Assembly: GCA_919901565.1 (NCBI GenBank)
Contig: CAKKPE010000035.1
Location: 6,396-70,395, forward strand
Direction of reading: 5' to 3'
Length of the DNA: 64,000 bases
Source of the DNA: a bacterium
GTDB lineage: Bacteria; CG2-30-53-67
Of the stretch, positions 1 through 64,000 are shown in pieces. Positions within the stretch are counted from its first letter, which is position 1. Each line of letters opens with the position of its first letter. The notes under the pieces were generated by a model that ran no database searches, was not told the origin of the DNA, and saw only the letters and a list, made by a program, of their open reading frames with translations. A program made the position numbers and the translations under genes.

Positions 1-2
1 CA

Positions 3-683
3 GTTGCACTCGCATTGGATTACGTGCACTCGGGTCATATCCCCATAACCAACTTCCAGGAAGGAATGTCCTTCTTCTCCTGGACCATCATCCTGGTTTT
101 TCTCATACTGGAATATCAGTACAAAATCCTGATTCTCGGGTCATTTATCATCCCCATGGCCTTTATTTTTCTGCTCTATCCGGCCCTGCTGCCCCACGAA
201 ATCAGCGACATCTCGCCGCTGCTCAAGAGTTACTGGCTCGCGATCCATGTGAGCCTGGCCTTTCTGGGGGACGCGGCCTTCACCCTGGCATTTGCCATCA
301 GCATCATGTACATCATGCAGGACAATCAGCTGAAGGGCCGCCATTTCGGGCCAACCTTCCGCAAACTCCCATCTCTGGAGGTTCTGGATGCACTGAATCA
401 CAGGGTCATCACCGTCGGCTTCCTGCTCCTGACCCTCGGCATCATCACAGGAGCCCTGTGGGCCCGGGTTGCCCTCGGCAGCTACCTTCAAGGGGACCCC
501 AGAGAGATCTGGTCGATCATCACCTGGCTGATCTACGCCGCCCTTCTCCACGGCAGACTGACCGTGGGCTGGCGGGGCAGGCGGTCTGCCATCATGGCCA
601 TTATCGGCTTTTCCGTGCTGGTCTTCGCCTTCGTGGGAGTAAACCTGTTTCTCTCCAGCTATCATAATCCGGAGCGGTTTTAA
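3..683 (+). CDS. cytochrome c assembly protein (CcsA/ResC-like, heme-cluster-associated membrane protein), 5' partial (frame open to window start)
   Basis: Multi-TM hydrophobic protein directly upstream of hemA, a position often taken by a CcsA-like gene. Starts with TTG at 15 and the frame stays open upstream to the window edge. Confidence 0.55.
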   Translation, partial: VALALDYVHSGHIPITNFQEGMSFFSWTIILVFLILEYQYKILILGSFIIPMAFIFLLYPALLPHEISDISPLLKSYWLAIHVSLAFLGDAAFTLAFAISIMYIMQDNQLKGRHFGPTFRKLPSLEVLDALNHRVITVGFLLLTLGIITGALWARVALGSYLQGDPREIWSIITWLIYAALLHGRLTVGWRGRRSAIMAIIGFSVLVFAFVGVNLFLSSYHNPERF

Positions 684-1957
684 TGGGCATTTTACTGGTC
701 GGAATGAGCCACAAGACAGCACCGGTGGAACTCCGGGAGAAATTCTCCATACCCGAAGACTCTCTTTCCGGCCTGCTCGAAAGGCTGAAGAGCCAGGCCA
801 TACAGGAATGCATGATCCTCTCTACATGCAACCGTGTGGAAATTCTCACACACAGCACCCATCCTGAGGAGGGTATCCATGAGATCAAAAACTTCCTCGG
901 ATCGGGAAACAATACATCCTTGATTTCACTCGACCCGCATATCTATGTCCTGCAGGGAGAGGAAGCGATCCGGCATCTATTTCGGGTCTCATCATCGCTG
1001 GACTCCATGATGGTCGGCGAACCTCAGATCCTGGGCCAGATCAAGAACGCCTACACCATCGCATCTGAAAACCAGGCCACGGGCCCGATCCTGAACCGGC
1101 TGATGCACAAGGCCTTTGCCGTGGCCAAACGGGTCAAAACAGAAACCGAAATTGCAAAAAACGCCGTCTCCATCAGCTATGCGGCCGTGGAACTCGCCAA
1201 AAAAATCTTTGAGGACATCACAGACAAGACCGTGATGCTGATCGGAGCCGGGGAGATGAGCGAACTCGCCGCAAAACATCTCATGAAGAACGGCGCCGGA
1301 AAGATCCTGGTCACCAACCGGACATACAGCCGGGCCGTGGAACTGGCGCAGGAGTTCAGCGGAAGCGCCATCCGCTTCGAAGACTTCGTCAACTCCCTGA
1401 TACGGACCGATATCATCATTACCTCGACCGGCTCCCCTGATTATATCCTCCACCATCACCAGGTCAAAGATATCCTGCACACGAGACGGAATAAACCGAT
1501 CCTCATGATCGACATCGCCGTGCCCCGTGACCTGGACCCGGAGATCAACAAAATCGACAACGTCTACCTCTATGACATCGACGATCTGCAGTCGGTGGTC
1601 AACACTAACATCGAGGGACGGGAAAAGGAAGCCGAGAAAGCCGGCACCATCATCTCCGAGGAGGTAAAGGCCTTCCTTAAATGGATGGCATCTCTGGAGG
1701 TCACGCCCCTCATCGTGCAACTCAGGGAACGGCTGGATCAGATCCGGCAGGAAGAACTGGGAAAGACCCTCCCCCGGTTAAACGGCATATCGGAGCAGGA
1801 CAAAAAGGCCATCGAATCCATGTCCATGTCCATGATCAACAAGATCCTGCACGGCCCCACGCAGGCCTTGAAAATGTACAGCCACAGGCAGGAAAAGGAG
1901 ACCCTCATACGAATCCTCAAGGAGATCTTCCGGCTGGATGAGTCCAAAGAAGACTGA
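683..1957 (+). CDS. hemA: glutamyl-tRNA reductase
   Basis: 424 aa. N-terminal MGILLVGMSHKTAPVELREKF with the catalytic Cys region STCNRVEI and an NADPH-binding GAGEM motif, all typical of HemA. First gene of the heme operon. Confidence 0.9.
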   Translation: MGILLVGMSHKTAPVELREKFSIPEDSLSGLLERLKSQAIQECMILSTCNRVEILTHSTHPEEGIHEIKNFLGSGNNTSLISLDPHIYVLQGEEAIRHLFRVSSSLDSMMVGEPQILGQIKNAYTIASENQATGPILNRLMHKAFAVAKRVKTETEIAKNAVSISYAAVELAKKIFEDITDKTVMLIGAGEMSELAAKHLMKNGAGKILVTNRTYSRAVELAQEFSGSAIRFEDFVNSLIRTDIIITSTGSPDYILHHHQVKDILHTRRNKPILMIDIAVPRDLDPEINKIDNVYLYDIDDLQSVVNTNIEGREKEAEKAGTIISEEVKAFLKWMASLEVTPLIVQLRERLDQIRQEELGKTLPRLNGISEQDKKAIESMSMSMINKILHGPTQALKMYSHRQEKETLIRILKEIFRLDESKED

Positions 1958-2037
1958 ATCCACCTGCAAGTCATCCTGCAGGGCAATCAAACAACAACCC
2001 CGGCCTGAACCCGGCGAAGGGACGATAAGGACATATA

Positions 2038-2970
2038 ATGGAGAAAAGAAAAGAGATACGGATCGGAACGCGGGCAAGCCAGCTTGCACTCTGGCAGGCC
2101 AACTGGGTCAAACAATCCCTGGAATCAAGGTACAAAGACCTGACGGTCACCCTGACCAAGATCAAGACCACCGGTGACAAGATCCTGGATGTGCCCCTGG
2201 CCCGGGTGGGCGGCAAAGGTCTTTTCGTCAAGGAGATTGAAGAAGCCATGGTGGACGGGAAGATCGACATCGCCGTGCACAGTATGAAGGACGTCCCCAC
2301 CGACCTCCCGGACATGCTCCACCTTCCGGTCATGTCCAAACGGGAAGACCCCAGGGACGCCCTCCTTTCCCACGGTCAGACCTTTGCTATCCTGCCCAAA
2401 GGCGCCAAAGTAGGGACCAGCAGCCTCCGCCGGCAGGCCCAGCTCCTTCACCTGCGCCCGGACCTCAAGATGGTCACCCTGCGGGGCAACCTGGACACCC
2501 GTATCCGCAAACTCGGAACCGACAACCTGGATGCCGTGATCCTTGCTGCAGCAGGGATCCGGAGGATGGGCTGGAGCGACAAGATCACCGAACTGCTCTC
2601 CACGGAGATCTCGCTTCCGGCCATCGGCCAGGGGGCTATCGGCATCGAGTGCCGCAGGGATGATACCTGGGTCAACAACCAGATCGCTTTTCTCCTGCAC
2701 CCCGAGACCTTTGAGGCAGTGTCATCGGAGCGAGCCCTGCTGAAAAGACTTGAAGGGGGATGCCAGGTCCCCATCGCGGCATACGCCGAGATCCAGGACC
2801 ATACCATACGCCTGAGAGGACTGGTTGGAAGCGTGGACGGGAAGACCCTGATCCGGGACGAGATCACGGGGCCCCGGTCCCAGGGAGATGCTATCGGGGT
2901 CGAGCTTGCCGAACGGCTCCTCAAGGCAGGCGCAGGCAAGATCCTGAAAGAGGTCTATGAACAACAATAA
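2038..2970 (+). CDS. hemC: hydroxymethylbilane synthase (porphobilinogen deaminase)
   Basis: 310 aa. N-terminus IRIGTRASQLALWQA and dipyrromethane cofactor Cys region (LEGGCQVPIA) match HemC. Confidence 0.9.
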   Translation: MEKRKEIRIGTRASQLALWQANWVKQSLESRYKDLTVTLTKIKTTGDKILDVPLARVGGKGLFVKEIEEAMVDGKIDIAVHSMKDVPTDLPDMLHLPVMSKREDPRDALLSHGQTFAILPKGAKVGTSSLRRQAQLLHLRPDLKMVTLRGNLDTRIRKLGTDNLDAVILAAAGIRRMGWSDKITELLSTEISLPAIGQGAIGIECRRDDTWVNNQIAFLLHPETFEAVSSERALLKRLEGGCQVPIAAYAEIQDHTIRLRGLVGSVDGKTLIRDEITGPRSQGDAIGVELAERLLKAGAGKILKEVYEQQ

Positions 2971-3026
2971 CCATCTTTTTTTTCAAACTTATCGCGAGAT
3001 TTTGAATATTTCTGCAGCCGCTATAT

Positions 3027-3092
3027 GTTTGAAACCGTTCAAACAGTTTAAACCGTTCAAACAGTTTAAACGGCTTGAACGGTTTGAACGGT
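3027..3092. repeat. 9-bp alternating-orientation tandem repeat (GTTTGAAAC/CGTTCAAAC/AGTTTAAAC...), locus A, inside the hemC-cobA/hemD intergenic spacer
   Basis: 7 units. Same family as loci B-F. Confidence 0.8.
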
Positions 3093-4646
3093 ATATCTGG
3101 AGGATCTGCTTTGAGTCGTGAAAGGCCCAAGAGCGGAAAGGTCTATCTGATCGGGGCCGGACCGGGACATCCCAAACTGATCACCCTCAGGGCCATCGAG
3201 TGCATCCAGGACTCCGATGTCATTCTCTATGACCATCTGGCCAATCAGAAATTTCTCCAGTACGCAAGAAAAGACTGCGAGATCATCTATGCCGGAAAGA
3301 CCGGCGTGCATCACACCCTGCACCAGGACGAGATCAATCAGATCCTGATCGAGAAGACCCGCCAGGGCCGCACCGTGGGCCGGCTCAAGGGCGGGGACCC
3401 GCTCCTCTTCGGCCGGGGAGGCGAAGAGGCCGAGGAACTCGCAAAACAGGGGATTGACTTCGAAATTGTGCCGGGAGTCCCTGCAGCCACGGCCGCAGCG
3501 GCCTACGCAGGGATCCCCCTGACCCATCGGGACTTCTCCTCGACCGTAGCCTTCGTAACCGGACATGAGGGATCTGAAAAAACCGGCCCGGCCGTGGATT
3601 GGGCAAAACTCAGTACCGGCGTCGGGACCCTGGTAATCTACATGGGGATCGGGAACCTCAAGGAAAACGTCCGGAAGATCATGGCCCACGGCCGCTCCCC
3701 TGAAACCCCGGTGGCCCTGATCCGCTGGGCAACCACCCCGGACCAGGAAACCCTGTGCGGAACCCTCTCCGACATCTACGAGAAGGCGCAGGCCGCTGAC
3801 TTCAGGGCCCCGGCCATCATGATCGTAGGAGAGAGCGTCACCCTGCGGGACAAGCTCCAATGGGCGGAGCGGCTCCCCCTCTTCGGAAAACGGATCGTCC
3901 TTACACGGGAGAGGGAGCAGGCCGGGGATTTCTCCGAGCATCTGGAGCGTTTCGGAGCAGAGATATTCTATCTGCCGACCATCCGGATCGTCCCGCCTGA
4001 AAGCTTTGAGATCCTGGACCGGGCCATGGATGAACTTTCGTCCTTTCATTGGGCGGTCTTCACCAGCGCCAACGCAGTCCGGGGATTCATGGACCGGCTC
4101 CTGGAGCGGGGCCGTGATGTGCGCGACCTCAAGGGGATACGGATCGTGACCGTGGGAACGGCCACGGCACAGGCCCTCCTCAAAAAGGGGATACGCGCGG
4201 ACCTGATTCCCGAAGAGTTCCGGGGCGAAGGGGTGATCCAGGCACTGAAGGCACAGGGGGATCTGCACGGCACAAAGATCCTGATCCCGAGGGCGGAAAA
4301 GGCTCGGGAAATCCTTCCCGACACCCTGAGGGATGAAGGAGCCGAGGTAGTGGTCGCCGCGGTCTACCGCAACGTCCCGCTGGAGATCGACCCCAAGGAC
4401 CTCCAGGAGATCCTGGTCACGAGAAAGGCCCATCTGATCGTATTCACCAGTCCTTCCAATGTAAACAATTTCATGAGGGCTGTGGAGAAAGAAGGGCTGA
4501 GCGGGGCTCTCCATGGGATCAAGATCGCCTGTATCGGGCCGGTGACAGGAGACGCTGCCAGAAAACGAGGATTAGAGGTGGCGCTGGAACCAGAAGCCTC
4601 CACCCTGAGGTCGCTGTCTGATTCAATCTTGCGTTTGTTTGGATAA
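3075..4646 (+). CDS. bifunctional uroporphyrinogen-III C-methyltransferase / uroporphyrinogen-III synthase (CobA/HemD fusion)
   Basis: 523 aa. The N-terminal half (VYLIGAGPGHPKLITLRA...GGDPLLFGRG) has the SUMT/CobA signature. The C-terminal ~270 aa is HemD-like. This fusion is common in sulfate reducers. Confidence 0.85.
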   Translation: MNGLNGISGGSALSRERPKSGKVYLIGAGPGHPKLITLRAIECIQDSDVILYDHLANQKFLQYARKDCEIIYAGKTGVHHTLHQDEINQILIEKTRQGRTVGRLKGGDPLLFGRGGEEAEELAKQGIDFEIVPGVPAATAAAAYAGIPLTHRDFSSTVAFVTGHEGSEKTGPAVDWAKLSTGVGTLVIYMGIGNLKENVRKIMAHGRSPETPVALIRWATTPDQETLCGTLSDIYEKAQAADFRAPAIMIVGESVTLRDKLQWAERLPLFGKRIVLTREREQAGDFSEHLERFGAEIFYLPTIRIVPPESFEILDRAMDELSSFHWAVFTSANAVRGFMDRLLERGRDVRDLKGIRIVTVGTATAQALLKKGIRADLIPEEFRGEGVIQALKAQGDLHGTKILIPRAEKAREILPDTLRDEGAEVVVAAVYRNVPLEIDPKDLQEILVTRKAHLIVFTSPSNVNNFMRAVEKEGLSGALHGIKIACIGPVTGDAARKRGLEVALEPEASTLRSLSDSILRLFG

Positions 4647-4684
4647 CCGTATAATATAACGGGGGAAAAGGAGGCATAATCATC

Positions 4685-5659
4685 ATGTTCTATCCCAGCT
4701 ACCGCCCGCGAAGGATGCGGAAAAATCCCCAGTTCCGGCGAATGGTCCGTGAAACCGCCCTCTCCGTGGATAACCTGATCTATCCCATGTTCGTGATACA
4801 CGGCAAGAATGTGCGAAAGGAGATATCCTCCATGCCAGGGAACTTCCAGCTATCCGTGGACAACCTGGTCAAGGATGCCAGGGCCGTGCATGGACTCGGC
4901 ATCCCGGCTGTCATCCTCTTCGGCATCCCCAAGACCAAGGACGAGATGGGCACTGGCGCCTATGATGACAAGGGGATCATCCAGACGGCTGTGCGGGCGC
5001 TCAAGGACAAGGTCCCGGACCTCATGGTCATCACCGACGTATGCCTCTGCGAATATACCAGCCACGGCCATTGCGGCATTGTGGAGAACGGAGAGATCCT
5101 CAATGACCCGACCCTGGAGCTTCTGGCCAGGGAAGCGGTGTCCCATGCCCGCGCAGGCGCCGATATGGTCGCTCCGTCGGACATGATGGACGGCCGGGTC
5201 GGAGCGATCCGGGACGCCCTGGATGAAGAAGGGTTGGATCAGATCCCCATCATGTCCTATGCGGTCAAGTATGCCTCGGCCTTTTACGGCCCCTTCCGCG
5301 ATGCGGCCGAATCTCCCCCTAAGTTCGGAGACCGGTCCTCCTACCAGATGGACCCGGCCAATACACGGGAGGCCATGCGCGAGGCCGAACTCGATGTGGC
5401 TGAAGGAGCGGACATCCTCATGGTCAAGCCCGCCCTTCCTTATCTGGACATCATCCACCGCGTGCGGGACGAATTCGATCTTCCGGTCGCTGCCTACAAC
5501 GTGAGCGGGGAATACTCCATGATCAAGGCCGCGGCCAGGCTCGGATGGCTCGATGAAAAGAAAGCCATGATGGAGTCGCTCACGGCCATCAAACGGGCCG
5601 GCGCGGACCTGATCCTGACCTACTGGGCCAGGGAGGCGGCGAAGCTCCTCCATGAATGA
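4685..5659 (+). CDS. hemB: porphobilinogen synthase (delta-aminolevulinic acid dehydratase)
   Basis: 324 aa. [23 protein letters not shown] start, Cys-rich metal site ([12 protein letters not shown]) and the active-site region match HemB. Confidence 0.9.
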
Positions 5660-5704
5660 AGGGCTGTAAGGTAGAAGAGTTTAACGGTTCAAAAAATCAC
5701 GTGA

Positions 5705-6532
5705 TTAGAACTGTGCCAAGGACCCTTGTTCCTTGGCACGGGACAGGGCCCTGTTGAAGAGAAACAAGCTCATGGGGATGCCGACTGCTGCATAGAGAAT
5801 GAGCACGGCAATGTCCGGGCCGAGTTTCGTAACCGGCTCCCCCAGCAGGATGGCGTGCCGCATGGCGCGAAGCGAGTAGGTCAACGGGATGAAATCCGAA
5901 CCGCGCTGCAGAAACTCCGGAAGAATCGTCACCGGATAATAGACCCCTCCGAGAAGCGCAGAAAGGGTGCCGAAGATAAAAGAGACCGGGTCTCCCCGCT
6001 TGTAAATCAGCACAAAAGCCGCGGAGAGTATCCCAAAGGATGAGAAGGCCAGTATGGTCGTCAGCAGAACCACGAATACGGAGAACAGGTTGGCCTGGCC
6101 GATCCGGAGGCCGAAGAAGACAACACCGAAAAACAGATAGACCGCCACCTCGAACGTAGCGTAAATGAAACTCCAGAGGCTGGAGTAAATCAAAAGTAAA
6201 ATCGGCCTCGTGGGCATGGTCAGCATGGTCTCCAACGTGCCGGTCATCTGGCCTTCCCGGATGGTGCTGGAGAAAATGGAGAGGGCCACGCCCATATAGC
6301 GGTAAAAAGCGATCCCGATCAGGACAAAGGGAAAATACTCTCCTCCGTAAGCTGAAAGGGAGCGGCTGGCAGACTCCCCGAAAAGGCGGGAGATATAATA
6401 AAACATCACCACGGAAAAGAAGACCCCTGCGATCTGGGATACAAACGAGAGCCGATAGCTGATTTCTCCCAGAAAATCCCGCCGGAGGAAGGCCATCGGT
6501 TTATGGACCATGGAGAGAGAGAGTACGCTCAT
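5705..6532 (-). CDS. ABC-2 type transporter permease
   Basis: 275 aa, 6-TM hydrophobic profile. Translationally coupled to the downstream ATPase (4-nt overlap). Confidence 0.7.
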   Translation of the reverse strand: MSVLSLSMVHKPMAFLRRDFLGEISYRLSFVSQIAGVFFSVVMFYYISRLFGESASRSLSAYGGEYFPFVLIGIAFYRYMGVALSIFSSTIREGQMTGTLETMLTMPTRPILLLIYSSLWSFIYATFEVAVYLFFGVVFFGLRIGQANLFSVFVVLLTTILAFSSFGILSAAFVLIYKRGDPVSFIFGTLSALLGGVYYPVTILPEFLQRGSDFIPLTYSLRAMRHAILLGEPVTKLGPDIAVLILYAAVGIPMSLFLFNRALSRAKEQGSLAQF

Positions 6533-7299
6533 CTTACCCTGCCTCCCTGCTGATGGCCCTGGAAAAGATCGTCTTCTATGCTCCCGTCGCAGACCAGCCG
6601 TCCTCGGTCGAGGATTCCGATCCGGTCGCAGAAGTTTCTTGCTTCAGCAAGTCTGTGGGTCACCATGACGATCGTCGTCTGTTTATTCAAAGCCAGGTAA
6701 CGGATCTGCTTCAATAAACTTTCGGCCATGGCCGGATCCAGACCCCGGGTCGGTTCATCCATAAGCAGGACGGCAGGCTCCCGCAGCATGGCCCGGGCCA
6801 CAAGAAGCCTCTGTTTCATCCCTGTGGAATAGGCGTCATACCGGTCGTCCAGAAAATTGTCCATGTTCATGAGCGAGGAGAGTTCCCTGGTCCTGCGGTC
6901 GATCTCCCTGATGGATAGGTTCAACAAAGATCCGAAGAAGCGCAGGTTCTCCCTGCCGCTCAGACGCCAGTAAAAGCTCCTTTCATCCGGATAAACCATG
7001 CCGACCCTCTCCTTGATCCTGTATTCGTCCCGAACCAGGTCGTACCCCAGGATGCGCACGCTCCCCCGGTCCGGCCGGATCAGGGTGGAGAGGACCTTGA
7101 GAAGCGTGGTCTTGCCCGCCCCGTTGGGGCCGAGCAGTCCGAAGACCTCTCCGGCCTGCACATGCAGGGTCACATCGTCGAGCACTTTGATATCATGAGA
7201 GATGGAGGATGAGGAGAACCACCTCCGGATTCCTGTTTGGGGCCTGAAGATCTTGGTGAGTTGTTCTATCTCGATGGCATGGGGCATCAGGGTCTTCAA
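6529..7299 (-). CDS. ABC transporter ATP-binding protein
   Basis: Walker A GPNGAGKTT, ABC signature YSTGMKQRL, Walker B LLMDEPTRGLD. Confidence 0.85.
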   Translation of the reverse strand: MKTLMPHAIEIEQLTKIFRPQTGIRRWFSSSSISHDIKVLDDVTLHVQAGEVFGLLGPNGAGKTTLLKVLSTLIRPDRGSVRILGYDLVRDEYRIKERVGMVYPDERSFYWRLSGRENLRFFGSLLNLSIREIDRRTRELSSLMNMDNFLDDRYDAYSTGMKQRLLVARAMLREPAVLLMDEPTRGLDPAMAESLLKQIRYLALNKQTTIVMVTHRLAEARNFCDRIGILDRGRLVCDGSIEDDLFQGHQQGGRVR

Positions 7300-7346
7300 T
7301 TTCTGAAAAGGTGCCGGTTAAAACAAGACTGCCGCAGACGTCCAGC

Positions 7347-8573
7347 CTACGGATTGCGGTGGTGTTTCGCTGTGGCGTGCAGGTTCCAGCCGTTTTTCTC
7401 GCCAAGGATGTCCTCCTCATAGACCGAACTGGTAATATAGATCAGCGGATTGTCCTTCAGGCTGATGGTCCTCGGGACCTTAAGCTTCTGCCCTTCTGCC
7501 TGATACAGGATCTCCACCGTAGGCCTGAGAGGACGCTCCTCGCTGGTTTCAACCACCTTGCCGATCTCGTTGGTATTCAGCTTCACAAACCCCTCCAAAG
7601 GGAAAACGGAGATCTTCCGAAGAAGCGTCTTGATCAGCTTCTGGGCGAACACACCCTTCTCCTGCTCCACAATAATCTTGATGGCATCGTAAGGAAGAAA
7701 GCGCCTTCGCTGCGGGCGGGTATGGGTGAGAGCCTCATAAAAGTCGACCAGACCGATGATCTGCGCATACTCGTGCAGGTCTTGCCCTGAAAGGCCTCTC
7801 GGATAACCCTTGCCGTTGATCCGTTCATGCTCCTGACGCACCACGGTTGCGATCCATTCATACTGACGTCCGAGACGGGTGAGCATTTCATAACTGTATT
7901 CGGGGTGACGCTTCATCTCCTCATACTCTTCCTTGGTCAGCACATCTTCCTTGTTGATGATTCCGGCGTCCAGTTTGGCCATACCGATGTCGTGCAGGAG
8001 GGCCACGGTCCCGAGGCGGATGAGTTGATTCTCGCTGTATGAGAGCCCCATCCCGACTTTCAGGGCGAAGATCGCCACATTCAAGGAATGGGAGATGAGA
8101 TCGGTGGAGGAGTGGCGGGTATAAACCGCTTTGAGATAGAGTCTGTCTCCAGCCATCAGGCTTTGAACCATCCGGGCGGTACACTCAGCAACCTCGTCCA
8201 CGGAAAAGGTTTGACCCGATTTCCCGTGGTCCATGGCGAGGCCGACCTGTTTCTTGGCATCCTCGTAGATCTTATCCACATCTCCGTAGATCCAATCCCC
8301 GTCCTCGCTTTTGCTGTCAGACTTTTCGTCCAGCATACCGGACGATTTCCTGCGCAGTTCATCCTTGGATATGAGCGTGGAGACCCCCTTATCCTCGCTG
8401 TCCTTGAGCAGTTCGTCCACGGAAAGAATCTCACTCATCTTCAGGTTTTCTTCCTTCCTGGGAGACGATGCCGTCTGCTTTCTGAAAGGGACCTGCTGCA
8501 CGGCTACGGATGGTTTTTCTTCTTCGCCTGAACTGCCTTTTGACTTGCGCAGGATTTCGGTAATTCTTGCCAT
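7347..8573 (-). CDS. HD-GYP domain phosphohydrolase (putative c-di-GMP phosphodiesterase)
   Basis: 408 aa. HD motif (LLHDIGM) and GYP-like motif (INGKGYPRGL) in the C-terminal half. N-terminal acidic/Ser-rich region. Confidence 0.75.
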   Translation of the reverse strand: MARITEILRKSKGSSGEEEKPSVAVQQVPFRKQTASSPRKEENLKMSEILSVDELLKDSEDKGVSTLISKDELRRKSSGMLDEKSDSKSEDGDWIYGDVDKIYEDAKKQVGLAMDHGKSGQTFSVDEVAECTARMVQSLMAGDRLYLKAVYTRHSSTDLISHSLNVAIFALKVGMGLSYSENQLIRLGTVALLHDIGMAKLDAGIINKEDVLTKEEYEEMKRHPEYSYEMLTRLGRQYEWIATVVRQEHERINGKGYPRGLSGQDLHEYAQIIGLVDFYEALTHTRPQRRRFLPYDAIKIIVEQEKGVFAQKLIKTLLRKISVFPLEGFVKLNTNEIGKVVETSEERPLRPTVEILYQAEGQKLKVPRTISLKDNPLIYITSSVYEEDILGEKNGWNLHATAKHHRNP

Positions 8574-8585
8574 AGGTCTGCTCCC

Positions 8586-9383
8586 TTAAAAGGAACCGTT
8601 AGCCGATTTATCCACGATCGCGGTATTGATGAACTTGACGCTCTCTCCGCAGCCGAGCAACAGGCTGAGATCACAGATATTATTGATCTTCCTTGGAATA
8701 CCAGAGCTGTGTTCATAGATCCGTCTAAAGGCGTCATTGGTAAACATATTCCGTTTGGCCCCGGCCTTCTTGAGCCTGAAGAAGATGAACTTGACCATCT
8801 CCTGAATGTCCAGGGGCCTGAGGTGGTAACGGATGGCGATCCTCTGGTCCAATTGCGGCATATTTTCGATCTTCTGCTTGAGTTCGGGCTGGCCGATCAG
8901 AACCAGCGTCAGCAGGAAACGGTCGTTCAACTGAAAATTCAGCAGGAGCCTCAGCTCCTCGAAGGTTTCACTGCTGTTGATCAGTTGTGCCTCATCCACA
9001 ATGATCACCGTGTTCTTCCCTTCCTTGAGATTCTGATAAAGGTAATCGTTCAGCTGGTGGATCATCTCGCTCTTGGATTGGGACGGGGTCTTCAGCCCGA
9101 ACTGATACATGATCTCCTTTAAGAAATCGTCAGCCGGCAGGCATGGATTCTCGATCAGGGCCAGTTGATAATTCCTCTGGCCGAGCCGCTGCACCAGGAG
9201 CCGGCTGATCGTAGTCTTGCCGCAGCCGATCTCACCGGTTAGCAAGGCCGCACCCTTCCGGTTTTCAATGGCATAGATCAGCCGTGTCAGGGCCTCTTCG
9301 TGAATGGGAGATTTATAGAGATAGGCAGGATTTGGTAGATTTTCAAATGGATATTCTGTTAAGCCCCAATAATCCTTGTACAT
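8586..9383 (-). CDS. ExeA/MshM-like AAA ATPase
   Basis: P-loop GEIGCGKTT and DEAQ Walker B. ExeA-family N-terminus MYKDYWGLTEYPF (start chosen at the internal Met rather than the 9410 ORF start). Confidence 0.65.
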   Translation of the reverse strand: MYKDYWGLTEYPFENLPNPAYLYKSPIHEEALTRLIYAIENRKGAALLTGEIGCGKTTISRLLVQRLGQRNYQLALIENPCLPADDFLKEIMYQFGLKTPSQSKSEMIHQLNDYLYQNLKEGKNTVIIVDEAQLINSSETFEELRLLLNFQLNDRFLLTLVLIGQPELKQKIENMPQLDQRIAIRYHLRPLDIQEMVKFIFFRLKKAGAKRNMFTNDAFRRIYEHSSGIPRKINNICDLSLLLGCGESVKFINTAIVDKSANGSF

Positions 9384-9649
9384 ATGCAATATTCTCCGGT
9401 TAAAAGTCAATTTTTATGATAATTGACAAACAGCATCTGGAGTCTTATTTCATAAGATCAAAATACAGGAAAATCCTTTACTATTGATATGTTAATGTGA
9501 CAAGCCGATTTTTGTCAAGATTTAATTTGCCAGGTTTTGACAGCGAGAATTTGAAGAAACCCCTCTCGATTATCCAGATTTTTTATGCAGAAGGGCAAGA
9601 ATCTCTTATTCAAAGACTCCCAGGTCAGCCCCATTCATCCCTATCCGCC

Positions 9650-10378
9650 CTACCCGAACCGTGACAGGGAGGGGAAGAGCTTCATGATCCAGATGGATAG
9701 ATAACCCAGGCGGTTCATGAAGATCATCACCCCAATGGTGATCAGCAGCATTCCGGATACCACTTCCACGGCCTTGAAATGTTTTCTGAACCGGTTGATG
9801 AGGGAGAGCGACCAGCCGGTCGCAACACCTGCAAGGATGAAGGGGATACCGAGTCCCATGGCGTAAACCAGGAGAAGGAGGATCCCGGTCTTGATACTCT
9901 CCTGGGTCCCGGCCATGGCCAGGATCCCCGCCAGAATGGGCCCGATACAGGGGGTCCAGCCGAATGCGAATACCACCCCGATGACAAAGGCCTGGAGATA
10001 GGAGATCCGTTTTGTCCTGACATGGAACCTTTTCTCATAATTCAAAAAACTAATCCTGAAAATACCCATGGTATGCAGGCCCAGGACCATCAGGGCCAGG
10101 CCCGAGATCTTCCGCATCAAACCCATATGGCCGGTAATCATATGCCCAATCAGAGTGGCCGATGCCCCGAGCAGAGTGAAGACCAGAGAGAAACCGGCCA
10201 CAAAAAACAAGGAGCTGGCGAGGACGCCGGGGAGCAGGGACGAAGGATTCTCCTCACCCGCCAGTTGTTCCACCGAAACACCTGAAATATAAGAGATGTA
10301 CGCCGGGACCAGAGGCAGGACACAGGGTGAGATAAAAGAAAGCAGACCGCCCAAAAATGCAAACAGAAACTGATCCAT
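9650..10378 (-). CDS. ccdA: cytochrome c-type biogenesis protein CcdA (DsbD-like thiol-disulfide transporter)
   Basis: 242 aa, 6 TM helices. Conserved Cys in TM1 (SPCVLPLVPAY) and a second Cys (GWTPCIGP) are the CcdA hallmarks. Confidence 0.8.
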   Translation of the reverse strand: MDQFLFAFLGGLLSFISPCVLPLVPAYISYISGVSVEQLAGEENPSSLLPGVLASSLFFVAGFSLVFTLLGASATLIGHMITGHMGLMRKISGLALMVLGLHTMGIFRISFLNYEKRFHVRTKRISYLQAFVIGVVFAFGWTPCIGPILAGILAMAGTQESIKTGILLLLVYAMGLGIPFILAGVATGWSLSLINRFRKHFKAVEVVSGMLLITIGVMIFMNRLGYLSIWIMKLFPSLSRFG

Positions 10379-10384
10379 ATAGAT

Positions 10385-10548
10385 TTACCTTTGAATTTCA
10401 AAATTCTAAGTTCTAAATCCTAAACAATTTCAAATGACCAAAATTCTAAACAGTACGATTCATGCATTTAAATGTTTTGGACATTTGGATTTTGAATTTT
10501 GAATTTGTTTAGAATTTCGACATTAGGATTTAGAATTTATATATGATC
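10385..10548. repeat. AT-rich low-complexity region with imperfect dyad symmetry (TTCTAAA/TTTAGAA, AATTCAAA words in both orientations)
   Basis: Occupies the whole intergenic region between the 10556 gene stop and the ccdA start. Confidence 0.4.
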
Positions 10549-10555
10549 CTCGGCT

Positions 10556-11293
10556 TCACCGTACCGGCACTCCAGGAAATGTCATACTCACTTCATGGAT
10601 TCCGGCACGGGCGAGCTGATCCGCCGTGAGCCAGCGTAACCGGATCCTGGACCAGTGAAAGAGCCTTTGCGGCTCATCGCTCAGCGGCTTCTGGGTTTCG
10701 TCATACAAGACCTTATAGAACTCCATCCCATCCTGCACGCGTACCATCTTCAGATGAAACGCAACCGAGGCCGGACTGATGATTGAATACTTTCCTCCCA
10801 CCCGTTCATGTATCCGAAGAACCTCGCCCACCACCACGGCATCCACGTCAAGTTTTTTCCCTATCTCCATTATGAACGGGATGTCATTGAAAAGGCCCTC
10901 GGACCTCTCCTGGAGATTGAACATCGAGTAGGCCTGCTCCAGGGGGACAATCTCATAAGGGGCCGACTTTTTCAGATCCTCATACAGGTACTCCGCAAGA
11001 AGCCCGCCTTCCCTTGAGAAGTCTTTGTGCTCACGAATGGGATGGCCGCAGAAGGAACAGACCACATCCAGCCCCTTGTCCGCCTGACTGACTTCGGGTG
11101 CAGCCCATGGGAGAATCGCGATCCGTTCGATCCGAATCTTCCGGATATCCGGCGAATACCATGGTTGCAGATCCTTTTGAAGCCGGGCATCCTCCATGAT
11201 CCCCCTGCCCGTCGCACATGACAGGAATACCACGGAAAGCATCAGCATCAAAACCGCACGAAAGATATGGATAAGGAAACGATGAACATGCAT
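10556..11293 (-). CDS. hypothetical secreted protein (signal peptide)
   Basis: Start chosen at the internal Met (MHVHRFLIHIFRAVLMLMLSVVFLSCATG), which gives a signal-peptide-like N-terminus. No recognisable domain. Confidence 0.4.
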   Translation of the reverse strand: MHVHRFLIHIFRAVLMLMLSVVFLSCATGRGIMEDARLQKDLQPWYSPDIRKIRIERIAILPWAAPEVSQADKGLDVVCSFCGHPIREHKDFSREGGLLAEYLYEDLKKSAPYEIVPLEQAYSMFNLQERSEGLFNDIPFIMEIGKKLDVDAVVVGEVLRIHERVGGKYSIISPASVAFHLKMVRVQDGMEFYKVLYDETQKPLSDEPQRLFHWSRIRLRWLTADQLARAGIHEVSMTFPGVPVR

Positions 11294-11414
11294 ATATAAC
11301 CTCTTGACTGCAAGGGCCGCCACAGCTGTCATCCCGGACCTGACCCGAAACAAAATCCTTGTATCATCGTAGCACAAAACCACGGGATGTCAAACCCGAG
11401 GTTCCGGATACGGA

Positions 11415-12857
11415 TCAGAATCCGTACGCTTTCCAGCGGGACGTGACCAGATTCCGGATTTCTTCGATCATGACAATATCCTCGGGCCATTCCCGTGTAT
11501 GCCCTTCGGTGGGCCACTTCTTGGTTGCATCGATCCCGATCTTGGCCCCGTACTTGGGCAGGGGGGAGGCGTGGTCCAGGGCATCAAGAGGACCTTCCAC
11601 GACCTCCACGTCCCTTTTCCAGTCCACGTTGTTCCCCAGGCGCCAGAGGACCTCGGAGGTGTTTTGCACATTCACATGGGCATCCACAACCACGATCATC
11701 TTGGTGAACATCATCTGGCCGGTCCCCCAGATCGAATGCATGACTTTGCGGGCATGTCCCGGATACCGCTTGTCGATGGAGATGAAGACCATGTTGTGGA
11801 AGATCCCCTCAAGAGGGAGGTTCATGTCCACGACCTCAGGCAGCTGCTTTCTCAGCAGGGGAAGAAAGATCCGTTCCGTGGCCTTGCCCAGATAGCAGTC
11901 CTCCATGGGCGGCTTCCCCACGATGGTCGTGGGATAGAGCGGGTTTTTCCTGCGCGTGATGCAGGTGATGTGAAAGACCGGATAGGGCTCTGACAGGGAG
12001 TAATAGCCCGTATGGTCGCCGAAGGGGCCCTCGACCCTGCTCTCGCCCGGGTCCACATACCCTTCCAGAATGATCTCGGCATGGGCCGGCACCACCAGGT
12101 CCACGGTCTCGCAGGAAACCATCTCCACCGGTTCCCCGCGCAGGAATCCGGCAAAGAGCATCTCGTCGAACTCGTCCGGAAGCGGGGCCGTGGCTGAATA
12201 GATAACCGCTGGGTCCGCCCCGAGCGCCACGGCCACGGGGAGCCGCTCATGCCGGCGCCCGGAATCCTGATAATGGCGGGAGCCGTGCTTGTGGATGTGC
12301 CAGTGCATGCCCGTGGTCCGGTCATCATAGACATGCATGCGGTACATCCCGCAATTCTGGGTCCCGGTAACGGGGTTTTTGGTAAAGACCAGAGGAAGGG
12401 TGATGAATCGTCCCCCGTCCAGAGGCCAGCACTTGAGGATTGGAAAGGACGAAAGTGAAGGACGGTCCTTCTCGATGACCTCCTTGACCGGTCCCGTCTT
12501 CACCTTCTTGGGGATAAAATTGGCCAGCCTTTTCAGCTTAGGGAGCTGTTTGATCTTTTCGATCAGGTTGGTGGGGATCTCCGGCTCGATGATATCCAGT
12601 ATCCTCCGGGCGATCTCCTCCAGGGAACCCACCTCAAGGGCGAGGCAGATCCTCTCCATGCTCCCGAAGGCATTGATCAGTAGCGGATAGGGGGACCCTT
12701 TGACCTTTTCGAAGAGCAGGGCCGGCCCCCCCTCCTTGGAGATGCGGTCCGTGATCTCAGTGATCTCCAGTTCCGGGTCCACCTCGACCTGGATCCTCCT
12801 GATAAGAGATCTCTGTTCCAGGACCCGTACAAAATCCCGCAAATCTTTATAGGCCAT
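11415..12857 (-). CDS. UbiD family decarboxylase (menaquinone/ubiquinone-biosynthesis decarboxylase-like)
   Basis: 480 aa. The N-terminus MAYKDLRDFVRVLEQRSLIRRIQVEVDPELEITEI is typical of UbiD. Confidence 0.85.
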   Translation of the reverse strand: MAYKDLRDFVRVLEQRSLIRRIQVEVDPELEITEITDRISKEGGPALLFEKVKGSPYPLLINAFGSMERICLALEVGSLEEIARRILDIIEPEIPTNLIEKIKQLPKLKRLANFIPKKVKTGPVKEVIEKDRPSLSSFPILKCWPLDGGRFITLPLVFTKNPVTGTQNCGMYRMHVYDDRTTGMHWHIHKHGSRHYQDSGRRHERLPVAVALGADPAVIYSATAPLPDEFDEMLFAGFLRGEPVEMVSCETVDLVVPAHAEIILEGYVDPGESRVEGPFGDHTGYYSLSEPYPVFHITCITRRKNPLYPTTIVGKPPMEDCYLGKATERIFLPLLRKQLPEVVDMNLPLEGIFHNMVFISIDKRYPGHARKVMHSIWGTGQMMFTKMIVVVDAHVNVQNTSEVLWRLGNNVDWKRDVEVVEGPLDALDHASPLPKYGAKIGIDATKKWPTEGHTREWPEDIVMIEEIRNLVTSRWKAYGF

Positions 12858-12925
12858 CCTGCGTCCGTCCTGAAAGTCTCGGAGTTATCCCGTCAAAGGC
12901 CTGGGCCCAAAGGTGGAAAGAACCA

Positions 12926-13000
12926 TGGAGCCGCTGAGAGGGATTGAACCTCCAACCTACTGATTACGAATCAGTTGCTCTACCATTGAGCTACAGCGGC
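12926..13000 (-). tRNA. tRNA-Thr (anticodon CGU)
   Basis: The reverse complement folds as a cloverleaf: 7-bp acceptor stem GCCGCTG/CAGCGGC, anticodon stem ACTGA/TCAGT with loop TTCGTAA (CGT at 34-36), T-loop GTTCAATC, encoded CCA. 75 nt. Confidence 0.8.
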
Positions 13001-13325
13001 ATCGGTTCCGGCCTCTTCATCAACCGACAAAAATTTGTAACATGTTTACCCTTGCCGGTCAAGAACTTTCATGACAATGCAAAAATCCGACAGCCGGGTT
13101 TCATGATTCGCATCTGCCTGACGGCTTTTTATGTACAGAGGTGTTCATAGAGGTAGTGTGAGGGGAAACCGGGGCAATAGGATGGAGAAAGCCCTTATAA
13201 ACGTACAGCCGCAGCACAAGGGACGGCCACGGATACGGTAGGCACAGCCATGCGGGCCACCTGGGTAATGACTACCAGGCGGCCCGCATGTGCAAAATAA
13301 ATAATTCCCTTTTGAAGCTGAAGCC

Positions 13326-13958
13326 CTACTTGCGCCGGCGCAGGAAGGACAGACCCAGAATCCCCAGACCCATCAATGAGAGACTCCCGGGCTCCGGTAC
13401 CGGTACAATGGTCATAGACGTCAGATAAACTGGGCCGTCATTCGCTGTCATCGTAAAATGGCTGCCGGAGTACGAAACCGCGTTCACAGAGAGTAGTGCG
13501 ACGCGGGGGGCCAAGGTCAGGTTAGAAGGAATGGCGTCAGCAGTAATCCCGACCGCAGTGGTAATTCCCGCAAAAGCGTGGTTGCTGAATACGAGTTCCG
13601 TAATGTCAACATCCTGATTAAATACAAAATCCAGCATCTCACCAGGTGTCATGTTGTCCTCACCCAGAGGCTTGCACAGGTTTGACCCATTCACGTCCTT
13701 GCAGACCCCGAGGCCGCCCGGACCGTTGATATCACCATTATCGGTGTACGCATAATACTGGATCAGATCGTCATCAGGAGCAGTCGCCGTGATCGTAAGT
13801 GTAAGCGATCCGGATGGCCATACAAGCGTCTGATACCCTTTTTCGCCGTTCACATTCGCATAATCCATAAAGTTAAACGTGATCGGAGCGGCATTGGCGG
13901 ACTGAATCCCCAAACCTAAAACTAACACTAACACTGCAACTAACTTTTTGATGCTCAT
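13326..13958 (-). CDS. PEP-CTERM sorting domain-containing protein (secreted)
   Basis: N-terminal signal peptide. C-terminal VPEPGSLSLMGLGILGLSFLRRRK is a PEP-CTERM anchor: PEP motif, a TM stretch, then a basic tail. Confidence 0.8.
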   Translation of the reverse strand: MSIKKLVAVLVLVLGLGIQSANAAPITFNFMDYANVNGEKGYQTLVWPSGSLTLTITATAPDDDLIQYYAYTDNGDINGPGGLGVCKDVNGSNLCKPLGEDNMTPGEMLDFVFNQDVDITELVFSNHAFAGITTAVGITADAIPSNLTLAPRVALLSVNAVSYSGSHFTMTANDGPVYLTSMTIVPVPEPGSLSLMGLGILGLSFLRRRK

Positions 13959-14387
13959 AAAAACCTCCTTCTATAAAAATGTTTTGCACCAAGTCTCTGA
14001 CTATTATTAATCAGTGAGTTCTCATTTCTATTGTAATAGTGGTTTTTGGATGGCAAAGGTCGCGAAAAAAGTTTGTTTTTCGGGGGTTTTTATCGATATA
14101 AACTGAAAATTAGCTCTTAAGTTTAATAAATGCGGGGTTAAGCCTCTAACTCACCCCTGTCAAAAACCGAACATCTCTTGTTTTAAGACTGTTTATCAGC
14201 CATATCTGTTTGAATCTTGTTTCCATGTTTACCGCCCCACCCTATCCCGCTAAAAAATATAAAAGTTGGTAAATCAATGCGTTACTGATTAGAATGGAAC
14301 AATGGAAAGGTTTGACAAGACCATTCACACATTCTATGCTAAGGACAGAAAATTACTTGAAAAACAAGGTTTTGTTCAAACATGATG

Positions 14388-14541
14388 GACTCGTAAAAAA
14401 GTCCTCAAATGAGGCGGCAAAGTAAAAAGCTCCAGATGCAAGGCGCGCAAGTCCTGAGGAATGAGGCGTACTTACAGCTACGCCGCAATGACGAAGGACG
14501 CAGCGCAACGACGCAGATGGACTTTTTACGAAGCCGTCAAA
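14388..14541. mobile_element. MITE-like element copy 1 (~150 bp, 11-bp terminal inverted repeats GTAAAAAGTCC / GGACTTTTTAC)
   Basis: About 85% identical to 56734-56880. Terminal inverted repeats are present, plus an internal hairpin conserved through compensatory changes. Ends 1 bp before the ATG of the CBS-DHH-PAP gene. Confidence 0.5.
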
Positions 14542-14542
14542 C

Positions 14543-17167
14543 ATGGACGTAATCACCACCCATATCAATGCGGACTTCGACTGCCTGGCCTCCATGGTGG
14601 CGGCCCGTAAGTTCTATCCTGAGGCCAGGATGGTCTTCCCCGGTTCGCAGGAGCACGGCCTTCATCAGTTCTTTCTGCATTCCGCGAGTTATGCCCTGGA
14701 TTTTGAACGGATCAGGAACATCCGGATGGAAGAGGTCACCCGGTTGATCCTCGTGGACACCAAGTCGTCCAGCCGGATCGGGAAATTCGCCGAACTAATC
14801 GGCAAGCCCGGCGTCACGGTTCATATCTTCGATCACCATCCGGTAACAGCGGGGGATATCCCGGCCGACTATGCGGTCATCCGGGACCGGGGCTCCAACA
14901 CCACCATCTTCGTGGAGCTGATCCGGAAGGAGGGGATCCCCATCACGCCCATGGAGGCGACGATCATGGCCATCGGGATCTATGAAGACACGGGCTCCTT
15001 CACCTTTGCATCGACCCGCAGGGAGGACCTGGATGCAGCCGCATATCTTCTGACCCAGGGTGCGGACCTCAACATGGTCTCGGATTTCATCACCAAGGAA
15101 CTCACGGTCGAGCAGTTCAGCCTCCTGAACGATCTGATCCAGTCGGCAAGGACCTATACCATTCGGGGGGTCGACGTGGTCCTGGCAACATCCTCCACGG
15201 AGCAGTACATCGGCGACCTCTCGGTTCTGGCCCATAAGCTCAGAGACATAGAAAACATCAATGTATTATTCGTCCTGGTCCGGATGGGAGACCGGGTCCA
15301 TCTCATCGCCCGGTCCAGGCTCCCCGAGGTAAATGTCGGGGAGATCATGGCCGAGATGAGCGGAGGGGGACACCCCACAGCAGCGTCGGCCACGGTCAAG
15401 GAAAAGACCCTGCTTCAGATCCAGGATGAGCTCCTGCAGCTCCTGAAAAAGCACATTCTCCCGGTCCGGTGTGCGGAAGAGATCATGACCTCGCCGGTCA
15501 TCATGATCCAGGCGGATAAAAGCCTTGCCGAGGCATCTGAAATCATGACCCGCTACAATATCAACGCCATTCCGGTTGTGGAAGACGAAAAATTCGCGGG
15601 CGTTGTGACACGAGAGGTCGTGCAGAAAGGGATCTTCCACGAACTGCAGCAGACGCCGGTCCGGGATTTCATGAGCACCGAGGTTCTAACGGCGGACAAG
15701 AAGACATCGCTTTTCACCATAGAAGAGAGCATGATCGAAAAGAACCAGCGCATGATGCCGGTACTCGAAAACGGCCGGATCATCGGGGCCGTCACCCGGA
15801 CCGACCTCCTGATGGCGCTTTATGAGGATATCCGCAAGAAACCCCAGCCGCCCTACGCCCTGAACGAGGAGAACGAATATCTCTTCAGCAAGAGCGTACG
15901 AAAGCTCATGGATGAAATGATCCCCTCCCCGCTCATCAAGATCCTCCGGGATGTGGGAAAGACCGCCGACGCACTCGGCTATTCCGCTTACGTGGTCGGG
16001 GGCTTTGTCCGGGACCTGCTTCTGGGGATTGAAAATCTGGACATCGATATCGTGGTCAAAGGGGACGGGGTCAAACTGGCCAATGCCTTTGCCGAACGCT
16101 TCAAGGCAAGGGTCAAGAGCCATCCCAGGTTCGGGACCGCTGTGGTCATCCTACCGGACGGGTTCCGGGTGGACATGGCCACGGCAAGGACCGAATACTA
16201 TGAGTATCCTGCGGCCCTTCCCAGGGTCGAGATCAGTTCCGTGAAAAAAGACCTCTACAGAAGGGACTTCACCATAAACACCCTGATCATCCAGCTCAAC
16301 AGCAAGGCATTCGGACGGCTGATCGACTATTTCGGAGGGCAAAGGGACCTCAAGGACCGGGCCATCCGTATCCTGCATAACCTGAGTTTCGTGGAAGACC
16401 CCACGCGGGCCTTCCGGGCCATCCGCTTCGAGACCAGGTTCCACTTCAACATCGGCCGGCAGACTGCAGGCCTGATCAAGAGTGCAGTCCGCATGAATCT
16501 TTTTCAGAAACTCTCAGGCAAGCGCCTCTTCATCGAGTTAAAATATCTCTTCCAGGAGGGGAACCCCTTCCCTTCGATCAGGCGCATGGAATCGTTCGAC
16601 CTTCTCCAGTTCATTCATCCCAGCCTCAAATTGACATCCGCCTCGGAGCAGCTCTTCTCTTCCATCAAGAACGTCCTGGCCTGGTTCGAGCTCCTTTTTC
16701 TGGATATCCGGGCCGAGGCCTATCTGGTCTACCTCATGGGTCTCCTTCTCTCTCTCAAAAAAGAGGAAATCCGTCAGGCGGAAAAGACCCTGGACCTCGG
16801 CAGGGAGTTCTTCAGCAAATATCTGATCGGGACCGATAAATTTTCAGAGATCATCAACCGTTTCAAGAACCGCAAGAAAATCCTCCCGAGCGAGATTCAT
16901 GGGATGCTCTCTCCTGTCCCGACCGAAACAATCCTCCTGATGATGGCCTCCACGACATCATTGATCGCGAAAGAACGTTTTTCCATTTTCCTGACCAGGC
17001 TCAGGAACATCAAATCGGAGCTCACCGGACAGGATATCCGCAAACTCGGGTTCAAACCAGGGCCCATCTACCAGAAGATCCTGAACCGGTTGAGGGACGC
17101 GCATCTGGACGGAAAGGTTAAAACCAGGGAAGAGGAGATCCGCCTGGTCAGGAAGGAGTTCCTTTAA
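14543..17167 (+). CDS. CBS domain-containing DHH/DHHA1 phosphoesterase - poly(A) polymerase/tRNA nucleotidyltransferase fusion protein
   Basis: 874 aa. N-terminal DHH motif (HINADFDCLAS...DHH), a central CBS pair, then a nucleotidyltransferase head (GGFVRDLLLGIENLDIDIVVKGDG) and a C-terminal HD-like tail. Confidence 0.8.
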   Translation: MDVITTHINADFDCLASMVAARKFYPEARMVFPGSQEHGLHQFFLHSASYALDFERIRNIRMEEVTRLILVDTKSSSRIGKFAELIGKPGVTVHIFDHHPVTAGDIPADYAVIRDRGSNTTIFVELIRKEGIPITPMEATIMAIGIYEDTGSFTFASTRREDLDAAAYLLTQGADLNMVSDFITKELTVEQFSLLNDLIQSARTYTIRGVDVVLATSSTEQYIGDLSVLAHKLRDIENINVLFVLVRMGDRVHLIARSRLPEVNVGEIMAEMSGGGHPTAASATVKEKTLLQIQDELLQLLKKHILPVRCAEEIMTSPVIMIQADKSLAEASEIMTRYNINAIPVVEDEKFAGVVTREVVQKGIFHELQQTPVRDFMSTEVLTADKKTSLFTIEESMIEKNQRMMPVLENGRIIGAVTRTDLLMALYEDIRKKPQPPYALNEENEYLFSKSVRKLMDEMIPSPLIKILRDVGKTADALGYSAYVVGGFVRDLLLGIENLDIDIVVKGDGVKLANAFAERFKARVKSHPRFGTAVVILPDGFRVDMATARTEYYEYPAALPRVEISSVKKDLYRRDFTINTLIIQLNSKAFGRLIDYFGGQRDLKDRAIRILHNLSFVEDPTRAFRAIRFETRFHFNIGRQTAGLIKSAVRMNLFQKLSGKRLFIELKYLFQEGNPFPSIRRMESFDLLQFIHPSLKLTSASEQLFSSIKNVLAWFELLFLDIRAEAYLVYLMGLLLSLKKEEIRQAEKTLDLGREFFSKYLIGTDKFSEIINRFKNRKKILPSEIHGMLSPVPTETILLMMASTTSLIAKERFSIFLTRLRNIKSELTGQDIRKLGFKPGPIYQKILNRLRDAHLDGKVKTREEEIRLVRKEFL

Positions 17168-17507
17168 TATAGAGATTAAAGATAAAGAATCAAAAATCAA
17201 AATGACAGATTAAAAATCAGAAATGAATTCTGTAGAATTATTCATAATCGGATACTTCGGCGTCTTTATCGGTTGGAAACTCATGTCCTGAATCCAAGGC
17301 AGGCTTTCCAAAAGAGGCTGCGCTATTTTTATATTTTGATTTGTCATTTTGATTTTTTATCTTTGATCTTTGATTCTTAAGGGTTTGCAAGAGATGCTTC
17401 GATTCCCAATTTCTGCGTGGTTCAACTTGTCCCGGCGTATGATAAAGGATGCACCACAAAATCAGATTGCACCTGTTTTGCAATATTGTTATAGTACCTG
17501 ACCAGGT

Positions 17508-18170
17508 GTGAGCCCTGTTAGAGGCCTCAAGGTCTTTTACGGGATAGAAGGAGGAACCCTCTTGAAATGGCATTACCTCATGATCCCGGTGATCGGCGCC
17601 GTCATCGGGTGGGTCACAAACTACATAGCCATCAAGATGCTCTTCAGGCCTTACCGGCCCGTGCGCATCCTCGGGTTCACCTTTCAGGGCCTGCTTCCGA
17701 AGAGGAGAAAAGAATTCGCCCTGAGCATAGCGAGGACCGTGGAGAGGGACCTGCTGACCGTCGAGGACATCACCCGTTTCTTTGAGGGCGTCAACTGGGA
17801 GGAAGAGGTGGAACTGGCTGTGGCCCAGACCATCGAGGCCCGTAAAAAAAGCAAAAGCCTCTCCAGAATACTGAAGACCCCGATCCTGGGACTGATCGGA
17901 AACGAGATCCTCCGTCAGGTCCAGAAAAACCTGACCCATAAGATCATCGCCAAGATTGAAGAGCAAAAAGGCCGGCTGATCGAAAAATTCCAGAACGCCA
18001 TCGAACTCAAGGAAGTGGTTTCCAGGAAGGTGGATGGATTCAAAATAGAGAAGGTCGAGTCCCTGCTCATGGATCTGATCTCCCAGGAACTCACCTATAT
18101 CGAAGCCGTGGGGGCCGTTCTCGGTTTTATCATCGGATTGGCCCAGATGATTTTCATGATCCTCTACTAA
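17508..18170 (+). CDS. DUF445 family membrane protein
   Basis: N-terminal TM segment (HYLMIPVIGAVIGWVTNYIAIKMLFRP) typical of DUF445/YheB-like proteins, plus a C-terminal TM. The true start may be the TTG/LKW slightly downstream. Confidence 0.65.
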   Translation: MSPVRGLKVFYGIEGGTLLKWHYLMIPVIGAVIGWVTNYIAIKMLFRPYRPVRILGFTFQGLLPKRRKEFALSIARTVERDLLTVEDITRFFEGVNWEEEVELAVAQTIEARKKSKSLSRILKTPILGLIGNEILRQVQKNLTHKIIAKIEEQKGRLIEKFQNAIELKEVVSRKVDGFKIEKVESLLMDLISQELTYIEAVGAVLGFIIGLAQMIFMILY

Positions 18171-18187
18171 TATGCGGATAGAAAGAA

Positions 18188-19021
18188 ATGGAGAAAGGGA
18201 AACTCTACATCGTGGCCACACCCATCGGGAATCTGGAGGATATGACCCTGCGTGCGATCCGCATCCTGAAATCCGTGGGACTCATCGCAGCCGAGGATAC
18301 GAGACATTCATTGAAGCTCCTGAAGCACTACGACATCACCACACCCATGACCAGCTACCATAACTTCACTAACGAAGGGAAACGGAATCAGCTCATCCGG
18401 AAAATGCTGGAAGGAGAAGATCTCGCCCTCATCTCCGATGCAGGAACCCCCGGCATCTCAGATCCGGGATACCGTCTGATCGAAGGGGCCATCGGGCAGG
18501 GGATCACGGTCTGCGCGGTGCCAGGGCCTTCGGTCGCCGCAGCGGCGCTCTCCGTTGCCGGGCTCCCCACGGATTCTTTTTTCTTCAATGGGTATCTCCC
18601 GAATCGGGTCGGCCAGCGGAGGGCGTGTCTGCAAAAACTCAAGACAAGAACAGAGACACTGGTCCTCTACGAGACACCGCACCGGATCCTTGCGGCCCTT
18701 CAGGACATGCTAAATATCCTGGGAGACCGCCGGATCGCTGTAGCCCGGGAACTCACCAAGCTCCATGAAGAGGTCTTCCGGGGAAGCACCATGCAGGCCC
18801 TTGATCATTTCCGGGCCAAGGAGAGGATACGGGGCGAGTTCACGCTCGTTGTCAAGGGCTTCAACCCGGAAGAGGGCCCGAAGATTGAGATCGATCTTGC
18901 CGGGGAGATCAGGAAGGTGATGCGGGAGCAGAAGGTCTCCCGCAAGGATGCGGTCCGGATCGTGTCCGAGGCATACAGCCTTCCCAAAAAAACAGTCTAC
19001 CGGGAGAGCCTTAAAAAATAA
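18188..19021 (+). CDS. rsmI: 16S rRNA (cytidine1402-2'-O)-methyltransferase
   Basis: 277 aa. The N-terminus GKLYIVATPIGNLEDMTLRAIRILKSVGLIAAEDTRHS is the RsmI signature. Confidence 0.85.
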   Translation: MEKGKLYIVATPIGNLEDMTLRAIRILKSVGLIAAEDTRHSLKLLKHYDITTPMTSYHNFTNEGKRNQLIRKMLEGEDLALISDAGTPGISDPGYRLIEGAIGQGITVCAVPGPSVAAAALSVAGLPTDSFFFNGYLPNRVGQRRACLQKLKTRTETLVLYETPHRILAALQDMLNILGDRRIAVARELTKLHEEVFRGSTMQALDHFRAKERIRGEFTLVVKGFNPEEGPKIEIDLAGEIRKVMREQKVSRKDAVRIVSEAYSLPKKTVYRESLKK

Positions 19022-19024
19022 TTC

Positions 19025-19128
19025 GGTTCAAAGGGTTAAAAGAGTTCAAAGGGTTCAAACGGTTTAAACGGTTCAAACGGTTCAAACGGTTTGAACGATT
19101 TAAACGGTTTGAACGATTTGAACGATTT
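19025..19128. repeat. 9-bp tandem repeat array (GGTTCAAAC units switching to GGTTTGAAC/GATTTGAAC midway), locus B
   Basis: About 11 consecutive 9-10-bp units fill the whole rsmI-DUF362 intergenic region. Unit orientation flips in the middle, giving the array overall dyad symmetry. Confidence 0.85.
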
Positions 19129-19148
19129 TTTAACACAAGGAGTTCATC

Positions 19149-20273
19149 ATGGAACCGAGTCAGGTCTACTTCATATCGGCAAGGGCCACCAAGTGGTCTT
19201 ACAAGCTCAGTCTGGCAGGACGGTTCGAAACCCTGCTCAAGGAGATCCCCCTCTCCAGGTATATCAAGAAAAAAGAGCCGGTGGCCATAAAAATGCATTT
19301 CGGTTCCGAAGGGGCGCATCGTGTAGTCCGGCCCCTCTTCATCCGCAAGGTGGTCCAGGCCGTGCTTGATAGCGGGGGAAAACCGTTTGTCACCGATACG
19401 GTCCGGATCAAGGGCCTTGACTACCTGCAGGTGGCCAGCGAAAACGGGATTAACACGCTCTCCTGCGGTGCGCCGGTTTTGCTCGCGGACGGGATCTTCG
19501 GCAATGACAATGTCCCTGTCCCATCGGGGGACCTGCAGGGTGAGGTCTTCGTGGCATCGGCCATCTACGACACACCGGCCATGGTGGTCCTCTCCCATTT
19601 CAAGGGCCACTTCACTGCAGGGATCGGAGGCGCCATAAAAAACCTGGCCATGGGGTGCCTCTCCGGGTCCAGCAGGAGCCGGGACTGGAAACATGGCCGG
19701 GGAGGAATGCACGCCCACATGGATGGCCAGATCCAATGGGACAAGGAGAAATGCAGCCTGTGCAGCCAGTGCGTGGAGGTCTGTCCCCTCTTCGCCTGCA
19801 GTTTTGAGAACGAGCTGTTTGTCTACGACACCAAGAAATGCTGGCGCTGCGGAAGATGTGTGCGGGTCTGTCCTGAACAGGCGCTGGACCTCCCCGTGGA
19901 TGAAGAGCGCTTCCACAAGGGACTTGCCGAATCCACTCGTGCGGTCCTCTCCACGTTCAAGGAGAAGAAGATCCTGTATGCGAATTTCCTTCTCGAGATC
20001 CAGCCCGAATGCGACTGTATGCCCGCAGCCGACGTGCCTGTGATCCAGGATCTCGGCATCCTGGTCTCGGATGACGCCGTAGCCGTGGACCAGGCCTCAC
20101 TGGACATGCTCCGCGAAAGCCCCCCGCTTCCCGGATCAGCGGCCCAGGACAAGGGGATACAGCCCGGAGAGGACATCATGCTCAGACTGCACGAGATCAA
20201 CGGCCAGAAACAGATAGATTATGCCTTTGAACTCGGCCTGGGTAATAAAAAATATACTCTGGTCACCCGCTGA
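19149..20273 (+). CDS. DUF362 domain-containing iron-sulfur protein (with 2x[4Fe-4S] ferredoxin motif)
   Basis: 374 aa. DUF362-like N-terminal half. Two CxxCxxCxxxCP motifs (CSLCSQCVEVCP; CWRCGRCVRVCP). Confidence 0.75.
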   Translation: MEPSQVYFISARATKWSYKLSLAGRFETLLKEIPLSRYIKKKEPVAIKMHFGSEGAHRVVRPLFIRKVVQAVLDSGGKPFVTDTVRIKGLDYLQVASENGINTLSCGAPVLLADGIFGNDNVPVPSGDLQGEVFVASAIYDTPAMVVLSHFKGHFTAGIGGAIKNLAMGCLSGSSRSRDWKHGRGGMHAHMDGQIQWDKEKCSLCSQCVEVCPLFACSFENELFVYDTKKCWRCGRCVRVCPEQALDLPVDEERFHKGLAESTRAVLSTFKEKKILYANFLLEIQPECDCMPAADVPVIQDLGILVSDDAVAVDQASLDMLRESPPLPGSAAQDKGIQPGEDIMLRLHEINGQKQIDYAFELGLGNKKYTLVTR

Positions 20274-20295
20274 TTCCATAAAACCAAATGTTTTA

Positions 20296-20335
20296 TCTTG
20301 AACCCTTTGAGCTATTTGAACCTTTTGAACCAAAG
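20296..20335. repeat. short tandem repeat (TTTGAACC-type units), locus C
   Basis: 4-5 units: cttgaaccc tttgagcta tttgaacct tttgaacca. Same family as loci A, B, D, E and F. Confidence 0.7.
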
Positions 20336-20359
20336 GTTTACACAACTAAATAGAAATAC

Positions 20360-20387
20360 TTGACAAAACCTATTAAAACGTTATAGA
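20360..20387 (+). promoter_or_regulatory. putative sigma70 promoter (TTGACA-16 nt-TATAGA) for the REC-DHp gene
   Basis: cTTGACAaaacctattaaaacgtTATAGAagt sits ~60 bp upstream of the ATG at 20446. Confidence 0.3.
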
Positions 20388-20445
20388 AGTTGCTTTACCA
20401 TAACAGTATTTATGTCATTAACAACACGAACGAGAAGCGCTTATC

Positions 20446-21117
20446 ATGCCTGCAAAGATCCTGGTCGCAGATGACTCGAAAGACAATGTCGAAGTTCTGA
20501 AGACCGTGCTCGAGTACAATCATTATCAAATCCTCTCGGCATCCAACGGCGATGATGCCATCAGGAGCGCCAGGGAACTCCAGCCGGACCTGATCCTGAT
20601 GGATGTGATCATGCCCGGCATGGACGGCATCACCGCCTGCCGCACCCTGCACAATGACGAGAAGACCCGGGGGATCCCGGTCATCATGATCACAGCCAAA
20701 AATGATCCTGAAGACCTGAAAATCGGCCTTGAGGCCGGGGCCGTGGATTACGTGAGAAAACCTTTCATAATTGTTGAGCTGCTTGCCCGGGTCAACGCCG
20801 CGCTTCGCCTCAAACAGGCCCAGGACAAGCTGGTGGAACAGGAGAAAAAACTCGCCATCATGGAACTCGCCGGGGCAGCAGCCCACGAGCTGAATCAGCC
20901 CCTGACCGTCATCAACTGCCAGATCAAACTCATGGAAGAATCCATAGCCTCATTAAAGGACAAGCCGACCCGCGAAATCGAAATCATTCATGAATCCGTA
21001 AGAAGGATGACCGAAATCATCCGGAAGATCGGAAACATCACCAGGTACAGGACCAAAGACTATCTGCTGGGTGACAAAATCATCGATCTGGAGCAGGCCA
21101 GCGAGGATGAGGAATAA
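20446..21117 (+). CDS. response regulator receiver protein with C-terminal HisKA-like (DHp) segment, no kinase ATPase domain
   Basis: REC domain (DD...D...K: ADDSKDNVE...LILMDVIMPGMDG...MITAK). The C-terminal ~90 aa carries an H-box-like AAHELNQPLTVI motif within a coiled coil. Confidence 0.75.
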   Translation: MPAKILVADDSKDNVEVLKTVLEYNHYQILSASNGDDAIRSARELQPDLILMDVIMPGMDGITACRTLHNDEKTRGIPVIMITAKNDPEDLKIGLEAGAVDYVRKPFIIVELLARVNAALRLKQAQDKLVEQEKKLAIMELAGAAAHELNQPLTVINCQIKLMEESIASLKDKPTREIEIIHESVRRMTEIIRKIGNITRYRTKDYLLGDKIIDLEQASEDEE

Positions 21118-21197
21118 CCCCCTTTTTTCTTGACATAAAATTTTCAAACGTTTACTTTATTAATTGAATCAAAGTTGTCTTTTTTTGATAGGTTGAC

Positions 21198-21626
21198 ATG
21201 GAACTGACGCGTGCAGCAGATTACGCCCTGAGAGGGGTTTTATATCTTTCGATCCAGCCCGGGAACAACATCTGCATCATCAGTGAGATTGCAGAACGGA
21301 TGGATATCCCTGAAGGGTTTCTGGCCAGGATCTTCCAGATCCTGGCAAAAAACGGGGTTATCCGGTCCCACCGCGGCAAAAAAGGCGGGTTCTCCCTGGC
21401 CAAACCCCCTGAACAGATCAACATGAAGGACGTCATCGAAGCCGTGGAAGGACCCATTCTCCTGAACCGGTGCCTGTCCGACTTCGGCGATTGCGGAAGA
21501 GAGGAACTCTGCTCACTTCACGAGGTTTGGGTTGAAGTGCAAAGAACCTCGATAAAAATCCTGGAAGAGACAAATTTCACCCAGTTGGCAAAAAGAACCG
21601 CTGAAAAGCTCGCCGGCAAGACATAG
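21198..21626 (+). CDS. Rrf2 family transcriptional regulator (IscR-like, Cys-containing)
   Basis: 142 aa. N-terminal wHTH (ADYALRGVLYLS...ISEIAERMDIPEGFLARIFQILAKNGVIRSHRGKKGG) and three Cys (C-x6-C-x5-C) in the usual Rrf2 cluster-ligand position. Confidence 0.8.
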   Translation: MELTRAADYALRGVLYLSIQPGNNICIISEIAERMDIPEGFLARIFQILAKNGVIRSHRGKKGGFSLAKPPEQINMKDVIEAVEGPILLNRCLSDFGDCGREELCSLHEVWVEVQRTSIKILEETNFTQLAKRTAEKLAGKT

Positions 21627-21690
21627 ATGACCCGTCTTCTGAAGCCCGTTCCTCTCTTTGCCTCCAAGAGAACAAACAGTATGGGGTTGT

Positions 21691-22641
21691 ATGATGCAGA
21701 TCATCCGGGATCTTAACCAACTCAACAAACCGTTTCCATACCCGGTGGTCACTCTGGGAAACTATGACGGCGTCCATCTCGGGCACCGGCAAATCTTCGG
21801 TCAGGTCATTGAAAGCGCCCGCGGTCACAACGGGACCGCCATCATCTTCACCTTCGAGCCCCATCCGCTACAGGTCCTCTCCCCATCCACATGCCCCCCT
21901 CTTCTGAATACCTTCCGCCGAAAAATGGAACTCTTTGAGTCTTACGGCATTGATCTGGTCATATGCGCCGAGTTCACCCGTGAGTTCGCGTCCACCTCCC
22001 CGGAGGATTTCGTAAAGAAGATCCTTGTAGGGAAAATCGGCGCCAAAGAACTCTTTGTGGGCTACGACTACGCATTCGGAAGAGGCAAGCAGGGAACCAC
22101 AGAGGCCCTCATTCAGATGAGCGGGCAGTACCACTTCAAGGTCTCGGTCGTCCAGGCCTACACACTGGATGATGAGGTCGTGAGTACCACCCGCATACGC
22201 GAACTGGTCCAGCAAGGGCGCATGGAAGAGGTGGAAAGGATGCTTGGCCGCTCCTATGCCACCGAAGGGACCGTGGTACCGGGCGATCACCGGGGCAAGT
22301 CTCTGGGATTCCCCACGGCCAATATCAATCCGCACAACCAGATCTACCCTAAACCTGGGGTCTATGCCGTCCAGGTGGAACACCGCGGGCGCCGCTGGAA
22401 CGGCGTGGCGAATATCGGGACCCACCCGACCTTTGGGAAAGGCAAGGTCACCATTGAAGTCCATGTATTTGACTTTCATGAAGAAATCTACGGCCAGTTC
22501 GTCAGAATCCTGTATGCAAAGAGGATCCGGAATGAAATCACCTTCAAGGACAAGGAAGCCCTGGTCCGTCAGATCCGGGAAGATATAAAAGTCGCCATGG
22601 AAATCCTGAAAATGAAAAAACCACAAGAAGCGCATCCATGA
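21691..22641 (+). CDS. ribF: bifunctional riboflavin kinase / FMN adenylyltransferase
   Basis: FAD synthetase N-terminus (VVTLGNYDGVHLGHRQI) and riboflavin kinase C-terminal half (GRSYATEGTVVPGDHRGKSLGFPTANI). Confidence 0.85.
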   Translation: MMQIIRDLNQLNKPFPYPVVTLGNYDGVHLGHRQIFGQVIESARGHNGTAIIFTFEPHPLQVLSPSTCPPLLNTFRRKMELFESYGIDLVICAEFTREFASTSPEDFVKKILVGKIGAKELFVGYDYAFGRGKQGTTEALIQMSGQYHFKVSVVQAYTLDDEVVSTTRIRELVQQGRMEEVERMLGRSYATEGTVVPGDHRGKSLGFPTANINPHNQIYPKPGVYAVQVEHRGRRWNGVANIGTHPTFGKGKVTIEVHVFDFHEEIYGQFVRILYAKRIRNEITFKDKEALVRQIREDIKVAMEILKMKKPQEAHP

Positions 22642-23675
22642 AAACATCCCATAAACAGATCTGGTTCGGGGCCGTCCTGAGCCTGGCCCTGGTCATCCTC
22701 CTCCTGAAGAGTACCGATTTCCACGCGCTTTCCGAGGCGTTCCGGCATGCCAACTATTATTACTGCATCCCCATGATCGCGATATCCCTGATCGGCATAC
22801 TCATCAGGGCCTACCGGTGGAAATTCATCATGGCCCCACTCCACAGGGCATCCATGTCCAACCTCTTCTCCGCGACCATGGTGGGTTTCATGGCCATCGA
22901 CCTGCTCCCCGCCCGGATCGGAGAGGTCATCCGTGCCCACCTGATCGGGGAAAAGGAAGGGATCCCCAAGAGCGCGGCCTTCGGCACGATCGTGGTGGAG
23001 AGGCTCTTCGACATATTCACCGTCCTGCTGATCCTGGCGTGGATCCTCGTCATCGTCTCCCTTCCCGGGAGCCGGATCCAGGGGGTCTATGCCAAGGCCC
23101 TCCGTGGAGCGGCCCTGGTCTTCTTCCCCTTCTTCGTGGTCTTAATCTGCTTCCTCATCCTGATCATGAGGAAGACCGGGCTGGCCATCTCCTGGGCCCG
23201 TACATGCCTTAGGCCGTTACCGGAATCATGGAGGAACAAGATCCTCTCGATGCTAAACTCCTTTGCCTCCGGACTCGGCGCCATCCGCATGGGCATGCAC
23301 CTTGTCCCCATTATTTTCTATTCTCTTATCATGTGGGGGTTGTTCGGCCTGGGAAACGGGCTCATGCTCAAGGCCTTCCAGATCGATCTCCCGGTCTACG
23401 CCTTTTTCTACCTCCTTGTAGTCCAGGCGGTAGCGGTGGCCGTCCCGGCCTCGCCAGGATTTGTAGGGACTTACCACGCGGCCGTGGTCGCTGGGCTGGC
23501 CGCTTTTCAGATTCCCAAGGAGGTTGCCCTCAGCTTTGCGATCCTCTCCCACTTCCTCATATTTATCCCTGTGATCCTGTACGGGTTGGTCCTTCTATGG
23601 AAGGATCACCTCTCCCTGAGCACCCTGAAGACCAAGGCGGACGACGGCCAAAACGGTATTCCCAAAACAAAATGA
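22638..23675 (+). CDS. lysylphosphatidylglycerol synthase-like transmembrane (flippase-like, UPF0104) protein
   Basis: 345 aa, ~8 TM helices. The start (N-terminal TM then RAYRWKFIM) resembles MprF-TM/UPF0104 family proteins. Confidence 0.65.
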   Translation: MKTSHKQIWFGAVLSLALVILLLKSTDFHALSEAFRHANYYYCIPMIAISLIGILIRAYRWKFIMAPLHRASMSNLFSATMVGFMAIDLLPARIGEVIRAHLIGEKEGIPKSAAFGTIVVERLFDIFTVLLILAWILVIVSLPGSRIQGVYAKALRGAALVFFPFFVVLICFLILIMRKTGLAISWARTCLRPLPESWRNKILSMLNSFASGLGAIRMGMHLVPIIFYSLIMWGLFGLGNGLMLKAFQIDLPVYAFFYLLVVQAVAVAVPASPGFVGTYHAAVVAGLAAFQIPKEVALSFAILSHFLIFIPVILYGLVLLWKDHLSLSTLKTKADDGQNGIPKTK

Positions 23676-23682
23676 GGGGGAT

Positions 23683-23934
23683 ATGGGACGCCTGCTGTTT
23701 CTTTTACTCTGCGGAATCATTTTTTACTTTTTTTGGAAGATCTTCTTCATTTTTGTCGGAATGGGCCGGCACCAGGACAGTCCAGGCCAGGTCATCGATA
23801 CCATGGTCCTCGACCCGAACTGCAACACCTACATCCCAAGGAGCAGCGCCATCCGTAAAAGGGTCAAAGGCCAGGAGCATTATTTCTGCAGCAAGACCTG
23901 CATGAAGGAATACCGGAGGAAAATAAAATCCTGA
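23683..23934 (+). CDS. small membrane-anchored protein with C-terminal TRASH/YHS-like Cys motif (hypothetical)
   Basis: 83 aa. N-terminal TM, C-terminal HYFCSKTCMKEY. Tightly spaced after the flippase-like gene. Weak support. Confidence 0.35.
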   Translation: MGRLLFLLLCGIIFYFFWKIFFIFVGMGRHQDSPGQVIDTMVLDPNCNTYIPRSSAIRKRVKGQEHYFCSKTCMKEYRRKIKS

Positions 23935-23940
23935 TGAGTT

Positions 23941-24648
23941 TCACCAAACTGGAACCTGATTTTCCATGATGGCCTGCCTGAGTCGTTCAGTGAAACCATT
24001 ACGGCTGTCTTCATGCGTCCCCTGTACCCGCATGGGCCTGCCGATGACCAGATGGATGGTCCCGGGATTGACCCGAAAGTTTCTCTTGGACATGATTTCA
24101 AAACTCCCGGATATACTGATCGGAACGACCGGCGCCCTCGAGGCCTCTGCCAGATGGAAACACCCCTTCTTGAAAGGAAGAAGCCTGCCGTCGATGGAAC
24201 GGGTCCCTTCGGGAAAGATGATGATCGACTGCCCTTCCCGTATCTTCCTGGCTGCAGCCTGCAGGCCTTCCCGGGCATTTTCTTTATTCGACCGGTCGAT
24301 CCGGATATTTCCGAAACGCTTCATGGCATACCCGAAGATAGGGATCCGGAAGAGCTCTTTCTTGGTAATCCACCCGAACCGGATGGGGACATAGGCGAAA
24401 AGGGCAAAGATATCAAAGAACCCCTGGTGATTGGATGCAAGGATCAAGGGAGATCCCAAAGTGAGGTTTTCCAAACCCTGCACATCTACTTTTATCCCGG
24501 CTGCGGCCAGGATGCCCCGCGCCCAGATTCTTGCAAAGAGATGGATCATCCTCCCGGTCGGGTCCACAAAAGAGAAAAGGATCACAAGGACCCCGCAGAC
24601 CACCGTAAGGAATACCCCTGCCGACCAGACCCACAATGAACGAATCAT
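23941..24648 (-). CDS. plsC: 1-acyl-sn-glycerol-3-phosphate acyltransferase (lysophospholipid acyltransferase)
   Basis: HxxxxD motif (NHQGFFD) and FPEGTRS motif. Confidence 0.8.
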   Translation of the reverse strand: MIRSLWVWSAGVFLTVVCGVLVILFSFVDPTGRMIHLFARIWARGILAAAGIKVDVQGLENLTLGSPLILASNHQGFFDIFALFAYVPIRFGWITKKELFRIPIFGYAMKRFGNIRIDRSNKENAREGLQAAARKIREGQSIIIFPEGTRSIDGRLLPFKKGCFHLAEASRAPVVPISISGSFEIMSKRNFRVNPGTIHLVIGRPMRVQGTHEDSRNGFTERLRQAIMENQVPVW

Positions 24649-24784
24649 TTCTTTTCTCTCCCATATTCCCTATTATAGGATTATAAAAAAGTTTACGGAC
24701 GATTACAAGGGTGAAAACGACAGGAACGGGAGATTGACTTTGTATTGGACCTTACGTTAAAGTGATAGATACAAGGATAAAACC

Positions 24785-26470
24785 ATGCAGACGCACAAAA
24801 AACAGAGGCCCAAAAAAGAAAAAACCCTGCACGTCATCCGCGACTCCATCCAGAAGAAGAGAAAGGAATGGAAGGGGATAGACCGGGGGAACGGCTTCAT
24901 CATCATCCAGATCGATGGTCTCCCCCACCAGATCCTGATCAAGGCCCTTTCAGAAGGATACATGCCATTCATGAAGAACACCCTGGCCTCCGGACGGTTC
25001 AGGCTCAGCCGGTATCACTGCGGCATCCCCGGGAGCACCCCTTCTGCCCAAAGCGGCATCATGTACGGAGATAACGAGGAGATCCCGGGATTCCGGTGGC
25101 TGAACAAGGAAAACGATATCCTGGTCAGTTTCAAGAACCCCATGTCGGCCTCCATGATCGAATCCGGGATCGCATCAAAAAGAAGAGGCATCCTGAAGAA
25201 CGGGAGCAGTTATGTGAACCTCCTCTCCGGCGGCGCCGCCCGTTCGGTCTTCACCCTGAGCACGTTTCTGACCCAGGACATGCAAAAGAGGTTATCGGGA
25301 CTCGCCATCTTCAGTCTCTTTTTCCTGAACATTGCCCCGGTGCTCCGCATGATCGTCTCCACCATAGTCGAGCTGGTCCACGAATTACTGGAATATCTTG
25401 AAGTCAGCCTGAAAGGGGAAATTCAAAAGAGCGAGGGGTTCTTCCCCGTTGTGCGGATATTCTCAAACGTTCTTTTTTATGAGGTGGCAACCGTGGGAAC
25501 GGTCATCGACATCAGCCAGGGCCGGCCCTCCATATACCTCACCTACAACGGATATGACGAGGCCGCTCACCAGCGCGGGCCCGAGACCAAGTACGCCCTC
25601 AAATCCCTCAAGGTCATAGACCGCGGGATCAAAAGGGTCGTCAGGCAGGCCATCAAAAAAAAGAAGGGGATGCGCTACGACATCTATATCCTATCGGATC
25701 ACGGCCAACACCCATCCATTCCTTTCAGCTATCAGTACGGTGAAAGCCTGGAGAGCTTCATCCGTTCCAAGGTCAAGGAGGGGCGTATCATCAAGTACGA
25801 TGCCGGAGGCGGGCAAGTGAAAGACTACCTCATGACGGCGTTCTCATCCACACTGCGGGGCTTCTCGGACCAGAACCTCTTTTTCATGCGCAGGGTCTTC
25901 AAGCAGATTGCAAGCTACATCGACAAGCATATCGGGCTGGAAGAGAAGCAGAAGAAGACCCTGGAGAACATCTCGATCGTGAATTCAAGCACCATGTCCA
26001 ATCTCTATTTCAACGTCTCCAAGAACAGGCTGGACATCGAAGAGATCGAACGGATCTATCCCGGACTGGTCGGCGCCCTGGTCCGGCATGACGGCGTCGG
26101 ACTGGTGGCAGGAAGGTCCAACGGAGACGTGGTGCTCCTTTCGCGCAAAGGGAGGGTCTTTTTCAGGAATGGCGCTAAAGAGGTCGATGGACAAGACCCT
26201 CTTGAAGACTTTCATGATTCGGACGCCATCGAGAAGGAGGTCTACCACCAGTTCGGCATGACTCATGCCGGGGACCTGGTCCTCTACGGGGCCATGAAGG
26301 ATGACCATGTCATCAATTTTGAGGAGCAGATGGGCGGCCACGGCGGTATCGGCGGGATGCAGAACACCCCCTTTATCCTCTACCCGGAAAAGATCCATTT
26401 TTCATTCAGCGAGGTGAAAAACTCCAGGGAACTCTACCCGGTCTTCTCAGGCTACCAGGGCCCGGAGTAG
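24785..26470 (+). CDS. alkaline phosphatase superfamily protein (nucleotide pyrophosphatase/phosphodiesterase-like)
   Basis: 561 aa. N-terminal metal-site region (IIQIDGLPHQ...GIPGSTPSAQSG) and C-terminal His-rich region (ILSDHGQH, GGHGG). Confidence 0.7.
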   Translation: MQTHKKQRPKKEKTLHVIRDSIQKKRKEWKGIDRGNGFIIIQIDGLPHQILIKALSEGYMPFMKNTLASGRFRLSRYHCGIPGSTPSAQSGIMYGDNEEIPGFRWLNKENDILVSFKNPMSASMIESGIASKRRGILKNGSSYVNLLSGGAARSVFTLSTFLTQDMQKRLSGLAIFSLFFLNIAPVLRMIVSTIVELVHELLEYLEVSLKGEIQKSEGFFPVVRIFSNVLFYEVATVGTVIDISQGRPSIYLTYNGYDEAAHQRGPETKYALKSLKVIDRGIKRVVRQAIKKKKGMRYDIYILSDHGQHPSIPFSYQYGESLESFIRSKVKEGRIIKYDAGGGQVKDYLMTAFSSTLRGFSDQNLFFMRRVFKQIASYIDKHIGLEEKQKKTLENISIVNSSTMSNLYFNVSKNRLDIEEIERIYPGLVGALVRHDGVGLVAGRSNGDVVLLSRKGRVFFRNGAKEVDGQDPLEDFHDSDAIEKEVYHQFGMTHAGDLVLYGAMKDDHVINFEEQMGGHGGIGGMQNTPFILYPEKIHFSFSEVKNSRELYPVFSGYQGPE

Positions 26471-26518
26471 GTAAACTGATCTATTGCCATTCCTCTTAGG
26501 ATGTGATATTTTTTAATT

Positions 26519-27646
26519 ATGATCACACAGGAAATCAAGCTGGAGGGGAACCTTTCCGAGATATCGGTCCCGCAGGTCTTCCATGCCCTCTCTATCTCCA
26601 ATGCCACAGGTATCTTCACCTGGAAGCACAGCACACAGGAAAGAATGGTTTACATCGCCCAGGGGAAGATCGTCTTCGCCATTTCAAACGACAAAGAAGA
26701 GCGGCTCGGAGAGGCCCTGCTGCGTTCAGGGAAGATCCGGGTCAAGGACTTCATCGAAGGCTCCAGACAGATCAGTGAGAAGAAAAGGCTGGGGCAGATC
26801 CTCATCGAGATAGGGGCCCTGAGCAAGGAGGAGATCAAGAACGGCGTCACCGATCAGGTCCGGGAGATCATCTTCAACCTGTTCAAGGAATCACAAGGGA
26901 GCTACACCTTCAATGAGAAAAAGGAACTCCCCAGGGAGATCATCACCCTCAACATCAATACCGGGGAGCTGATCCTGAGGGGAGTCCAGAAGATCATGGA
27001 ATGGAACCGGATCTTCCAGACCATCTCCGGGATCGATACCGTGTTTGAGCCCGCCTCCGGCGCCCAGAAGAAACTCCAGGAGGTCTCTCTCACCCCGGAG
27101 GAGAAGAAAATATTCGAACAGGTCAACGGGAAAAATCCGGTTGAAAAGATCTGCAGCCTCGTCGGCGGAAATGATTTTGAAACATGCCGGACCCTCATGG
27201 CCTTCCTGTGCGCCAACCTGATCCGCAGGATCACGGATTCCGAGATCAGCATAGCCGAAGAAAAGAAGGCCGCTGACTTCTTCGATAAAACCACCCGATG
27301 CTACAACCGGCTCTACTCATATATCTACCGGTATCTCGTGGAGAAAGTCGGCCGCATGGGCGACAAGAACCTCTGTTACTACCTCGAGGAGGTCAAAGAG
27401 GATCATCCGGTGATCATGAAAGGGATTTTTCTCCTGCCCGACGGCACCCTTGCGGCCGAGGTTCTCAAGGAGAACTTTGAAAGGGTCTCAGCGGACAGGA
27501 AGAAAGAGGCGCTCCTGGCCGGGCTCAAGGCCCTGCTTTCCTCTGAACTGGCCGCTATACAGGAATCCCTGGGCGAAACCGAAAAGGCCTTTGTATCAAG
27601 CCGCCTGGCAGGGATCATCGAAGGGATGAAGAAGGAAAAACCCTGA
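26519..27646 (+). CDS. DUF4388 domain-containing protein
   Basis: N-terminal DUF4388/PATAN-like segment (PQVFHALSISNATGIFTWKHSTQERMVYIAQGKIVFA). Confidence 0.65.
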   Translation: MITQEIKLEGNLSEISVPQVFHALSISNATGIFTWKHSTQERMVYIAQGKIVFAISNDKEERLGEALLRSGKIRVKDFIEGSRQISEKKRLGQILIEIGALSKEEIKNGVTDQVREIIFNLFKESQGSYTFNEKKELPREIITLNINTGELILRGVQKIMEWNRIFQTISGIDTVFEPASGAQKKLQEVSLTPEEKKIFEQVNGKNPVEKICSLVGGNDFETCRTLMAFLCANLIRRITDSEISIAEEKKAADFFDKTTRCYNRLYSYIYRYLVEKVGRMGDKNLCYYLEEVKEDHPVIMKGIFLLPDGTLAAEVLKENFERVSADRKKEALLAGLKALLSSELAAIQESLGETEKAFVSSRLAGIIEGMKKEKP

Positions 27647-27734
27647 CAGACGGCCCTCACAAAAGGCCCTCATCAGGCGGTCCGGCTCTCCGCCGCCTTC
27701 CCCATGGAAACAGATGTTCATCCATGAGGTATAT

Positions 27735-27800
27735 TGGGTTCAAGAGTTCAAGGGTTCAAGGGTTCAAGGGTTCAAGGGTTCAAGGGTTCAAGGGTTCAAG
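27735..27800. repeat. perfect 9-bp tandem repeat (GGGTTCAAG)x7, locus D
   Basis: Seven near-identical head-to-tail copies lie directly downstream of the DUF4388 gene. Confidence 0.9.
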
Positions 27801-28011
27801 GATCGTGTCACGTCTAAAATGACGTATCCCATTTCCCCCCTCACCTCAATCCTCCCCAAGGGGAGAGGAAGTTCAAACATCCCTTCTCCCCACAGGGGAG
27901 AAGGTTAGGATGAGGGGGCGGCACCAAAAGACACAACAAGGTTGACACGACACCAGAGAGTGATGCCCCGAACTCACAGGAACTCCTCACCGGCATGGTA
28001 TGTTTTACAAA

Positions 28012-29058
28012 TCAGAACAGCGTCGGGTGATCCTCGTCTTTGTCTGACGGAGATGAAGGCGCTTCGAGCCCGCCGGGCTCCGCATCGTCTCTCCCGGCCC
28101 CCTGCCCGTCTTCCGTCGCAAAACCCTTGAAGACAAACTGCCCCAGACGCTTATGATACGCACTCCACCGTTCATCCCCCTGAGAACCCTCCATCATCCC
28201 GCGGAAGGCCTGCGTCTTGGCATCCAGGTCATCCATCATATTCAGGATCAGGGCCTCCAGGATCATGGGCTTCACAGGAGACCCGAACTCCTCTTTGCCG
28301 TGATGGGAGAGTAGCAGGTGCTTGAGAAGGATCGCCTTCTCGTCCGGGAATCCGGGTATGGCGCGGATGCATTCCGAGACCTGTTCCAGTTCCAATGCGA
28401 TATGGCCGATAAGGCGCCCCCGGTCCGTGTATCCCAAGTTCCTGGAATACTCAAGCTCATCCACCTTTCCGATATCGTGCAGGAGCACCCCGGCAAACAG
28501 CAGGTCCCGGTCCACCTCCGGGAAACGGGGCGCCACATCCTCACAGAGACGGAACACGGAGAGGGTATGCTCCAGAAGGCCGCCCAGATAGGCATGGTGC
28601 ATGGCCTTGGCCGCAGGGGCCGTGGAAAATTTCTCCTTGAACGCGGGGGCCTGGAAGATCATCAAAAGAAGTTTCGCGAGGTGCGGGTCCTTGACCTTGC
28701 GGATGCAGGCCGAGAGTTCGGCCGCCATTTCATCGGCCCCCCTTTTGGAGGAGGGGAGGAAATCCCTGGGATTGATGTCGGCCCCCTCCACCCGTTTGAC
28801 CGACTGGAGGGTCAGTTGAAGCTTCCCGTTGTATTCGTTCACCTGCCCCGCTGCCTTCACAAAATCACCCGTGGAGCATTCCTTAGAGGCCTTCTCCGCC
28901 CCCTCCCAGACCTTGGCCTCCATCTCTCCGGACCGGTCTCCCAGCTTCAGGGTCAAAAACGTTTTCCCCGCCCGGGTCGTCCCGATACTCTTGCTCCGGA
29001 CAAGATAGATCCCCTCCACAGCCTTCCCTTCCCGCATCTCGGAAATCAGGATTCCCAT
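28012..29058 (-). CDS. OB-fold + HD domain protein (YhaM-like 3'-5' exoribonuclease family)
   Basis: 348 aa. N-terminal OB-fold segment, central HD motif (HHAYLGGLLEHT...LLHDIGK) and a C-terminal acidic tail. Confidence 0.6.
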   Translation of the reverse strand: MGILISEMREGKAVEGIYLVRSKSIGTTRAGKTFLTLKLGDRSGEMEAKVWEGAEKASKECSTGDFVKAAGQVNEYNGKLQLTLQSVKRVEGADINPRDFLPSSKRGADEMAAELSACIRKVKDPHLAKLLLMIFQAPAFKEKFSTAPAAKAMHHAYLGGLLEHTLSVFRLCEDVAPRFPEVDRDLLFAGVLLHDIGKVDELEYSRNLGYTDRGRLIGHIALELEQVSECIRAIPGFPDEKAILLKHLLLSHHGKEEFGSPVKPMILEALILNMMDDLDAKTQAFRGMMEGSQGDERWSAYHKRLGQFVFKGFATEDGQGAGRDDAEPGGLEAPSSPSDKDEDHPTLF

Positions 29059-29405
29059 GAAATAGTCCCTCCTAAAAAACCATTCAAACCATTTTGTTTT
29101 TTCGTACTATACCTTTTTCATGCCGCAAGATCAACCCCGTTAGAAGCCCCCATATTTCCACCAGAATCCGCCAACAAAATCTGTGAACCACAGAGCACAC
29201 AGATGATTTTCTCTGCGTTCTCAAAACGATTGATAAAATAAGGCAAACTTAATCTTTCAGAAAAGAGTGCACAGAGATGAGGAACTTGTTTAATGTTTTA
29301 TCTCTATTATCCATCAGTTATTCTGTGCCCTCTGTGGTTTGATGGTGAATTTGGGTTCCACTTTTCCCCTTGACACCGTTTCCTCTTTGTTATTAGATTA
29401 CCTGC

Positions 29406-30434
29406 ATGGAGGATTCTCTCGTGAACGCAGGCCAGATCGAAAGACAATGGGGGATTATCAACACCCTCTGCCGGCGAAGCAGAACCACCCTTGATGAACT
29501 GGCCGAAGAATATGAAGTCTCCAAACGGACCATCCTGCGTGACTTGGACAAACTCAGCCTGATCTTTCCTCTCGTAGACAAGAAAGAAGGGAGACACAAA
29601 TACTGGTCCCTGATCGACGGCTACAAGGACGTCCCCCCCATCACCTTCCTTCCCACCGAGTTTTACGCCATCCAGGAAGGCACACGATTTCTCAAGGCCC
29701 TGGGCGATCCCTTTCTCAGGCCCACCTTAGAGTCTATCAGCCACAAAATCAGGGCCACCTTTGATCAGAGCAGGATCGAATCCTTCGAGAACCTCCGAAA
29801 AATCTTTTCAATCAACCTGAGCGCGGCTAAAGACTACTCCGGCAAGAGAGGTTTTTTGAGTCAGATCTTTTCGGCCGCAGCCGAACAGCGCCGTGTGGAG
29901 ATCGGCTACCAGGGCCTCAAAGATACTAAACCTCTGGTCAGAAAAGTTGACCCCTACAAACTCTGGTACCGGGACGGCACAGTCTATCTTGTGGGGCTAT
30001 GTCATCTGAGAAACAAGATCCGCATGTTCGCCGTGGACAGGATCACCCTCTTGAACCTTACGGATGATAACTTCCTGACCCCTGAAAACTTCGACTTCAA
30101 CGAATATATTGAACACGCCTTCAGCGTCATGATCGAAGACCCCATTCACGTCAAGGTAAGATTCAACCCCGAAATTGCCCGCTACATCGAAGAGCGTGAG
30201 TGGCATCCGAGCCAGAAGATAAAGAAATACAAGGACGGCTCGCTCCTCATGGAACTGACCGTGGGCGGGACATTGGAGATCAAACGGTGGATCTTAAGCT
30301 TCGGCTCCCAGGCCGAGGTCATCGAACCGGAAGCGCTCGTTGAGGAACTCCGGGCAGATCTGGAGAGAATGAGGCAGGTCTATAGTTTGGACAGTTCAAA
30401 CCGTTCAAGCAGTTTAAACCGGTCAAGTAGTTGA
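29406..30434 (+). CDS. WYL domain-containing transcriptional regulator (HTH + WYL)
   Basis: N-terminal HTH (TTLDELAEEYEVSKRTILRDLDKL) and WYL motif (KLWYRDGTVYLVGLCHLRNKIRMFAVDRI). The last ~17 codons are encoded by the tandem-repeat array E, so the native C-terminus is uncertain. Confidence 0.8.
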   Translation: MEDSLVNAGQIERQWGIINTLCRRSRTTLDELAEEYEVSKRTILRDLDKLSLIFPLVDKKEGRHKYWSLIDGYKDVPPITFLPTEFYAIQEGTRFLKALGDPFLRPTLESISHKIRATFDQSRIESFENLRKIFSINLSAAKDYSGKRGFLSQIFSAAAEQRRVEIGYQGLKDTKPLVRKVDPYKLWYRDGTVYLVGLCHLRNKIRMFAVDRITLLNLTDDNFLTPENFDFNEYIEHAFSVMIEDPIHVKVRFNPEIARYIEEREWHPSQKIKKYKDGSLLMELTVGGTLEIKRWILSFGSQAEVIEPEALVEELRADLERMRQVYSLDSSNRSSSLNRSSS

Positions 30435-30600
30435 AACGCCTGAACTCTTAAACAGCTTAAACCCTTTGAACGGTTTGAATCAAAGGTTTTGAACTTGAAC
30501 TGTTTAAACAATTTGAACCACTTGAACTTTTTGAACCAAATGTTTTTTTTTGAACGGTCCATTCTCTTTGAACGACTTGAACCCTTTGAACCAGAGGTTC
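30386..30600. repeat. degenerate 9-10-bp tandem repeat array (GTTCAAAC/GTTTGAAC/GTTTAAAC units), locus E
   Basis: About 20 units with the unit orientation alternating. Overlaps the WYL 3' end and runs up to the four-helix-bundle gene start. Confidence 0.8.
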
Positions 30601-30605
30601 TTAAA

Positions 30606-31067
30606 ATGACTGTCAAGTACTTCGAAGATCTCGAAATCTGGCAACGAGCGAGAGATCTGACAAACAAAATCTACCGACTCACCAGCAACGGCAAATTCGC
30701 CAAGGACTACGGCCTTCGAGACCAGATCCGGCGGGCAGCGGTTTCCGTCATGTCCAACATCGCCGAAGGCTATGAGCGGGGAGGCAACCAAGAGCTGATC
30801 CAGTTTCTCTCCATTGCCAAAGGCTCCTGCGGAGAAGTGAGATGCCAACTGCATATAGCCGGTGACCAAGGCTATGCGGAAACAAAAGAAACCGCTCACC
30901 TCATCGATTCATTCAAAAAGCTCTCCGTCATGATCCACAATTTTATGGACTATATCAAAAAAAGCCCCTACAAAGGCGCCAAGTACAAACAGCCGAAACA
31001 AAAAAGCATGAAAGAAAAACTCGATGAGATCCTAAAAGACCATGGAATGGATAATAACAAGGTTTGA
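30606..31067 (+). CDS. four helix bundle protein (TIGR02436 family; '23S rRNA intervening sequence protein')
   Basis: [22 protein letters not shown]...[41 protein letters not shown] matches the family consensus. Flanked on both sides by tandem-repeat arrays. Confidence 0.85.
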
Positions 31068-31312
31068 ACCATTTGATCTTTTTGATCTTTTTGAACCCCT
31101 TGAACTATTTGAACTTTTTGACCCCTTTGAACAAAATATTTTATCTTGAACGATTTGAACTTATTGAACAAAATCTCTTATCTTGAACCCTTTGAACCAA
31201 AAGGTTTTATCTTGAACCCTTTGAACTATTTGAACTTTTTGACCTCTTTGAACCAAATGTTTTATCTTGAACGGTTTGATCTTATTGAACAAAATGTCTT
31301 AACCTTGAACAT
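31068..31312. repeat. tandem repeat array (TTGAAC-core units) with a ~105-bp higher-order duplication, locus F
   Basis: Units such as ctttgaacc / atttgaact / cttgaacg. The segment ~31075-31195 is repeated at ~31205-31310. Confidence 0.8.
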
Positions 31313-31400
31313 TTTCTTAATACTTGACATAATCTGTCCACTATCAGCAGTATACTCATCCACGTTAACTCCGCCCCTTTCCCCGCAGTGGGAGACCAGG

Positions 31401-31440
31401 GTGAGGGCCAGCCCCGTTAGACAAGAACTGTCTAACGGGG
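31401..31440. repeat. 50-bp repeat containing an 11-bp-stem hairpin (CCCCGTTAGAC-N-GTCTAACGGGG), copy H1
   Basis: About 90% identical over ~50 bp to 32866-32914 (copy H2, inside the 3' end of the ORF6N gene). Confidence 0.7.
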
Positions 31441-31444
31441 TGAG

Positions 31445-31545
31445 GGGGGAAACAGAACTGGATCCTTGCACTCAGGAGAAAGGTTTAATAGGAGATCATG
31501 ACGACCAAACCCGACCCCATCGCCCACGTAACTGAAGACGGACGA
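31445..31545 (+). repeat. ~101-bp direct repeat copy R-A (promoter/RBS plus first 17 codons of a cas3-like gene)
   Basis: About 94% identical to 34868-34969. Encodes the mini-ORF MTTKPDPIAHVTEDGRTHS (31499-31558) immediately before the RBS of the pRiA4b-ORF3-like gene. Confidence 0.8.
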
Positions 31546-31575
31546 ACTCATTCGTAAAATAAAAAAGGAGAAACC

Positions 31576-32142
31576 ATGCCAAAACGTATCAATAAGAAAC
31601 CTGTTGTATATCAGTTGAAAGTGACCTTGAAGAATTCCAAGCCGCCGATATGGAGAAGGATTCAGGTCGCCAGTGATACGAGTCTGGAGAAGCTTCATTG
31701 GATACTTCAGAGCGTCATGGGCTGGACGAATTCGCATCTTCATCAGTTCAAGGTGGGGCGAGAGTACTATGGCGAACCCTCCCCGGACTATGATTTCGAT
31801 GTCGAGGATGAACGGAAAATAACACTTGCTGAAGCGGCGCCCGGATTAAAGAAGAAGTTTATCTATGAATACGACCTCGGCGACGGATGGGAGCACGAGG
31901 TACTCGTGGAAAAGGTTCTGGAGCCCGAGCCCGGTGTGCGCTATCCTTTCTGCGCCGATGGCCTACGCGCCTGTCCGCCGGAGGATTGCGGAGGAATCTG
32001 GGGCTATGAGGAATTCCTGGAAGCTATTCGTGATCCGAAGCACCCTGAGCACGATGAGATGCTGGAATGGATCGGCGGGAAATTTGATTCTGAACAATTC
32101 CATCTGGAGTATGTTAATCAGGAATTGAAGCGCTTGAAGTGA
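31576..32142 (+). CDS. plasmid pRiA4b ORF-3-like family protein (PF07929-like)
   Basis: YQLKVTLKNSKPPIWRRIQVASDTSLEKLHWILQSVMGWTNSHLHQF...YEYDLGDGWEHEV matches the family signature. Confidence 0.85.
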   Translation: MPKRINKKPVVYQLKVTLKNSKPPIWRRIQVASDTSLEKLHWILQSVMGWTNSHLHQFKVGREYYGEPSPDYDFDVEDERKITLAEAAPGLKKKFIYEYDLGDGWEHEVLVEKVLEPEPGVRYPFCADGLRACPPEDCGGIWGYEEFLEAIRDPKHPEHDEMLEWIGGKFDSEQFHLEYVNQELKRLK

Positions 32143-32255
32143 ACTATCGAACGCACCGCGCAGTTAGCCTCGGAATTCGACTTCGCCGGGTGGGGAAGGC
32201 TGGCCGGGATGGCATGATATTGCCTGTCAACAAATGATGTCAACAGGAGGGACGC

Positions 32256-32885
32256 ATGAAGGGACTCATTCCACAGGACGTGATTGAGCGGAAAATCTAC
32301 TTGATTCGAGGGCAGAGGGTCATGTTAAGTATGGACCTATCCGAACTTTACGGAGTAACAACAAAACGACTGAACGAACAGGTGAAGCGCAACAAGGGCC
32401 GATTTCCTGGGGATTTCATGTTTCAGCTTACGTCTGAAGAAAAAGCAGAGGTGGTCGCAAATTGCGACCACCTCTCGAAGCTCAAGTTTGCTTCGGTCCT
32501 CCCCTATGCTTTTACTGAGCACGGCGCGATCATGGTCGCCAGTGTTCTTAATACCAAACGGGCCATTGATGTAAGCATCTATGTAGTCCGAGCATTCGTA
32601 AAACTTCGTGGAATACTCTCGACGAATAAAGAGTTTGCACAGAAATTAGCCGAGTTAGAGACAAAACTCGAATCCCATGACGGAGCAATTCGTACCCTGG
32701 TCAGAGCCATCCGCCAACTCATGGCGGAGCCGGAGCCGCCAAGAAAAAGAATCGGATTCCAGGCCAAAGAAGGCAGCGTCAGGTACAGAAGATCGGCTTC
32801 GACGGTTTCTTCTCATCGCCGATGGAAAGCGAGTCAGCCTCGCGTCCCCTCGCCCCCTAAAGGGGGTGAGTGCCAGCCCCGTTAG
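32256..32885 (+). CDS. ORF6N domain-containing protein (KilA-N-related DNA-binding)
   Basis: IYLIRGQRVMLSMDLSELYGVTTKRLNEQVKRNKGRFPGDFMFQLTSEE is the ORF6N signature. The C-terminal tail runs into hairpin repeat H2. Confidence 0.8.
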   Translation: MKGLIPQDVIERKIYLIRGQRVMLSMDLSELYGVTTKRLNEQVKRNKGRFPGDFMFQLTSEEKAEVVANCDHLSKLKFASVLPYAFTEHGAIMVASVLNTKRAIDVSIYVVRAFVKLRGILSTNKEFAQKLAELETKLESHDGAIRTLVRAIRQLMAEPEPPRKRIGFQAKEGSVRYRRSASTVSSHRRWKASQPRVPSPPKGGECQPR

Positions 32886-33254
32886 ACAAGAACGGTCTAA
32901 CGGGGAGAGGGGGCATGGCCGAGCAGAGCAGCCATTGAAGCATTGGAAGTGAACAACGGTGAGGGTGATGCGATGAGTAATGAACTGGTCGGATGGGATG
33001 ACGGCAAGATCTACTTTTACGATAGGAACGGAACAGAGTTTTGCGTGAACGATCACCCTGATCTCTTGCAAAAGATGGTCGAGATATGTGCCGGATATTT
33101 TATGCGGGGTGAAGACTGAGGTCATATGGGCACTGAGAATCCTTTGGCACACTTTGAAGCCGACGGCATTTGCTGACGGAGCACCGGACTGATACCGCCG
33201 AACGGGCTGCACGGTTTTCTGTCAAAGACTGGAAAGAAAAAGCAGAGGTGTGAA

Positions 33255-34607
33255 ATGAGTCACGATGAAATCGGAGTGTTGCTCGGAAAGGGCGAATCCG
33301 AGAAAATAGAGTTTAAGGAAAAATTCGACAGAGAAGCTATCGAAACCGCGGCTGCGTTTGCCAACACGAAAGGCGGAGTGATTCTTATCGGGTTTTCGGA
33401 TAAAGGAAGAGTCAAAGGCATTCAAATCGGAAAAGAGACGCTCAAAGACTGGGCAAATCAGATTTCTCAGTGCACGGAGCCCAGCATCGTACCGGAAATC
33501 AAACAGGCCGAAATAGAGGGTAAGGATGTTGTGATGATATGGATCAAAGAAGTCCCTATTAAGCCTGTATCCGTGAGAGGCAGATGCCTCAGGAGGGTGG
33601 GAAACAGCAACCGGATAATGACGCCGAACGAAGTTGCCCAAGTGCATCTCGCCACCACCGGCACGAGCTGGGACAAGCTTCCGGCAAAAGATGCTTCTGT
33701 TGATGCCATAGATCTTGCGAAGGTCAAGCGATATGTCAACAAGGCAAACCAATCCGGCAGGAGAAAGATCGGTAATGATGAGACGCCTCTGCAGGTTCTC
33801 GAAAAGCTCGATCTGATAAAAGACGGACAAGCCACCTGGGCGGCAATCCTTCTCTTTCGCAAGGACGGCAAGCGTTTCCTCTCCCAGACAGCGGTACACT
33901 GCGGCAGATTCAAGGAAGAGACCATCGTTATCGATGACAGGATGATCGAAGGCACCATCATAGAGCAGATAGACGATGCAATGGATTTCATCCGCAAAAA
34001 CATCAACGTTCGTTTTGTCATGACCGGAAGGCCCGCAAGAGAGGAAATATGGGACTATCCCATCGAAGCGCTGAGAGAGGCTTTGATCAACGCGGTCTGC
34101 CATCGAGATTATACCATTCCATCGAACACCGAAGTAAGGATATATGACGACAGGTTGATTGTGTGGAATCCGGGAGGACTCCCTCTCGGGATAACCATGG
34201 ATGACCTTTACAAGCCCCATCCCTCTGTGCTCAGGAACAAGGGTATAGGGGAGATATTCTATGACGTAGGCCTCATTGAACAGTGGGGCAGCGGAATAGA
34301 CAAGATGCGAAGTGCCTGCCTGAAATCAGGACTTCCTGAGCCGCAGTTTGAAGAGTATCAGGGATTCAGGGTGATCTTCAGAAAAGACGTCTATACAGAA
34401 GAATATCTCCGCAACCTTGGCTTGAATGAAAGGCAGATCAAGGCAGTGATGTATGTAAAGGAGAAAGGGAAGATTACGAACAAGGAGTATCGTGAAATAA
34501 CCGGGCTTTCTGATGAGGGAGTCAGGATAGACGTGAATGGGCTAATTGGAAAAGGGGTATTATTGTCAAAAGGTAGAGGCAGGAACGTTCATTATGTTCT
34601 TAAGTAA
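33255..34607 (+). CDS. AlbA_2 (Schlafen-like) + HATPase_c_4 + C-terminal HTH ATP-binding protein (putative DNA-binding / defence-associated)
   Basis: N-terminal ESEKIEFKEKFDREAIETAAAFANTKGGVILIGF (AlbA_2). Central ALREALINAVCHRDYTIPSNTEVRIYDDRLIVWNPGG (HATPase_c_4, RecG C-terminal-like). C-terminal wHTH-like region. Confidence 0.8.
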   Translation: MSHDEIGVLLGKGESEKIEFKEKFDREAIETAAAFANTKGGVILIGFSDKGRVKGIQIGKETLKDWANQISQCTEPSIVPEIKQAEIEGKDVVMIWIKEVPIKPVSVRGRCLRRVGNSNRIMTPNEVAQVHLATTGTSWDKLPAKDASVDAIDLAKVKRYVNKANQSGRRKIGNDETPLQVLEKLDLIKDGQATWAAILLFRKDGKRFLSQTAVHCGRFKEETIVIDDRMIEGTIIEQIDDAMDFIRKNINVRFVMTGRPAREEIWDYPIEALREALINAVCHRDYTIPSNTEVRIYDDRLIVWNPGGLPLGITMDDLYKPHPSVLRNKGIGEIFYDVGLIEQWGSGIDKMRSACLKSGLPEPQFEEYQGFRVIFRKDVYTEEYLRNLGLNERQIKAVMYVKEKGKITNKEYREITGLSDEGVRIDVNGLIGKGVLLSKGRGRNVHYVLK

Positions 34608-34867
34608 CTTGGCGATTGGTTGGCATCTACTTGGCGATTATGGCGATTATCTGGCGGTTGGCTAATCGAGCCAAAGGGGCGCCCATGGGGCAATGCTTCA
34701 TATCTGGTGGGCAAGGCACCCACTTGCCTCTTCGAAAAATCGTATTGGGCATAAGGAATTATGATTCTAAGCGAGAAGGAACATAAGAACTTGAGGTCGC
34801 ATTTTGTGACCTTAAAGCGGGGGCGTGGGCAGCACCGGAAGTATCTCCCACTGGCCTTTACCGAATA

Positions 34868-34969
34868 GGGGGGAAACAGAACTGGACCCTTGCACTCAGG
34901 AAAAAGGTTGAACAGGAGATTCATGACGACCAAACCCGACCCCATCGCCCACGTAACCGAAGACGGACG
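34868..34969 (+). repeat. ~101-bp direct repeat copy R-B (native context: 5' region of truncated cas3)
   Basis: Pairs with R-A at 31445-31545. Six mismatches and one indel. Confidence 0.8.
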
Positions 34970-35084
34970 CGTGCATCCGCTCCGGGATCACCTGAACGGA
35001 ACATCTGAGATGGCTGCGAAATTCGCTTTTGACTTTGGCTGTACCGAGTGGAGACGGCTGGCGGGGCTGTGGAGTTGGAATTGA
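34923..35084 (+). pseudogene. cas3: cas3 N-terminal remnant (HD-domain start, ~50 codons, truncated before the HD motif)
   Basis: MTTKPDPIAHVTEDGRVHPLRDHLNGTSEMAAKFAFDFGCTEWRRLAGLW follows the Cas3 N-terminal pattern (HL..V...A..FA..FG...W..LAGLWHDxGK) and stops where HD(L/I)GK should be. It lies directly upstream of cas5c, which is the canonical I-C cas3 position. Confidence 0.55.
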
Positions 35085-35114
35085 TGTGAACAAACGGGGG
35101 AGAAAGGAGCGTAT

Positions 35115-35750
35115 ATGCAAACCTACTCAATTCAAATGGAGGTATCCGGTCCCACGGCTATGTGGACACGCCCAGACACGGGTGACTCGCCGGTGAGTTA
35201 TCCTGTACCGACGTATTCAGCGGCAAAAGGTCTGTTTGAGGCGGTTGTCAGGATTGAGACAGTGGAGATCGTACCGGTCAAGGTGGAAATTTGTAAGCCG
35301 ATCGTTTTCCACAACTACGCGACCAATTACGGGGGGCCATTACGGAAAACAGCAATTATGCCACACAGTAGTTATCAGTTGCTGGCAACAACTCTGATCA
35401 ATGTGTGCTACCGGCTTTATGCGGAGATAAAACCGGCGCGATTTGCCGGGACGTTATCCGAAAAAGCGCGTTTGCAGGCAAGTAAAGGACTCAATGCGCT
35501 GCACGCCTGCCAGGATATGTTCAACCGCCGCTTGAAAAAAGGGCAGTGGCATGATACGCCTTTCCTTGGCTGGCGTGAATTTGTACCAGACTATATCGGG
35601 CCATTTCGGGAGGGTACGCAGATACAGGAAGATATTTCACTCGACCTGCCAAGTTTTCTTTTTTCTGTGTTTGAACCATCAGGGAGCAAACAACCAGTTT
35701 ACAAGCCTGATGCTAAAGTGAGAAACGGAGGGCTTGTCTATGCTGAATGA
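35115..35750 (+). CDS. cas5: type I-C CRISPR-associated protein Cas5c (Cas5d)
   Basis: 211 aa. MQTYSIQMEVSGPTAMWTRPDTGDSPVSYPVPTYSAAKGLFEAVV is the Cas5 Dvulg-type N-terminus. No cas6 in the locus. Confidence 0.85.
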   Translation: MQTYSIQMEVSGPTAMWTRPDTGDSPVSYPVPTYSAAKGLFEAVVRIETVEIVPVKVEICKPIVFHNYATNYGGPLRKTAIMPHSSYQLLATTLINVCYRLYAEIKPARFAGTLSEKARLQASKGLNALHACQDMFNRRLKKGQWHDTPFLGWREFVPDYIGPFREGTQIQEDISLDLPSFLFSVFEPSGSKQPVYKPDAKVRNGGLVYAE

Positions 35751-37797
35751 GCTTCGTGAACTATCGATATGCCTGGAAAAAGCAGGAATAAACCCTCCGG
35801 ACTATCACCCCAAGTTTACTTTATGTCCAAAGAGAACAGCTTGCTCTGTATACTTGGATAAAGATGGAAATATCTCAAGCATCAGCTCGATGGCCATTGA
35901 TCAGGTACAGACAGTTCGAAAATGGGATGGTGTCGGATCATATGGGGTTTCCTTTCCGTCGGTTAACTTGCCACCATTGTTGAAAGTGACTGATGACGAA
36001 TGCAAAAAGAAATTAATCACCATGAAAAAAAGCAGCAACATGTCGCGAGATGAAATTCAAAAAATTGTCACCTGTTCCACAAATCTGTGGCTGGATAACT
36101 TGGGTAAGAAGACAAATGCATTCGATAAAATCAACGAATGTCTTGATAAACCAGTAAACGACTTGTTTGCAAAACTTACTGATGTCCCTGATGAGTTTTC
36201 GTCAATTACTGAACTTCTTGCGAGAGCGAAAAAAATTGATTCAAAGAGATTCCATGGTCAATTGTATGGCGAGTTGATTAAGAATATTGAAGAAGGCAAG
36301 TCATGGCCAATAGATGTGTTGTTTTACTATAGTGGCGCAAAACCATTAGACTTTCAGATTGTTTTCGAAATTAGTGATTGGAAACAATTCCCTGCAAATC
36401 ATCCGGAAGTTCAAAAATGGATGAACTCAAAACTGCTGTCATCAACGACAACGAAAGTTTCTGCGGAAGTAGACGCGTTTGGCTGTAATGCTTCCGGGAA
36501 TGACGAGAAATTTCCAGATGTCGGTTTTAAAAACGCACTTGGTAATGTAAAGCTTCGGGCCATGACCAAAGACTCTCCTTGTCAGATGCGATACGGAATG
36601 ATTGAGCACGAATCTTTTTCTGTCGGGAATGATGTGCGGAAAGAAATGAAGCGTGCACTGGAATGGCTTGGAGACGACGATCGTAAAGGGAAAACATGGT
36701 GTGACCTCAGCCGTAGGATGGAACGACCGATGCTATTATTTGCCTATCCAACCCAAATTCCAGATAGTTTGCCTGACTTGGCTGGCATAATGGGAGATGC
36801 GGAAGACGAATTAGCTGAAATAGGGCAAGCGCGGTTTGCTGCGCTCGCTGAGAGAGTAACGGTTGCCTTGCGGGGTAGGACAAAGGAAACGGTAGATTCC
36901 GGGGTTCGTGTATTTGTTCTTGCGAAAAGACCGGGCGACGCGCGCACCAAGGTACTGGCGAGCAGGCGATATTCTGCCGATCATGTTATTCATGCGGCTC
37001 AGCTTTGGCAGGAGGGCAGCAGGAATGGTCCTACAATCAAGATACGGAGTTTCGGAAAAAACAAGGGTGATACGCCAGTTTGGATTGAAACGCTGATACC
37101 ATTTCCGGCAGAGGCGGTTTGGTGTCTGAATACGGTTTGGTCCCGTCAGGGCACCCGTGCGGAAGGGGCGCACGGATTCTCCGTCAATGATGCATTAATT
37201 CTGCTGCTGGGGGATGGTCACGAACTCCACCAGGTTGCCACAAGGGCGCTGAACGTAGCCCTTCGCAACAGTTTACCGTTGTTTCTGGCGCTTGGACAGG
37301 CAAATGCACAAGGGCTTGTGCATATGATCGATAAAAAATACACGAAGAAATATGAGAAACAAAAATTGTTGCTCCCGTCAATTATAAGTTTGAGCTTACA
37401 TAAACTGGGACACACGAAAGGAGAAATTATGACATCCTCTGCTTTTCTGGTCGGCAGGTTACTAAACCTCGCCGACAGTCTGCACCTCGAATACTGCAAA
37501 GGACCGCGTAAAGGGTCCGTTCCGCCGCAGCTAGTTGGCAATGCGCTTATGGCAACTGCTCTTGAAACTCCTGAAAAAGCCCTTTCAATGCTATCTCAGA
37601 GGGTTTTGCCCTATCAGGCATGGGCACGAACAGTGAAGGAGGGCGATAGGGTGGGCCTGGTAAAAACTTTTCTTAAGCAGCTTAGCGAGGTATCAGAGCA
37701 GTTGAAGGAAGCCCCATTGCCGCAGCGGTCCAGTGATACAGATAAAGCACAGATGCTGCTCGGGTATCTTGCCCGCGTAGAATCAGAAAAGAATTAA
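35734..37797 (+). CDS. cas8c: type I-C CRISPR-associated protein Cas8c (Csd1), large subunit
   Basis: 687 aa. 17-nt overlap with cas5c. Position and size match Csd1. Called mostly by synteny. Confidence 0.7.
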   Translation: MSMLNELRELSICLEKAGINPPDYHPKFTLCPKRTACSVYLDKDGNISSISSMAIDQVQTVRKWDGVGSYGVSFPSVNLPPLLKVTDDECKKKLITMKKSSNMSRDEIQKIVTCSTNLWLDNLGKKTNAFDKINECLDKPVNDLFAKLTDVPDEFSSITELLARAKKIDSKRFHGQLYGELIKNIEEGKSWPIDVLFYYSGAKPLDFQIVFEISDWKQFPANHPEVQKWMNSKLLSSTTTKVSAEVDAFGCNASGNDEKFPDVGFKNALGNVKLRAMTKDSPCQMRYGMIEHESFSVGNDVRKEMKRALEWLGDDDRKGKTWCDLSRRMERPMLLFAYPTQIPDSLPDLAGIMGDAEDELAEIGQARFAALAERVTVALRGRTKETVDSGVRVFVLAKRPGDARTKVLASRRYSADHVIHAAQLWQEGSRNGPTIKIRSFGKNKGDTPVWIETLIPFPAEAVWCLNTVWSRQGTRAEGAHGFSVNDALILLLGDGHELHQVATRALNVALRNSLPLFLALGQANAQGLVHMIDKKYTKKYEKQKLLLPSIISLSLHKLGHTKGEIMTSSAFLVGRLLNLADSLHLEYCKGPRKGSVPPQLVGNALMATALETPEKALSMLSQRVLPYQAWARTVKEGDRVGLVKTFLKQLSEVSEQLKEAPLPQRSSDTDKAQMLLGYLARVESEKN
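37429..37797 (+). CDS. candidate Cas11c small subunit from an internal in-frame start within cas8c
   Basis: AAAGGAGAAATT-ATG at 37429, in frame, yields 122 aa (MTSSAFLVGRLLNL...). Internal translation of a Cas11 from the I-C cas8c 3' end is a published mechanism. Confidence 0.45.
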   Translation: MTSSAFLVGRLLNLADSLHLEYCKGPRKGSVPPQLVGNALMATALETPEKALSMLSQRVLPYQAWARTVKEGDRVGLVKTFLKQLSEVSEQLKEAPLPQRSSDTDKAQMLLGYLARVESEKN

Positions 37798-37828
37798 ACC
37801 AACACATTTAAGGAAAAGGAGACAGACC

Positions 37829-38689
37829 ATGTCAAACGAAGCTAAAAAGATCATGCGCGCAACTGGCCTTCTCGTCATCGAGGCCATCAATTCCAACCCC
37901 AACGGCGACCCAGATCGCGAGAGCGATCCTCGCCAGCGTCCCGATAGACTGGGGGAAATTTCACCGGTGTCATTCAAACGGAAACTGCGAGACCTTGTAG
38001 AGGATAAAGAGGGGCCAGTCTGGAAGGAACTCAAGCAGCATCTTGGTCTTGCTGACGGGGAGTTTGAAGTCCTTGAATCACGTGGACGCGATCGGGGTAA
38101 GATCAAGAAAGAGCTTGAAGACAACGGCAAGATTTTCAAACAGAAATACTGGGATGCCAGGATTTTCGGCAATACCTTTCTTGAAGAGGGAGCAGCCAAT
38201 ACCATTAAAACCGGCGTTGTGCAATTTGGCATGGGGCTTTCGGTAGCACCAATCATCATCGAGCGCCACACGAACACTAACAAGGCCGGTGTCGAGGGGG
38301 ACAAGGATCGTGGCATGGCGCCAATGGCCTACCGTATCGTCCAGCATGGCATCTATTGCATGCCGTTTTTTGTGAATCCCAGTGCGGCGCACAAATCTGG
38401 GTGTACGGCAAAAGATATTGAATTACTGTTGGCCTTGATCCCCCACGCTTATGCCCATTCACGCTCATATGTGCGGCCAAACGTAGAGATCCTGAATGCT
38501 TGGTACATGGAGCACAAATCGGCAATCGGCTCTTGCTCGGATTTCAAGCTGATTGACTCGCTCACGCCGACGAAACTGGAACATTCGGATAGTGCATCAA
38601 ACAACAGGAAAGAGTATGACATTCCGTCTACTCTTCCTGCCGAGCTTCAGGGGAAAGTCGCTCCTTTGAAAGACCTGATGGAGTTCTAA
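37829..38689 (+). CDS. cas7: type I-C CRISPR-associated protein Cas7c (Csd2)
   Basis: 286 aa. ...LLVIEAINSNPNGDPDRESDPRQ...KRKLRD matches the Csd2 N-terminal signature. Confidence 0.85.
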   Translation: MSNEAKKIMRATGLLVIEAINSNPNGDPDRESDPRQRPDRLGEISPVSFKRKLRDLVEDKEGPVWKELKQHLGLADGEFEVLESRGRDRGKIKKELEDNGKIFKQKYWDARIFGNTFLEEGAANTIKTGVVQFGMGLSVAPIIIERHTNTNKAGVEGDKDRGMAPMAYRIVQHGIYCMPFFVNPSAAHKSGCTAKDIELLLALIPHAYAHSRSYVRPNVEILNAWYMEHKSAIGSCSDFKLIDSLTPTKLEHSDSASNNRKEYDIPSTLPAELQGKVAPLKDLMEF

Positions 38690-40891
38690 ATGAGCGAATA
38701 TCTCGCCCATAGCGCCAAGGACGGCATAGCGGAACAGACATATAGGCAGCATGTCTCGGAAGTCCTACGCATGGCGCGCGAGTATGCGAAGAGGGCGGCG
38801 GCGTATTCTCCGCTTGGCCCGCTTTTGCTGGCGGCTGTGGAGTACGCCGCTGCATACCATGATCTGGGAAAACTGGACGATGACAATCAGACTGTGCTGC
38901 GAACTGGCAGCAAGGGAAGCTTGCCGGTGAAGCATTGGGATGCGGGGACGGCTTATCTTCTGACCGACTCGAAGCGGTGGGCAAATCTTATTGGTGCCTT
39001 TCTGGTAGCTTGCCATCACAAAGGCTTGCTTTCGTTGCCGGATGAACAGGTCAGAGGACCTGATATGTTTCGTGAGGCTTCGGCTAAAGGCAGCACCGCT
39101 CTCGGCCTGTCCGGTTATCTTGCTGTTCATGCAGCAGAGATTGGTGTTGGCGTTTCAGAACAGGATTGGAAGGGCAAAGCCGCAACACCGCTCTTCATGC
39201 GTATGGCACTGTCATGCCTCGTAGATGCAGATCACACCGACACTGCGCGGCATTATGGAAATGTCGTACCCGAAGGCGATATGCCGCTTGCAGCCGAACA
39301 GCGGCTTCTGGCGCTCGACCAATATGTTGACGGTCTGACAACTGACGACAATAGCAGGAAGGAACGAGATGAAGTCCGGCGACAGGTATATGATGCATGC
39401 CGAACTGCCCAACCGAACGAAGGCGGCATGATTGCCTGTGACAGCCCGGTCGGAACTGGCAAGACAACAGCTGTCATGGCTCATCTTCTAAAGGCTGCAA
39501 AGGAGAAAGGTCTGCGGCGCGTGTTTGTTGTATTGCCGTTCACCAACATAATTGACCAGTCAGTTGATGTCTACCGCAAGGCGCTGGTACTGGATGGCGA
39601 AGAGTCGGAAAGAGTAGTTGCTGCTCACCACCACAAGGCAGAATTTGAAGAGGAGGCGAACCGAGCATTTTCCTTTCTTTGGAATGCGCCGATAACCGTC
39701 ACGACTGCCGTACAGTTCTTTGAGACCCTTGCAAGCAAACACCCCGCAACGCTTCGTAAGCTACATCAGTTGGCTGGTTCAGCCATTTTCATCGATGAAG
39801 CCCACGCAGCATTGCCCGCACATCTCTGGCCACAGGCCTGGAAATGGCTCCAGGAACTCGTGAAAGATTGGGGCTGTTATATCGTCATGGCTTCCGGTTC
39901 CCTTACGCGCTTTTGGGAGTTTGAGGAGTTTTCGGCACCACCGGCTCGGCTTGCAGAACTGGTCAGTCTTGATGTGCGTTCGTCGGCAATGCATACCGAA
40001 ACATCAAGAATCACCTACAGAATCAAAAACGAGGCGCATTCTCTCACGGATTTGTGTGACTGGATAGTCCAATTGCCGGGACCGCGTCTTGTTATCCTTA
40101 ACACTGTTCAGTCGGCTGCGGCAGTGGCCAGGGAGCTTGCCGGAGCAGAGCAGAAGAACAGGCAAAAGGTTGAACACCTATCAACAGCGCTGGCCCCGAT
40201 TGATCGCAAGGGAGTCCTGGAAAGGGTAAAAAAACGTCTGGGTGATAAGAATGACACCGATTGGACGCTGGTTGCTACCTCATGCGTTGAGGCGGGAGTT
40301 GATTTATCATTCCAGTCCGCAGCCCGCGAAATGTGCAGTCTGGTCAGCACCATTCAGACAGCCGGTCGTGTGAATCGTTCGGGAGAGTTCGGAACCTGCG
40401 AGCTGTGGAGTTTCAGGATTAAGGCAAGTGAACTCCTCAGAGAACATCCCGCGTTCACTGTTTCTTCAAGAATACTTGCGGACCTCTATGAGAAGGGGCA
40501 CGTTTCTCCCTATTACTGTAAAGAGGCCATGAGACGGGAGGTAAGAGACCGCAACAGGGGACGTTGTGAGGATGACCCAATTGTAAAGGCTGAGAAAAAA
40601 CGGGAATTCCCCGAGGTTGATGAGAAATTTAAGGTCATCGATTCAAACACGATTACTGTTGTTGTGGATGATGATTTGCGCCAACGCCTTGAGCGTCGTG
40701 AAAGAGTTGAACCGTTTGAATTGCAGCAAAAAAGCATCAATATTTACTCGTCAAAGGAAAGGACGTATGGCGTAGCGCCAATTCATGGGTTTGAAAAACT
40801 ATACCGTTGGACCCTGAAATATGACGACTTTCTTGGCTATATGGCTGGTGTGCTCCCCTTGACGAACTTTGCTGATAATTGCTGCATTTGA
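38690..40891 (+). CDS. cas3: CRISPR-associated helicase/nuclease Cas3 (HD + SF2 helicase)
   Basis: 733 aa. HD motifs (YHDLGK; LVDADHTDT). Helicase motifs I (DSPVGTGKT), II (FIDEAHA), V-like (SCVEAGVDLSF) and VI (QTAGRVNRSG). Its ATG directly abuts the cas7 stop. Confidence 0.9.
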   Translation: MSEYLAHSAKDGIAEQTYRQHVSEVLRMAREYAKRAAAYSPLGPLLLAAVEYAAAYHDLGKLDDDNQTVLRTGSKGSLPVKHWDAGTAYLLTDSKRWANLIGAFLVACHHKGLLSLPDEQVRGPDMFREASAKGSTALGLSGYLAVHAAEIGVGVSEQDWKGKAATPLFMRMALSCLVDADHTDTARHYGNVVPEGDMPLAAEQRLLALDQYVDGLTTDDNSRKERDEVRRQVYDACRTAQPNEGGMIACDSPVGTGKTTAVMAHLLKAAKEKGLRRVFVVLPFTNIIDQSVDVYRKALVLDGEESERVVAAHHHKAEFEEEANRAFSFLWNAPITVTTAVQFFETLASKHPATLRKLHQLAGSAIFIDEAHAALPAHLWPQAWKWLQELVKDWGCYIVMASGSLTRFWEFEEFSAPPARLAELVSLDVRSSAMHTETSRITYRIKNEAHSLTDLCDWIVQLPGPRLVILNTVQSAAAVARELAGAEQKNRQKVEHLSTALAPIDRKGVLERVKKRLGDKNDTDWTLVATSCVEAGVDLSFQSAAREMCSLVSTIQTAGRVNRSGEFGTCELWSFRIKASELLREHPAFTVSSRILADLYEKGHVSPYYCKEAMRREVRDRNRGRCEDDPIVKAEKKREFPEVDEKFKVIDSNTITVVVDDDLRQRLERRERVEPFELQQKSINIYSSKERTYGVAPIHGFEKLYRWTLKYDDFLGYMAGVLPLTNFADNCCI

Positions 40892-40900
40892 GAAAAGGCT

Positions 40901-41530
40901 ATGGACAATCAAGAGCCGATCATGATTTCCGCTCTGAATCATTACCTCTACTGCCCGCGGCGTTGCGGGCTGGTGCACGTTGAACAGGTCTGGAGTGAGA
41001 ACCTGTACACCATGCGCGGGCGCGACATGCATGAGAATGTTCACGAAGACTCCTCGCATTCTTTGGCTGGTGTACGATATGAACGAGCTCTTCCGATTTG
41101 GTCAAAGCGGCTGCATCTGGTCGGCAAGGCAGATTTGGTAGAGTTTCATGGAGAAATTCCATATCCTGTTGAGTATAAATCGGGAAGACATAAAACATTT
41201 CAGAATGATTACGTTCAGCTCTGCGCACAGGCCATGTGTCTTGAAGAGATGCTGGGGGTGAAGGTGGAGAAGGGCGCTCTTTACTGGCACGGGTCACGGG
41301 AACGGAAAGAGGTAGTCTTCACCGATGAGCTGCGGGGTCGGGTAGAGGAGGTGGCTGCCGAAGTCCATGCCATGATCGCGGAGAAGCGGCTTCCGCCGCC
41401 GGTGAACGACGGGAGGTGCGAAGATTGTTCTTTGAAGGATTCCTGCATGCCGGGAGCGATTGCCAACAAAGGAATGAGAAAGAAGGCGGAAATGGAGTTG
41501 TTTACAATGCCTCATAGGACGGAGGAATAG
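40901..41530 (+). CDS. cas4: CRISPR-associated exonuclease Cas4 (RecB-like, Fe-S)
   Basis: 209 aa. N-terminal Cys (YLYCPRRCGL) and C-terminal CEDCSLKDSC give the 4-Cys cluster. PD-(D/E)xK-like core. Confidence 0.85.
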   Translation: MDNQEPIMISALNHYLYCPRRCGLVHVEQVWSENLYTMRGRDMHENVHEDSSHSLAGVRYERALPIWSKRLHLVGKADLVEFHGEIPYPVEYKSGRHKTFQNDYVQLCAQAMCLEEMLGVKVEKGALYWHGSRERKEVVFTDELRGRVEEVAAEVHAMIAEKRLPPPVNDGRCEDCSLKDSCMPGAIANKGMRKKAEMELFTMPHRTEE

Positions 41531-41532
41531 GA

Positions 41533-42360
41533 ATGGGAAAAAGCATCGCGGTTTTCAAGGGGAAGGAAATCAGGAGAACGCTGTACAAGAACGAGTGGTG
41601 GTTTTCTGTCTCTGATGTTGTAGAAGCGTTAACCGATAGCGCTGATCCAAAGCAGTATATCAAGAAAATAAGACAGCGGGATACAGAGCTTAATTCCTAC
41701 TGGGGTACAATTTGTACCCCCCTTGAAATTATGGCGCCGGACGGGAAAACGCGTGAGACAAACTGCGCAAATACCGAGGGTGTTTTTCGCATCATCCAGT
41801 CCATTCCTTCTCCCAAGGCGGAGCCCTTCAAACGTTGGCTCGCCAAAGTCGGCTATGAGCGGGTGCAGGAGATTGAAGACCCGGAACTCGGTTCGAAGAG
41901 GACGCGGGCGCTCTATAAGGCCAAGGGCTACTCCGACGACTGGATCGAGAAGCGGATGAGGGGTATCGCCATCAGGGAAGAGCTTACGGATGAATGGAAA
42001 AAGCGGGACGTGCGAGAGAAAAGGGAATATGAGATCCTTACCGCGGAAATTGCCAAGGCTGCTTTCGGCATTACGCCTGGGAAACACAAGAAGATCAAAG
42101 GTCTGAAGCGTGAAAACCTGCGGGACCATATGAACGACCTTGAGCTGATCTTCTCGATGCTCGGCGAGGCGGCGACGACCGAGATTACGCGGGTTGATGA
42201 TGCCAAGGGATTTCATGAAAGCAAACATGCTGCTCGCAAGGGCGGAGAAGTTGCCGGAAAGGCGCGAAAAGACCTTGAACAAAAAACCGGGAAACGAGTA
42301 GTGTCGCGCGAAAACTACCTGACGACATCAGAAAGCCGGAAGAAGATCGAGAGGAAGTAA
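41533..42360 (+). CDS. Bro-N domain protein (DNA-damage-inducible protein D / phage antirepressor-like)
   Basis: FKGKEIRRTLYKNEWWFSVSDVVEALT...GVFRIIQSIPSPKAEPFKRWLAKVGYERVQE matches the Bro-N consensus. Starts 2 bp after the cas4 stop. Confidence 0.7.
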   Translation: MGKSIAVFKGKEIRRTLYKNEWWFSVSDVVEALTDSADPKQYIKKIRQRDTELNSYWGTICTPLEIMAPDGKTRETNCANTEGVFRIIQSIPSPKAEPFKRWLAKVGYERVQEIEDPELGSKRTRALYKAKGYSDDWIEKRMRGIAIREELTDEWKKRDVREKREYEILTAEIAKAAFGITPGKHKKIKGLKRENLRDHMNDLELIFSMLGEAATTEITRVDDAKGFHESKHAARKGGEVAGKARKDLEQKTGKRVVSRENYLTTSESRKKIERK

Positions 42361-42412
42361 TGCCGTCATGAATGAACTAATTTTTCATCAGGATCATTGA
42401 GGAGTTTCCTTT

Positions 42413-43555
42413 ATGCCGCAACCACTTGTCCAATACGCCGAACTGCTCGGCCAGATCAAACAGCGGATCAGGCAGGGACAGACCCGCGCCATGCTGTCCG
42501 CTAATGCTGAAATGATCCTGACCTACTGGGATATTGGACGGATGATTCTGGAAAGACAGGAACGGGAAGGATGGGGGACCTCTGTCATTCCACGGTTGTC
42601 CCGTGATCTTCGCAACGAACTGCCGGAAGTAAAAGGATTTTCCGAACGGAATATCAAGCTTATGGTGCAGTTTTATCGTGAATACCCGTCTCTTTCTCCA
42701 ATTGGGCAACGGCCGGTTGCCCAATTGACGGATAAGAACTCGACAGACCAGGAACAGGGTGACGCCGAATTAATGCAACGGCTCGTTGCCCAATTGCTAT
42801 GGGCGCAGAATGTGCTGCTGATGCAAAAAGTCAAAGATATACCGACCCGTTGCTGGTACGCTCAAACCGCAATAGAGCAGGGTTGGAGCCGGGACATTCT
42901 GCTTCATATGATTCAAGGTCGGGCGCACGAACGCCAGGGCAAGGCAATACACAACTTTGAGAGCCGCTTGCCTTCTCCTCAATCTGACTTGGTACAACAG
43001 GCTTTAAAGGACCCCTACATCTTCGATTTCCTCACCCTTGAAGAGCCGTTTCACGAGCGTGAGCTGGAAACTAGCCTGATACGGCATCTGGAGAAATTTC
43101 TGCTGGAGCTCGGGCAGGGGTTTGCCTTTGTCGGACGGCAGTATCATCTCGACATCGGAGAAGAGGATTTTTACATTGACCTTCTTTTCTATCATCTGCG
43201 GCTCCGTTGCTTCGTGGTGATCGAATTGAAGAAGGGCGGTTTCAAACCGGAATACGCGGGCAAGATGAACTTCTACTGCAATGTGGTGGATGACCGGTTA
43301 AAACATGCGGGCGATAATCCTACCATCGGGCTGATTCTCTGTCAGGACAAGAAGTCCGTGCTGGCCGAATACACGTTGCGAGGCGTTTCCAAACCGATCG
43401 GTATTTCTGAATATGAACTGACTCGGGCGCTACCACACAGCCTGAAATCGGCGCTTCCCAGCGTTGAGGAGATTGAACGCGAATTGAGCGAAGATGTTGA
43501 AGGCGTACCTAAGAAGCGCAACAGGAAGAAGTCCGGAAAGAGGATCGCGCAATGA
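42413..43555 (+). CDS. DUF1016 (YhcG-like) PD-(D/E)xK nuclease family protein
   Basis: The N-terminal region matches DUF1016. Nuclease core IDLLFYH...CFVVIELKKGGFKPEYAGKMNFY (D...ExK). Confidence 0.75.
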   Translation: MPQPLVQYAELLGQIKQRIRQGQTRAMLSANAEMILTYWDIGRMILERQEREGWGTSVIPRLSRDLRNELPEVKGFSERNIKLMVQFYREYPSLSPIGQRPVAQLTDKNSTDQEQGDAELMQRLVAQLLWAQNVLLMQKVKDIPTRCWYAQTAIEQGWSRDILLHMIQGRAHERQGKAIHNFESRLPSPQSDLVQQALKDPYIFDFLTLEEPFHERELETSLIRHLEKFLLELGQGFAFVGRQYHLDIGEEDFYIDLLFYHLRLRCFVVIELKKGGFKPEYAGKMNFYCNVVDDRLKHAGDNPTIGLILCQDKKSVLAEYTLRGVSKPIGISEYELTRALPHSLKSALPSVEEIERELSEDVEGVPKKRNRKKSGKRIAQ

Positions 43556-43669
43556 ATACGGAAGTGAAGTCGTGACACTATGTCACGGGTTCTCCATATA
43601 TTCAATTCCTTCTCCGTGCGCTCTGTGGTAAAACTTGACAATACTGAAAAAGCTGAAGGGTGATGATAT

Positions 43670-44728
43670 ATGAAAAAAAGGAATCAAGATGACCCAATGA
43701 AAAGCGATCTGATTCTCTATCAGACGGACGACGGCAGAACCAGAATCGAAGTCCGGTTGCAGGATGAAACGGTATGGATGAGCCAACTGGCCATGGCGGA
43801 GTTGTTTCTAACAACTGTTCCTAACATCAATATCCACTTGAGCAATGTATATAAAGAAGGCGAGCTTTCAGAGACGGCAACGGTTAAGGATTACTTAATA
43901 GTTCGACAGGAAGGTTCCCGGCGGGTTAAGCGTGCGGTCAGGCACTACAATCTTGAAGCCATTATAGCGGTTGGCTACCGGGTTAAATCCAACCGTGGCA
44001 CGCAGTTCCGAAAATGGGCTACCGAAAGACTGAATGAGTATCTCGTAAAGGGCTTTACTCTGGACGACGAACGCCTGAAAGAAGGCAGTAATATTGGTTC
44101 CGACTACTTTGATGAACTGCTGGAGCGGATTCGTGACATACGGTCGAGCGAAAAGCGCTTCTATCAGAAAATTCGCGACATTTATAGGCTTGCGGCTGAT
44201 TACGATCCGAAGGCAGAGGAAACGCTCGAGTTTTTCCGTATCGTCCAGAATAAACTGCACTTTGCCATATCCCATAAGACGGCAGCGGAAATTATTTCTG
44301 AACGGGCGGATTCGTCGAAGCCCAATATGGGATTGACCTCATGGAAGGGATCCAAAGTCCGCAGGGGGGATGTGACAATCGCCAAGAATTACCTGAATCA
44401 GGATGAGTTAGAGCAACTCAATCGCATTGTAGAAATGTATCTGAACTATGCTGAAGACCAGGCTAAACGCCGAAGGCAGGTTTTCATGCGCGACTGGCGG
44501 AAAAAACTGGATGCCTTCCTGCAACTTAACGAAAGAGAGATTCTCGCTGATGCCGGCAAAGTGGCCAAGGAGATAGCAGACAAACTGGCGCTTGATCAAT
44601 ACGATATCTTTAATCACAATCGGCTTGTTATCGAAGCGAAAGAGGAAGCCCTTGCCGATGATGAAGAGTTGAAGCATATAGAATCAGCTATTGAAAACAA
44701 AAAGAAGCAGTGGCGCAAAAATGACTGA
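43670..44728 (+). CDS. RhuM family protein
   Basis: LILYQTDDGRTRIEVRLQDETVWMSQLAMAELF and VGYRVKSNRGTQFRKWATERLNEYLVKGF are characteristic of the RhuM family. Confidence 0.8.
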   Translation: MKKRNQDDPMKSDLILYQTDDGRTRIEVRLQDETVWMSQLAMAELFLTTVPNINIHLSNVYKEGELSETATVKDYLIVRQEGSRRVKRAVRHYNLEAIIAVGYRVKSNRGTQFRKWATERLNEYLVKGFTLDDERLKEGSNIGSDYFDELLERIRDIRSSEKRFYQKIRDIYRLAADYDPKAEETLEFFRIVQNKLHFAISHKTAAEIISERADSSKPNMGLTSWKGSKVRRGDVTIAKNYLNQDELEQLNRIVEMYLNYAEDQAKRRRQVFMRDWRKKLDAFLQLNEREILADAGKVAKEIADKLALDQYDIFNHNRLVIEAKEEALADDEELKHIESAIENKKKQWRKND

Positions 44729-44762
44729 ACCCATACTTCCTCCACTAATGCATGATGGAAAG

Positions 44763-45149
44763 TTACCACTCCGCCCTGATGGGATATTTTGTTATGCGAG
44801 GATCGGGCGTGAGGATGACCAGTCCTCCGGCAATTGCTTGGCAGATGAGAATTCTGTCGAAGGGGTCCTTGTGATAATCCGGGAGTCGGGAAAGCTGCAA
44901 TACCGCCGCTTCGTCCAGCGGCAATGAATCGATATCATGGCGGGTGCGCCACTTCTTGATGAATTCGTGGGGAGTGCCCGGGAGCGGCAACTTGCCCAGC
45001 TTGTGTTTGACGATGATCTCCCATGCGGAGGCAACGCTCAGGTAGACCTCATTGGCGGGATCAGAAAAAAGCCGACGGGCAGTGTCGGACAACTCGGGAC
45101 CTCCCGACACGATCCAAAGAAACGTGCAGGTGTCCAGAAGGATGTTCAC
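44763..45149 (-). CDS. vapC: type II toxin-antitoxin system VapC family toxin (PIN domain)
   Basis: 128 aa. MNILLDTCTFLWIV... PIN-domain acidic residues (D6, E, D). 4-nt overlap with the upstream antitoxin gene. Confidence 0.8.
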   Translation of the reverse strand: MNILLDTCTFLWIVSGGPELSDTARRLFSDPANEVYLSVASAWEIIVKHKLGKLPLPGTPHEFIKKWRTRHDIDSLPLDEAAVLQLSRLPDYHKDPFDRILICQAIAGGLVILTPDPRITKYPIRAEW

Positions 45150-45397
45150 GATTCGGCACCGCCAAACATCGCGAGCATGTCCTCCGGCAACTCCTCGAAG
45201 AACGAGGCAGGCACTGTAAATTTGCCTTTGGACAAGCCTATGGGACGCGGCTTATTCCGATGGGGAGCAAGGGGACGTATTTCAGCGACCGGCTGGTTCC
45301 GCCTGCACACGACGACGATTTCCCCATGCTCCACTTCTTCAAGGTAGTGTGAGAGATGGGTTTTTGCTTCATGAATATTGATTTTTTTCATGGTCAA
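45146..45397 (-). CDS. type II antitoxin (Phd/YefM-like)
   Basis: 83 aa. INIHEAKTHLSHYLEEVEHGEIVVVCRRNQPVAEIRPL matches the Phd/YefM fold pattern. Translationally coupled to vapC. Confidence 0.7.
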   Translation of the reverse strand: MTMKKINIHEAKTHLSHYLEEVEHGEIVVVCRRNQPVAEIRPLAPHRNKPRPIGLSKGKFTVPASFFEELPEDMLAMFGGAES

Positions 45398-45414
45398 ATA
45401 TTAAACCAAGTAGT

Positions 45415-45427
45415 TGACTAAGTCAAG
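45415..45427. promoter_or_regulatory. perfect palindrome TTGACT-A-AGTCAA in the divergent vapB/cas1 promoter region (candidate antitoxin operator overlapping a -35-like hexamer)
   Basis: Sits in the 61-bp intergenic region between the vapB start (45397, minus) and the cas1 start (45459, plus). Confidence 0.3.
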
Positions 45428-45458
45428 GGAAAATTCTCTAAAGCAGAGGGCCATAAAC

Positions 45459-46493
45459 ATGAAACAACTCCTGAATACGCTCTACGTCATGACCCAGGGG
45501 GCATACGTCAATCTTGATCATGAGACCCTGAAGGTGGAAGTGGAAGGCAAGGTGCAGATGCAGGTGCCGCTTCATCATCTTGGGGCTATCGTGACCATGG
45601 GAAACGTGATGATGAGCCCGTTTCTTCTGGGACGCTGTGCGGACGACGGGAGAGCGGTCGTGATCCTGGATCGGAACGGCCAGTTCAAATGCCGAATGGT
45701 AGGCAAGACCACAGGAAACGTCCTGCTCAGACAGGCACAGTATGAGTTTGTCAGGGATAAAGAGAAGTCGACAGGGGTTGCCCGGAACATCGTGGCGGGA
45801 AAGGTTAGAAATTCCCGTGAGGTGCTTCTTCGCGGAGCCAGGGAAACCGAGAATCAGGAAGAGATCTCAGCTCTCAAGAAGGCTGCCGATATTCTCGCCG
45901 ATGCGCTCTTTCGTCTGAAGGATACGCACGATATCGATGTGGTGCGGGGTTATGAAGGTGAGTCGGCTAATGCCTATTTCGGTGTTTTTGACCGGATGGT
46001 GAAGGAGGACGCACGCAAAACGTTCAAGATGAATGGACGAAACAGAAGGCCGCCCCTCGATCCGGTGAACGGCCTGTTGTCGTTTCTCTATACGCTTGTG
46101 CTCAATGATTGCATCTCTGCATTGGAAGGGGTGGGACTTGATTCACAGATGGGTTTTCTCCATGCCCTCAGACCGGGAAGACCTTCCTTGGGCCTGGATT
46201 TGATGGAAGAGTTCCGTTCGCTGCTGGCCGACAGGCTTGCACTGACGCTGATCAATCGCAAACAGATAACGTCAAAGGATTTTGAAGTACGGCCAGGCGG
46301 CGCAACCCTGCTGAACGACGAGGGACGAAAGACTGTCGTGGTGGCGTATCAAAAGAGGAAGCAGGATGAATTCAAACATCCTGTATTAAATGAGAAGGTT
46401 TCGTTTGGTCTGCTCCCCCATGTTCAGGCACGGCTTTTGGCAAGACACCTGAGAGGCGATCTGGAAGTCTATCCACCTTTCTTGTATTCATAG
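45459..46493 (+). CDS. cas1: CRISPR-associated endonuclease Cas1 (type I-C)
   Basis: MKQLLNTLYVMTQGAYVNLDHETLKVEV is a typical Cas1c N-terminus. The 45414 ORF start is probably an over-extension. Conserved acidic and His residues are present. Confidence 0.9.
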   Translation: MKQLLNTLYVMTQGAYVNLDHETLKVEVEGKVQMQVPLHHLGAIVTMGNVMMSPFLLGRCADDGRAVVILDRNGQFKCRMVGKTTGNVLLRQAQYEFVRDKEKSTGVARNIVAGKVRNSREVLLRGARETENQEEISALKKAADILADALFRLKDTHDIDVVRGYEGESANAYFGVFDRMVKEDARKTFKMNGRNRRPPLDPVNGLLSFLYTLVLNDCISALEGVGLDSQMGFLHALRPGRPSLGLDLMEEFRSLLADRLALTLINRKQITSKDFEVRPGGATLLNDEGRKTVVVAYQKRKQDEFKHPVLNEKVSFGLLPHVQARLLARHLRGDLEVYPPFLYS

Positions 46494-46507
46494 GGAGGAA
46501 ATGATAT

Positions 46508-46798
46508 ATGTGGATCATCGTTGCTTATGATGTGTCAACGGATACTAAGTCCGGACGCCGAAGGCTTCGCCGCGTGGCTCAGGCATGTAAGAACTACGGC
46601 CAGCGTGTTCAAAAATCGGTCTTTGAATGTCAGGTGGATGAGATGAAGTATGAGGCTCTGCGAAAGAAACTCCTGGAAGAAATTAATAAAGAAGAGGATA
46701 ATCTGCGTTTATATCGCCTGACAGAGCCAAGAGATGAACATGTGGAAGAGTATGGGATGGCAAGAACTATTTTCTTTGATGAACCTCTGATCATTTAG
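46508..46798 (+). CDS. cas2: CRISPR-associated endoribonuclease Cas2
   Basis: 96 aa. [41 protein letters not shown]. Confidence 0.9.
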
Positions 46799-46975
46799 TG
46801 CGAACCTGATGCGCTATCGAAAAAGCCGTAAGATTCGTGAAAGATAAAAAACAGCTTTTATCAATATGTTAGGTGATAGTGAAGTGTTTGCATCGAGAAT
46901 ATTTAAGACCGATTTTATGATTTCGCAGAATATGTTTCTCAACATATTGAAATCAAAGCAAAAAAAACAAGAACA
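46799..46975 (+). promoter_or_regulatory. CRISPR leader (AT-rich, between cas2 and first repeat)
   Basis: 177 bp, AT-rich relative to its flanks. Lies at the opposite end of the array from the degenerate terminal repeat. Confidence 0.6.
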
Positions 46976-48949
46976 GAAGCACCCGCCCACGTGGGCGGGT
47001 GAGGATTGAAACTCTGCAGCGGCCAAGGAACTCAGATGCAATGGGATGAAGCACCCGCCCACGTGGGCGGGTGAGGATTGAAACAGCTTTATTGATCTGG
47101 ATGGCCCTCCCCGTTGCCGGAAGCACCCGCCCACGTGGGCGGGTGAGGATTGAAACTGGAACGTCTGCGACTGATCCGGTCCCAGGCCCGGAAGCACCCG
47201 CCCACGTGGGCGGGTGAGGATTGAAACTGAACCCATGATGGTCGATGTCTCGGCCTTTTCACGAAGCACCCGCCCACGTGGGCGGGTGAGGATTGAAACT
47301 CCGAAGCGGTCGGGACCATCCACGCCCTGGCCCGAAGCACCCGCCCACGTGGGCGGGTGAGGATTGAAACAATTCGTCGAGAGTCCCGTTGTGGTGGATA
47401 TTGTGAAGCACCCGCCCACGTGGGCGGGTGAGGATTGAAACAAAGGAACAATGCTGATATCATCTAACGCCAACTGAAGCACCCGCCCACGTGGGCGGGT
47501 GAGGATTGAAACTTTTTTGATATTGATCTTGTCCACCGGGACCACGGGAAGCACCCGCCCACGTGGGCGGGTGAGGATTGAAACCTGATACATCATATAT
47601 CTCCGTCGCCTGGCCCTCGAAGCACCCGCCCACGTGGGCGGGTGAGGATTGAAACAAGATCACGGATGCCAAGGGTATAGCAGGCCCGTCGAAGCACCCG
47701 CCCACGTGGGCGGGTGAGGATTGAAACAGTTTGGCATGATGGTATGAACTCCTTGCCTCAGGAAGCACCCGCCCACGTGGGCGGGTGAGGATTGAAACAG
47801 AGTGTCCCATATCCCGTCATTGACGATCAGGTCGAAGCACCCGCCCACGTGGGCGGGTGAGGATTGAAACATCCCCTCCAGCAGTTCAGCCGCTGCCAGA
47901 AGAAAGAAGCACCCGCCCACGTGGGCGGGTGAGGATTGAAACCTGTAAGACCTTACCGTTAAAGACCGGCCTCCCAGGAAGCACCCGCCCACGTGGGCGG
48001 GTGAGGATTGAAACAATATTATGGTAAGAAAGTACGTCACCTCTCCCGGCGAAGCACCCGCCCACGTGGGCGGGTGAGGATTGAAACCAAGTAGGATCGC
48101 AGAACTTCGCCAAATCCAAAGGAAGCACCCGCCCACGTGGGCGGGTGAGGATTGAAACGGGTTTGACCCCCCGGGGGGCTCGGCCGATGGGTCGAAGCAC
48201 CCGCCCACGTGGGCGGGTGAGGATTGAAACAATCTGCCTGTGTAGTTTAACCCATCCATTGCCCAGAAGCACCCGCCCACGTGGGCGGGTGAGGATTGAA
48301 ACGGGTTTGACCCCCCGGGGGGCTCGGCCGATGGGTCGAAGCACCCGCCCACGTGGGCGGGTGAGGATTGAAACAGATGCGACAATGCTTTGCCTCGACG
48401 ATCTCGGTAGAAGCACCCGCCCACGTGGGCGGGTGAGGATTGAAACCCCGGTACGACCGGGAGAAGGAAGACTTTTATATGAAGCACCCGCCCACGTGGG
48501 CGGGTGAGGATTGAAACCCAGCCCGGGTGACGGGATCTTTGCGTGGGATAATGAAGCACCCGCCCACGTGGGCGGGTGAGGATTGAAACTTTACAGCGTG
48601 GACATGTCATGGTCGGCTCTCCTTCGAAGCACCCGCCCACGTGGGCGGGTGAGGATTGAAACGAAAACCACTTACTCACAGTCTGGCGATGCCGATTGAA
48701 GCACCCGCCCACGTGGGCGGGTGAGGATTGAAACGCGGAGTGCAGCCGCAGGACGATATCCTCCAAGCCGAAGCACCCGCCCACGTGGGCGGGTGAGGAT
48801 TGAAACCATAAATGTTTGATCCCTTGGCCGCCCGAACCCGGGAAGCACCCGCCCACGTGGGCGGGTGAGGATTGAAACATGCGATCTCAGGCGGAGGCCT
48901 CCGGGGAATACGAAGCACCCGCCCACGTGAGCTGGTGAGGATTGAAACT
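46976..48949 (+). CRISPR. CRISPR array, 28 repeats / 27 spacers; repeat GAAGCACCCGCCCACGTGGGCGGGTGAGGATTGAAAC (37 nt), spacers 34-36 nt
   Basis: Period ~72 bp. The repeat holds a perfect 22-nt palindrome, CACCCGCCCACGTGGGCGGGTG, and ends in the ATTGAAAC 5'-handle sequence. The last repeat (48913-48949) is mutated (GGGCGGGTG to GAGCTGGTG). Spacers 17 and 19 are identical. Confidence 0.95.
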
Positions 48950-49097
48950 TTCTCTGACACATCCGAATTGGATGCTCCGTGTGAAGAGCCATCAACTCCG
49001 TTTACACGGTGGCGAAACCTTGATCCATCATCCGCCCAGGAAATAGCAGACGCGGCGTGGAACGAACTTTGTTTCAGGGGTCTATTGGAGGAAAAAA

Positions 49098-49373
49098 ATG
49101 AAACGATCTGAAAGAAACGAAATAAGGATTTGCCCCAAGTGCCTCCATTCTAAGTATCTCGAGGCGACAGCCGTCATGCAACGGGGGAAGCTTGTCACAA
49201 CCCGCTTGCCGAGACACACCCTGGACGACCGGGGAATCAAATGGTGGCCAAGCACCAGGTGTATCACATGCGATTACGTCGGCATGGTAGAAGACGTGAT
49301 CGCCGACCGAAACTTTATAAGGATCATAAAGGAAGCACCCGCCCACGTGGGGATGAACTGCATGATATGGTGA
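49098..49373 (+). CDS. small zinc-ribbon protein (CPxC...CxxC), hypothetical, embedded between the array's terminal repeat and an orphan partial repeat
   Basis: GGAGG sits 7 nt upstream of the ATG. MKRSERNEIRICPKCLHS...WWPSTRCITCDY. The last ~13 codons read through the partial repeat at 49332, so the true C-terminus is uncertain. Confidence 0.35.
   Translation: MKRSERNEIRICPKCLHSKYLEATAVMQRGKLVTTRLPRHTLDDRGIKWWPSTRCITCDYVGMVEDVIADRNFIRIIKEAPAHVGMNCMIW
49332..49352 (+). repeat. orphan partial CRISPR repeat (first 20 nt of the repeat)
   Basis: GAAGCACCCGCCCACGTGGG matches repeat positions 1-20 exactly, then diverges. Confidence 0.7.
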
Positions 49374-49423
49374 ATGGGAAAGAGGGTATTTCAGGATCTG
49401 AGGCCTGATTCGGCCAAACTTTT

Positions 49424-49556
49424 TTATTCCCCGTAATGGGTCCTGGCCCTTTCGAGGTAAACGATCCTTTTCTTTTCGTCAATACTGTAAACAATCCTGT
49501 CCTTATAGGTCAGACGATAAGAATAACGGACGCTTTGACGTGGATGCCCCGAAGCT
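49424..49556 (-). pseudogene. RelE/ParE-family toxin C-terminal remnant (no start codon)
   Basis: Minus-strand translation ...RQSVRYSYRLTYKDRIVYSIDEKKRIVYLERARTHYGE* matches the RelE/ParE C-terminal consensus (YRxxYxxD...IxIxRIGHRxDVY-like). The upstream part is absent. Confidence 0.5.
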
Positions 49557-49583
49557 CATCCCGCCTCCTCAAAAATTGAAACT
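49552..49583 (+). repeat. highly degenerate CRISPR repeat relic (GAAGC...CCCGCC...AATTGAAAC)
   Basis: Shares the 5' GAAGC, an internal CCCGCC and the 3' ATTGAAAC with the array repeat. About 3 periods from the orphan partial repeat. Confidence 0.4.
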
Positions 49584-49696
49584 TCTTGATTTTGCCTCTT
49601 CACACTGATAGATTAAGCGAAACAGACGCAGATGGGAAATGGATCTTATTGAAATCTCGAATCCGAATTGGGAATAATTGACATCGCTTGTTTCAA

Positions 49697-51409
49697 ATGG
49701 AATCCTTAACGCACAACAACATAACGATCTTCTTCCTCGCAATCGGCATACTGCTGGCATCGGCGCGGCTTTTCGGTGAGATCGCCCACCGGATTCACCA
49801 GCCTGCCGTGCTCGGCGAGATTCTTGCGGGGATACTGCTGGGGCCGACCGTCCTCGGATTCTTCGCTCCGGACGTGAGCGTCAACCTGTTCCCCATGCAA
49901 GGACCGGTCACCATCGGGATTGACAGCCTGACCACACTCGCCATTGCCCTGTTCCTGCTGGTGGCGGGGATGAAGGTAGATCTTTCCACGGTCTGGCGCC
50001 AGGGACGATCCGCCCTCACCGTCGGCATCGCAGGCATCGTCATCCCCTTTACTCTTGGATTCTGCGCGGCCTGGCTGATCCCCCGGCTTATGGGAAGCGA
50101 ACCCGGCACCGACACGATGATCTTCGCCCTGTTCTTTGCCACTGCACTCTCTATTACCGCACTGCCCGTGGTGGCCAAGATCCTCCTTGAGATCAATCTC
50201 TTCCGCACGGACCTCGGCATGATCATCGTTACTGCGGCGATTTTAAATGACCTGATCGGATGGATCATCTTCGCGGTCATACTCGGCATGATCGGGGGAG
50301 GGGCATCTTCAGGACACGGCCTCGGACAGACCATTATGTTGACGCTTGGATTCTCAGTCCTGATCCTGACCATCGGGCGATGGCTGATCGACCGCATTCT
50401 CCCATGGATACAGGCGCACACAAGGGGGCCCGGCGGCATCCTGGGCTTTTGCATCTCGGCTGCCCTCTTATGTGCCGCCTTCACCGAGTGGATCGGCATC
50501 CACGCGATCTTCGGCGCATTCCTCTGCGGCGTGGCCCTGGGAGACTCGCCCCATCTGCGTGAACACACGCGTACCACGTTCGATCAGTTCATTTCGTTCA
50601 TCTTTGCACCGTTATTCTTTGCCAGTATCGGGTTGAAAGTAAATTTCATTCAAAATTTCGATCTCCCCCTTGTCCTCACCGTTATCGTGATCGCCACGGC
50701 AGGAAAGGTCTTCGGCTGCGGGTTCGGGGCGATCTGGAGCGGACTGACGCAGAGAGAGGCATGGGCCATCGGTTTCGGTATGAACGCCAGAGGCGCCATG
50801 GAGATCATCCTCGGCCTCCTCGCCCTTCAGGCGGGAATTATCCGGGAGCCCATGTTTGTCGCCCTCGTGGTCATGGCCCTTCTCACATCCATGACGAGCG
50901 GCACGATCATGCAGAAAATTCTCCGCCGCAAGGCGCCGGTCCGCTTGACTGACTTCCTCTCTCCAAAAGTTTACCGCAGGGATCTTCAGGCCAGGGACCG
51001 AGGGGAGGCTATCCTGAAACTCTGCACAATCGCCTGCGAAGGGAGCGGGCTGGTTCCTGAAAATGTATATGAGGCCGTATGGAAGCGGGAACAGATCGTC
51101 TCCACCGGCGTGGGCCACGGTGTCGCCATTCCCCACGCCCGGATCGACGCCCTGAAGCAGCCGCTCCTTGCGCTTGGAATTTCAAAGAACGGCGTGGATT
51201 TCAACGCCCCGGACGGACAGCCGGCCCGCCTGATCTTCCTTATTATCATCCCCGGCCATGATCCTGAGTCGCAGCTCGAACTCCTCTCGGATATCAGCCG
51301 CACATTCCAGGACCCGGCTATGGTCAAGCGGGCCCTTGAGGCGGATAACTACACCGAACTGCTCGCCCTCATCAACACCGCCGAACCGGCGATAAAGAGC
51401 CCGGTCTGA
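49697..51409 (+). CDS. cation:proton antiporter (CPA2/Kef-like) fused to a C-terminal PTS EIIA(Ntr)-type domain
   Basis: About 12 TM helices (MESLTHNNITIFFLAIGILLASARLFGEIAHRIHQPAVLGEILAGILLGP). The C-terminal ~150 aa has the EIIA type-2 His region (GHGVAIPHARI). Start at 49688 or 49697. Confidence 0.8.
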   Translation: MESLTHNNITIFFLAIGILLASARLFGEIAHRIHQPAVLGEILAGILLGPTVLGFFAPDVSVNLFPMQGPVTIGIDSLTTLAIALFLLVAGMKVDLSTVWRQGRSALTVGIAGIVIPFTLGFCAAWLIPRLMGSEPGTDTMIFALFFATALSITALPVVAKILLEINLFRTDLGMIIVTAAILNDLIGWIIFAVILGMIGGGASSGHGLGQTIMLTLGFSVLILTIGRWLIDRILPWIQAHTRGPGGILGFCISAALLCAAFTEWIGIHAIFGAFLCGVALGDSPHLREHTRTTFDQFISFIFAPLFFASIGLKVNFIQNFDLPLVLTVIVIATAGKVFGCGFGAIWSGLTQREAWAIGFGMNARGAMEIILGLLALQAGIIREPMFVALVVMALLTSMTSGTIMQKILRRKAPVRLTDFLSPKVYRRDLQARDRGEAILKLCTIACEGSGLVPENVYEAVWKREQIVSTGVGHGVAIPHARIDALKQPLLALGISKNGVDFNAPDGQPARLIFLIIIPGHDPESQLELLSDISRTFQDPAMVKRALEADNYTELLALINTAEPAIKSPV

Positions 51410-51498
51410 CTTGACAACCCTGCGGTATCCTGATAACGTTACACCCTGAGAGCTTAGATAAACGTAAAATATAACCGACTGAAATAAATAACATCGCG

Positions 51499-52464
51499 GT
51501 GGTCATGGACCCAAGAATTGCTTTACTGATCCCATGCTTCAATGAAGAAGCCACCATCGAAAAGGTTGTAAGGGATTTCAGGAAGATCCTTCCAAAAGCG
51601 GAAATCTACGTTTACGACAACAACAGCACGGATAAAACAGCGGAAGCCGCCCTCAAGGCCGGAGCAATCGTACGGCATGAATCCCATCAGGGCAAAGGAT
51701 ATGTAGTCCGCCGCATGTTCAGAGAGGTGGATGCGGATATTTACGTCATGGTGGATGGAGACGGCACCTATCCGGCCGATGATGTCCATTCACTCATCCA
51801 GCCGGTTTCTTCGGGTAGGGCCGATATGTGTGTTGGAGGCAGAATTGCAGAAAAACATAGCGGAGCCTTCAGAAGATTTCACATTGTTGGAAACCACCTG
51901 ATAAAAAATGTCGTAAACAGTCTCTTCGGAGCAGACTTATCTGATATTCTTTCCGGCTACCGATGTTTCAATCATCATTTTGTTACGTCCATACCCCTGC
52001 TGAGCAAGGGGTTTGAGGTCGAAGTGGAAATGACGATCCAGGCGCTGGACAAGGGGCTGGTCATCCAGGAAATCGAACTTCCCTACAGAGAACGGCCTTC
52101 CGGAAGCTCGTCTAAACTTCGAACCTTCAGAGACGGTTTCCGTGTGTTGCTGACCATATTTAATATTTTCAAGGATTACAAACCCCTCGCATTTTTTTTC
52201 GCTGTCTCTATATTTCTCCTCCTCCTGAGTCTTGTTCTTGGATGGAACGCCTTCCATGAATTTTCCGAAACAGGCCGGGTGATTCATCCTGCAACCACGG
52301 TTGCGGCCGCATGTCTGGCTGTCTTCTCTGTAATTTCCCTGGTAACAGGCATTCTGCTGGATACCATTAATCGGCGCTACAAAGAATTGTATGTTTTGAT
52401 GACACGCCGTTCTCCTGATCATAAAGACAGTATCCCGGCAGGCTTCCCTGATCACAGAACCTGA
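51499..52464 (+). CDS. family 2 glycosyltransferase (dolichyl-/polyprenyl-phosphate sugar transferase-like) with C-terminal TM segments
   Basis: ALLIPCFNEEATIEKVV...YVYDNNSTDKT...VMVDGDGTY gives the GT2 DxD context. Confidence 0.8.
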   Translation: MVMDPRIALLIPCFNEEATIEKVVRDFRKILPKAEIYVYDNNSTDKTAEAALKAGAIVRHESHQGKGYVVRRMFREVDADIYVMVDGDGTYPADDVHSLIQPVSSGRADMCVGGRIAEKHSGAFRRFHIVGNHLIKNVVNSLFGADLSDILSGYRCFNHHFVTSIPLLSKGFEVEVEMTIQALDKGLVIQEIELPYRERPSGSSSKLRTFRDGFRVLLTIFNIFKDYKPLAFFFAVSIFLLLLSLVLGWNAFHEFSETGRVIHPATTVAAACLAVFSVISLVTGILLDTINRRYKELYVLMTRRSPDHKDSIPAGFPDHRT

Positions 52465-52606
52465 CGTAGACGGCTTATGAACAAGGGAAATGGGCTCCTG
52501 CATGAGCGTGACCCCGATCCGGTCCTTCGGCAGTTTGTGGATCAGTGCCTGAGGGACAGGGGATACATGCCTGTGGGCTGGCGTTAGCCAAAAACCCCGT
52601 CATACT

Positions 52607-53911
52607 TTAGCCTTTTCTTCCTCTCTCAATCAGGGCGCGGATCGGCTGCAATCCGTAGGGGCTCCCTTTTTCGATGGCGGTCAGCACGGTCCCGCCCCCG
52701 GTGAAGAAATAATATCTCGCATTGTCCATCACGGAGAGATAAAGACCCGGGCAGAGATTCTTGAATTCCTGAAGCGTATCCCCGCCGCCGTACATCTTGA
52801 TCGCATCCCTGTTCTCGTCAATTGCATGGTCCAGGGCCTGGGAACCCCCGGTGAAATGCGGGGTGAACCCCATCACCGCATTGACGAGGATCGTACGGGC
52901 ATCGAGAATGGTCCGGTGCACCTTTTCGTCTCCGAACGAAGCCGGGTCGATGTCCACCCCATAGCCGTATTCGCGTCCGGCTTCAAGGTCTGTAACAGAG
53001 ATGGTCTTGTAGTGCCCCTCTTTTTTCCCTTCAAGCGTATCCGACTCCACGATAAACGGAAGTTCGATGATCTTCTTTGTGACCTTGTCCTTTTCAACGA
53101 GTTCCCGGGCAAGGTTGATGTCTGAATCGGAAACGCCCCTGATCCTGACGCCGTATTTTGCACAGAGATAGGTATTGTAGATCACACCGCCCAGGATGAT
53201 CCGGTCGACCTTGTCATAGATGGCATAGAGCGGCCCGATCTTGGTATCGTATTTCGACCCGGCCACCACGGCGAGAAAGGGCCTTTCTGGTTCGAGCACC
53301 CGTTCCAGGTTCTTGATCTCCTGCTGCATGAGAAACCCGGCGCACGAAGGCAGGTGGCTGACGATGTCATAGGTGGATGCATGGGGCTGCCATGAGCCGA
53401 ATGCGTCATTGACATAGATATCGGCAAGCCCGGCGAGCTGGAGGGCGAACCTCTCCCGCTCGGCGCCCTTGGACTCCTCCCCGAAAAACCATCTGGTGTT
53501 GGGAAGATAGATGCCGCTGACCTTCCTGCTCCGCAGATTCCGTATGGCGATGTTGATGGAGGTATCAATGCCCATGATTCCTTTTCCAGGGTCAATTTCA
53601 AATTCGGGGACGAAGAACCGTGTATGCAGCTTCTGTTCGATATAGTCGACAATCGGTCTCACCGACTCCCCTTCCCTGCATTCGATCTTCCCTGTCTCCT
53701 TGTCGCGGGGCCGCCCGATATGGGTCATGAGGATGGGCCGACCGCCCCTCTCGACAATGTGGAAGAGGGTACCGATGGTTCGGTCTATCCTGTAGGGGTC
53801 TTTGATCTCGCCGTTCTTCACCACATTGTGGTCAAATCGTACAAGGACTGTCTTGTCCTCCAGCTCGGCATCCTGAATGGATGGAAGCACATCTCCTTTT
53901 GTCCTGTCCAT
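52607..53911 (-). CDS. divergent phosphoglycerate kinase family protein
   Basis: VLVRFDHNVVKNGEIKD...PILMTHIGRP, YVNDAFGSWQPHAS, AVVAGSKYDTKIG...ILGGVIYNT, YGGGDT and YFFTGGG align with the PGK N-terminal and C-terminal domain motifs. The usual FGTAHRAH substrate Arg context is altered. Start placed at the internal Met; the ORF extends to 53944. Confidence 0.6.
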   Translation of the reverse strand: MDRTKGDVLPSIQDAELEDKTVLVRFDHNVVKNGEIKDPYRIDRTIGTLFHIVERGGRPILMTHIGRPRDKETGKIECREGESVRPIVDYIEQKLHTRFFVPEFEIDPGKGIMGIDTSINIAIRNLRSRKVSGIYLPNTRWFFGEESKGAERERFALQLAGLADIYVNDAFGSWQPHASTYDIVSHLPSCAGFLMQQEIKNLERVLEPERPFLAVVAGSKYDTKIGPLYAIYDKVDRIILGGVIYNTYLCAKYGVRIRGVSDSDINLARELVEKDKVTKKIIELPFIVESDTLEGKKEGHYKTISVTDLEAGREYGYGVDIDPASFGDEKVHRTILDARTILVNAVMGFTPHFTGGSQALDHAIDENRDAIKMYGGGDTLQEFKNLCPGLYLSVMDNARYYFFTGGGTVLTAIEKGSPYGLQPIRALIERGRKG

Positions 53912-53953
53912 GAAGCCTCCTCTATCTAATGTTCGTATTCTCAAAACCTGCCG

Positions 53954-54424
53954 TCACATCGGAAGGATACGTCGCGCGGTCCAGTAATAATTCCGCCAGT
54001 AAGGATCATTGACGTTTGAGATCATGACACCTCTGCTGCTGGACACATGCACAAATTCCCCGCGGCTCAGATAGATCCCCACATGGGGTTTCTTTGAAGA
54101 CAGCAGAAAGAATACGAGGTCCCCGGCTTTAAGCCGCTTTCCGGAGACCGGCGTGCCCATACGGGCCTGCTCTTCTGCTCTACGGGGGAGTTCAATCCCA
54201 AATAGCTTCTGATTGAGCACCTTCACAAAACCGGAGCAGTCTATGCCGTCCCTGCCGTTCCCGCCCAGGAGGTGCGGGGCCTTCTCCCATGCTTCGGTCT
54301 CGGCCCGGAGGCGTATCTCAACATCACTCGTGCGCAGGGCGCCGTGCGCCTCGGGCCGGACCAGAGGCCTGGGGGCGCAGCCCATGAGGATAATAAACAG
54401 GAGAACGACCATTCCCCCGATCAT
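53954..54424 (-). CDS. NlpC/P60 (C40) family peptidase, lipoprotein
   Basis: Lipoprotein signal MIGGMVVLLFIILMGCAP. Catalytic Cys context GIDCSGFV and the His region HVGIYL. Confidence 0.75.
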   Translation of the reverse strand: MIGGMVVLLFIILMGCAPRPLVRPEAHGALRTSDVEIRLRAETEAWEKAPHLLGGNGRDGIDCSGFVKVLNQKLFGIELPRRAEEQARMGTPVSGKRLKAGDLVFFLLSSKKPHVGIYLSRGEFVHVSSSRGVMISNVNDPYWRNYYWTARRILPM

Positions 54425-54716
54425 TCCTGAAGTGCGGGCCGGACTGCTGATACAAGGGGGCAATGGGATGCACCTCATTATGGGCCTTGAAGGGATATGC
54501 AATCTGCGCTCCTGAAGCCGCCATTGCGGCCGTACACCTGGACCGGGACACATCTCAATTATATGAAGGGTCATGCATAATATTCAAGCATAAAGTTCGA
54601 CCGGGGGAAATGAGACTGATTTATTATTTGTGCATTGTAAATCAGCATTTAGGATGGTATGATCCTTCAAGGCTCGTATCAGCCGGCCTTTCGTCAGGTT
54701 CCCTAATCCATGGGCC

Positions 54717-55403
54717 ATGGGAAAAATGAAAAACAGAACATGGTTCTCTTCAGTCTGCATTTCTCTCCTGTTCGCTGCCCAGCCCCTTCCAGGATTCGCC
54801 GGAGAACCCTTTGTCCTCATCGACGATTTCGAAGCAGGCCTCAGGCCCCGTTGGGAGAAGAAAATCTTCAAGGGGGAGACCCGGTATACGGTCATCCGGA
54901 TGGAAGGGAGCGGCTGCCTCAAGGCCGAGAGCCATGCAGCGGCTTCGGGCCTTGTCTACAAGATTAAATACGACACAAGGGATTATCCGGTCCTGGCCTG
55001 GCGATGGAAGGTGGAAAATATCCTTCATAAAGGGGATGAGAGGACCCGCCGGGGGGATGATTATGCGGCACGGGTCCATGTGGTTTTCCCGCACTTCATC
55101 CCGGCCCTGACCAGAAGCATCAACTATGTCTGGGCCAATAGACTCCCCAGGGGGGAGAGATGGCCCAACCCGTACTATTCAAGGGCCATGATGATCGCTC
55201 TGGAGAGCGGAGAAGAAAAAACCGGGGCGTGGGTCCCGGAAAAAAGAAATGTCTTCGAGGATTACAGAACATGCTTTGGGGAAGCCCCCCCCTTTGCAGG
55301 CGCCATCGCCATCATGACCGATACGGACAACACCGGAGAATCCGCGGTGGCCTATTACGATGACATTAAGCTTGAGACCATCTTTCCCGCCTCAGAACCA
55401 TAA
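54717..55403 (+). CDS. DUF3047 domain-containing protein (secreted)
   Basis: Signal peptide, then FVLIDDFEAGLRPRWEKKIFKGETRYTV... typical of DUF3047. Confidence 0.75.
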   Translation: MGKMKNRTWFSSVCISLLFAAQPLPGFAGEPFVLIDDFEAGLRPRWEKKIFKGETRYTVIRMEGSGCLKAESHAAASGLVYKIKYDTRDYPVLAWRWKVENILHKGDERTRRGDDYAARVHVVFPHFIPALTRSINYVWANRLPRGERWPNPYYSRAMMIALESGEEKTGAWVPEKRNVFEDYRTCFGEAPPFAGAIAIMTDTDNTGESAVAYYDDIKLETIFPASEP

Positions 55404-55439
55404 CATCGGTTATGACCGCTTAAGCGGTACGGCAGCGTC

Positions 55440-56213
55440 CTAAGAGCGCTTTTCCTGGAAAAATTTTTCACCGAACAGGGTTGATTTGAGCCAGCGTAAC
55501 CCGAACCTCTGCAGTTCCTCGTCATTGTTCCGCATCTTTTCTATAAATGTTTCAGGAATTTCATATTTTTCGAGAAAAGAACTTTCAAAGACAAAGCGCC
55601 TGAACTGGTCCAGGTCATAGGATACCATGAAAAAAAGCTGAAGTGACTTGTCGGGGATCTCGACCGGCCCCATGGTCTGCTTCTTCATCAGGATCTCGGT
55701 CCAGTCCTTGTTCATCCGGTCGTAGAGATCAGGTTCCTGGTCATCGCGCCAGCTCTGGACCGTCCACTCCTTGTCCTCCTCAAATCCGCGGCAGTGGTCC
55801 TCTTTCACGAAAAAGAAGAATTCCTCCTTTTTATCGGCATTCTCTTCCTTGATCATGGCAAAACCGATGGGGTAATAGCGGCAGGTGGCCGGCCGGTCCG
55901 AATAGATGGTGCATCCCCCGGACGTGACAAAAGGGCAGCTCTTGTTCTCGTCTTCCTGCATTTTCAGGGTGGCCACCGGAAGCCCGCTCGGCTCCAGGGT
56001 TTCGGGGAACGTATATTTGAGCAGGAAATCTCCGGAAGTCATATTCAGTCTTTTCTTCATCCGCAGGATATCGTACGGGGTCAGAACGATCTTGATGCCG
56101 CTGCAGCACTTGGTAAAGCAGGAGATCTCCTTGTGGCACCTGAACTTGAACTTGCTGTCCCGGGTCAGTTGATGAAGGGTGCTTATGTTCTTTTTCTGGT
56201 CATTTGTTTCCAT
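55440..56213 (-). CDS. YkgJ family cysteine cluster protein (UPF0153)
   Basis: CHKEISCFTKCCSG Cys cluster near the N-terminus and a second Cys cluster (CPFVTSGGCTIYSDRPATCRYYP). Confidence 0.7.
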   Translation of the reverse strand: METNDQKKNISTLHQLTRDSKFKFRCHKEISCFTKCCSGIKIVLTPYDILRMKKRLNMTSGDFLLKYTFPETLEPSGLPVATLKMQEDENKSCPFVTSGGCTIYSDRPATCRYYPIGFAMIKEENADKKEEFFFFVKEDHCRGFEEDKEWTVQSWRDDQEPDLYDRMNKDWTEILMKKQTMGPVEIPDKSLQLFFMVSYDLDQFRRFVFESSFLEKYEIPETFIEKMRNNDEELQRFGLRWLKSTLFGEKFFQEKRS

Positions 56214-56294
56214 CAGCAGGGAACTCCTTTAATAACAAAATTCGAATATGATTATACATCATTTGACCGACCCATTGCAAAGATTTTATTCGCC

Positions 56295-56588
56295 TCAGAT
56301 ATCTCCGGCCTTGGCGAGCATCTTGTCGAATTTTTCCACGCTGAGTGCCGGCGAGGTAGCGAACGAAATCCCGGTCAGCTTGTTCACGCCGATTGAGGCC
56401 ACCATGGCCTCTTCCATGGTGGGGAAATCCACGATAAAAACCAGATCGTGCTCACCCAGCAGGGCATACATGGCTTTAATGTTCCCGCCATGTCTCTTGA
56501 TCAGGGCCACGGCCTTGTCTGTCCGGTCCGGGCTGACATGATTCAATGACTCCGAAGAATATTTGCCGAACATTAAAAATGCAGGCAT
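56295..56588 (-). CDS. GYD domain-containing protein
   Basis: 97 aa. MPAFLMFGKYSSESL...MYALLGEHDLVFIVDFPTMEEAM matches GYD family proteins. Confidence 0.75.
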   Translation of the reverse strand: MPAFLMFGKYSSESLNHVSPDRTDKAVALIKRHGGNIKAMYALLGEHDLVFIVDFPTMEEAMVASIGVNKLTGISFATSPALSVEKFDKMLAKAGDI

Positions 56589-56733
56589 ATGCCTCCCTCC
56601 TTTCGCTCAAGAAAACACCTTGTTAAGAAACGTATTTTAAACGAATATTGTTTTGGACTATACATCCGGCTCCTCTGATTGGCAAATCCGGGGCAGTAAT
56701 TTGCCTATGCTGCCATGAAATTTGATGGGCTTC

Positions 56734-56880
56734 TAAAAAGTCCACAAGTGGGACGGCACAGTAAAAAGCTCCGGATGCAAGGCGCGCGAATTCTGAGGAA
56801 TGAGGCGTACTTAGAAGTACGTTGCAATGACGAAGAATGAAGCGCAACGCCGCAGACGGACTTTTTACGAAGCCGTCAAA
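56734..56880. mobile_element. MITE-like element copy 2
   Basis: Same orientation as copy 1, with the same terminal inverted repeats (TAAAAAGTCC...GGACTTTTTAC). Lies 90 bp upstream of the 56970 gene. Confidence 0.5.
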
Positions 56881-56969
56881 TTTGATTCATTGCGGCACCA
56901 CTCTGTTTCACGTATAATAATGAAACCGCTGAGGAAGCGGGGCCAACCTTACATAGGAAAATAAGCAGA

Positions 56970-57794
56970 ATGAAAAGCCCGGCATCCATATTGCTTGTTA
57001 TTTCAGCATGGTCCGTACTCCAGGCATGCGCAGGACATCCTGGCCAGAAGGCACACCTGCGGGAACTCATGGAATTGTCCGGACTTCAGCAGCAGGTCGA
57101 CCAGATCCCGGCACACGCTTTTTCTTTTCTGGAAGAAGAAAAGGAGAGGCTCCCCCCGGTCCAGTATGCCCTGCTGACCCGTGTCTTTCAGGAAACCTAT
57201 GACACAAATAAACTGCTGAGCGGGGTCCAGGACAGGATAGAAATAAATTTTGATGCCGCATATGCAGGCAGGGCGCTCGAATGGATGCGCTCACCCCTGG
57301 CGCAAAAGATTACAAGGCTCGAACAGGACTCATCCGCACCCCAAGCACTGGAACAGATGCAGGTCCTTGCCGAAGAGCTCCGAATAACCCCTGCCCCGGA
57401 ACCGCGCCTGAAGCTCATCCGGCAACTGGACAAGGCCACCAGGGGCACGGAAATGGCGACCGACATGGTCATCCTCAGTGCGTGGGGGGTGGAGCTCGGA
57501 TTGAATGCGCTTCTCCCGGCAAAGGGCCGGTCAACGCCGGACATGCTTTTACGTCAGGCGGCATTTGCGCATTCACAGATCATCCGGGAGCAGAAAGAGA
57601 TCATGAAGATCGGCTTTCTCTATACGTACCAGACCCTGGCCGATTCCGAAATCGAACGCTATGCCGACTTTGCAGAGTCCGGTGCCGGACAGTGGTATTA
57701 CCGGACGATCCGCCAGGCCTTCAAAGACGTGCTCTCTAAGGCCGCCCTGGACACAGGCAAAGGTGTGGACAGGGGGCTGCCCGAGCCTCCTTGA
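56970..57794 (+). CDS. hypothetical periplasmic protein (signal peptide, DUF2059-like?)
   Basis: Lipoprotein-like signal (MKSPASILLVISAWSVLQAC). Helical, Q/L-rich. Family assignment uncertain. Confidence 0.4.
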   Translation: MKSPASILLVISAWSVLQACAGHPGQKAHLRELMELSGLQQQVDQIPAHAFSFLEEEKERLPPVQYALLTRVFQETYDTNKLLSGVQDRIEINFDAAYAGRALEWMRSPLAQKITRLEQDSSAPQALEQMQVLAEELRITPAPEPRLKLIRQLDKATRGTEMATDMVILSAWGVELGLNALLPAKGRSTPDMLLRQAAFAHSQIIREQKEIMKIGFLYTYQTLADSEIERYADFAESGAGQWYYRTIRQAFKDVLSKAALDTGKGVDRGLPEPP

Positions 57795-57883
57795 CAAACC
57801 GGAAAACTGAGCTATATTTTAATTTTTGACATTCCATATGATTTGGTGTAATTTATCACCACATAGAATAAGGAATCCAAAAT

Positions 57884-59848
57884 ATGGATAAAGCCGATCA
57901 AAGCAAGACCCCATGGCAGCAGATCCGGGATGCCATGCGTATCGGATTCTATTTCGGGTTATTCTGGGGAGCGGTGGAAACCCTGGCGGTCTTCGCCGCC
58001 TACCCTTATCTCAGTGCATTAAGCAAGATCTGGCTGTTTCTGTCCGGAGAGTTACTTTATGCATCAGCCTCCGTGCTGATCGTCTTCGTGACATGCATCC
58101 CCTTCGCTCTGTCTAAAAAACTGCGGGCGTTTCTGGAGCCAAAGGACCGGTTGGAGATTCTGGGACTCCTGGCTTTGTCTATAAGCACCTCTATCCTTTA
58201 CAACATTTTCTGGTGGTTCAAGCGGCTCATCCTGCTGATAGATGTCTCTCCACCGGCCGGATGGTCGGCCAGAATTGTACTGCTGGGGTTAGACACGGCC
58301 GTCTTCTTCCTGATCGTGCTTCTCTTGTATGCGATTTTGAAAAAGATCTTTTCCCGGTTGTCCCCCCGCTTTGTATTCCGGACCGTGCTTTTCCTGCTTC
58401 TCCTCACCGCTGCCGGCGCCGGATCAGCCGAACTGGTGAAGGTTTTGCATCCGCATGACCTGATCCCGCTGGCGGCTAACAAGGGATTGGAGAATAAACC
58501 GAATGTTCTCCTGATCACGATTGATACCATGCGTGCGGATTATCTATCCTGCTACGGACATCCTCAGAAGACAAGCCCTCATATCGACAGGATTGCCGAG
58601 GAGGGGGTGACCTTCCTTCAGGCATTTTCCCAGGCCTCTATGACAGCACCATCGCATGCTTCCATGTTCACATCCCTGTATCCTTTCCGTCATGGCGTGC
58701 GAAGGAACAACCATCCCTACCTTGGCAAGGAGAAAACCATTGCGGAAATCCTGCAGGCCAAAGGATACAGGACGGCGGCATTTATCAGCGCGGAACCGCT
58801 TAAGTCAACCCTTTGTCGTCTGAACAAAGGCTTTGACGTCTACGACGAGAAGTTCACTTCCCGCCTCTTTGCCGTTGATGAGGTGGCCAGATTCATGCTG
58901 ATTGAATTCATAGACGAATCCGGCATCCTCGGTTCGGTGGAGATGGACCCCATTGAACGGAGGGCATCGGATACGAACCAGGACGTGATAAAATGGCTGG
59001 CAAAAAAACGCAACCCCCCCTTCTTCGCATGGATTCACTACTACGACCCGCATTCGCCCTATAGAGCGCCGAAGAAACTGGTGGATAAGTTCTACTCCGG
59101 CGGGGACCCTTACGATCCCAAAAAGACAAGCATGCGCAATATGGAGATCCCGGATGACATGCGTTCGGAGTTAAGGGGGATAACCGACCTTGATTACGTT
59201 CGGGCGAATTATGCGGCCGAGGTGAACTACACTGACCAGTATATCGGTGAACTCCGGCAGACCCTCGAAGAACTGAAGCTCCTTGACAACACCATACTCG
59301 TTATCGTTGGGGACCATGGCGAAGGACTGGGCGAGCACAACTATATGGAACACGCAGCAAAGATCTACGAGGAACAACTGTGGATACCCCTGATCGTCCG
59401 GTTCCCGCAGAGGTTTACCGGGGGCCTGAAGATCAGGGAGATGGTCGCGTCCGTGGACATTGCGCCTACCGTACTGGACCTTATTGGGTTTGAAGGAATA
59501 TCCGGATCGGATGGAAGGAGTTTCCTGCCTCTGACGCAGGAGGGGTACAAGAAGGAGAATTCGAGGCATCTCTATGCGGAGACCGTCAAATGGGACGAGA
59601 GGAGTATGAGAAGTGACCGGTATAAGCTGATCAGGAACGGGAAAAGCGAGCAGAGATTCGAGTTGTACGATCTCATTGAGGATCCGGATGAGTCCAGAAA
59701 TCTGTCTGCGGACAGAAAAGAAGTGTTCTCTGCACTCCAGAAAGAACTGGACGAGATTATTAAAAAAGATCCGGTCCCGGATTTGACCAAAAACGCGACG
59801 ACAAACCAGAGAACGCTGGACAGATTGAAGAGTCTTGGTTATTTGTAG
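57884..59848 (+). CDS. sulfatase-like hydrolase/transferase (alkaline phosphatase superfamily) with N-terminal multi-TM domain
   Basis: About 5 N-terminal TM helices, then NVLLITIDTMRADYLSCYGH...SQASMTAPSHASMFTS...GDHGE (sulfatase/LTA-synthase-like catalytic core). Confidence 0.8.
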   Translation: MDKADQSKTPWQQIRDAMRIGFYFGLFWGAVETLAVFAAYPYLSALSKIWLFLSGELLYASASVLIVFVTCIPFALSKKLRAFLEPKDRLEILGLLALSISTSILYNIFWWFKRLILLIDVSPPAGWSARIVLLGLDTAVFFLIVLLLYAILKKIFSRLSPRFVFRTVLFLLLLTAAGAGSAELVKVLHPHDLIPLAANKGLENKPNVLLITIDTMRADYLSCYGHPQKTSPHIDRIAEEGVTFLQAFSQASMTAPSHASMFTSLYPFRHGVRRNNHPYLGKEKTIAEILQAKGYRTAAFISAEPLKSTLCRLNKGFDVYDEKFTSRLFAVDEVARFMLIEFIDESGILGSVEMDPIERRASDTNQDVIKWLAKKRNPPFFAWIHYYDPHSPYRAPKKLVDKFYSGGDPYDPKKTSMRNMEIPDDMRSELRGITDLDYVRANYAAEVNYTDQYIGELRQTLEELKLLDNTILVIVGDHGEGLGEHNYMEHAAKIYEEQLWIPLIVRFPQRFTGGLKIREMVASVDIAPTVLDLIGFEGISGSDGRSFLPLTQEGYKKENSRHLYAETVKWDERSMRSDRYKLIRNGKSEQRFELYDLIEDPDESRNLSADRKEVFSALQKELDEIIKKDPVPDLTKNATTNQRTLDRLKSLGYL

Positions 59849-60303
59849 ACACCCGATCCTTTACAGGCGTGGAACTTTTTACTGGTCAAGGGGTGTTTGC
59901 CATGTGTCTTTTCATGTGCTGGTCTCTTCATACCTTCTAACAAGATCCATGTATAATTTTACATACAATGATCGAATAACGCATCCCCACCCGTGCATGC
60001 CTACTATTTTTTTCCATTATAATAACAATGGGTTCTCCGGATAAGATTCATTAAATTAAAACCGGCAACTTACTTGCTGATCAGGGGGGGAAACCTGCCG
60101 GACCTGTCAATGCCGATTATTGACATTGACAAACCTGATGAACCACCCTTATGCTTGAATCAGTACCACCGATAAAGGCAGCCTGGCCTGGAAGGGTCAG
60201 GTCGCAGAGTTGTGAGGCCTTATACCGCAATACAACAAGGCCGGTCATAACCTCCCGAAGTGGAACAGTCGTCATTGGGCATTTCCAAGCTCAAGGAATT
60301 CCA

Positions 60304-60338
60304 CCCATCATGCCTTTATCGGAATGATGGGTTTTTTT
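60304..60338 (+). terminator. rho-independent terminator-like hairpin (CCCATCAT...ATGATGGG + T7)
   Basis: 8-bp stem followed by TTTTTTT, about 450 bp downstream of the sulfatase stop. May terminate an unannotated transcript from the 59.85-60.3 kb gap. Confidence 0.4.
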
Positions 60339-60620
60339 ATTTGCCCGGTCAGAACAGACCCATCTTCTGATGAGGGGCGAAAGGAGAGTATCACTGATTC
60401 AAGAGTAACTCAAAACCCGCCCTGACATGTTCAATGGGGGTGCGAGTTACACGGCACGTAAAACAGAATTCTATTTTTTCCTTTGCTCAGAGCAAACTGT
60501 GGGAAACCGCGGGACGCAGAGCTACGGGACTAAAAGAACAGGGTCAATGGCGCGTGTCGGTGCCCGTGGTAACCACGAACAACGGACACGAATCACTGAC
60601 ACTGCACTTATGTCAGCCGC

Positions 60621-60653
60621 GCCGCCAGAGAAAGTTTTTCTGGCGGTTTTTTA
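60621..60653 (+). terminator. terminator/attenuator-like hairpin (CCGCCAGA-loop-TCTGGCGG + T6) in the 5' leader of the 60735 gene
   Basis: GC-rich 8-bp stem plus a T-run, 80 bp upstream of the oxidoreductase ATG. A 6-codon mini-ORF (MKSNYG) follows it. Confidence 0.4.
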
Positions 60654-60734
60654 TTTGCATGATAAGAGGCATAGAGGAGGGAAACATGAAGAGCAACTAT
60701 GGATAGTCAACAGACTGGGAATTGGTGATTCAAC

Positions 60735-62045
60735 ATGTTTTCTGCAGTACCCATGAGCCTGGCCATTTATCTCGTACCTGTTCTGGTCATATGGAGTCTC
60801 TATCTCGGCCAAAGGGCAAGACAAGAGAGACGGAATCTGGCCATGCGCAGCGAGGCGCTTGAAGCCGGGCTCACAGAACCTGCATCCTTACACCCCGTGA
60901 TTAACCGGAACCGCTGCATGGGGTGCGGTTCCTGCGTCAACGCCTGTCCGGAACGGGATGTGCTGGGCATTATCAACGGCAAATCCGAACTGATCAACCC
61001 TACGCACTGCATCGGCCACGGCGCCTGCAAGACAGCCTGCCCTCAGGAGGCCATTACCCTGGTCTTCGGCACGGAAAAAAGAGGCGTGGATATTCCGGTC
61101 CTCAAACCGACCTTCGAAACTGAGGTGTCCGGTATCTTCATTGCCGGAGAACTGGGCGGCATGGGGCTGATCCGCAACGCCATTGAACAGGGCCGGCAGG
61201 CCATGGAGTCCATATCAAAGATGAAAGGCATGGGGCAGGGGGACCCGCTGGACGTGGTGATTGTCGGTGCAGGCCCGGCAGGATTCTCCGCATCCCTCTT
61301 CGCCATGCAGAGCAAACTTCGGTTTGTCACGGTGGAGCAGGATACCCTGGGAGGGACCGTGGCCCATTATCCCAGGGGAAAGATTGTCATGACAGCGCCC
61401 GTAGTGCTCCCCATGATCGGCAAGGTCAGGTTCAGTGAAACCACCAAGGAAGACCTCCTCTCCTTTTGGCAAAAGGTGGAGAAGGAGACCAGCATCACCA
61501 TTCACTGCAATGAACGCGTGGAAACCATCGACAGGACCGATCAGGGTTTCGTGGTCATCACCACCCGCAACACCTATATGGCACGGGCCGTGCTGCTGAC
61601 CATCGGACGGCGCGGGACCCCGAGGAAGCTGGGCGTTCCCGGAGAAGAGCTCCCCAAAGTGGTTTACCGCCTCATCGATCCTGAACAATACCGGGACCAG
61701 CATGTTATGGTCGTGGGCGGGGGCGACAGTGCGCTGGAGGCCGCCGTCAGTATTTCTCAAATAGACGGTACCTCCACGACCATCTCCTATCGTTCCGAAG
61801 CCTTCAGCCGGGCCAAGGAAAAAAACCTGCAAAGCGTCAAGGAGGCTGAGGCATCCGGAAGGCTGAGCGTATTGATGAAGTCCGACGTGACCATGATCGG
61901 GGAAGAGCACGTGGAACTTCAGCAAGGGGAAGAAACATTCAGATTGCGTAATGATGCCGTCATTGTTTGCGCGGGCGGAATCCTGCCAATGCCCTTTCTC
62001 AAGAAGATCGGGATCACCGTGGAGACCAAATATGGGACACTGTAA
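60735..62045 (+). CDS. 4Fe-4S dicluster + FAD/NAD(P)-binding oxidoreductase (thioredoxin-reductase-like fold), N-terminal TM anchor
   Basis: CMGCGSCVNACP and CIGHGACKTACP ferredoxin motifs. GXGXXG (VVIVGAGPAGFSAS) and a second nucleotide-binding motif (VMVVGGGDSALEAA). Confidence 0.75.
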   Translation: MFSAVPMSLAIYLVPVLVIWSLYLGQRARQERRNLAMRSEALEAGLTEPASLHPVINRNRCMGCGSCVNACPERDVLGIINGKSELINPTHCIGHGACKTACPQEAITLVFGTEKRGVDIPVLKPTFETEVSGIFIAGELGGMGLIRNAIEQGRQAMESISKMKGMGQGDPLDVVIVGAGPAGFSASLFAMQSKLRFVTVEQDTLGGTVAHYPRGKIVMTAPVVLPMIGKVRFSETTKEDLLSFWQKVEKETSITIHCNERVETIDRTDQGFVVITTRNTYMARAVLLTIGRRGTPRKLGVPGEELPKVVYRLIDPEQYRDQHVMVVGGGDSALEAAVSISQIDGTSTTISYRSEAFSRAKEKNLQSVKEAEASGRLSVLMKSDVTMIGEEHVELQQGEETFRLRNDAVIVCAGGILPMPFLKKIGITVETKYGTL

Positions 62046-63597
62046 GCCGGGCAAGATCATCGCGGCCAGAGCGGCCTTTTTCATCACGGCCGCCTTCATG
62101 GTTCTGATCAGCACAGCGGTTCCAGTCCGGGCTGACATGCCCGAAGAGGTGAAGGCTGCAGCCCGGATCAAGGACTATGCAGCCATGGCCAGCTTGCTGA
62201 TGCCCCTCGCAGAAAAGGGTGATGCCCAGGCCCAGTATCAAATGGGTCTGCTCTGCCGCTCAGGGCAGGGCATGCCCAAGGATCCTGAAATGGCCTTTTC
62301 CTGGCTTCAAAAGGCCGCCCAACAGGGGCATGCCCCTGCCCAGTATAACCTTGGAGTCCTCTATGAAAAAGGCTGGGGCGTGAAGGCCAGCACCCGGGAA
62401 GCCATTTCCTGGTTCCAGGCCGCAGCCGCGCAGAACCATGCCCTGGCCAAAGCCAGGCTCAAGCAGCTGCAAACCGCAGGACCGGAAAAGAGCGTTGCTG
62501 AGTCACACGGCACCGAACTTACCAAAGGCCCCGTGATTTTGCCCGGGGATCTTCAATCGCCCTCCCAGTCTGAAACGTCAGACCCGGCTCAGAATGAAAG
62601 ACTCTACCAGGGATGGTCGACATTGATGATTTCCGCGTGGCGCGGCCAGACGGAAATCGTACAGACCCTTCTCTCCCATGGGGCCGAAGTCAATTGGAAA
62701 GACAAAGACGGCCATACGGCGCTCAGCCGTGCAGCCAGGCAGGGCCATGACTCTGTTGCAGCCGTCTTGCTAACTGCAGGCGCCAATCCCGAGGCCGCAC
62801 AGCAAGACGGCAAGACTCCCTTGCTATGGGCGGCTGAGTACGGTCATTCCGGGGTTGTTAAACGATTACTCACGGCCGGCGCCAAAGTAAACGCGCGGCA
62901 AACGGATGGGTCCACAGCCCTGCTCTACGCTGTCCGAGGGGCCTTTGACAAAATTGCAGCAACGCTTCTGGATGCAGGGGCCGATGCGGACATGGCGGAT
63001 CAGGCCGGGACCACTGCGCTGATCCATGCCGCACGCCTTGGTCACACTGGAATGATCACCTTGCTGATCGAGCACGGCGCCTCCCTGAATGCCGCAAACA
63101 GCAGCGGTGATTCCGCTCTCATATGGGCCGCAAAAGATGGTCACATCGAGGCAGCGGCCGTACTGCTCCGCAGCGGGGCCGATCCGGACAGGCACGGTAC
63201 GGACGGACATACGGCATTGACGTACGCTGCGTCAATGGGCCACGAGAAGATCGTGCGGCTACTCCTGGATGCGGGCGCCAGAATCAACGTTACAACGGCC
63301 ACCGGCAACACCCCTTTGATTCTTGCATCCTCCCGGGGCCAGGCGTCTATCGTACGGAAGCTCATTTCCGGAGGATCGGATGTGAATGCAAAAAACCGGA
63401 TCGGCAATACGGCCCTGATCCTTGCTGTTCTGGGAGGCCATGCAGATACGGTCCGGACCCTGCTGAGAAACGGCGCCAATCCCAATCTCAGGAATAAGAA
63501 ACGCGAACAGGCCATTGGGCTGGCACAGGCTGCCGGTAACGAAGAGATCCTGAGTCTCCTGAAAAATCAGAAAAAAGAGTTCATGGGCCTTCTGTGA
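62032..63597 (+). CDS. secreted Sel1-repeat + ankyrin-repeat protein
   Basis: Start placed at the internal Met (62032) rather than the ORF start. Signal peptide (MGHCKPGKIIAARAAFFITAAFMVLISTAVPVRA). Three Sel1-like repeats (AQYQMGLLCRSGQG..., AQYNLGVLYEKGWG...), then about 9 ankyrin repeats (G-TAL--AA--GH---V--LL--GA). Confidence 0.8.
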   Translation: MGHCKPGKIIAARAAFFITAAFMVLISTAVPVRADMPEEVKAAARIKDYAAMASLLMPLAEKGDAQAQYQMGLLCRSGQGMPKDPEMAFSWLQKAAQQGHAPAQYNLGVLYEKGWGVKASTREAISWFQAAAAQNHALAKARLKQLQTAGPEKSVAESHGTELTKGPVILPGDLQSPSQSETSDPAQNERLYQGWSTLMISAWRGQTEIVQTLLSHGAEVNWKDKDGHTALSRAARQGHDSVAAVLLTAGANPEAAQQDGKTPLLWAAEYGHSGVVKRLLTAGAKVNARQTDGSTALLYAVRGAFDKIAATLLDAGADADMADQAGTTALIHAARLGHTGMITLLIEHGASLNAANSSGDSALIWAAKDGHIEAAAVLLRSGADPDRHGTDGHTALTYAASMGHEKIVRLLLDAGARINVTTATGNTPLILASSRGQASIVRKLISGGSDVNAKNRIGNTALILAVLGGHADTVRTLLRNGANPNLRNKKREQAIGLAQAAGNEEILSLLKNQKKEFMGLL

Positions 63598-63695
63598 TCA
63601 AGAAATTTATTTTGTGGCATGTTGAGAAAGGAATACAAGATGAACAGACAGGAGACCGGAAGAGGGCTGACCTGGAGCTCCGTAAAATTCAGGAG

Positions 63696-64000
63696 ATGAA
63701 CACCCTGAACATGGAGCCGCTCAAGTCCCCTGCCCCTGCTTCCGGCGATCTCCATGCAGCCCCGACTGCGCGTGTTTCCGGATTTATCTTCTTCCTTGCT
63801 GTGGTCCTGTCGCTCGTCCTGGGATGGAGGATGCGGGACCAGGAATATCTGACTTCGGAGTCGGGCCCAGGCTATGCATTGGGCATTGCAGGCTCCGTGA
63901 TGATGCTTCTTCTTCTCTTGTACCCGCTCCGGAAGAAAATGCGCTTCATGCAGAACTGGGGACCGGCCAAGTACTGGTTTCAGTCACACATGGTCCTGGG
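63696..64000 (+). CDS. hypothetical membrane protein, 3' partial (runs off window end)
   Basis: MNTLNMEPLKSP...SGFIFFLAVVLSLVLGW...ALGIAGSVMMLLLLLYPLRKK. At least two TM helices, frame open to the window end. Confidence 0.4.
   Translation, partial: MNTLNMEPLKSPAPASGDLHAAPTARVSGFIFFLAVVLSLVLGWRMRDQEYLTSESGPGYALGIAGSVMMLLLLLYPLRKKMRFMQNWGPAKYWFQSHMVL

Follow-up and report, generated by a model that had tools for sequence, protein, structure and literature searches.

The TTGAAC-type repeat arrays of the window, by which we mean the whole 64,000-nt stretch of DNA analysed here, are on balance best explained by a gene cassette of the intervening-sequence type, some of them being its tandem-repeat arms and others gene-less offshoots of such arms, which would act as RNA stems. 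The main clue proved to be a four-helix-bundle gene at 30606-31067, whose position next to the repeats had been taken as incidental in a sequence-only reading of the same DNA, although that reading had correctly placed arrays on both of its sides. Short tandem repeats bracket most of the examined genes of the protein family to which it belongs, that of the 23S rRNA intervening sequences.

All six TTGAAC/GTTCAA arrays listed in the sequence-only reading were recovered by TRF with ends differing by 0-5 bp, at 3027-3092, 19024-19128, 20298-20332, 27736-27801, 30392-30592 and 31063-31310 (arrays 1 to 6). They form a real family confined to intergenic DNA: with at most one mismatch, TTGAACNNNTTGAAC matches the window 44 times, against 0.41 expected from shuffles (maximum 2), and the six clusters account for 50 of the window's 89 TTGAAC/GTTCAA hexamers. 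With TRF periods of 8-9 and 3.9-11.7 copies, the arrays are also head-to-tail repeats of a 1-11-nt unit that run longer than chance, as expected of long simple sequence repeats (LSSRs), or long-unit microsatellites. Unit orientation switches midway in arrays 1, 2 and 5, as had been proposed, and the dyad or hairpin potential ascribed to the arrays holds for some of them, RNA folds giving z = -5.4 for array 1 and z = -8.8 for array 2. Two more dyads, built of heptamer units and missing from the earlier list, belong to the same class in spite of their different units, namely a gene-less TTCTAAA / TTTAGAA dyad at 10395-10540 (TRF rows 10397-10539) and an AATCAAA / TTTGATT dyad at 17170-17380 that encloses about 100 nt (TRF rows 17188-17375), neither being assigned to a strand. 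Several contigs from the same population end inside arrays, at 3084, 19085 and 27800. A CRISPR identity of the TTGAAC arrays was considered and rejected, their units being 8-9 nt long with 2-3 variable bases, unlike the identical CRISPR repeats of about 25-40 nt with unique spacers of similar size, and the Rfam CRISPR models match only 46976-48878 within the window.

The cassette of the window spans 30385-31312, between a WYL regulator gene on one side and a PRiA4_ORF3-family gene on the other, with all of its parts given here on the forward strand. Its cargo gene encodes a four-helix-bundle protein of 153 aa (S23p/Avd-like) that belongs to PF05635, scores 120 bits against TIGR02436 (cut-off 24) and matches PDB 2gsc (XCC0516) with E = 2e-16. 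The left terminal arm, made of GTTCAA-type units (30385-30436), overlaps the WYL gene, whose native 3' end it has replaced, and the array-coded end of the WYL ORF, already recognized from the sequence, comprises its last 16 codons (ending in SLDSSNRSSSLNRSSS and the stop). Upstream of the cargo gene, an internal array (30457-30600) with about 10 units of the TTGAAC type reaches up to its ribosome-binding site. On the other side, array 6 (31063-31312) is built of about 17 units of the TTGAAC type, includes the right terminal arm (31229-31290) and contains a higher-order duplication (31091-31188 versus 31212-31310, 91% match) whose period is 121 bp and not about 105 bp as first estimated. The two sides share an 81% direct repeat (30466-30558 versus 31183-31275), and the conserved palindromic motif TTGACATAATCTGTCC at 31321-31336, a putative WYL operator or promoter element, marks the right-hand insertion edge.

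When 30380-31325 is folded, both the minimum-energy and the centroid structures pair the left arm (30385-30436) with the right arm (31229-31290) in a terminal stem of 43 bp, with a duplex energy of -39.8 kcal/mol. The whole cassette folds with z = -3.2; the left arm can alternatively form a local hairpin of -30 kcal/mol, which competes with the stem, and array 6 folded alone is unstructured (z = -0.5). In the window and its closest homologues the arrays of the two sides are mainly direct, with 41 direct versus 12 inverted shared 7-mers, which, like the competing hairpin, speaks against the cassette explanation. In that explanation, the cassette is a four-helix-bundle gene set within arrays of 7-9-nt units, the reverse-complementary outer ends of which would close into a long stem.

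This organization resembles that of the 23S rRNA intervening sequences (IVSs) of Coxiella burnetii, Leptospira and others in the family of the cargo gene (PF05635/TIGR02436), in the complementary arms that surround the gene and form a long stem, in the short tandem repeats that adjoin the ORF and in a sporadic, selfish-looking distribution. In the Coxiella IVS, the S23p ORF is preceded by 3-4 tandem heptamers, GACAGAT, whose number varies among strains, and the first of them is the site of RNase III cleavage (PMC4990558). The window cassette differs in lying between protein-coding genes and outside rRNA: no rRNA was found in the window by Rfam, and an insertion into helix 9, 25 or 45 of 23S rRNA, by which an IVS is recognized, was not found there either. 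It differs as well in its units, of 8-9 nt with a TTGAAC core, in its much expanded arrays (about 10 and 17 units) that are largely direct on the two sides, and in the many gene-less copies of these arrays. By analogy with the Coxiella IVS, which is removed in this way, the cassette stem and the hairpins of arrays 1 and 2 would, on RNA, be double-stranded segments of the kind cut by RNase III. Removal of this type from the RNA would allow the cassette to be tolerated inside host operons with little damage to the neighbouring genes.

The association between gene and arms is seen in a sample of 80 metagenome loci that encode proteins 43-72% identical to the four-helix-bundle protein of the window. 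Of the 100 bp that border the ORF on each side, 30-31% consist of tandem repeats, versus 1.6% beyond 500 bp, and arrays occur upstream in 60 of 72 loci, downstream in 58 of 74 and on both sides in 44 of 66. Arrays with 7-9-bp units are present in 82 of 100 intergenic gaps adjoining the gene but in only 14 of 72 other gaps (odds ratio 19, p = 1e-16). In 47 of 65 cassettes the upstream arm is the reverse complement of the downstream arm, as measured by at least five shared inverted 7-mers, versus 13% of mismatched pairs, and some cassettes carry near-perfect inverted arms of 32-33 nt. The gene points in the same direction as 82-87% of its neighbours and lies about 80 nt from them. In unrelated metagenomes, the homologues most similar to the window's gene are flanked by arrays of the same 9-mer family as in the window, which does not agree with the view that the repeats are specific to one genome. 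Among arm mismatches, changes compatible with G.U pairing on the sense strand are not in excess (92 versus 88), so nothing strand-specific in the arms points to selection on an RNA stem.

The composition of the arms also bears on the idea that the arrays are regulatory or packaging sites for a cooperative nucleic-acid binder, possibly the pentameric four-helix-bundle protein itself or a regulator of the ribbon-helix-helix type, which we consider improbable. In its favour, typical arms consist of 4-5 units, and S23p/Avd homologues form pentameric rings, Avd being able to bind RNA (PMC4990558). Across periods 7, 8 and 9, however, the length of the arms, about 32 nt (the median for heptamer arms is 32 nt), is more constant than the number of units. 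Arm motifs co-vary with protein clade, and arm similarity tracks protein similarity, but no more strongly than simple co-inheritance predicts, so this relation is no proof of functional coupling. The quasi-palindromic units (GTTYRAAC), arranged in direct and inverted orientation, recall the heptad operators of ribbon-helix-helix proteins. The 8-bp metboxes read by MetJ, the heptads read by the omega repressor and the ParG sites share with the arrays the tandem 7-9-bp quasi-palindromic units in both orientations. The sequence pattern is compatible with such operators, but the arrays are not confined to promoters and occupy contexts unlike those of operators, such as gaps between convergent genes and the interiors of operons and ORFs.

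The intergenic site of the window cassette can be compared with related loci with and without it. In L326, whose WYL protein is 79% identical, the palindromic motif follows the WYL stop codon directly, as TGGACATGATCTGTCC, with no cassette between, whereas in the window about 930 nt of array, gene and array separate the WYL gene from it. The locus L328 encodes an orthologous four-helix-bundle gene (74% identical) with the same 9-mer arms at a different place, and there TGGACATGATCTGTCC precedes a HIRAN gene. With WYL orthologues only 79% identical, the difference could instead reflect a deletion in the L326 lineage. Cassettes also decay, as in L148, in which arms are retained around a four-helix-bundle gene truncated to residues 1-68.

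At a distance from the cassette lie arrays 1 and 2, gene-less dyads without assigned strand that sit within apparent operons, just 5' of ribosome-binding sites. Array 1 (3027-3092; TRF period 9, 7.2 copies), in the spacer between hemC and cobA/hemD, runs from GTTCAA-type to TTGAAC-type 9-bp units, has TATAT at either border, matches part of array 5 at 85% identity and forms an RNA hairpin of -27.8 kcal/mol. Array 2 (19024-19128; TRF 11.7 copies), in the rsmI-DUF362 spacer, has 7 GTTCAA-type followed by 5 TTGAAC-type units, forms a hairpin of -45.7 kcal/mol and is directly followed by a run of U. The arrays had been thought to replace whole spacers, which is nearly true of array 2 (105 of 127 nt) but not of array 1 (66 of 140 nt). 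Gene-less hairpins of this kind may serve as processing, termination or stabilising elements in mRNA.

Among close relatives, the turnover of these arrays is fast. Array 1 was not found in the same spacer of a relative with an 82%-identical hemC protein (8 contigs), where a different insert is present. An orthologous array 2 dyad exists in L123/L124 (DUF362 protein 88% identical) with 5+4 units against 7+5 here, which bears out a change of copy number over evolutionary time, and was not found in relatives at 74-80% DUF362 identity. Length polymorphism, a proposed check, was not found among three independent assemblies of the same population, which are 100% identical over the arrays where covered. 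Between the two orthologous dyads, the hexamer core is unchanged in every unit and the 3-nt spacers differ, a pattern that would suit the binding-site explanation.

Array 3 (20282-20338, forward strand) is a one-directional TTGAAC block, 92% identical to 31195-31242 of array 6, of which it is a copied block. It lies just upstream of a promoter of the form TTGACA-N16/17-TATAnA (TTGACA at 20360-20365, TATAGA at 20382-20387). The arrays might accordingly be regarded as promoter-associated elements, either upstream or -35-like sequences or slippage-prone spacers that tune downstream expression, and the similarity of TTGAAC to the -35 hexamer, the end of arrays 3 and 6 just 5' of TTGACA motifs and several weak promoter-like sites found within array 6 by a pattern scan are all in keeping with this. 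We nevertheless hold it to be very improbable. The promoter is complete and retained in all relatives, four of them without the array; array 3 was not found in the relative with 88% DUF362 identity, and in the window it sits 5' of the -35, outside the -35/-10 interval, which weakens the promoter-spacer idea as first put forward. The position of arrays 1 and 2 in operons just before ribosome-binding sites, that of array 4 between convergent genes and the preference of arrays elsewhere for sites after stop codons also stand against it.

Array 4 (27736-27801, forward strand) is one-directional and unstructured (fold z = -0.2). It had been described as seven copies of the 9-bp GGGTTCAAG, but its unit is the 8-bp GGTTCAAG, repeated 8.2 times with 96% matches (TRF period 8). 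Synteny with relatives stops at about 27652, and array 4 lies at that point, at the start of a CRISPR-Cas/defence island. More than 111 loci, from about 15 phyla, contain an exact (GGTTCAAG)x4, again at odds with a genome-specific family, and no literature match was found for the unit GGTTCAAG / GTTTGAACN. A four-helix-bundle gene is present within the 8-kb block in only 6 of 111 such loci, and about 90% of the (GGTTCAAG)x4 arrays are one-directional and could not form a hairpin alone, so a cassette origin is not established for every array.

In another explanation, the arrays are plain LSSRs that arose and expanded in place by replication slippage, to which the genome would be prone, have no function and are linked to the four-helix-bundle gene by accident. 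Orthologous arrays that differ in copy number and in their 3-nt spacers, nearest relatives that lack arrays 1 and 3, the broad length distributions of gene-less arrays in other genomes, many other 7-9-bp families in the same loci (including the published TAACTGA and GGGNATC types) and arrays in 19% of the ordinary intergenic gaps of cassette-bearing contigs are all consistent with it. Left unaccounted for are the 19-fold enrichment beside PF05635 genes, the matched inverted arms with their 32-nt length mode, the dispersed 48-93-nt blocks at 81-92% identity and the in-frame insertions of exactly 4 units within conserved genes that lack a seed repeat, in some genomes housekeeping genes. We consider this explanation unlikely. 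In favour of the cassette explanation, gene-less arrays share units with the arms of the local cassette in 37% of cases, versus 11% for non-cognate cassettes.

LSSRs in bacterial intergenic DNA were reportedly described by Mrazek in 2007. LSSRs, cyanobacterial STRRs and the TAACTGA (PMC4679880) and GGGNATC (PMC4692102) families resemble the window arrays in being intergenic tandems of 7-9-nt units, with about 4 units per array near start or stop codons, whose identical units recur in distant phyla with no known vector. No bracketed gene was found in PMC4679880 or in the outline of PMC4692102, whereas here the arrays are paired as matching inverted arms that enclose genes of a single family. 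The window cassette also parallels REP/REPIN-RAYT systems: an inverted short repeat flanks a single gene, and gene-less singlets and hairpin-forming doublets, whose unit type matches the gene's flanks, are scattered through intergenic DNA. The window arrays are tandems of 7-9-nt units, in contrast to the single 20-40-nt palindrome of REPs. A RAYT identity of the cargo gene was rejected, the gene belonging to PF05635/TIGR02436 only and not to the IS200/IS605-type HUH (tyrosine) transposases.

In the cassette explanation, which we favour, arrays would grow, shrink and change their unit through replication slippage, and blocks of them would be copied to new intergenic sites by a DNA-level process. 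To our knowledge, no catalytic activity has been ascribed to four-helix-bundle proteins, and the idea that the encoded protein mobilises the element is purely conjectural. A bolder and rather doubtful extension is that S23p/Avd-like cassettes are widespread, undescribed selfish elements, in which the pentameric protein would recognise, maintain or spread the cassette's arms of about 32 nt, much as RAYT does with REPINs or as a ring protein would read repeated RNA units, that they are the source of many heptamer-to-nonamer intergenic microsatellites and that the 23S rRNA IVS is a special case that landed in rRNA. The microsatellite families (STRR/LSSR) concerned are those of Bacteroidota, Cyanobacteria, Acidobacteriota, Desulfobacterota, Nitrospirota and other phyla.

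In practical terms, the arrays break short-read assemblies and give rise to spurious ORFs and, for example in the window's WYL gene, to false C-termini. Intergenic short tandem repeats of 7-9 nt have been catalogued since about 1990 (STRRs, LSSRs, TAACTGA, GGGNATC), and we know of no explanation for their origin or for the presence of the same units in phyla far apart, nor for the origin and purpose of the rRNA intervening sequences and the S23p protein. The association between this gene family and its arms may join these two old puzzles, that of the intergenic microsatellites and that of the rRNA intervening sequences.

The six tandem arrays of TTGAAC/GTTCAA units described in the sequence-only reading are present in the window, where Tandem Repeats Finder places them at 3027-3092, 19024-19128, 20298-20332, 27736-27801, 30392-30592 and 31063-31310 (arrays 1 to 6). 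Their core is directly visible in the sequences, and the spaced motif TTGAACNNNTTGAAC, with at most one mismatch, occurs 44 times in the window versus 0.41 expected, 41 of these 44 matches falling inside the arrays. Unit orientation switches in arrays 1 and 2 and at the start of array 5, while arrays 3, 4 and 6 run in one direction. Three details have to be redrawn: the array at 27736 consists of eight copies of an 8-bp unit, GGTTCAAG, and not of a 9-bp unit; the higher-order duplication in array 6 repeats every 121 bp rather than ~105 bp; and array 1, said to replace the whole hemC-cobA/hemD spacer, fills only about half of it. The tail of the WYL ORF is array-coded as proposed, over its last 16 codons. 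Two more dyads, built of heptamers, lie at ~10395-10540 and ~17170-17380. The hairpin of array 1 folds at -27.8 kcal/mol (z = -5.4) and that of array 2, in the rsmI-DUF362 spacer, at -45.7 kcal/mol (z = -8.8), with a run of U after it. TATAT stands on both sides of array 1 (3020-3026 and 3093-3097), a possible target-site duplication that may also be coincidental; none of the other arrays has such a duplication. The source is an uncultured groundwater bacterium (Hainich), and independent assemblies of its population (L001-3 and L115-119) show no length polymorphism: their arrays are identical wherever covered, but the contigs break there. Rfam returned no known RNA family on the arrays, only chance microRNA-like matches on the hairpins. 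A role in curvature is unlikely given that the period varies between 7, 8 and 9 bp, and Chi/KOPS-type oriented motifs are dispersed singletons, not arrays; the tRNA T-arm (GGTTCRA) and DNA-uptake sequences were also considered as likenesses of the repeats.

The family had been called genome-specific, a description overturned by an exact scan for four tandem copies of GGTTCAAG in one genome per species, which found at least 111 loci across many phyla. The matches listed include Desulfobacterota, Nitrospirota, Acidobacteriota, Bacteroidota, Verrucomicrobiota and Planctomycetota, as well as Gemmatimonadota, Zixibacteria, Ignavibacteria, WOR-3, one cyanobacterium and others, and among them are several genomes with 5-8 loci each. 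In the listed loci the arrays directly follow stop codons or precede start codons, contain degenerate units (GGTTCAGG, GGTTCAAAG, GGTTCGAG and the 7-mer GTTCAAG) and, in ~10% of instances (7 pairs of opposite orientation among 147 arrays), show the hairpin-making orientation switch, habits that are the same as those of the window arrays. The 770 kb of these loci contain some 80 further arrays with periods of 7-9, including the published TAACTGA and GGGNATC/GGGGATT families; a literature search for the TTGAAC-type repeat sequence itself did not find it. Viral contigs gave one match to the 8-mer array and at least 119 to the spaced 9-bp pattern, which look like in-frame codon repeats within genes (e.g. 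GGTGTTCAA runs) and have no four-helix-bundle gene nearby. In other uncultured bacteria, exactly four GGTTCAAG units (~33 nt, peptide GSRVQGFKGSRVQ) stand in frame inside conserved genes, among them those for TsaD, LeuRS and a LolD-like ATPase (L056 3219-3250; L085 2080-2111; L100 4454-4485; L103 961-992; L096 3748-3779; L011 6956-6987), and in the TsaD case a second array, of heptamers (~35 nt), directly follows the insert. Their presence within conserved genes suggests that preformed arrays can be inserted, even into coding DNA, and are not solely grown in place.

Arrays 5 and 6 enclose a gene (30606-31067) whose product belongs to the four-helix-bundle family of 23S rRNA intervening-sequence (IVS) proteins (PF05635, TIGR02436) and matches the pentameric Xanthomonas protein 2gsc. 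Seen from the arrays, the link to this gene looks weak: it is found within the 8-kb block of 6 of the 111 listed loci, which rules out that it always adjoins GGTTCAAG arrays, abuts the array in three of these six (L078, L086, L087) and is bracketed on both sides in two, L078 and L087, both from Bacteroidota. Seen from the gene, the association is very strong. In 80 metagenome loci encoding relatives with 43-72% identity to the window protein, tandem repeats make up 30% of the first 100 bp upstream of the ORF and 31% of the first 100 bp downstream, compared with 1.6% of the sequence beyond 500 bp. Arrays are present upstream in 60/72 loci, downstream in 58/74 and on both sides in 44/66, with periods of 7 (61 arrays), 9 (32) and 8 (12). 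Compared with the other intergenic gaps of the same contigs, gaps beside the gene are greatly enriched in arrays (82/100 vs 14/72; odds ratio 19, p = 1e-16). The link is thus one-way, nearly all such genes having arrays and most arrays having no gene.

The flanking arrays of this class are arms of a common design. Upstream and downstream flanks share at least five inverted 7-mers in 47 of 65 cassettes, the figure for mismatched pairs being 13%; these k-mer counts replaced whole-flank RNAduplex energies, which were inflated and weakly discriminating. Typically, the stop codon of a host gene is followed by an arm of 32-33 nt (~4.6 heptamers), a ribosome-binding site and the ORF; the arm then recurs as its exact reverse complement before the next host gene starts, as in L145, L155, L164 and L192. 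The median heptamer arm measures 32 nt, with 34 of 73 arms in the 30-34-nt bin; in gene-less arrays this mode was sought and not found, their lengths being broadly distributed. The units differ from cassette to cassette (AGTCCAA, GGTTTGT, GTTTCGG, ATGAGTA, GTTCAAGG, GTTTGAACG and more), the similarity of arms tracks that of the encoded proteins, and the 9-mer TTGAAC type goes with the closest homologues of the window protein. Of the neighbours of the gene, which lie ~80 nt away, 82-87% share its orientation, an operon-like packing in which a separate promoter would hardly fit. A sense-strand excess of G.U in arm mismatches, sought as a sign of RNA selection, was not seen (92 vs 88). In the annotation of a Flavobacterium columnare genome, such a gene is separated from its neighbours by gaps of 35 and 33 nt (PMC5524665), distances which, as annotated, are consistent with the arm length. 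Literature searches yielded no description of S23p-family genes outside rRNA bracketed by matched tandem-repeat arms. Inverted heptamer arrays also enclose ~400 nt in L172 (1464-2140) and ~1.7 kb in L181 (4398-6228), neither matching the four-helix-bundle query; they may represent cassettes built in this way around other cargo.

When 30380-31325 is folded, the GTTCAA-type segment 30385-30436 pairs with the TTGAAC-type segment 31229-31290 in a 43-bp stem (-39.8 kcal/mol), present in both the minimum-energy and centroid structures (whole-fold z = -3.2). The flanks of the window gene are mostly direct repeats, extra TTGAAC units lying in this form inside the arms on both sides (30466-30558 vs 31183-31275, 81%); array 6 folded alone is unstructured, and the left arm has an alternative local hairpin of -30 kcal/mol. 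A site without the cassette is found in L326, a fairly distant orthologous locus (WYL protein 79% identical), where the WYL stop codon is immediately followed by TGGACATGATCTGTCC and then cas3, while in the window the motif, as TTGACATAATCTGTCC (31321-31336), comes ~930 nt farther on, beyond array 5, the gene and array 6, and array-coded residues take the place of the native WYL C-terminus. This palindromic motif, TGGACATGATCTGTCC, is conserved downstream of WYL and upstream of cas/defence genes in three relatives (window 31321-31336; L326 ~4411-4426; L328 ~5705-5720) and is likely a WYL operator. In the relative L328, the 9-mer arms found in the window, TTTATCTTGAAC sub-motif included, also flank the orthologous four-helix-bundle gene (74% identical), but this gene stands beyond the putative operator motif and a HIRAN gene. 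L328 shares its sample of origin with L120, a contig of a relative with DUF362 80% identical, so that both contigs are probably from one organism; the L120 spacers matching arrays 2 and 3 hold no array, and, if the genome is indeed one, the cassette is older in this lineage than these gene-less arrays.

Gene-less arrays turn over rapidly among relatives. An orthologue of array 2 occupies the corresponding position in the relative at 88% DUF362 identity and keeps the dyad and, in every unit, the hexamer core, though with 5+4 units vs 7+5 in the window and different 3-nt spacers; at 74-80% identity the array is absent and the spacer measures 22-79 bp. Array 3, a 92% copy of a block within array 6, is absent even in the 88% relative, and the promoter behind it is kept in all. 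Array 1 is absent in eight contigs (L330-L337) of a relative from several groundwater sites with hemC protein 82% identical, whose hemC-cobA spacer (3434-3661) contains another kind of insert, ~170 nt long and with inverted repeats inside it; the same spacer has thus been struck independently by two kinds of element. The copy-number differences of array 2 and the broad lengths of gene-less arrays support ordinary slippage as the source of unit expansion and drift. In L148 both arms are kept around a gene truncated to 68 residues, intact in L135, and such decay could plausibly turn a cassette into a gene-less dyad. On cassette-bearing contigs, 37% of gene-less arrays have units in common with the local arms, the figure for foreign arms being 11%.

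Array 4 marks the exact point at which synteny with relatives gives way to a variable defence island (28012-48878), which is absent from the syntenic relatives. The island includes a YhaM-like HD nuclease, WYL, the cassette, PRiA4_ORF3, ORF6N, a Schlafen/AlbA_2 ATPase, Bro-N, YhcG, type I-C cas genes (Cas5d, Csd1, Cas7, Cas3, Cas4) and a CRISPR array of 28 repeats (46976-48878). The four-helix-bundle gene of L328 likewise lies between WYL and cas3, and '23S rRNA IVP' figures among the CRISPR-associated genes of a 2023 survey (PMC10910872). GC-rich, miniature-inverted-repeat-like hairpin elements, GGGGAGAAGG...GTGAGGGGG, recur in the island and adjoin arrays 4 and 6 (27836-27925, 31370-31544, 32864-32913, 34867-34969); 31443-31544 and 34867-34969 match at 94%, and 27800-27925 folds at -59.9 kcal/mol (z = -5.1). 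Elsewhere, a 159-nt dispersed direct repeat of 85.5% identity (14383-14541, 56723-56880) is unrelated to the TTGAAC arrays, a c-di-GMP-I riboswitch lies at 60481-60629 (48.3 bits vs a gathering score of 35), and three relatives carry a metallo-beta-lactamase-fold gene (Pfam Anti-Pycsar_Apyc1/Lactamase_B) between acyltransferase and phosphodiesterase genes (L120 16269-17048; L122 15766-16539; L125 15738-16517) that the window lacks (~24650-24785).

An experimentally studied precedent for this architecture is the 23S rRNA IVS of Coxiella, in which the S23p ORF is preceded by three to four tandem heptamers (GACAGAT) of strain-variable number, and which RNase III excises from the rRNA precursor, its 5' cut falling at the first repeat (PMC4990558). 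By this analogy, the paired arms and the hairpins of arrays 1 and 2 most likely represent RNase III-type stems in operon transcripts, a role we infer for both; they would shield the cassette RNA or set it free, and would serve as hairpins for processing, termination or stabilisation. The stem reading is weakened by the fact that most arrays are gene-less and one-directional, by the largely direct repeats flanking the window gene, by the lack of G.U bias, by the fair distance between the orthologues with and without the cassette, and by the lack of visible polymorphism in assemblies that break at the arrays. Less probably, the arrays are binding sites for the encoded pentameric protein, a rival that would account for a conserved hexamer core with free spacers. 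The arrays themselves qualify as long simple sequence repeats, and the REPIN/RAYT arrangement has a similar layout, here without a transposase. The S23p-bearing IVS shares its gene family and enclosing stem with the window element and lies in rRNA, whereas the window element, according to Rfam, does not; with two of these features present and the rRNA location absent, the window element would work like an S23p-bearing IVS element without being a strict member of that class. The association of such arrays with this gene family may connect two long-standing puzzles, bacterial intergenic microsatellites and rRNA intervening sequences, in a way that is readily testable.

Follow-up and report, generated by a model that had tools for sequence, protein, structure and literature searches.

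Gene content of the CRISPR-cas island head

The window, by which we mean the whole 64,000-nucleotide stretch of DNA that was analysed, contains a CRISPR-cas island in which all genes of the cargo and cas region are co-oriented. The features of this region are given below.

29406-30434, forward strand: HTH-WYL-WCX transcription regulator at the head of the island (Pfam WYL 5.7e-19, WCX 7.6e-24)
30540-31067, forward strand: 23S_rRNA_IVP (four-helix-bundle) gene (Pfam PF05635, 1.1e-36)
31305-31333 (to 31339 with the palindrome), forward strand: predicted sigma-70 promoter TTGAAC-17-CATAAT with TG, from a promoter scan
31399-31544, forward strand: leader unit copy 1 (H1 and R-A), comprising a GC-rich hairpin, 5'-UTR, RBS and the first 16 cas3-stub codons
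31412-31440, forward strand: H1 hairpin with a 12-bp stem and a 5-nt loop
31498-31557, forward strand: mini-ORF of R-A, 19 codons by direct reading (16 of the cas3 stub and THS, then TAA)
31576-32142, forward strand: PRiA4_ORF3-family gene (Pfam PRiA4_ORF3, E 1.5e-71), inside an older, diverged cas3 stub
32143-32225, forward strand: cas3-like fragment (translation TIERTAQLASEFDFAGWGRLAGMA, then stop), resembling approximately codons 23-49 of the cas3 N-terminus
32256-32885, forward strand: ORF6N (KilA-N-like) gene (Pfam ORF6N 6.7e-30; PADLOC PDC-S05 2.3e-55)
32864-32913, forward strand: H2, left part of leader copy 2, by sequence match to H1
32914-34866, forward strand: later insert of 1,953 bp splitting leader copy 2, from the junction sequences
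32973-33119, forward strand: 48-aa ORF with no family match
33255-34607, forward strand: SLFN_AlbA_2 and HATPase_c_4 protein (Pfam 2e-22 and 2.5e-23)
34761-34868, forward strand: truncated ORF6N-like gene fragment (ending in NLRSHFVTLKRGRGQHRKYLPLAFTE and a stop), cut by R-B (Pfam ORF6N, E = 4.3e-4)
34867-34969, forward strand: R-B, right part of leader copy 2, by sequence match to R-A
34923-35084, forward strand: cas3 stub #2, 53 codons, ending just before the HD motif
35115-46493, forward strand: variant type I-C-like operon with cas5, cas8c, cas7, cas3 (733 aa), cas4, Bro-N, (YhcG, RhuM) and cas1
46976-48951: CRISPR array

The operon shares several properties with canonical type I-C (cas3-cas5c-cas8c-cas7-cas4-cas1-cas2): Cas5c, Cas8c and Cas7 are Csd-type matches, the CRISPR repeat ends in ATTGAAAC, and the cas3 5' stub occupies the position of the I-C cas3. 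However, all of the NCBIfam I-C matches are far under their cut-offs (47 vs 85 for Cas5c, 25.5 vs 218 for Cas8c/Csd1, and 114 vs 182 for Cas7/Csd2), and the functional cas3 is placed after cas7 and not first in the operon. The family also differs from the canonical order in a small Zn-ribbon-like ORF that precedes cas5 in many relatives and in Bro-N between cas4 and cas1 in several lineages; Bro-N, which a sequence-only reading of this DNA had grouped with ORF6N among classes enriched in defence islands, is a recurrent component of the family and not local cargo. The locus works like I-C, yet it is a distinct variant. In every relative, the cas3 that precedes cas5 has already been reduced to a stub. 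Stub #2 has homologues in the related loci L004, L020 and L006, and the longer L004 version (87 aa) exceeds the TIGR01596 cas3_HD cut-off (7e-14), which supports the earlier proposal that the repeats described below derive from a decayed cas3 5' end.

Pfam reproduced the domain calls of that reading (pRiA4b-ORF3-like, ORF6N, AlbA_2/HATPase_c_4, and Bro-N downstream of the block). The truncated ORF6N-like fragment covers profile positions 47-77 of 86, with a score below the gathering score. The SLFN_AlbA_2/HATPase_c_4 family comprises 2,961 proteins at E <= 1e-30, many of them 70-78% identical, from bacteria and archaea. The family is very widely transferred, and the other genomic contexts of its members that were examined are unrelated to this one.

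At the 5' end, the WYL regulator also matches the PADLOC cas-associated WYL profile (4.5e-44). The palindrome TGACATAATCTGTCC overlaps the predicted promoter at 31305-31339. In another locus, L047, this palindrome directly follows the stop codon of a 78%-identical WYL ortholog, and its counterpart in the window lies at 31325-31339. In the window the IVP gene, flanked by arrays of TTGAAC with a 9-bp period (30385-30600 and 31053-31300), sits between the WYL gene and this conserved palindrome and promoter, and we read the IVP gene and its arrays as an insertion. The evidence for a regulator operator in the window consists of the conserved palindrome overlapping the predicted -10, and on sequence grounds 31305-31339 is a candidate WYL-controlled promoter of the whole cargo and cas transcription unit. 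The sigma-70 scan revealed no promoter-like site within R, including R-B, and the best site was located just upstream of H1. The cargo had been proposed to be driven from a cas3 promoter copied within R, and this proposal is not supported; since the predicted promoter is upstream of H1, R looks like a 5'-UTR with an RBS and the stub start. A scan for terminator-like sites on the forward strand between the genes found none, and because the genes are co-oriented, the cargo is probably co-transcribed with the cas genes from the predicted promoter at 31305-31333. Each leader copy would then place an RBS, together with a short upstream ORF, immediately before the next gene.

Anatomy of the leader repeats

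R-A (31443-31544) and R-B (34867-34969) are 94.2% identical over 103 alignment columns with a single 1-nt indel, and H1 (31399-31448) and H2 (32864-32913) are identical at 47 of 50 positions (94%). These values agree with the ~94% identity and the twice-occurring ~50-bp repeat with an 11-bp-stem hairpin reported earlier. Both H copies contain the hairpin arms CCCCGTTAGAC(A)...(T)GTCTAACGGGG with a stem of 11-12 bp, and folding computation gave -25.6 kcal/mol (z = -4.2) for H1 as RNA. Although H and R had been described as separate repeats, H1 and R-A overlap and form one contiguous unit of 146 nt, and H2 and R-B align to the two halves of this unit as a second, interrupted copy. The two leader copies are about 91-94% identical, depending on how a G-run indel is scored. 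The reading frame common to R-A and R-B extends over 16 codons (MTTKPDPIAHVTEDGR), not 17 as first given, while the 19-codon mini-ORF was described correctly: it ends 18 nt before the ORF3 ATG (31576), which is preceded by AAGGAG.

A search of the 64-kb window revealed no further H or R copies (shuffle expectation 0). H was not found among 42 loci fetched from other lineages, H and R were not found in viral contigs, and the block gave no significant DNA match to phage or plasmid records. Here, we need to consider that the H1/R-A junction is supported by the window and one 100%-identical ENA contig only, possibly a single read set, and might conceivably reflect a strain-chimeric assembly at the repeat; the R-A/ORF3, AlbA2/R-B and R-B/cas5 junctions recur in Logan contigs of two further sequencing runs.

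The geometry of H raises the possibility that a tyrosine recombinase of the host uses it as a core site, in which case the H1-H2 module would be a cassette lacking its own recombinase gene. Xer/dif-type modules (IMEX, pdif) have two 11-bp arms and a 6-8-nt spacer, are bound by the host XerC/D, and recur at module boundaries. The 11-7-11 arrangement of H (11-bp arms, 7-nt spacer) is similar, its two copies lie in direct orientation 1,465 bp apart, and a half-site CCCCGTTAGA is found at 29135-29144. However, H occurs just twice in 64 kb and in none of the other fetched loci or viral contigs, L015 carries the same cargo in the same place without H, no recombinase was found nearby, and the repeat runs ~100 nt past H into R, which is superfluous for a core site. 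Based on these observations, we consider such a site quite improbable.

The window also has some likeness to integron cassette arrays, with co-oriented, promoterless-looking genes behind one promoter and an imperfect palindrome before or after each. The attC core consensus is GTTRRRY and RYYYAAC, and the architecture is R''-L''...L'-R' with extrahelical bases, where R'' is RYYYAAC at the 5' end. While GTTAGAC and GTCTAAC of H happen to fit this consensus, their order is reversed (GTTAGAC in the 5' arm, GTCTAAC in the 3' arm), and the perfect 11-12-bp stem has no extrahelical bases. In addition, the window contains two near-identical sites only, whereas attC sites vary between cassettes. We rejected an integron on this architecture and since no IntI or attI was found, integrase domains being absent in the ORFs scanned.

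Another explanation is that H and the following TGAGGGGGGAAAC are a degenerate CRISPR repeat, standalone or CreR-like, through which Cascade would act on the operon or on the cargo. Elements of this kind have been described close to cas3 and to cargo genes (bioRxiv 10.1101/2023.03.03.530964), and GGGTGAGGGGGGAAAC at 31438-31453, directly after the stem-loop and on the cas strand, matches the repeat 3' end (GGGTGAGGATTGAAAC) at 13 of 16 positions as the sole non-array match in the window. On the other hand, 0.83 such matches are expected by chance, and the match is under the 16-bp threshold of the same study. Neither a second repeat-like element one spacer length away nor a PAM-flanked partial target for the would-be spacer (36 nt after GAAAC) was found, and the L015 'handle' has 5 extra bases, so that this explanation appears extremely unlikely.

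Comparison with related loci

A close relative is L015, a Nitrospirae lineage with ~90% identity, which carries ORF3-ORF6N at the same site without the 1,953-bp insert. Its ORF6N runs directly into one single R, and its alignment skips from window position 32856 to 34869. L015, L016, L014, L003 and ten further contigs from the same Nitrospirae population lack the AlbA2 segment and show the order ORF3, cas3-like fragment, ORF6N, single R, stub and cas5. Since the insert is missing there, L015 provides an empty site. The two sub-cassettes proposed from the sequence are real, the small ORF and the AlbA_2/HATPase_c_4 gene being absent in this close relative; the empty site holds for this second sub-cassette but not for ORF3-ORF6N, which L015 retains. 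The 3.3-kb block was not acquired whole: the ORF3-ORF6N block is common to both lineages (91.6% nt identity), and the AlbA2 segment appears to be a later insertion. This insert, which has AGGGGG at either junction, contains the small ORF, the AlbA_2/HATPase_c_4 gene and the truncated ORF6N-like gene; because its right end is a truncated gene, it is a fragment rather than an intact element.

The shared part appears to be older. The PRiA4_ORF3 ortholog at the same position in L015 is 89% identical in amino acids, and the cas3-like fragment follows ORF3 in both lineages; its L015 ortholog was detected by tblastn with a stub query (55.6% over 27 aa), and the window fragment shows a local match of only 20 of 26 nt to stub #2. 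This fragment (32143-32225) is the 3' half of an upstream stub, stub #1. The L015 ORF6N ortholog (232 aa) extends beyond the point where the window ORF6N stops, at a codon within the 5' arm of H2. Across the UTR part, identity is 91% between R-A and R-B but only 66-67% between either copy and the L015 R. In L015 the sequence 5' of ORF3 is lost, including all but about 29 codons of the WYL gene, so L015 is uninformative on R-A in the common ancestor.

In three other loci of the same I-C-like family, L004, L020 and L017, local duplications of the leader also surround cargo situated between the WYL regulator and cas5, and L004 and L017 have the same WYL layout as the window (co-oriented, at the 5' end). 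The duplication is 82 nt with 91% identity around MNT-HEPN in L004, 79-88 nt with 90% identity in L020, where it encloses exonuclease and toxin-antitoxin genes and part of a third copy is present, and 67 nt with 72% identity in L017. Neither sequence nor boundaries are conserved among these loci, and the duplications share no sequence with R or H. The right-hand ends vary (about -20, codon 2, codon 16), and one end lies inside an exonuclease gene. Because the duplications differ in sequence and boundary, a fixed att site is disfavoured.

Att-site duplication had been suggested from the length of the repeats, and the window indeed resembles att-flanked genomic islands in that direct repeats of ~100-150 nt, ~94% identical and including a gene end, flank accessory genes. 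In contrast to such islands, neither an integrase nor a tRNA accompanies the block, related loci do not share a fixed crossover point, the block was built in at least two steps, and one repeat copy is interrupted. Consistent with the earlier reading, no integrase or transposase domain was detected in any ORF of the block, each of which was assigned otherwise except the 48-aa ORF, nor in the large ORFs examined between 13 and 29 kb and between 49 and 64 kb. Neither an integrase nor a tRNA was found within about 18 kb on either side, the sole tRNA being at 12926. We rejected an integrase-borne island, since no tyrosine or serine recombinase domain was found in the ORFs scanned, ORF3-ORF6N persists in L015, where the 1,953-bp AlbA2 segment alone is absent, the target cas3 is already a stub in all relatives, and no att core or crossover position is shared across L004, L020 and L017.

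A Campbell-type insertion, in which circular DNA carrying H+R and ORF3-ORF6N entered the chromosomal H+R by one homologous crossover and the AlbA2 fragment followed later, would give [H-R]-ORF3-ORF6N-[H...R] exactly in a single event without a recombinase gene. The 6% repeat divergence could then be that between donor and recipient, and L004 and L020 have similar leader duplications around cargo. However, ORF3-ORF6N is already at the site in L015, from which the lineage has diverged by ~9-10%, more than the 6% between the repeat copies. The L015 R is also strongly different in its UTR part, the cas3-like fragment behind ORF3 suggests an older stub there, and the donor must already carry the leader. 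We regard this insertion as rather unlikely.

Selection might instead have acted on the leader as a WYL operator, the duplication placing both cargo and cas genes under the control of the regulator. Defence operons are reported to be controlled by WYL regulators (PMC9122601). Like WYL-regulated defence islands with BrxR/CapW-type regulators, the window has an HTH-WYL-WCX gene co-oriented at the locus 5' end and a palindrome overlapping the predicted promoter just downstream of it, whereas the repeated H hairpin is not found alongside WYL orthologs and regulation in the window is a prediction. The duplicated segments of L004 and L020 each have a palindrome lying 50-90 nt before the stub start, and in L015 a WYL pseudogene coincides with a missing H and a strongly diverged UTR part of R. 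Against this, the WYL orthologs L046 (74%) and L047 (78%) have no H-like site, a different palindrome (GGACATNATCTGTCC) common to L047 and the window lies upstream of H1, outside the repeat and overlapping the predicted -10, and R-B has no predicted promoter. Taken together, an operator role for the duplicated leader seems unlikely.

Proposed stepwise assembly of the cargo

Based on these comparisons, we favour, with some confidence, the view that the block is a stepwise mosaic of passenger genes in the 5' leader of a WYL-associated variant I-C-like cas operon, and not a single mobile cassette. The best reading of the route is accretion by segmental duplication or gene conversion together with illegitimate insertion. 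The anatomy, the empty site and the recurrence in related loci are observed directly, and the sequence of steps, the recombination routes and co-transcription are inferred. An ancestral canonical cas3 before cas5 would first have decayed to a short stub retained as operon leader. Before the split from L015, two stubs would have existed, the upstream one containing the PRiA4_ORF3 gene, with ORF6N lying next to it on the downstream side. After the split, H+R in the window lineage may have been copied again, or homogenised by gene conversion between the stub 5' regions, leaving two copies ~6% different; gene conversion, re-duplication and single-crossover insertion appear inseparable as origins of the two copies with two lineages. 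The 1,953-bp fragment would then have entered at the AGGGGG run by illegitimate, microhomology-type recombination, cutting the downstream leader copy into H2 and R-B. In a separate step, the IVP gene with its TTGAAC arrays would have been placed between the WYL gene and the promoter.

Cargo genes within CRISPR-cas loci, including toxin-antitoxin pairs, WYL regulators and others, have been surveyed by Shmakov et al. (bioRxiv 10.1101/270033; 10.1101/2023.03.03.530964). Like those loci, the window has defence-island-type non-cas genes inside or at the head of the cas operon with WYL upstream, and the cargo varies between closely related loci here. The difference is that the cargo lies upstream of cas5 between duplicated copies of the operon leader, including the cas3-stub start, an arrangement for which a limited literature search found no description. 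As a point against the mosaic reading, the occurrence of leader duplications around cargo in four loci suggests a process more specific than chance rearrangement, and it is this recurrence that is worth following.

Gene content and repeat anatomy of the block

Pfam searches upheld the domain calls of the sequence-only reading, including that for the protein at 33255-34607 for which it had proposed a domain search, and gave the following features around the accessory block:

29406-30434: HTH-WYL-WCX regulator
~30540-31067: 23S_rRNA_IVP protein (IVP)
31576-32142: PRiA4_ORF3 (ORF3)
32256-32885: ORF6N
33255-34607: SLFN_AlbA_2 and HATPase_c_4 (AlbA2)
34923-35084: cas3 N-terminal stub of 53 codons, directly before cas5 and ending just short of the HD motif
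downstream genes: cas5, cas8c, cas7, a complete 733-aa cas3, cas4, Bro-N, YhcG, RhuM and cas1
46976-48951: CRISPR array of 28 repeats

Among candidate-defence families of PADLOC, ORF6N and RhuM matched PDC-S05, Bro-N PDC-S13 and YhcG PDC-S02, and the AlbA_2 protein was placed near Argonaute-associated Schlafen-type domains; these placements indicate associations only. The WYL regulator matched positions 14-322, the N-terminal third, of the 1,009-position PADLOC Cas3c model, and the 733-aa Cas3 (38690-40891) matched positions 326-936 of the same model, indicating that WYL-Cas3 fusions appear to exist in related systems. The G+C content was 0.44-0.53 across the CRISPR-cas island (29000-49000) against 0.53-0.60 in the flanks, and the GC skew was nearly all positive from ~31 kb to 49 kb, as would fit a co-oriented block gained by horizontal transfer and lying amid housekeeping genes.

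Both pairs of repeats described from the sequence were recovered by alignment. R-A (31443-31544) and R-B (34867-34969), which contain the start of the cas3 stub, were 94.2% identical over 103 columns with a single 1-nt indel, and the hairpin repeats H1 (31399-31448) and H2 (32864-32913) matched at 47 of 50 positions and alike contained a perfect 11-12-bp stem, the RNA fold of H1 reaching -25.6 kcal/mol (z = -4.2). The mini-ORF in R-A was also as described (31498-31557, 19 codons and a stop, with ORF3 starting 18 nt downstream), but R-A and R-B have 16 codons in common, MTTKPDPIAHVTEDGR, rather than 17. H1 and R-A overlap to form one 146-nt segment (31399-31544), and alignment revealed that H2 matches the left third of this unit and R-B its right two thirds. 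The second copy is interrupted at ...GGGGAGAGGGGG/CATGG (32913/32914) and at ...CCGAAT/AGGGGGGAAAC (34866/34867), and AGGGGG flanks the intervening 1,953 bp of DNA on both sides.

All ORFs of the block were accounted for, with no mobility gene among them. No recombinase gene was found: the large ORFs examined by Pfam (13-29 kb and 49-64 kb) were housekeeping only, and no tRNA lies near the block, the sole tRNA of the window being at 12926. When phage and plasmid records were searched by blastn, the only match was one of 71 nt inside the AlbA2 gene, and location of the block on known mobile elements was rejected. Mobile H or R sequences were likewise rejected, since exact-pattern scans of viral contigs found none and neither the 64-kb window nor 42 fetched loci from other lineages held a further copy. 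H was not accepted as an attC site (GTTAGAC/GTCTAAC), because H has the wrong polarity and no integrase was found. A reading of H1 and TGAGGGGGGAAAC as a CreR or mini-array was discarded, the match to the 3' end of the CRISPR repeat (13/16) being at chance level with no PAM-flanked target. A 10-bp inverted match seen by eye (CAGTGGGAGA at 31387 and TCTCCCACTG at 34846) did not extend and was treated as chance rather than as terminal inverted repeats.

An empty site for the AlbA2 segment

Within the 1,953-bp insert lie a 48-aa ORF, the AlbA_2/HATPase_c_4 gene and a series of ~11-bp repeats like TGGCGATT. Its right end is formed by a truncated reading frame related to ORF6N (Pfam ORF6N, E = 4.3e-4, profile positions 47-77), indicating that the insert is a fragment of another locus and not an intact element. 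The AlbA_2/HATPase_c_4 family spans bacteria and archaea at 70-78% identity; since the closest homologs (90%, 79% and 78%) either have unrelated neighbourhoods or come from very short contigs, no donor was identified. Five tandem ~10-11-bp units like TTGGCGATT lie inside the insert just past the AlbA2 stop (34609-34660), and two minus-strand promoter-like sites overlap them.

A Hainich groundwater contig was 100% identical to the window. Logan contigs from two other runs end exactly at the repeat copies, and they independently confirmed the R-A/ORF3, AlbA2/R-B and R-B/cas5 junctions. Logan contigs also end inside the ORF6N coding sequence, at a palindrome with a perfect 13-bp stem, AGAGGTGGTCGCAATTTGCGACCACCTCT (32447-32475; also 9292-9320 in L015), which the scan scored as a minus-strand terminator.

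The Crystal Geyser Nitrospirae population (L003, L014-L016 and L027-L036) matches the window at ~90% identity to the left and to the right of the block. Its gene order is an HD/OB gene, a WYL gene truncated after ~29 codons, ORF3, a cas3-like fragment, ORF6N, GC-rich hairpins, a single R, the stub and cas5. The 1,953-bp AlbA2 segment is absent, and the region downstream of ORF6N continues directly into ...GAGAGGGGGAAAC.... As judged from these alignments, the population is a clean empty site for the AlbA2 segment, which supports the earlier division of the block into two sub-cassettes. An 18-nt filler at the deletion junction of L015, GTTAGAGTCTACCAGCCG, resembles a collapsed H; we take this as a hint and keep it outside the evidence.

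The ORF3-ORF6N pair shows 91.6% nucleotide identity between the window and this population, and its presence in both lineages indicates that the pair is older than the lineage split. The cas3-like fragment after ORF3 is also found in the window (32143-32225, ending in ...LASEFDFAGWGRLAGMA and a stop), in frame past the ORF3 stop, and its local match to the 53-codon stub covers 20/26 nt only. The position of this fragment behind ORF3 places ORF3 inside an older, diverged cas3 stub, and R-A occupies the position of the 5' half of that stub. Over the 5'-UTR part the identity of R-A to R-B is 91%, while that of either one to the R of L015 is only 66-67%, indicating that the present similarity of R-A and R-B arose after the lineage split. 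It may have come about by gene conversion between the stub 5' regions or as a fresh copy; on these identities, it is not a scar of the arrival of ORF3-ORF6N.

Based on these observations, we think it reasonably probable that the block arose stepwise, as a mosaic within the leader of a variant I-C-like operon. The leader of the cas3 stub would have been reused and then duplicated or homogenised, and the 1,953 bp would represent an illegitimate insertion into the leader, where unrelated fragments may drop in at microhomologies.

A candidate promoter upstream of the repeats

The sequence-only reading had the cargo driven by a cas3 promoter copied within R. This was not sustained, as the scan found no sigma-70 promoter inside R, and the best predicted site (TTGAAC-17-CATAAT, 31305-31333) lies just 5' of H1. 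A palindrome, TGACATAATCTGTCC, overlaps the predicted promoter, and in L047 the same palindrome (GGACATGATCTGTCC) comes immediately after the stop of a WYL gene with 78% identity. We read the site and its palindrome as a candidate WYL-controlled promoter, and H and R would be part of the 5'-UTR. H itself was rejected as the WYL operator, because it is absent beside two WYL orthologs and a different palindrome is conserved instead. In the window the IVP gene and TTGAAC arrays separate the predicted promoter from the WYL gene. No plus-strand terminator-like sites were found between the genes, suggesting that transcription probably runs through the cargo into the cas genes.

The arrays have a 9-bp period and the core TTGAAC/TTAAAC, with 44 matches to TTGAACNNNTTGAAC where 0.4 would be expected (one mismatch allowed). 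They lie on either side of the IVP gene (30385-30600 and 31053-31300), the last unit forming the -35 of the predicted cas promoter, and occur also at 3037-3089, 19026-19123 and 20298-20330; several switch strand midway, and in at least three places they lie between listed ORFs. The arrays probably represent either a repeat family specific to the genome or an array that binds protein. Rfam families gave no match at E <= 0.1 across 28.5-36 kb, and a chance-level miRNA-family match (E = 0.11) fell inside a TTGAAC array.

Cargo sites in the operon family

The basal operon in relatives (L040-L045) reads (small Zn-ribbon-like ORF)-cas5-cas8c-cas7-cas3-cas4-cas1-cas2, and the family has two variable sites, the cas4-cas1 junction and the region upstream of cas5. 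A search with its cas5 family gave 2,146 homologs at E <= 1e-40. Cas3 stubs precede cas5 in the window, L015, L004, L020 and L006, and the longer L004 homolog of the 53-codon stub matches TIGR01596 (cas3_HD) above cut-off. Local leader duplications surround cargo upstream of cas5 in three loci besides the window.

Leader duplications upstream of cas5 in related loci
L004: 82 nt, 91% identity, around MNT-HEPN
L020: 79-88 nt, 90% identity, with a partial third copy
L017: 67 nt, 72% identity, repeating the 5' end of the exonuclease gene that follows WYL

In L004, copy 1 begins 22 nt past the WYL stop and copy 2 ends 20 nt before the stub. In L020, whose contig is too short to show whether WYL is present, the copies precede a DEDDh exonuclease and the stub, with toxin-antitoxin genes between. 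The duplicated segments of the three loci have no sequence in common with H or R and differ in their end points, which argues against a fixed att site. With no sign of a dedicated mobility system in the ORFs scanned, varied duplication ends in relatives and only the AlbA2 segment missing from a close relative, the proposal of a 3.3-kb mobile cassette with att-like repeats is not supported. Sequence comparison of this small sample (the window, L004 and L020; L017 more weakly) does show a leader interval that appears prone to duplication where cargo is present.

Several further features lie 5' of cas5. An ORF of ~100 aa, unmatched in Pfam and bearing two CxxC pairs, is directly 5' of or overlaps cas5 in many relatives (L004 9657-9974; L005 9693-10004; L018 401-709; L037 3191-3487; decayed in L020 3602-3835), and is missing in the window and L015, where the cas3 stub adjoins cas5. 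REP-like GTAGGGGC...GCCCC hairpin repeats occur in L020 (1619-2415 and 3147-3277), where they include the duplicated 3' end of a 202-aa ORF without a Pfam match, and in L005 (9559-9681). The cas genes, too, are mosaic: between the window and L004, Cas5, Cas8c and Cas7 are 95%, 68% and 87% identical, respectively, and nucleotide similarity begins abruptly 25 nt before cas5 (window 35090 onward), which suggests recombination breakpoints at gene boundaries.

Genes at the cas4-cas1 junction
L040-L045: empty
L005, L019: Bro-N
L037: HEPN-MNT
L023: IVP gene
Window: Bro-N, YhcG and RhuM
L015: Bro-N, RhuM fragment and PIN/Phd

The Bro-N protein (~275-293 aa; PADLOC match 6.6e-118) lies between cas4 and cas1 in several lineages at 66-84% identity (window 41533-42360; L005 16421-17302; L019 7060-7875; L015 16418-17233; remnants in L017 16440-16727) and is absent from the basal form, suggesting that it is recurrently linked to the adaptation genes and is not random cargo. 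Between Bro-N and cas1, the window carries intact YhcG (DUF1016/PDDEXK) and RhuM (42413-44728), while L015 (17248-18283) has RhuM only to the extent of its first ~127 residues, with a PIN/PhdYeFM pair in opposite orientation after it. No flanking repeats were found at this junction in the window, L015, L005, L019, L037, L017 or L023. From this gene content, the Bro-N-cas1 interval is a second site of apparent cargo turnover, without flanking repeats.

A more far-reaching reading, which we regard as improbable, takes leader duplication to be more than incidental and makes the regulator-cas5 interval of the WYL-associated I-C-like family a platform for cassette accumulation. Each captured defence or toxin-antitoxin module would bring or select a fresh leader copy (operator, 5'-UTR and start of the cas3 stub), giving an integron-like array without a dedicated integrase, by a site-specific replication or repair process or an unlinked recombinase. 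We favor the stepwise mosaic.

Cargo embedded in cas loci is already known, as are defence islands headed by a WYL gene, and overall the present result is a useful clarification, not a surprise. What it adds is a case, worked through with the help of an empty site, that shows how the cargo region at a cas locus grows, old stubs of a lost cas3 probably being put to new use as a leader. That leader duplications recur around cargo in relatives is the one feature that may be worth a systematic survey; if this recurrence holds in a larger sample, it would point to a specific route by which defence genes come to share the transcription of a CRISPR-Cas operon, and would provide a simple sequence signature for finding such passengers.

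Follow-up and report, generated by a model that had tools for sequence, protein, structure and literature searches.

In canonical type I-C (Dvulg) CRISPR-Cas systems, such as those of Desulfovibrio vulgaris, Bacillus halodurans and Neisseria lactamica, the genes run cas3-cas5-cas8c-cas7-cas4-cas1-cas2, an order that to our knowledge is typical of the subtype without being part of its formal definition. The locus described here lies on a 64,000-nt stretch of bacterial DNA, which we call the window, and has the order cas5-cas8c-cas7-cas3-cas4-(four genes)-cas1-cas2. It shares with the canonical systems Cas5c, Cas8c and a Csd2-type Cas7 with no cas6 at the locus, a single HD-helicase Cas3, a separate Cas4, Cas1 and Cas2 of the I-C kind, and a repeat stem-loop with GGATTGAAAC, and it probably also has their internal Cas11 start in cas8c. 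It differs from them in that their cas3 stands before cas5 and its own after cas7, in its 37-nt repeat, in a cas3 5' fragment (stub) at the canonical cas3 position, and in the accessory genes between cas4 and cas1. As in type I-B, the effector genes are followed by genes in the sub-order cas3-cas4-cas1-cas2.

The features of the locus, in window coordinates, are as follows.

29406..30434, + strand: WYL-domain putative regulator (HTH_11-WYL-WCX; Pfam)
31443..31554, + strand: stub-a, another copy of the stub leader with codons 1-17 (MTTKPDPIAHVTEDGRTHS, then a stop), directly 5' of the PRiA4_ORF3 gene
31576..32142, + strand: PRiA4_ORF3-family accessory gene (Pfam PF07929, E = 1.5e-71)
32143..32233, + strand: stub-b, a diverged cas3 stub fragment, directly 5' of the ORF6N gene
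32256..32885, + strand: ORF6N-domain (KilA-N/Bro-like) accessory gene (Pfam PF10543)
33126..33250, + strand: stub-c, a frameshifted cas3 stub fragment (MGTENPLAHFEADG... / ...HLLTEHRTDTAERAARFSVKDW), directly 5' of the AlbA_2 gene
33255..34607, + strand: Schlafen AlbA_2 / HATPase_c_4 accessory protein with a C-terminal wHTH (Pfam)
34923..35084, + strand: stub-d, a 53-codon ORF, cas3 N-terminal fragment
35115..35750, + strand: cas5c, 211 aa (PADLOC, PF09704)
35734..37797, + strand: cas8c, 687 aa, divergent (PADLOC PDLC01562)
37829..38689, + strand: cas7, Csd2-like, 286 aa (PF05107)
38690..40891, + strand: cas3, intact HD nuclease and SF2 helicase, 733 aa, divergent lineage (cas3_HD)
40901..41530, + strand: cas4 (TIGR00372, PADLOC Cas4c)
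41533..45347, + strand: cargo between cas4 and cas1, four ORFs (Pfam)
41533-42360, + strand: Bro-N cargo gene (Pfam)
42413-43555, + strand: YhcG/DUF1016 PDDEXK nuclease cargo gene (Pfam)
43670-44728, + strand: RhuM cargo gene (Pfam)
44937-45347, + strand: orf136, a 136-aa cargo ORF without family assignment
45414..46493 as called, + strand: cas1, I-C type, with a probable ATG at 45459 (TIGR03640)
46508..46798, + strand: cas2 (profile match, best PADLOC model Cas2c)
46799..46975, + strand: AT-rich leader (sequence reading)
46976..48948, + strand: CRISPR array, 28 x 37-nt repeat (Rfam CRISPR-DR9)

Gene order and coordinates given by an earlier, sequence-only reading of this DNA hold on the sequence, with the correction that the ORF upstream of cas5c has 53 codons and not 50. 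The cas7 stop directly precedes the cas3 ATG. The gap between cas4 and cas1 is 3.9 kb and is filled by four non-cas ORFs, which that reading did not list.

Subtype of the locus

The locus had been called I-C-like, and Cas8c, Cas7 and the I-C adaptation module bear this out. Cas5c has a PADLOC match (E = 9e-23) and scores above the PF09704 cutoff. Cas8c is matched over its full length by the PADLOC profile PDLC01562 (E = 1e-136), and the classical Csd1 models match its C-terminal ∼110 residues only (TIGR01863, 25.5 bits, cutoff 218.65; PF09709, 23.5 bits, cutoff 27). This Csd1 homology begins at residue 567, beside an in-frame ATG at codon 566 (37429) that stands behind AAGGAG and would give a 122-aa Cas11-like product. 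Cas7 is of the Csd2 family (PF05107, E = 1e-50), its best NCBIfam model being TIGR02589 (I-C). The window proteins stay well under the NCBIfam I-C cutoffs, at 47 of 85 bits for Cas5 (TIGR01876), 25 of 219 for Cas8c and 114 of 182 for Cas7, and Cas3 has no equivalog. Cas3 scores above the cas3_HD cutoff, its helicase part is also recognised, and its translation shows the motifs AHS, HDLGK, CHHKG, GTGKT and DEAH; on the PADLOC Cas3c model PDLC01765 it reaches 362 bits, against 620-725 bits for canonical I-C Cas3 proteins, and its best NCBIfam match is the I-G (Cas3g) model, with 113.7 bits against a cutoff of 400.

The I-C adaptation set (Cas1c, a separate Cas4 and Cas2) is complete. Cas1 reaches 517.5 bits on the I-C model TIGR03640 (cutoff 385) and Cas4 139.5 bits on TIGR00372 (cutoff 65), and the best PADLOC models for Cas4 and Cas2 are Cas4c and Cas2c. 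Profile searches of the operon and its flanks found no cas6, and the I-B profiles for Cas8b and Cas6 had no match at the locus. The locus thus differs from type I-B in lacking Cas6 and Cas8b, in Cas5 and Cas7, on which the I-B models score far below the I-C models, and in Cas1 (173 bits on the I-B model, whose cutoff is 304, versus 517 bits on the I-C model). Nor does the window show the hallmarks of type I-G (I-U), namely the Cas4-Cas1 fusion, the Cas5-Cas6 fusion and Cas8u/Csx17: cas4 and cas1 are separate genes, and NF049935 scores under its cutoff for both.

The array (46976-48948) contains 28 copies of the 37-nt repeat GAAGCACCCGCCCACGTGGGCGGGTGAGGATTGAAAC, the last one degenerate, with spacers of 34-36 nt. 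The repeat matches Rfam CRISPR-DR9 and is of I-C design, with an 11-bp palindromic stem in its stem-loop and GGATTGAAAC at the 3' end. I-C repeats are recognised by a stem-loop, a ATTGAAAC 3' end (11-nt 5' handle) and a length that is usually 32 nt, and this one departs from the pattern in length only. Sister loci have a 32-nt repeat (GTCGCGCCCC...GTGGATTGAAAC), and the clade includes both forms. The length of 37 nt, confirmed here, had been taken to suggest an I-B/I-G hybrid origin, but the I-C design, the CRISPR-DR9 match and the mixture of lengths within the clade do not support it; there is no hybrid signal, the repeat being of the usual I-C kind, as is the adaptation module.

Gene order in relatives and module histories

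The order cas5-cas8-cas7-cas3 was found in 46 of the 46 related loci that reach through cas3, with cas4-cas1-cas2 next wherever the contig continues. The comparison loci are mostly metagenome contigs; the order occurs in Desulfobacterota-like, Nitrospirota, Dehalococcoidia and Gammaproteobacteria MAGs and in many metagenomes, in which more than 543 relatives were seen. A plasmid collection searched with Cas8c (tblastn) gave no match. The order in related genomes, which the sequence-only reading had singled out for checking, is therefore common. As far as our literature search reached, no description of it or of the stub was found, also among papers on truncated cas3 and on RhuM/DUF1016 near cas1, and the relic stands upstream in 26 of the 68 variant loci, being absent from 42. 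The 'I-C variants' of the literature are I-G/GSU0054, degraded Bacillus cereus loci, and phage systems without Cas3.

Pairwise identity of Cas3 follows that of Cas5, Cas8 and Cas7 (Spearman 0.79-0.89) and not that of Cas1 (0.26) or Cas2 (0.07). Thus Cas3 co-varies with the effector genes and not with cas1 and cas2, contrary to the proposal that cas3 arrived with the adaptation module. The identity correlations also lean towards a variant Cas3 that is congruent with Cas7 and Cas5 and lies outside the I-B and I-G clades.

These data bear on a one-off module shuffle, in which the resident cas3 was deleted and an I-B/I-G-like cas3 came in with cas4-cas1-cas2 and a non-I-C repeat. Such an event would fit the different lineages of the stub and the intact Cas3 and the distance of the latter from the canonical Cas3c profiles, with an I-G model as its best NCBIfam match, and cas3-cas4-cas1-cas2 is the gene order of I-B systems. 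We nevertheless consider it very unlikely. The order is universal in a large and deep clade spanning several phyla, so that a shuffle private to this genome is not supported; Cas3 tracks Cas5, Cas8 and Cas7 rather than Cas1 or Cas2; Cas1 passes the I-C equivalog cutoff, and Cas4 and Cas2 score best on I-C models; the repeat is I-C-like, in a clade with both repeat lengths; the I-G match of Cas3, at 113 bits, is far from its cutoff of 400; and canonical operons also have stubs ahead of them.

The cas3 stub and its lineage

Stub-d (34923-35084), preceded by AGGAGA, matches the N-terminal ∼50 residues of an I-C Cas3 HD domain of the canonical type. Its description as a 5' remnant of cas3 was upheld when the peptide was compared with typed Cas profiles: the similarity to PADLOC Cas3c models is beyond chance (E = 4.9e-8 and 2e-6), and in solved structures of I-C Cas3 (8zns_A, E = 4e-13) a profile built from stub homologues aligns with residues 1-62. 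The ORF ends ...AGLWSWN and a stop where relatives read ...AGLWHDLGKY, so that stub-d has lost the HD dyad. Of the HD motif set (H...HD...H...H...D), the 53-aa ORF contains the motif I region and nothing after it. Judged by these motifs, stub-d is a homologous fragment and not a member enzyme of the Cas3 HD nucleases.

The stand-alone Cas3'' of split-Cas3 systems (I-A, some I-B) likewise originates from the Cas3 HD domain and is encoded by an ORF of its own beside the effector genes. The stubs differ from it in having ∼50 residues with motif I and at most motif II, with which no HD active site is possible, and the window locus has a complete Cas3 HD domain of its own, while its stub lacks even the HD dyad.

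That stub-d could be a chance open frame with a superficial resemblance to Cas3 has virtually no probability left. The 64-aa extended ORF has no match in NCBIfam or Pfam, the stub being detected by PADLOC and custom profiles alone, but the matches to PADLOC Cas3c (E = 5e-8) and to residues 1-62 of I-C Cas3 in the PDB, together with homologues at the same position in dozens of loci and a strict strand bias (91 hits of the stub HMM at ≥10 bits on the plus strand across loci, 0 on the minus strand), already refute it. A database search with the stub gave 2050 matches, and the best 120 of these 2050 are all 56-121 aa long.

As had been proposed, the remnant differs in lineage from the intact Cas3. 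With this profile a canonical I-C Cas3 N-terminus scores 57.7 bits, and the intact Cas3 proteins from 47 variant loci do not exceed 16.6 bits; a full-length protein with the N-terminal type of the stub (P0180) occurs in a canonical I-C locus. By profile score, stub-d belongs to the canonical I-C Cas3 lineage and not to that of the intact Cas3 beside it. A duplicate of the 5' end of the intact cas3 was also considered and rejected because the stub profile scores so low (∼16 bits or less) on that protein. A simple sigma-70 scan found no plus-strand promoter upstream of the stub, and no terminator was found around it.

Signs of exchange at the stub and of selection on it

The window has four stubs, each directly ahead of a gene. 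Stub-a is 94% identical in nucleotide sequence to 34867-34969 over 103 nt. Stub-b covers residues ∼27-48, followed by WHDI in another frame, and scores 15.4 bits on the stub HMM (26.5 bits for its counterpart in L009-11); stub-c scores 16.7 bits. The accessory genes recur in other loci: ORF6N homologues lie upstream of cas5 in L009-11, L059 and L076, and an AlbA_2 homologue lies between stub and cas5 in L027, while the AlbA_2 gene is missing from the otherwise 90%-identical L010. In at least 10 related loci, as well as in L093, a WYL gene likewise lies upstream in the same orientation, and the WYL protein is probably a transcriptional regulator of the cas operon. The cas4-cas1 cargo varies even in comparison with L010 (90-95% identical) and recurs in related loci. 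RhuM beside cas1 has also been reported for Bacteroides fragilis II-C loci (PMC5704556). The RhuM, DUF1016 and Bro-type insertions resemble the embedding of accessory genes in type I R-M operons.

Homologous stubs also occur upstream of canonical-order I-C operons with a complete cas3 (L091, L093, L095/96). The interpretation of the relic as a scar of cas3 relocation is therefore unsupported. Variant and canonical loci, moreover, share the stub region. L095, with a stub and then a cas3-like gene that has its own N-terminus, is 98.6% identical to the variant locus L088 upstream of and through the stub, and the identity stops at GLWHD; the variant L002 and the canonical L093 are 87.5% identical over the stub and a 110-aa ORF. 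L004 matches L088 at 100% identity as far as ∼45 nt into cas5, the stub included, and at ∼50% beyond that point. L069 and L099 have identical cas5 genes and stub tails with 18 substitutions in the N-part of the stub, a conversion-like patch. In L052 a split full-length cas3 of canonical type still lies upstream of the variant operon.

About 76% of the stubs end within 15 residues past HD. A site-specific junction exactly after HDLGK was rejected, however, because the end points scatter, Cas3 homology ending 0 to ∼65 residues past HD with a mere concentration in the first 15. A single ancestral truncation likewise fails as a full account, as tails and junctions differ by group and some stubs run well past others. 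One common junction (...GKYS/IK..., at the slash) may unite the window with L019, L025, L028 and the L004 group.

The stub evolves under constraint. In eight independent stub pairs pS is 0.68 and pN 0.25 (p = 1e-36), a signal that is missing in shifted frames. Six close pairs of already-truncated alleles have, in sum, 36 synonymous changes over 203 sites and 28 non-synonymous changes over 738 sites. Between the window and L009, which have the same junction and have both lost the HD dyad, the stub dN/dS is 0.24, and it is ∼0.2 for L005/L085 (with a common 10-aa palindromic insertion) and L025/L098. No frameshifts were found among intact stubs at up to ∼40% nucleotide divergence. On these alignments, the first ∼50 codons of the stub are under frame-specific purifying selection (dN/dS ∼0.2), even without the catalytic HD dyad. 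In many comparisons the stub is far more diverged than the adjoining cas5 (window versus L002, dS 2.19 in the stub and 0.40 in cas5), so much of the low dN/dS could stem from functional cas3 genes and have reached the stub by recombination. Although the stub peptide cannot act as a nuclease, its metal-binding His of motif I is nearly invariant, a pattern equally compatible with inherited constraint and with a new function.

The stub is dispensable for the system, because it is absent from 42 of the 68 variant loci and visibly decayed in several more (L006, L017, L033, L059, L065, L083). Its persistence may be that of a mini-ORF under selection or that of a scar which recombination keeps renewing. 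According to the latter idea, the stub is a functionless pseudogene remnant, regenerated or converted from full-length cas3 as cassettes recombine into canonical I-C loci, with deletion bias trimming the rest. This is plausible, though we think it somewhat less than even in probability. Recombination boundaries within or at the end of the stub, a stub dS commonly above that of neighbouring genes, a junk tail better conserved than the N-part in the group with the tail KLLKSRILHEIHCTI, the many decayed or lost stubs, the canonical-type cas3 kept (split) ahead of the variant operon in L052, and catalytic His residues conserved without their catalytic context all speak for it. On the other hand, truncated pairs with the same junction (window/L009, L005/L085, L025/L098) still have a dN/dS of ∼0.2, intact stubs lack frameshifts despite their divergence, the N-part is constrained in the window clade although the HD dyad is lost, and homologous recombination would be expected to work poorly between 150-nt tracts of ∼70% identity.

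We prefer, with a probability of roughly 0.7, to read the locus as an intact member of a widespread I-C sub-lineage and the stub as a recurrent 5' exchange boundary, preferably also a selected leader ORF or small protein. The interference module is cas5c-cas8c-cas7-cas3, with cas3 behind cas7, followed by the I-C adaptation module and the array of 37-nt repeats. By analogy with established I-C biology, Cas5c would cut the pre-crRNA at the stem-loop, Cascade would be formed by Cas5, Cas8c, Cas7 and an internally translated Cas11, the HD-helicase Cas3 would degrade the target, and Cas4-Cas1-Cas2 would acquire spacers. The stub is the 5' remnant of a canonical-lineage I-C cas3 and not a private relocation scar. 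Repeated exchange or insertion 3' of it would have involved entire cas operons of the variant or the canonical kind as well as individual accessory genes, the exchange junction lying at the HD motif or up to ∼30 codons past it, and the four tandem stubs of the window would record such events. As the opening ORF of the operon transcript, the stub would be translated and kept as a leader ORF or small protein, and would serve in addition as a homology tract for cassette swapping. A bolder version, which we regard as doubtful, gives the stub two roles: as a mini-protein or leader ORF it would be translated and control the expression or activity of the downstream interference genes, and as a portable, integron-like 5' platform for recombination it would capture entire cas operons and accessory genes, with the tandem stub-gene units as its footprint.

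Independent histories of interference cassette, adaptation module and cargo are familiar from CRISPR-Cas module shuffling. The present case differs in that the left exchange boundary is a specific conserved coding remnant, itself apparently selected, and in that stubs pile up in tandem, each ahead of a gene.

The cas5-8-7-3 sub-lineage is widespread but little described. By the comparisons made here, the stub is real, recurs at many related loci, shows the evolution of a protein-coding gene and lies at a site where whole cas operons and accessory genes are swapped. If it is kept by selection, it would be a new small protein or leader ORF for type I-C biology and would offer a concrete route for interference-module swaps that preserve the WYL regulator, the promoter and the first ORF. 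Even as scars, the stubs would be a readable log of serial operon replacement at CRISPR loci, usable to gauge the turnover rate of interference cassettes within species. The lineage itself, compact, widespread and with a strongly divergent Cas3 and Cas8c, may yield I-C-like editing tools whose properties differ from those in use.

Gene content and subtype of the locus

Gene calls on the + strand between 34.9 and 49 kb bear out the coordinates and gene order of the sequence-only reading, which had left unmentioned the four genes that part cas4 from cas1:

34923-35084, +, 53-codon ORF (the stub, a 5' fragment of cas3)
35115-35750, +, cas5c
35734-37797, +, cas8c
37829-38689, +, cas7
38690-40891, +, cas3, its ATG abutting the cas7 stop
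40901-41530, +, cas4
41533-42360, +, Bro-N gene, between cas4 and cas1
42413-43555, +, YhcG/DUF1016 PDDEXK nuclease gene, between cas4 and cas1
43670-44728, +, RhuM gene, between cas4 and cas1
44937-45347, +, 136-aa ORF without family assignment, between cas4 and cas1
45459 (likely ATG)-46493, +, cas1
46508-46798, +, cas2
between cas2 and the array, AT-rich leader of 177 nt
46976-48948, CRISPR array, 28 repeats of 37 nt and 27 spacers of 34-36 nt, the terminal repeat degenerate

Judged by sequence, all I-C components are intact. The HD domain of Cas3 is complete (TIGR01596 above cutoff; AHS, HDLGK and CHHKG readable in the translation), and the helicase motifs GTGKT and DEAH are present. No cas6 was found in or beside the operon. 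Codon 566 of cas8c is an in-frame ATG preceded by AAGGAG, and its predicted 122-aa product would be as expected for an internally translated I-C Cas11.

The effector genes had been described as I-C-like, and by content the system is indeed a member of type I-C. Cas1 scores 517 bits against an I-C equivalog cutoff of 385, and I-C models are the best match for Cas4 and Cas2. Cas8c matches PADLOC profile PDLC01562 end to end (E=1e-136), so Cas8c proteins of this kind are already filed under I-C in profile collections; classical Csd1 models detect only its C-terminal ∼110 residues. Cas5, Cas7 and Cas3 fall well under the NCBIfam I-C cutoffs, and the intact Cas3 reaches 362 bits on the PADLOC Cas3c model PDLC01765, as against 620-725 bits for five canonical I-C Cas3 proteins. 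The sub-lineage of the locus is a deep one, marked by a gene order that is both non-canonical and conserved and by interference proteins that have diverged strongly.

The repeat has an 11-bp palindromic stem followed by GGATTGAAAC at its end, and matches Rfam CRISPR-DR9. Its length had been taken as a sign of I-B/I-G ancestry. Repeats within the clade take one of two forms, the classical 32-nt I-C form (GTCGCGCCCC...GCGTGGATTGAAAC) or a 37-nt form with a longer stem, so 37 nt is a variant within I-C and gives no evidence of such ancestry. Within the array, a 110-nt repeat-spacer-repeat unit occurs twice with 100% identity (48122-48231 and 48266-48375); one spacer has therefore been duplicated, two units apart. 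The first ∼21 nt of the repeat (GAAGCACCCGCCCACGTGGGG) stand alone at 49332-49358, ∼380 nt past the last repeat, perhaps left over from an array that was longer or older.

Gene order and module history

Scanning one genome per species with Cas8c turned up seven loci, in MAGs of Deltaproteobacteria, Nitrospirota, Dehalococcoidia and Gammaproteobacteria, and a Cas5-profile scan of metagenomes found >543 relatives, 80 of which were kept (L numbers below denote comparison loci). Identity falls to ∼51% for Cas5 and ∼26% for Cas8. Every locus long enough to judge, 46 of the 46 reaching through cas3, is ordered cas5-cas8-cas7-cas3, with cas4-cas1-cas2 next wherever the contig extends. The order is a lineage trait, not the shuffle peculiar to this locus that had been proposed.

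From locus to locus, the identity of Cas3 to the window follows that of Cas5, Cas8 and Cas7 (Spearman 0.79-0.89) and not that of Cas1 or Cas2 (0.26 and 0.07), whilst Cas1, Cas2 and Cas4 track one another. Thus, cas3 is part of the interference module, and the recombination seam lies between cas3 and the adaptation genes. This reverses the idea that cas3 arrived along with cas4-cas1-cas2. In L003, from a Dehalococcoidia MAG, cas5 (9376-10014) has an in-frame stop at 9703-9705, reflecting either a pseudogene or a sequencing error.

A recurrent cas3 stub upstream of the operon

The 53-codon ORF, with translation MTTKPDPIAHVTEDGRVHPLRDHLNGTSEMAAKFAFDFGCTEWRRLAGLWSWN followed by a stop, had been proposed as a cas3 relic of different ancestry from the intact cas3, and both parts of that proposal hold. 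The ORF matches PADLOC Cas3c models (E=4.9e-8 and 2e-6), and a profile built from 13 homologous stubs aligns to residues 1-62 of two solved I-C Cas3 structures (E=4e-13 and 1e-11). The profile scores 57.7 bits on the canonical Cas3 N-terminus; intact Cas3 proteins from 47 variant loci, those with the order seen here, give at most 16.6 bits. Full-length Cas3 proteins with the stub-type N-terminus (…AGLWHDLGKYS…) exist; one, P0180, lies in an ordinary cas3-cas5-csd1-cas7-cas4-cas1-cas2 locus. On these comparisons, the small ORF is a real cas3 stub of the canonical lineage. A Shine-Dalgarno sequence precedes it, and 30 nt separate its stop from the cas5 ATG, with the AAAGGAG of cas5 in between.

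Three further stub fragments lie upstream in the same orientation, listed here with the WYL gene ahead of them:

29406-30434, WYL regulator gene, heading the 5' block
31443-31554, +, stub-a, a 103-nt copy, 94% identical, of the leader and first 17 codons; precedes PRiA4_ORF3
32143-32233, +, stub-b, diverged, residues ∼27-48 plus WHDI; precedes ORF6N
33126-33250, +, stub-c, frameshifted; precedes an AlbA_2/HATPase_c_4 gene

As a strand control, the stub profile at a threshold of 10 bits or more gave 91 matches on the + strand and 0 on the minus strand over all loci. In L010, a near-identical locus, the AlbA_2 gene and stub-a are missing, as is most of the WYL gene, so this 5' region is changing fast. 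At least 10 related loci have a WYL gene upstream of the operon.

Several other features were seen. The AlbA_2/HATPase_c_4 protein (33255-34607) matches PADLOC models for pAgo-associated proteins, pAgo PDLC02394 (E=1e-19) and Aga SIR2-PNTD (E=7e-19), probably reflecting a shared Schlafen-like or PNTD-type domain. A 48-codon ORF (MSNELVGWDDGKIYFYDRNG...) lies at 32973-33116, between ORF6N and stub-c. Intergenic arrays of an 8-9-nt unit with TTGAAC/GTTCAA (for example GGGTTCAA x8) occur at 3027-3092, 19024-19128, 27736-27801 and 30392-31310, the largest (∼900 nt) between the WYL gene and stub-a; the motif also fills the degraded stub region of L033. They may be binding sites of an iteron-like kind or a simple repeat particular to the lineage.

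Of the 68 variant loci with at least 250 nt of upstream sequence, 26 have a stub homologue immediately before cas5: 15/22 at a Cas5 identity to the window of 60% or more, and 11/46 among the more distant loci. Decayed or frameshifted examples include L006, L017, L033, L059, L065 and L083. Run against a database, the stub profile matched 2050 proteins; the 120 best are all 56-121 aa, and some of these are encoded on contigs of 30-97 kb. L088-90 have the layout of the variant loci. Stubs also front the canonical-order I-C operons L091 and L093, before a complete cas3 with its own, different N-terminus, and the gene next to the stub in L095/96, which are short contigs, also begins with a Cas3-type N-terminus of its own. 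The stub is therefore not simply a scar of cas3 relocation, as had been supposed. In L052 (5760-9699), a full-length canonical-type cas3 precedes the variant operon; it is divided between two ORFs, HD (203 aa) and helicase (530 aa), after which come two antitoxin/PIN-toxin pairs. This arrangement may represent a step on the way to a stub.

We estimate a probability of about 50-55% that the stub is translated and under selection. In eight phylogenetically independent pairs, the first ∼50 stub codons differ at 111, 91 and 213 first, second and third positions (pS=0.68 vs pN=0.25, Fisher p=1e-36), a bias absent from both shifted frames. Six close pairs whose two members were already truncated gave 36 synonymous changes over 203 sites and 28 non-synonymous over 738, a summed dN/dS of ∼0.2. 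They include the window vs L009, both without the HD dyad, and L005 vs L085, with a common insertion that a working HD domain is unlikely to tolerate. Cas3 homology stops no more than 15 residues after HD in 91 of the best 120 of the 2050 proteins, none exceeding 121 aa; erosion to the edge of a constrained segment would yield such concentrated ends.

Alternatively, the stub could be a scar that recombination renews, with functional cas3 genes overwriting it again and again. Several observations speak against selection and fit this reading: stub dS is often several-fold above that of the adjacent cas5, conversion-like patches occur, one group keeps its junk tail better than its N-part, the catalytic His residues stay conserved, and 42 of the 68 loci manage without a stub. 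We regard this explanation as possible, at somewhat less than even odds.

A selected ORF and a refreshed scar agree in making the stub the left boundary of cassette exchange. L095 (stub, then a cas3-like gene retaining an N-terminus of its own) and L088 (stub plus variant operon) are 98.6% identical over ∼650 nt upstream and through the stub, similarity ending at the GLWHD codons. L002 (variant) and L093 (canonical) share 489 nt at 87.5% identity, spanning the stub and a 110-aa Zn-ribbon-like ORF, with a WYL regulator gene upstream in both and nothing common downstream. Between L004 and L088, identity is 100% through the stub and into cas5 for ∼45 nt, then drops to ∼50%. The stubs of L005 and L085 are 93-100% identical, including a 10-aa palindromic insertion, with both flanks diverged and Cas5 just 56% identical. 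In L069 and L099, cas5 and the stub tail are identical and the N-part carries 18 substitutions, in a patch ending at the HD motif. Accessory genes can also follow a stub directly, one at a time: the 110-aa ORF in L002, L013, L017, L065 and L093, AlbA_2 in L027, with GLWHDLGK-coding pieces on both sides, and Bro-N in L098 and L033.

In L005 (957-1139) and L084-L087, whose Cas5 proteins are just 56% identical, one and the same ∼30-nt palindromic REP-like insertion, translated as TPPQSSPCQGEVGGV, interrupts the stub. The conserved ∼110-aa ORF (L002 9044-9340; L093 10228-10560) lies between the cas3 stub and the next gene in variant and canonical I-C loci, has two CxxC pairs, and found no match in Pfam.

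Proposed working of the locus

From I-C biology, Cas5c would process pre-crRNA, Cas5, Cas8c, Cas7 and Cas11 would assemble Cascade, the divergent Cas3 would degrade the target, and Cas4-Cas1-Cas2 would acquire spacers. In our proposal, the operon transcript would have the stub as its first ORF, the operon may be under the control of the WYL protein, and the embedded Bro-N, YhcG, RhuM, PRiA4, ORF6N and AlbA_2 genes would be mobile cargo; type I restriction-modification operons likewise hold cargo of this kind. The cas4-cas1 cargo (41533-45347) differs even from that of L010, which is 90-95% identical. Bro-N or RhuM also lies between cas4 and cas1 in L010-12, L015, L026, L085, L087 and the canonical L093, and in II-C loci of Bacteroides fragilis RhuM has been reported beside cas1 (PMC5704556). 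The window further holds a c-di-GMP-I riboswitch (60481-60629, +; 48 bits vs a gathering score of 35) and a tRNA gene (12929-13000, -), neither of them related to the CRISPR locus.

No description of the cas5-cas8-cas7-cas3 order or of the stub was found in the literature outside subscription titles. As far as can be told, the new elements are a cas3 stub that recurs and behaves as coding sequence does, its occurrence ahead of variant and canonical operons alike, and the tandem stub-gene units. The finding would gain interest if the stub proves functional.
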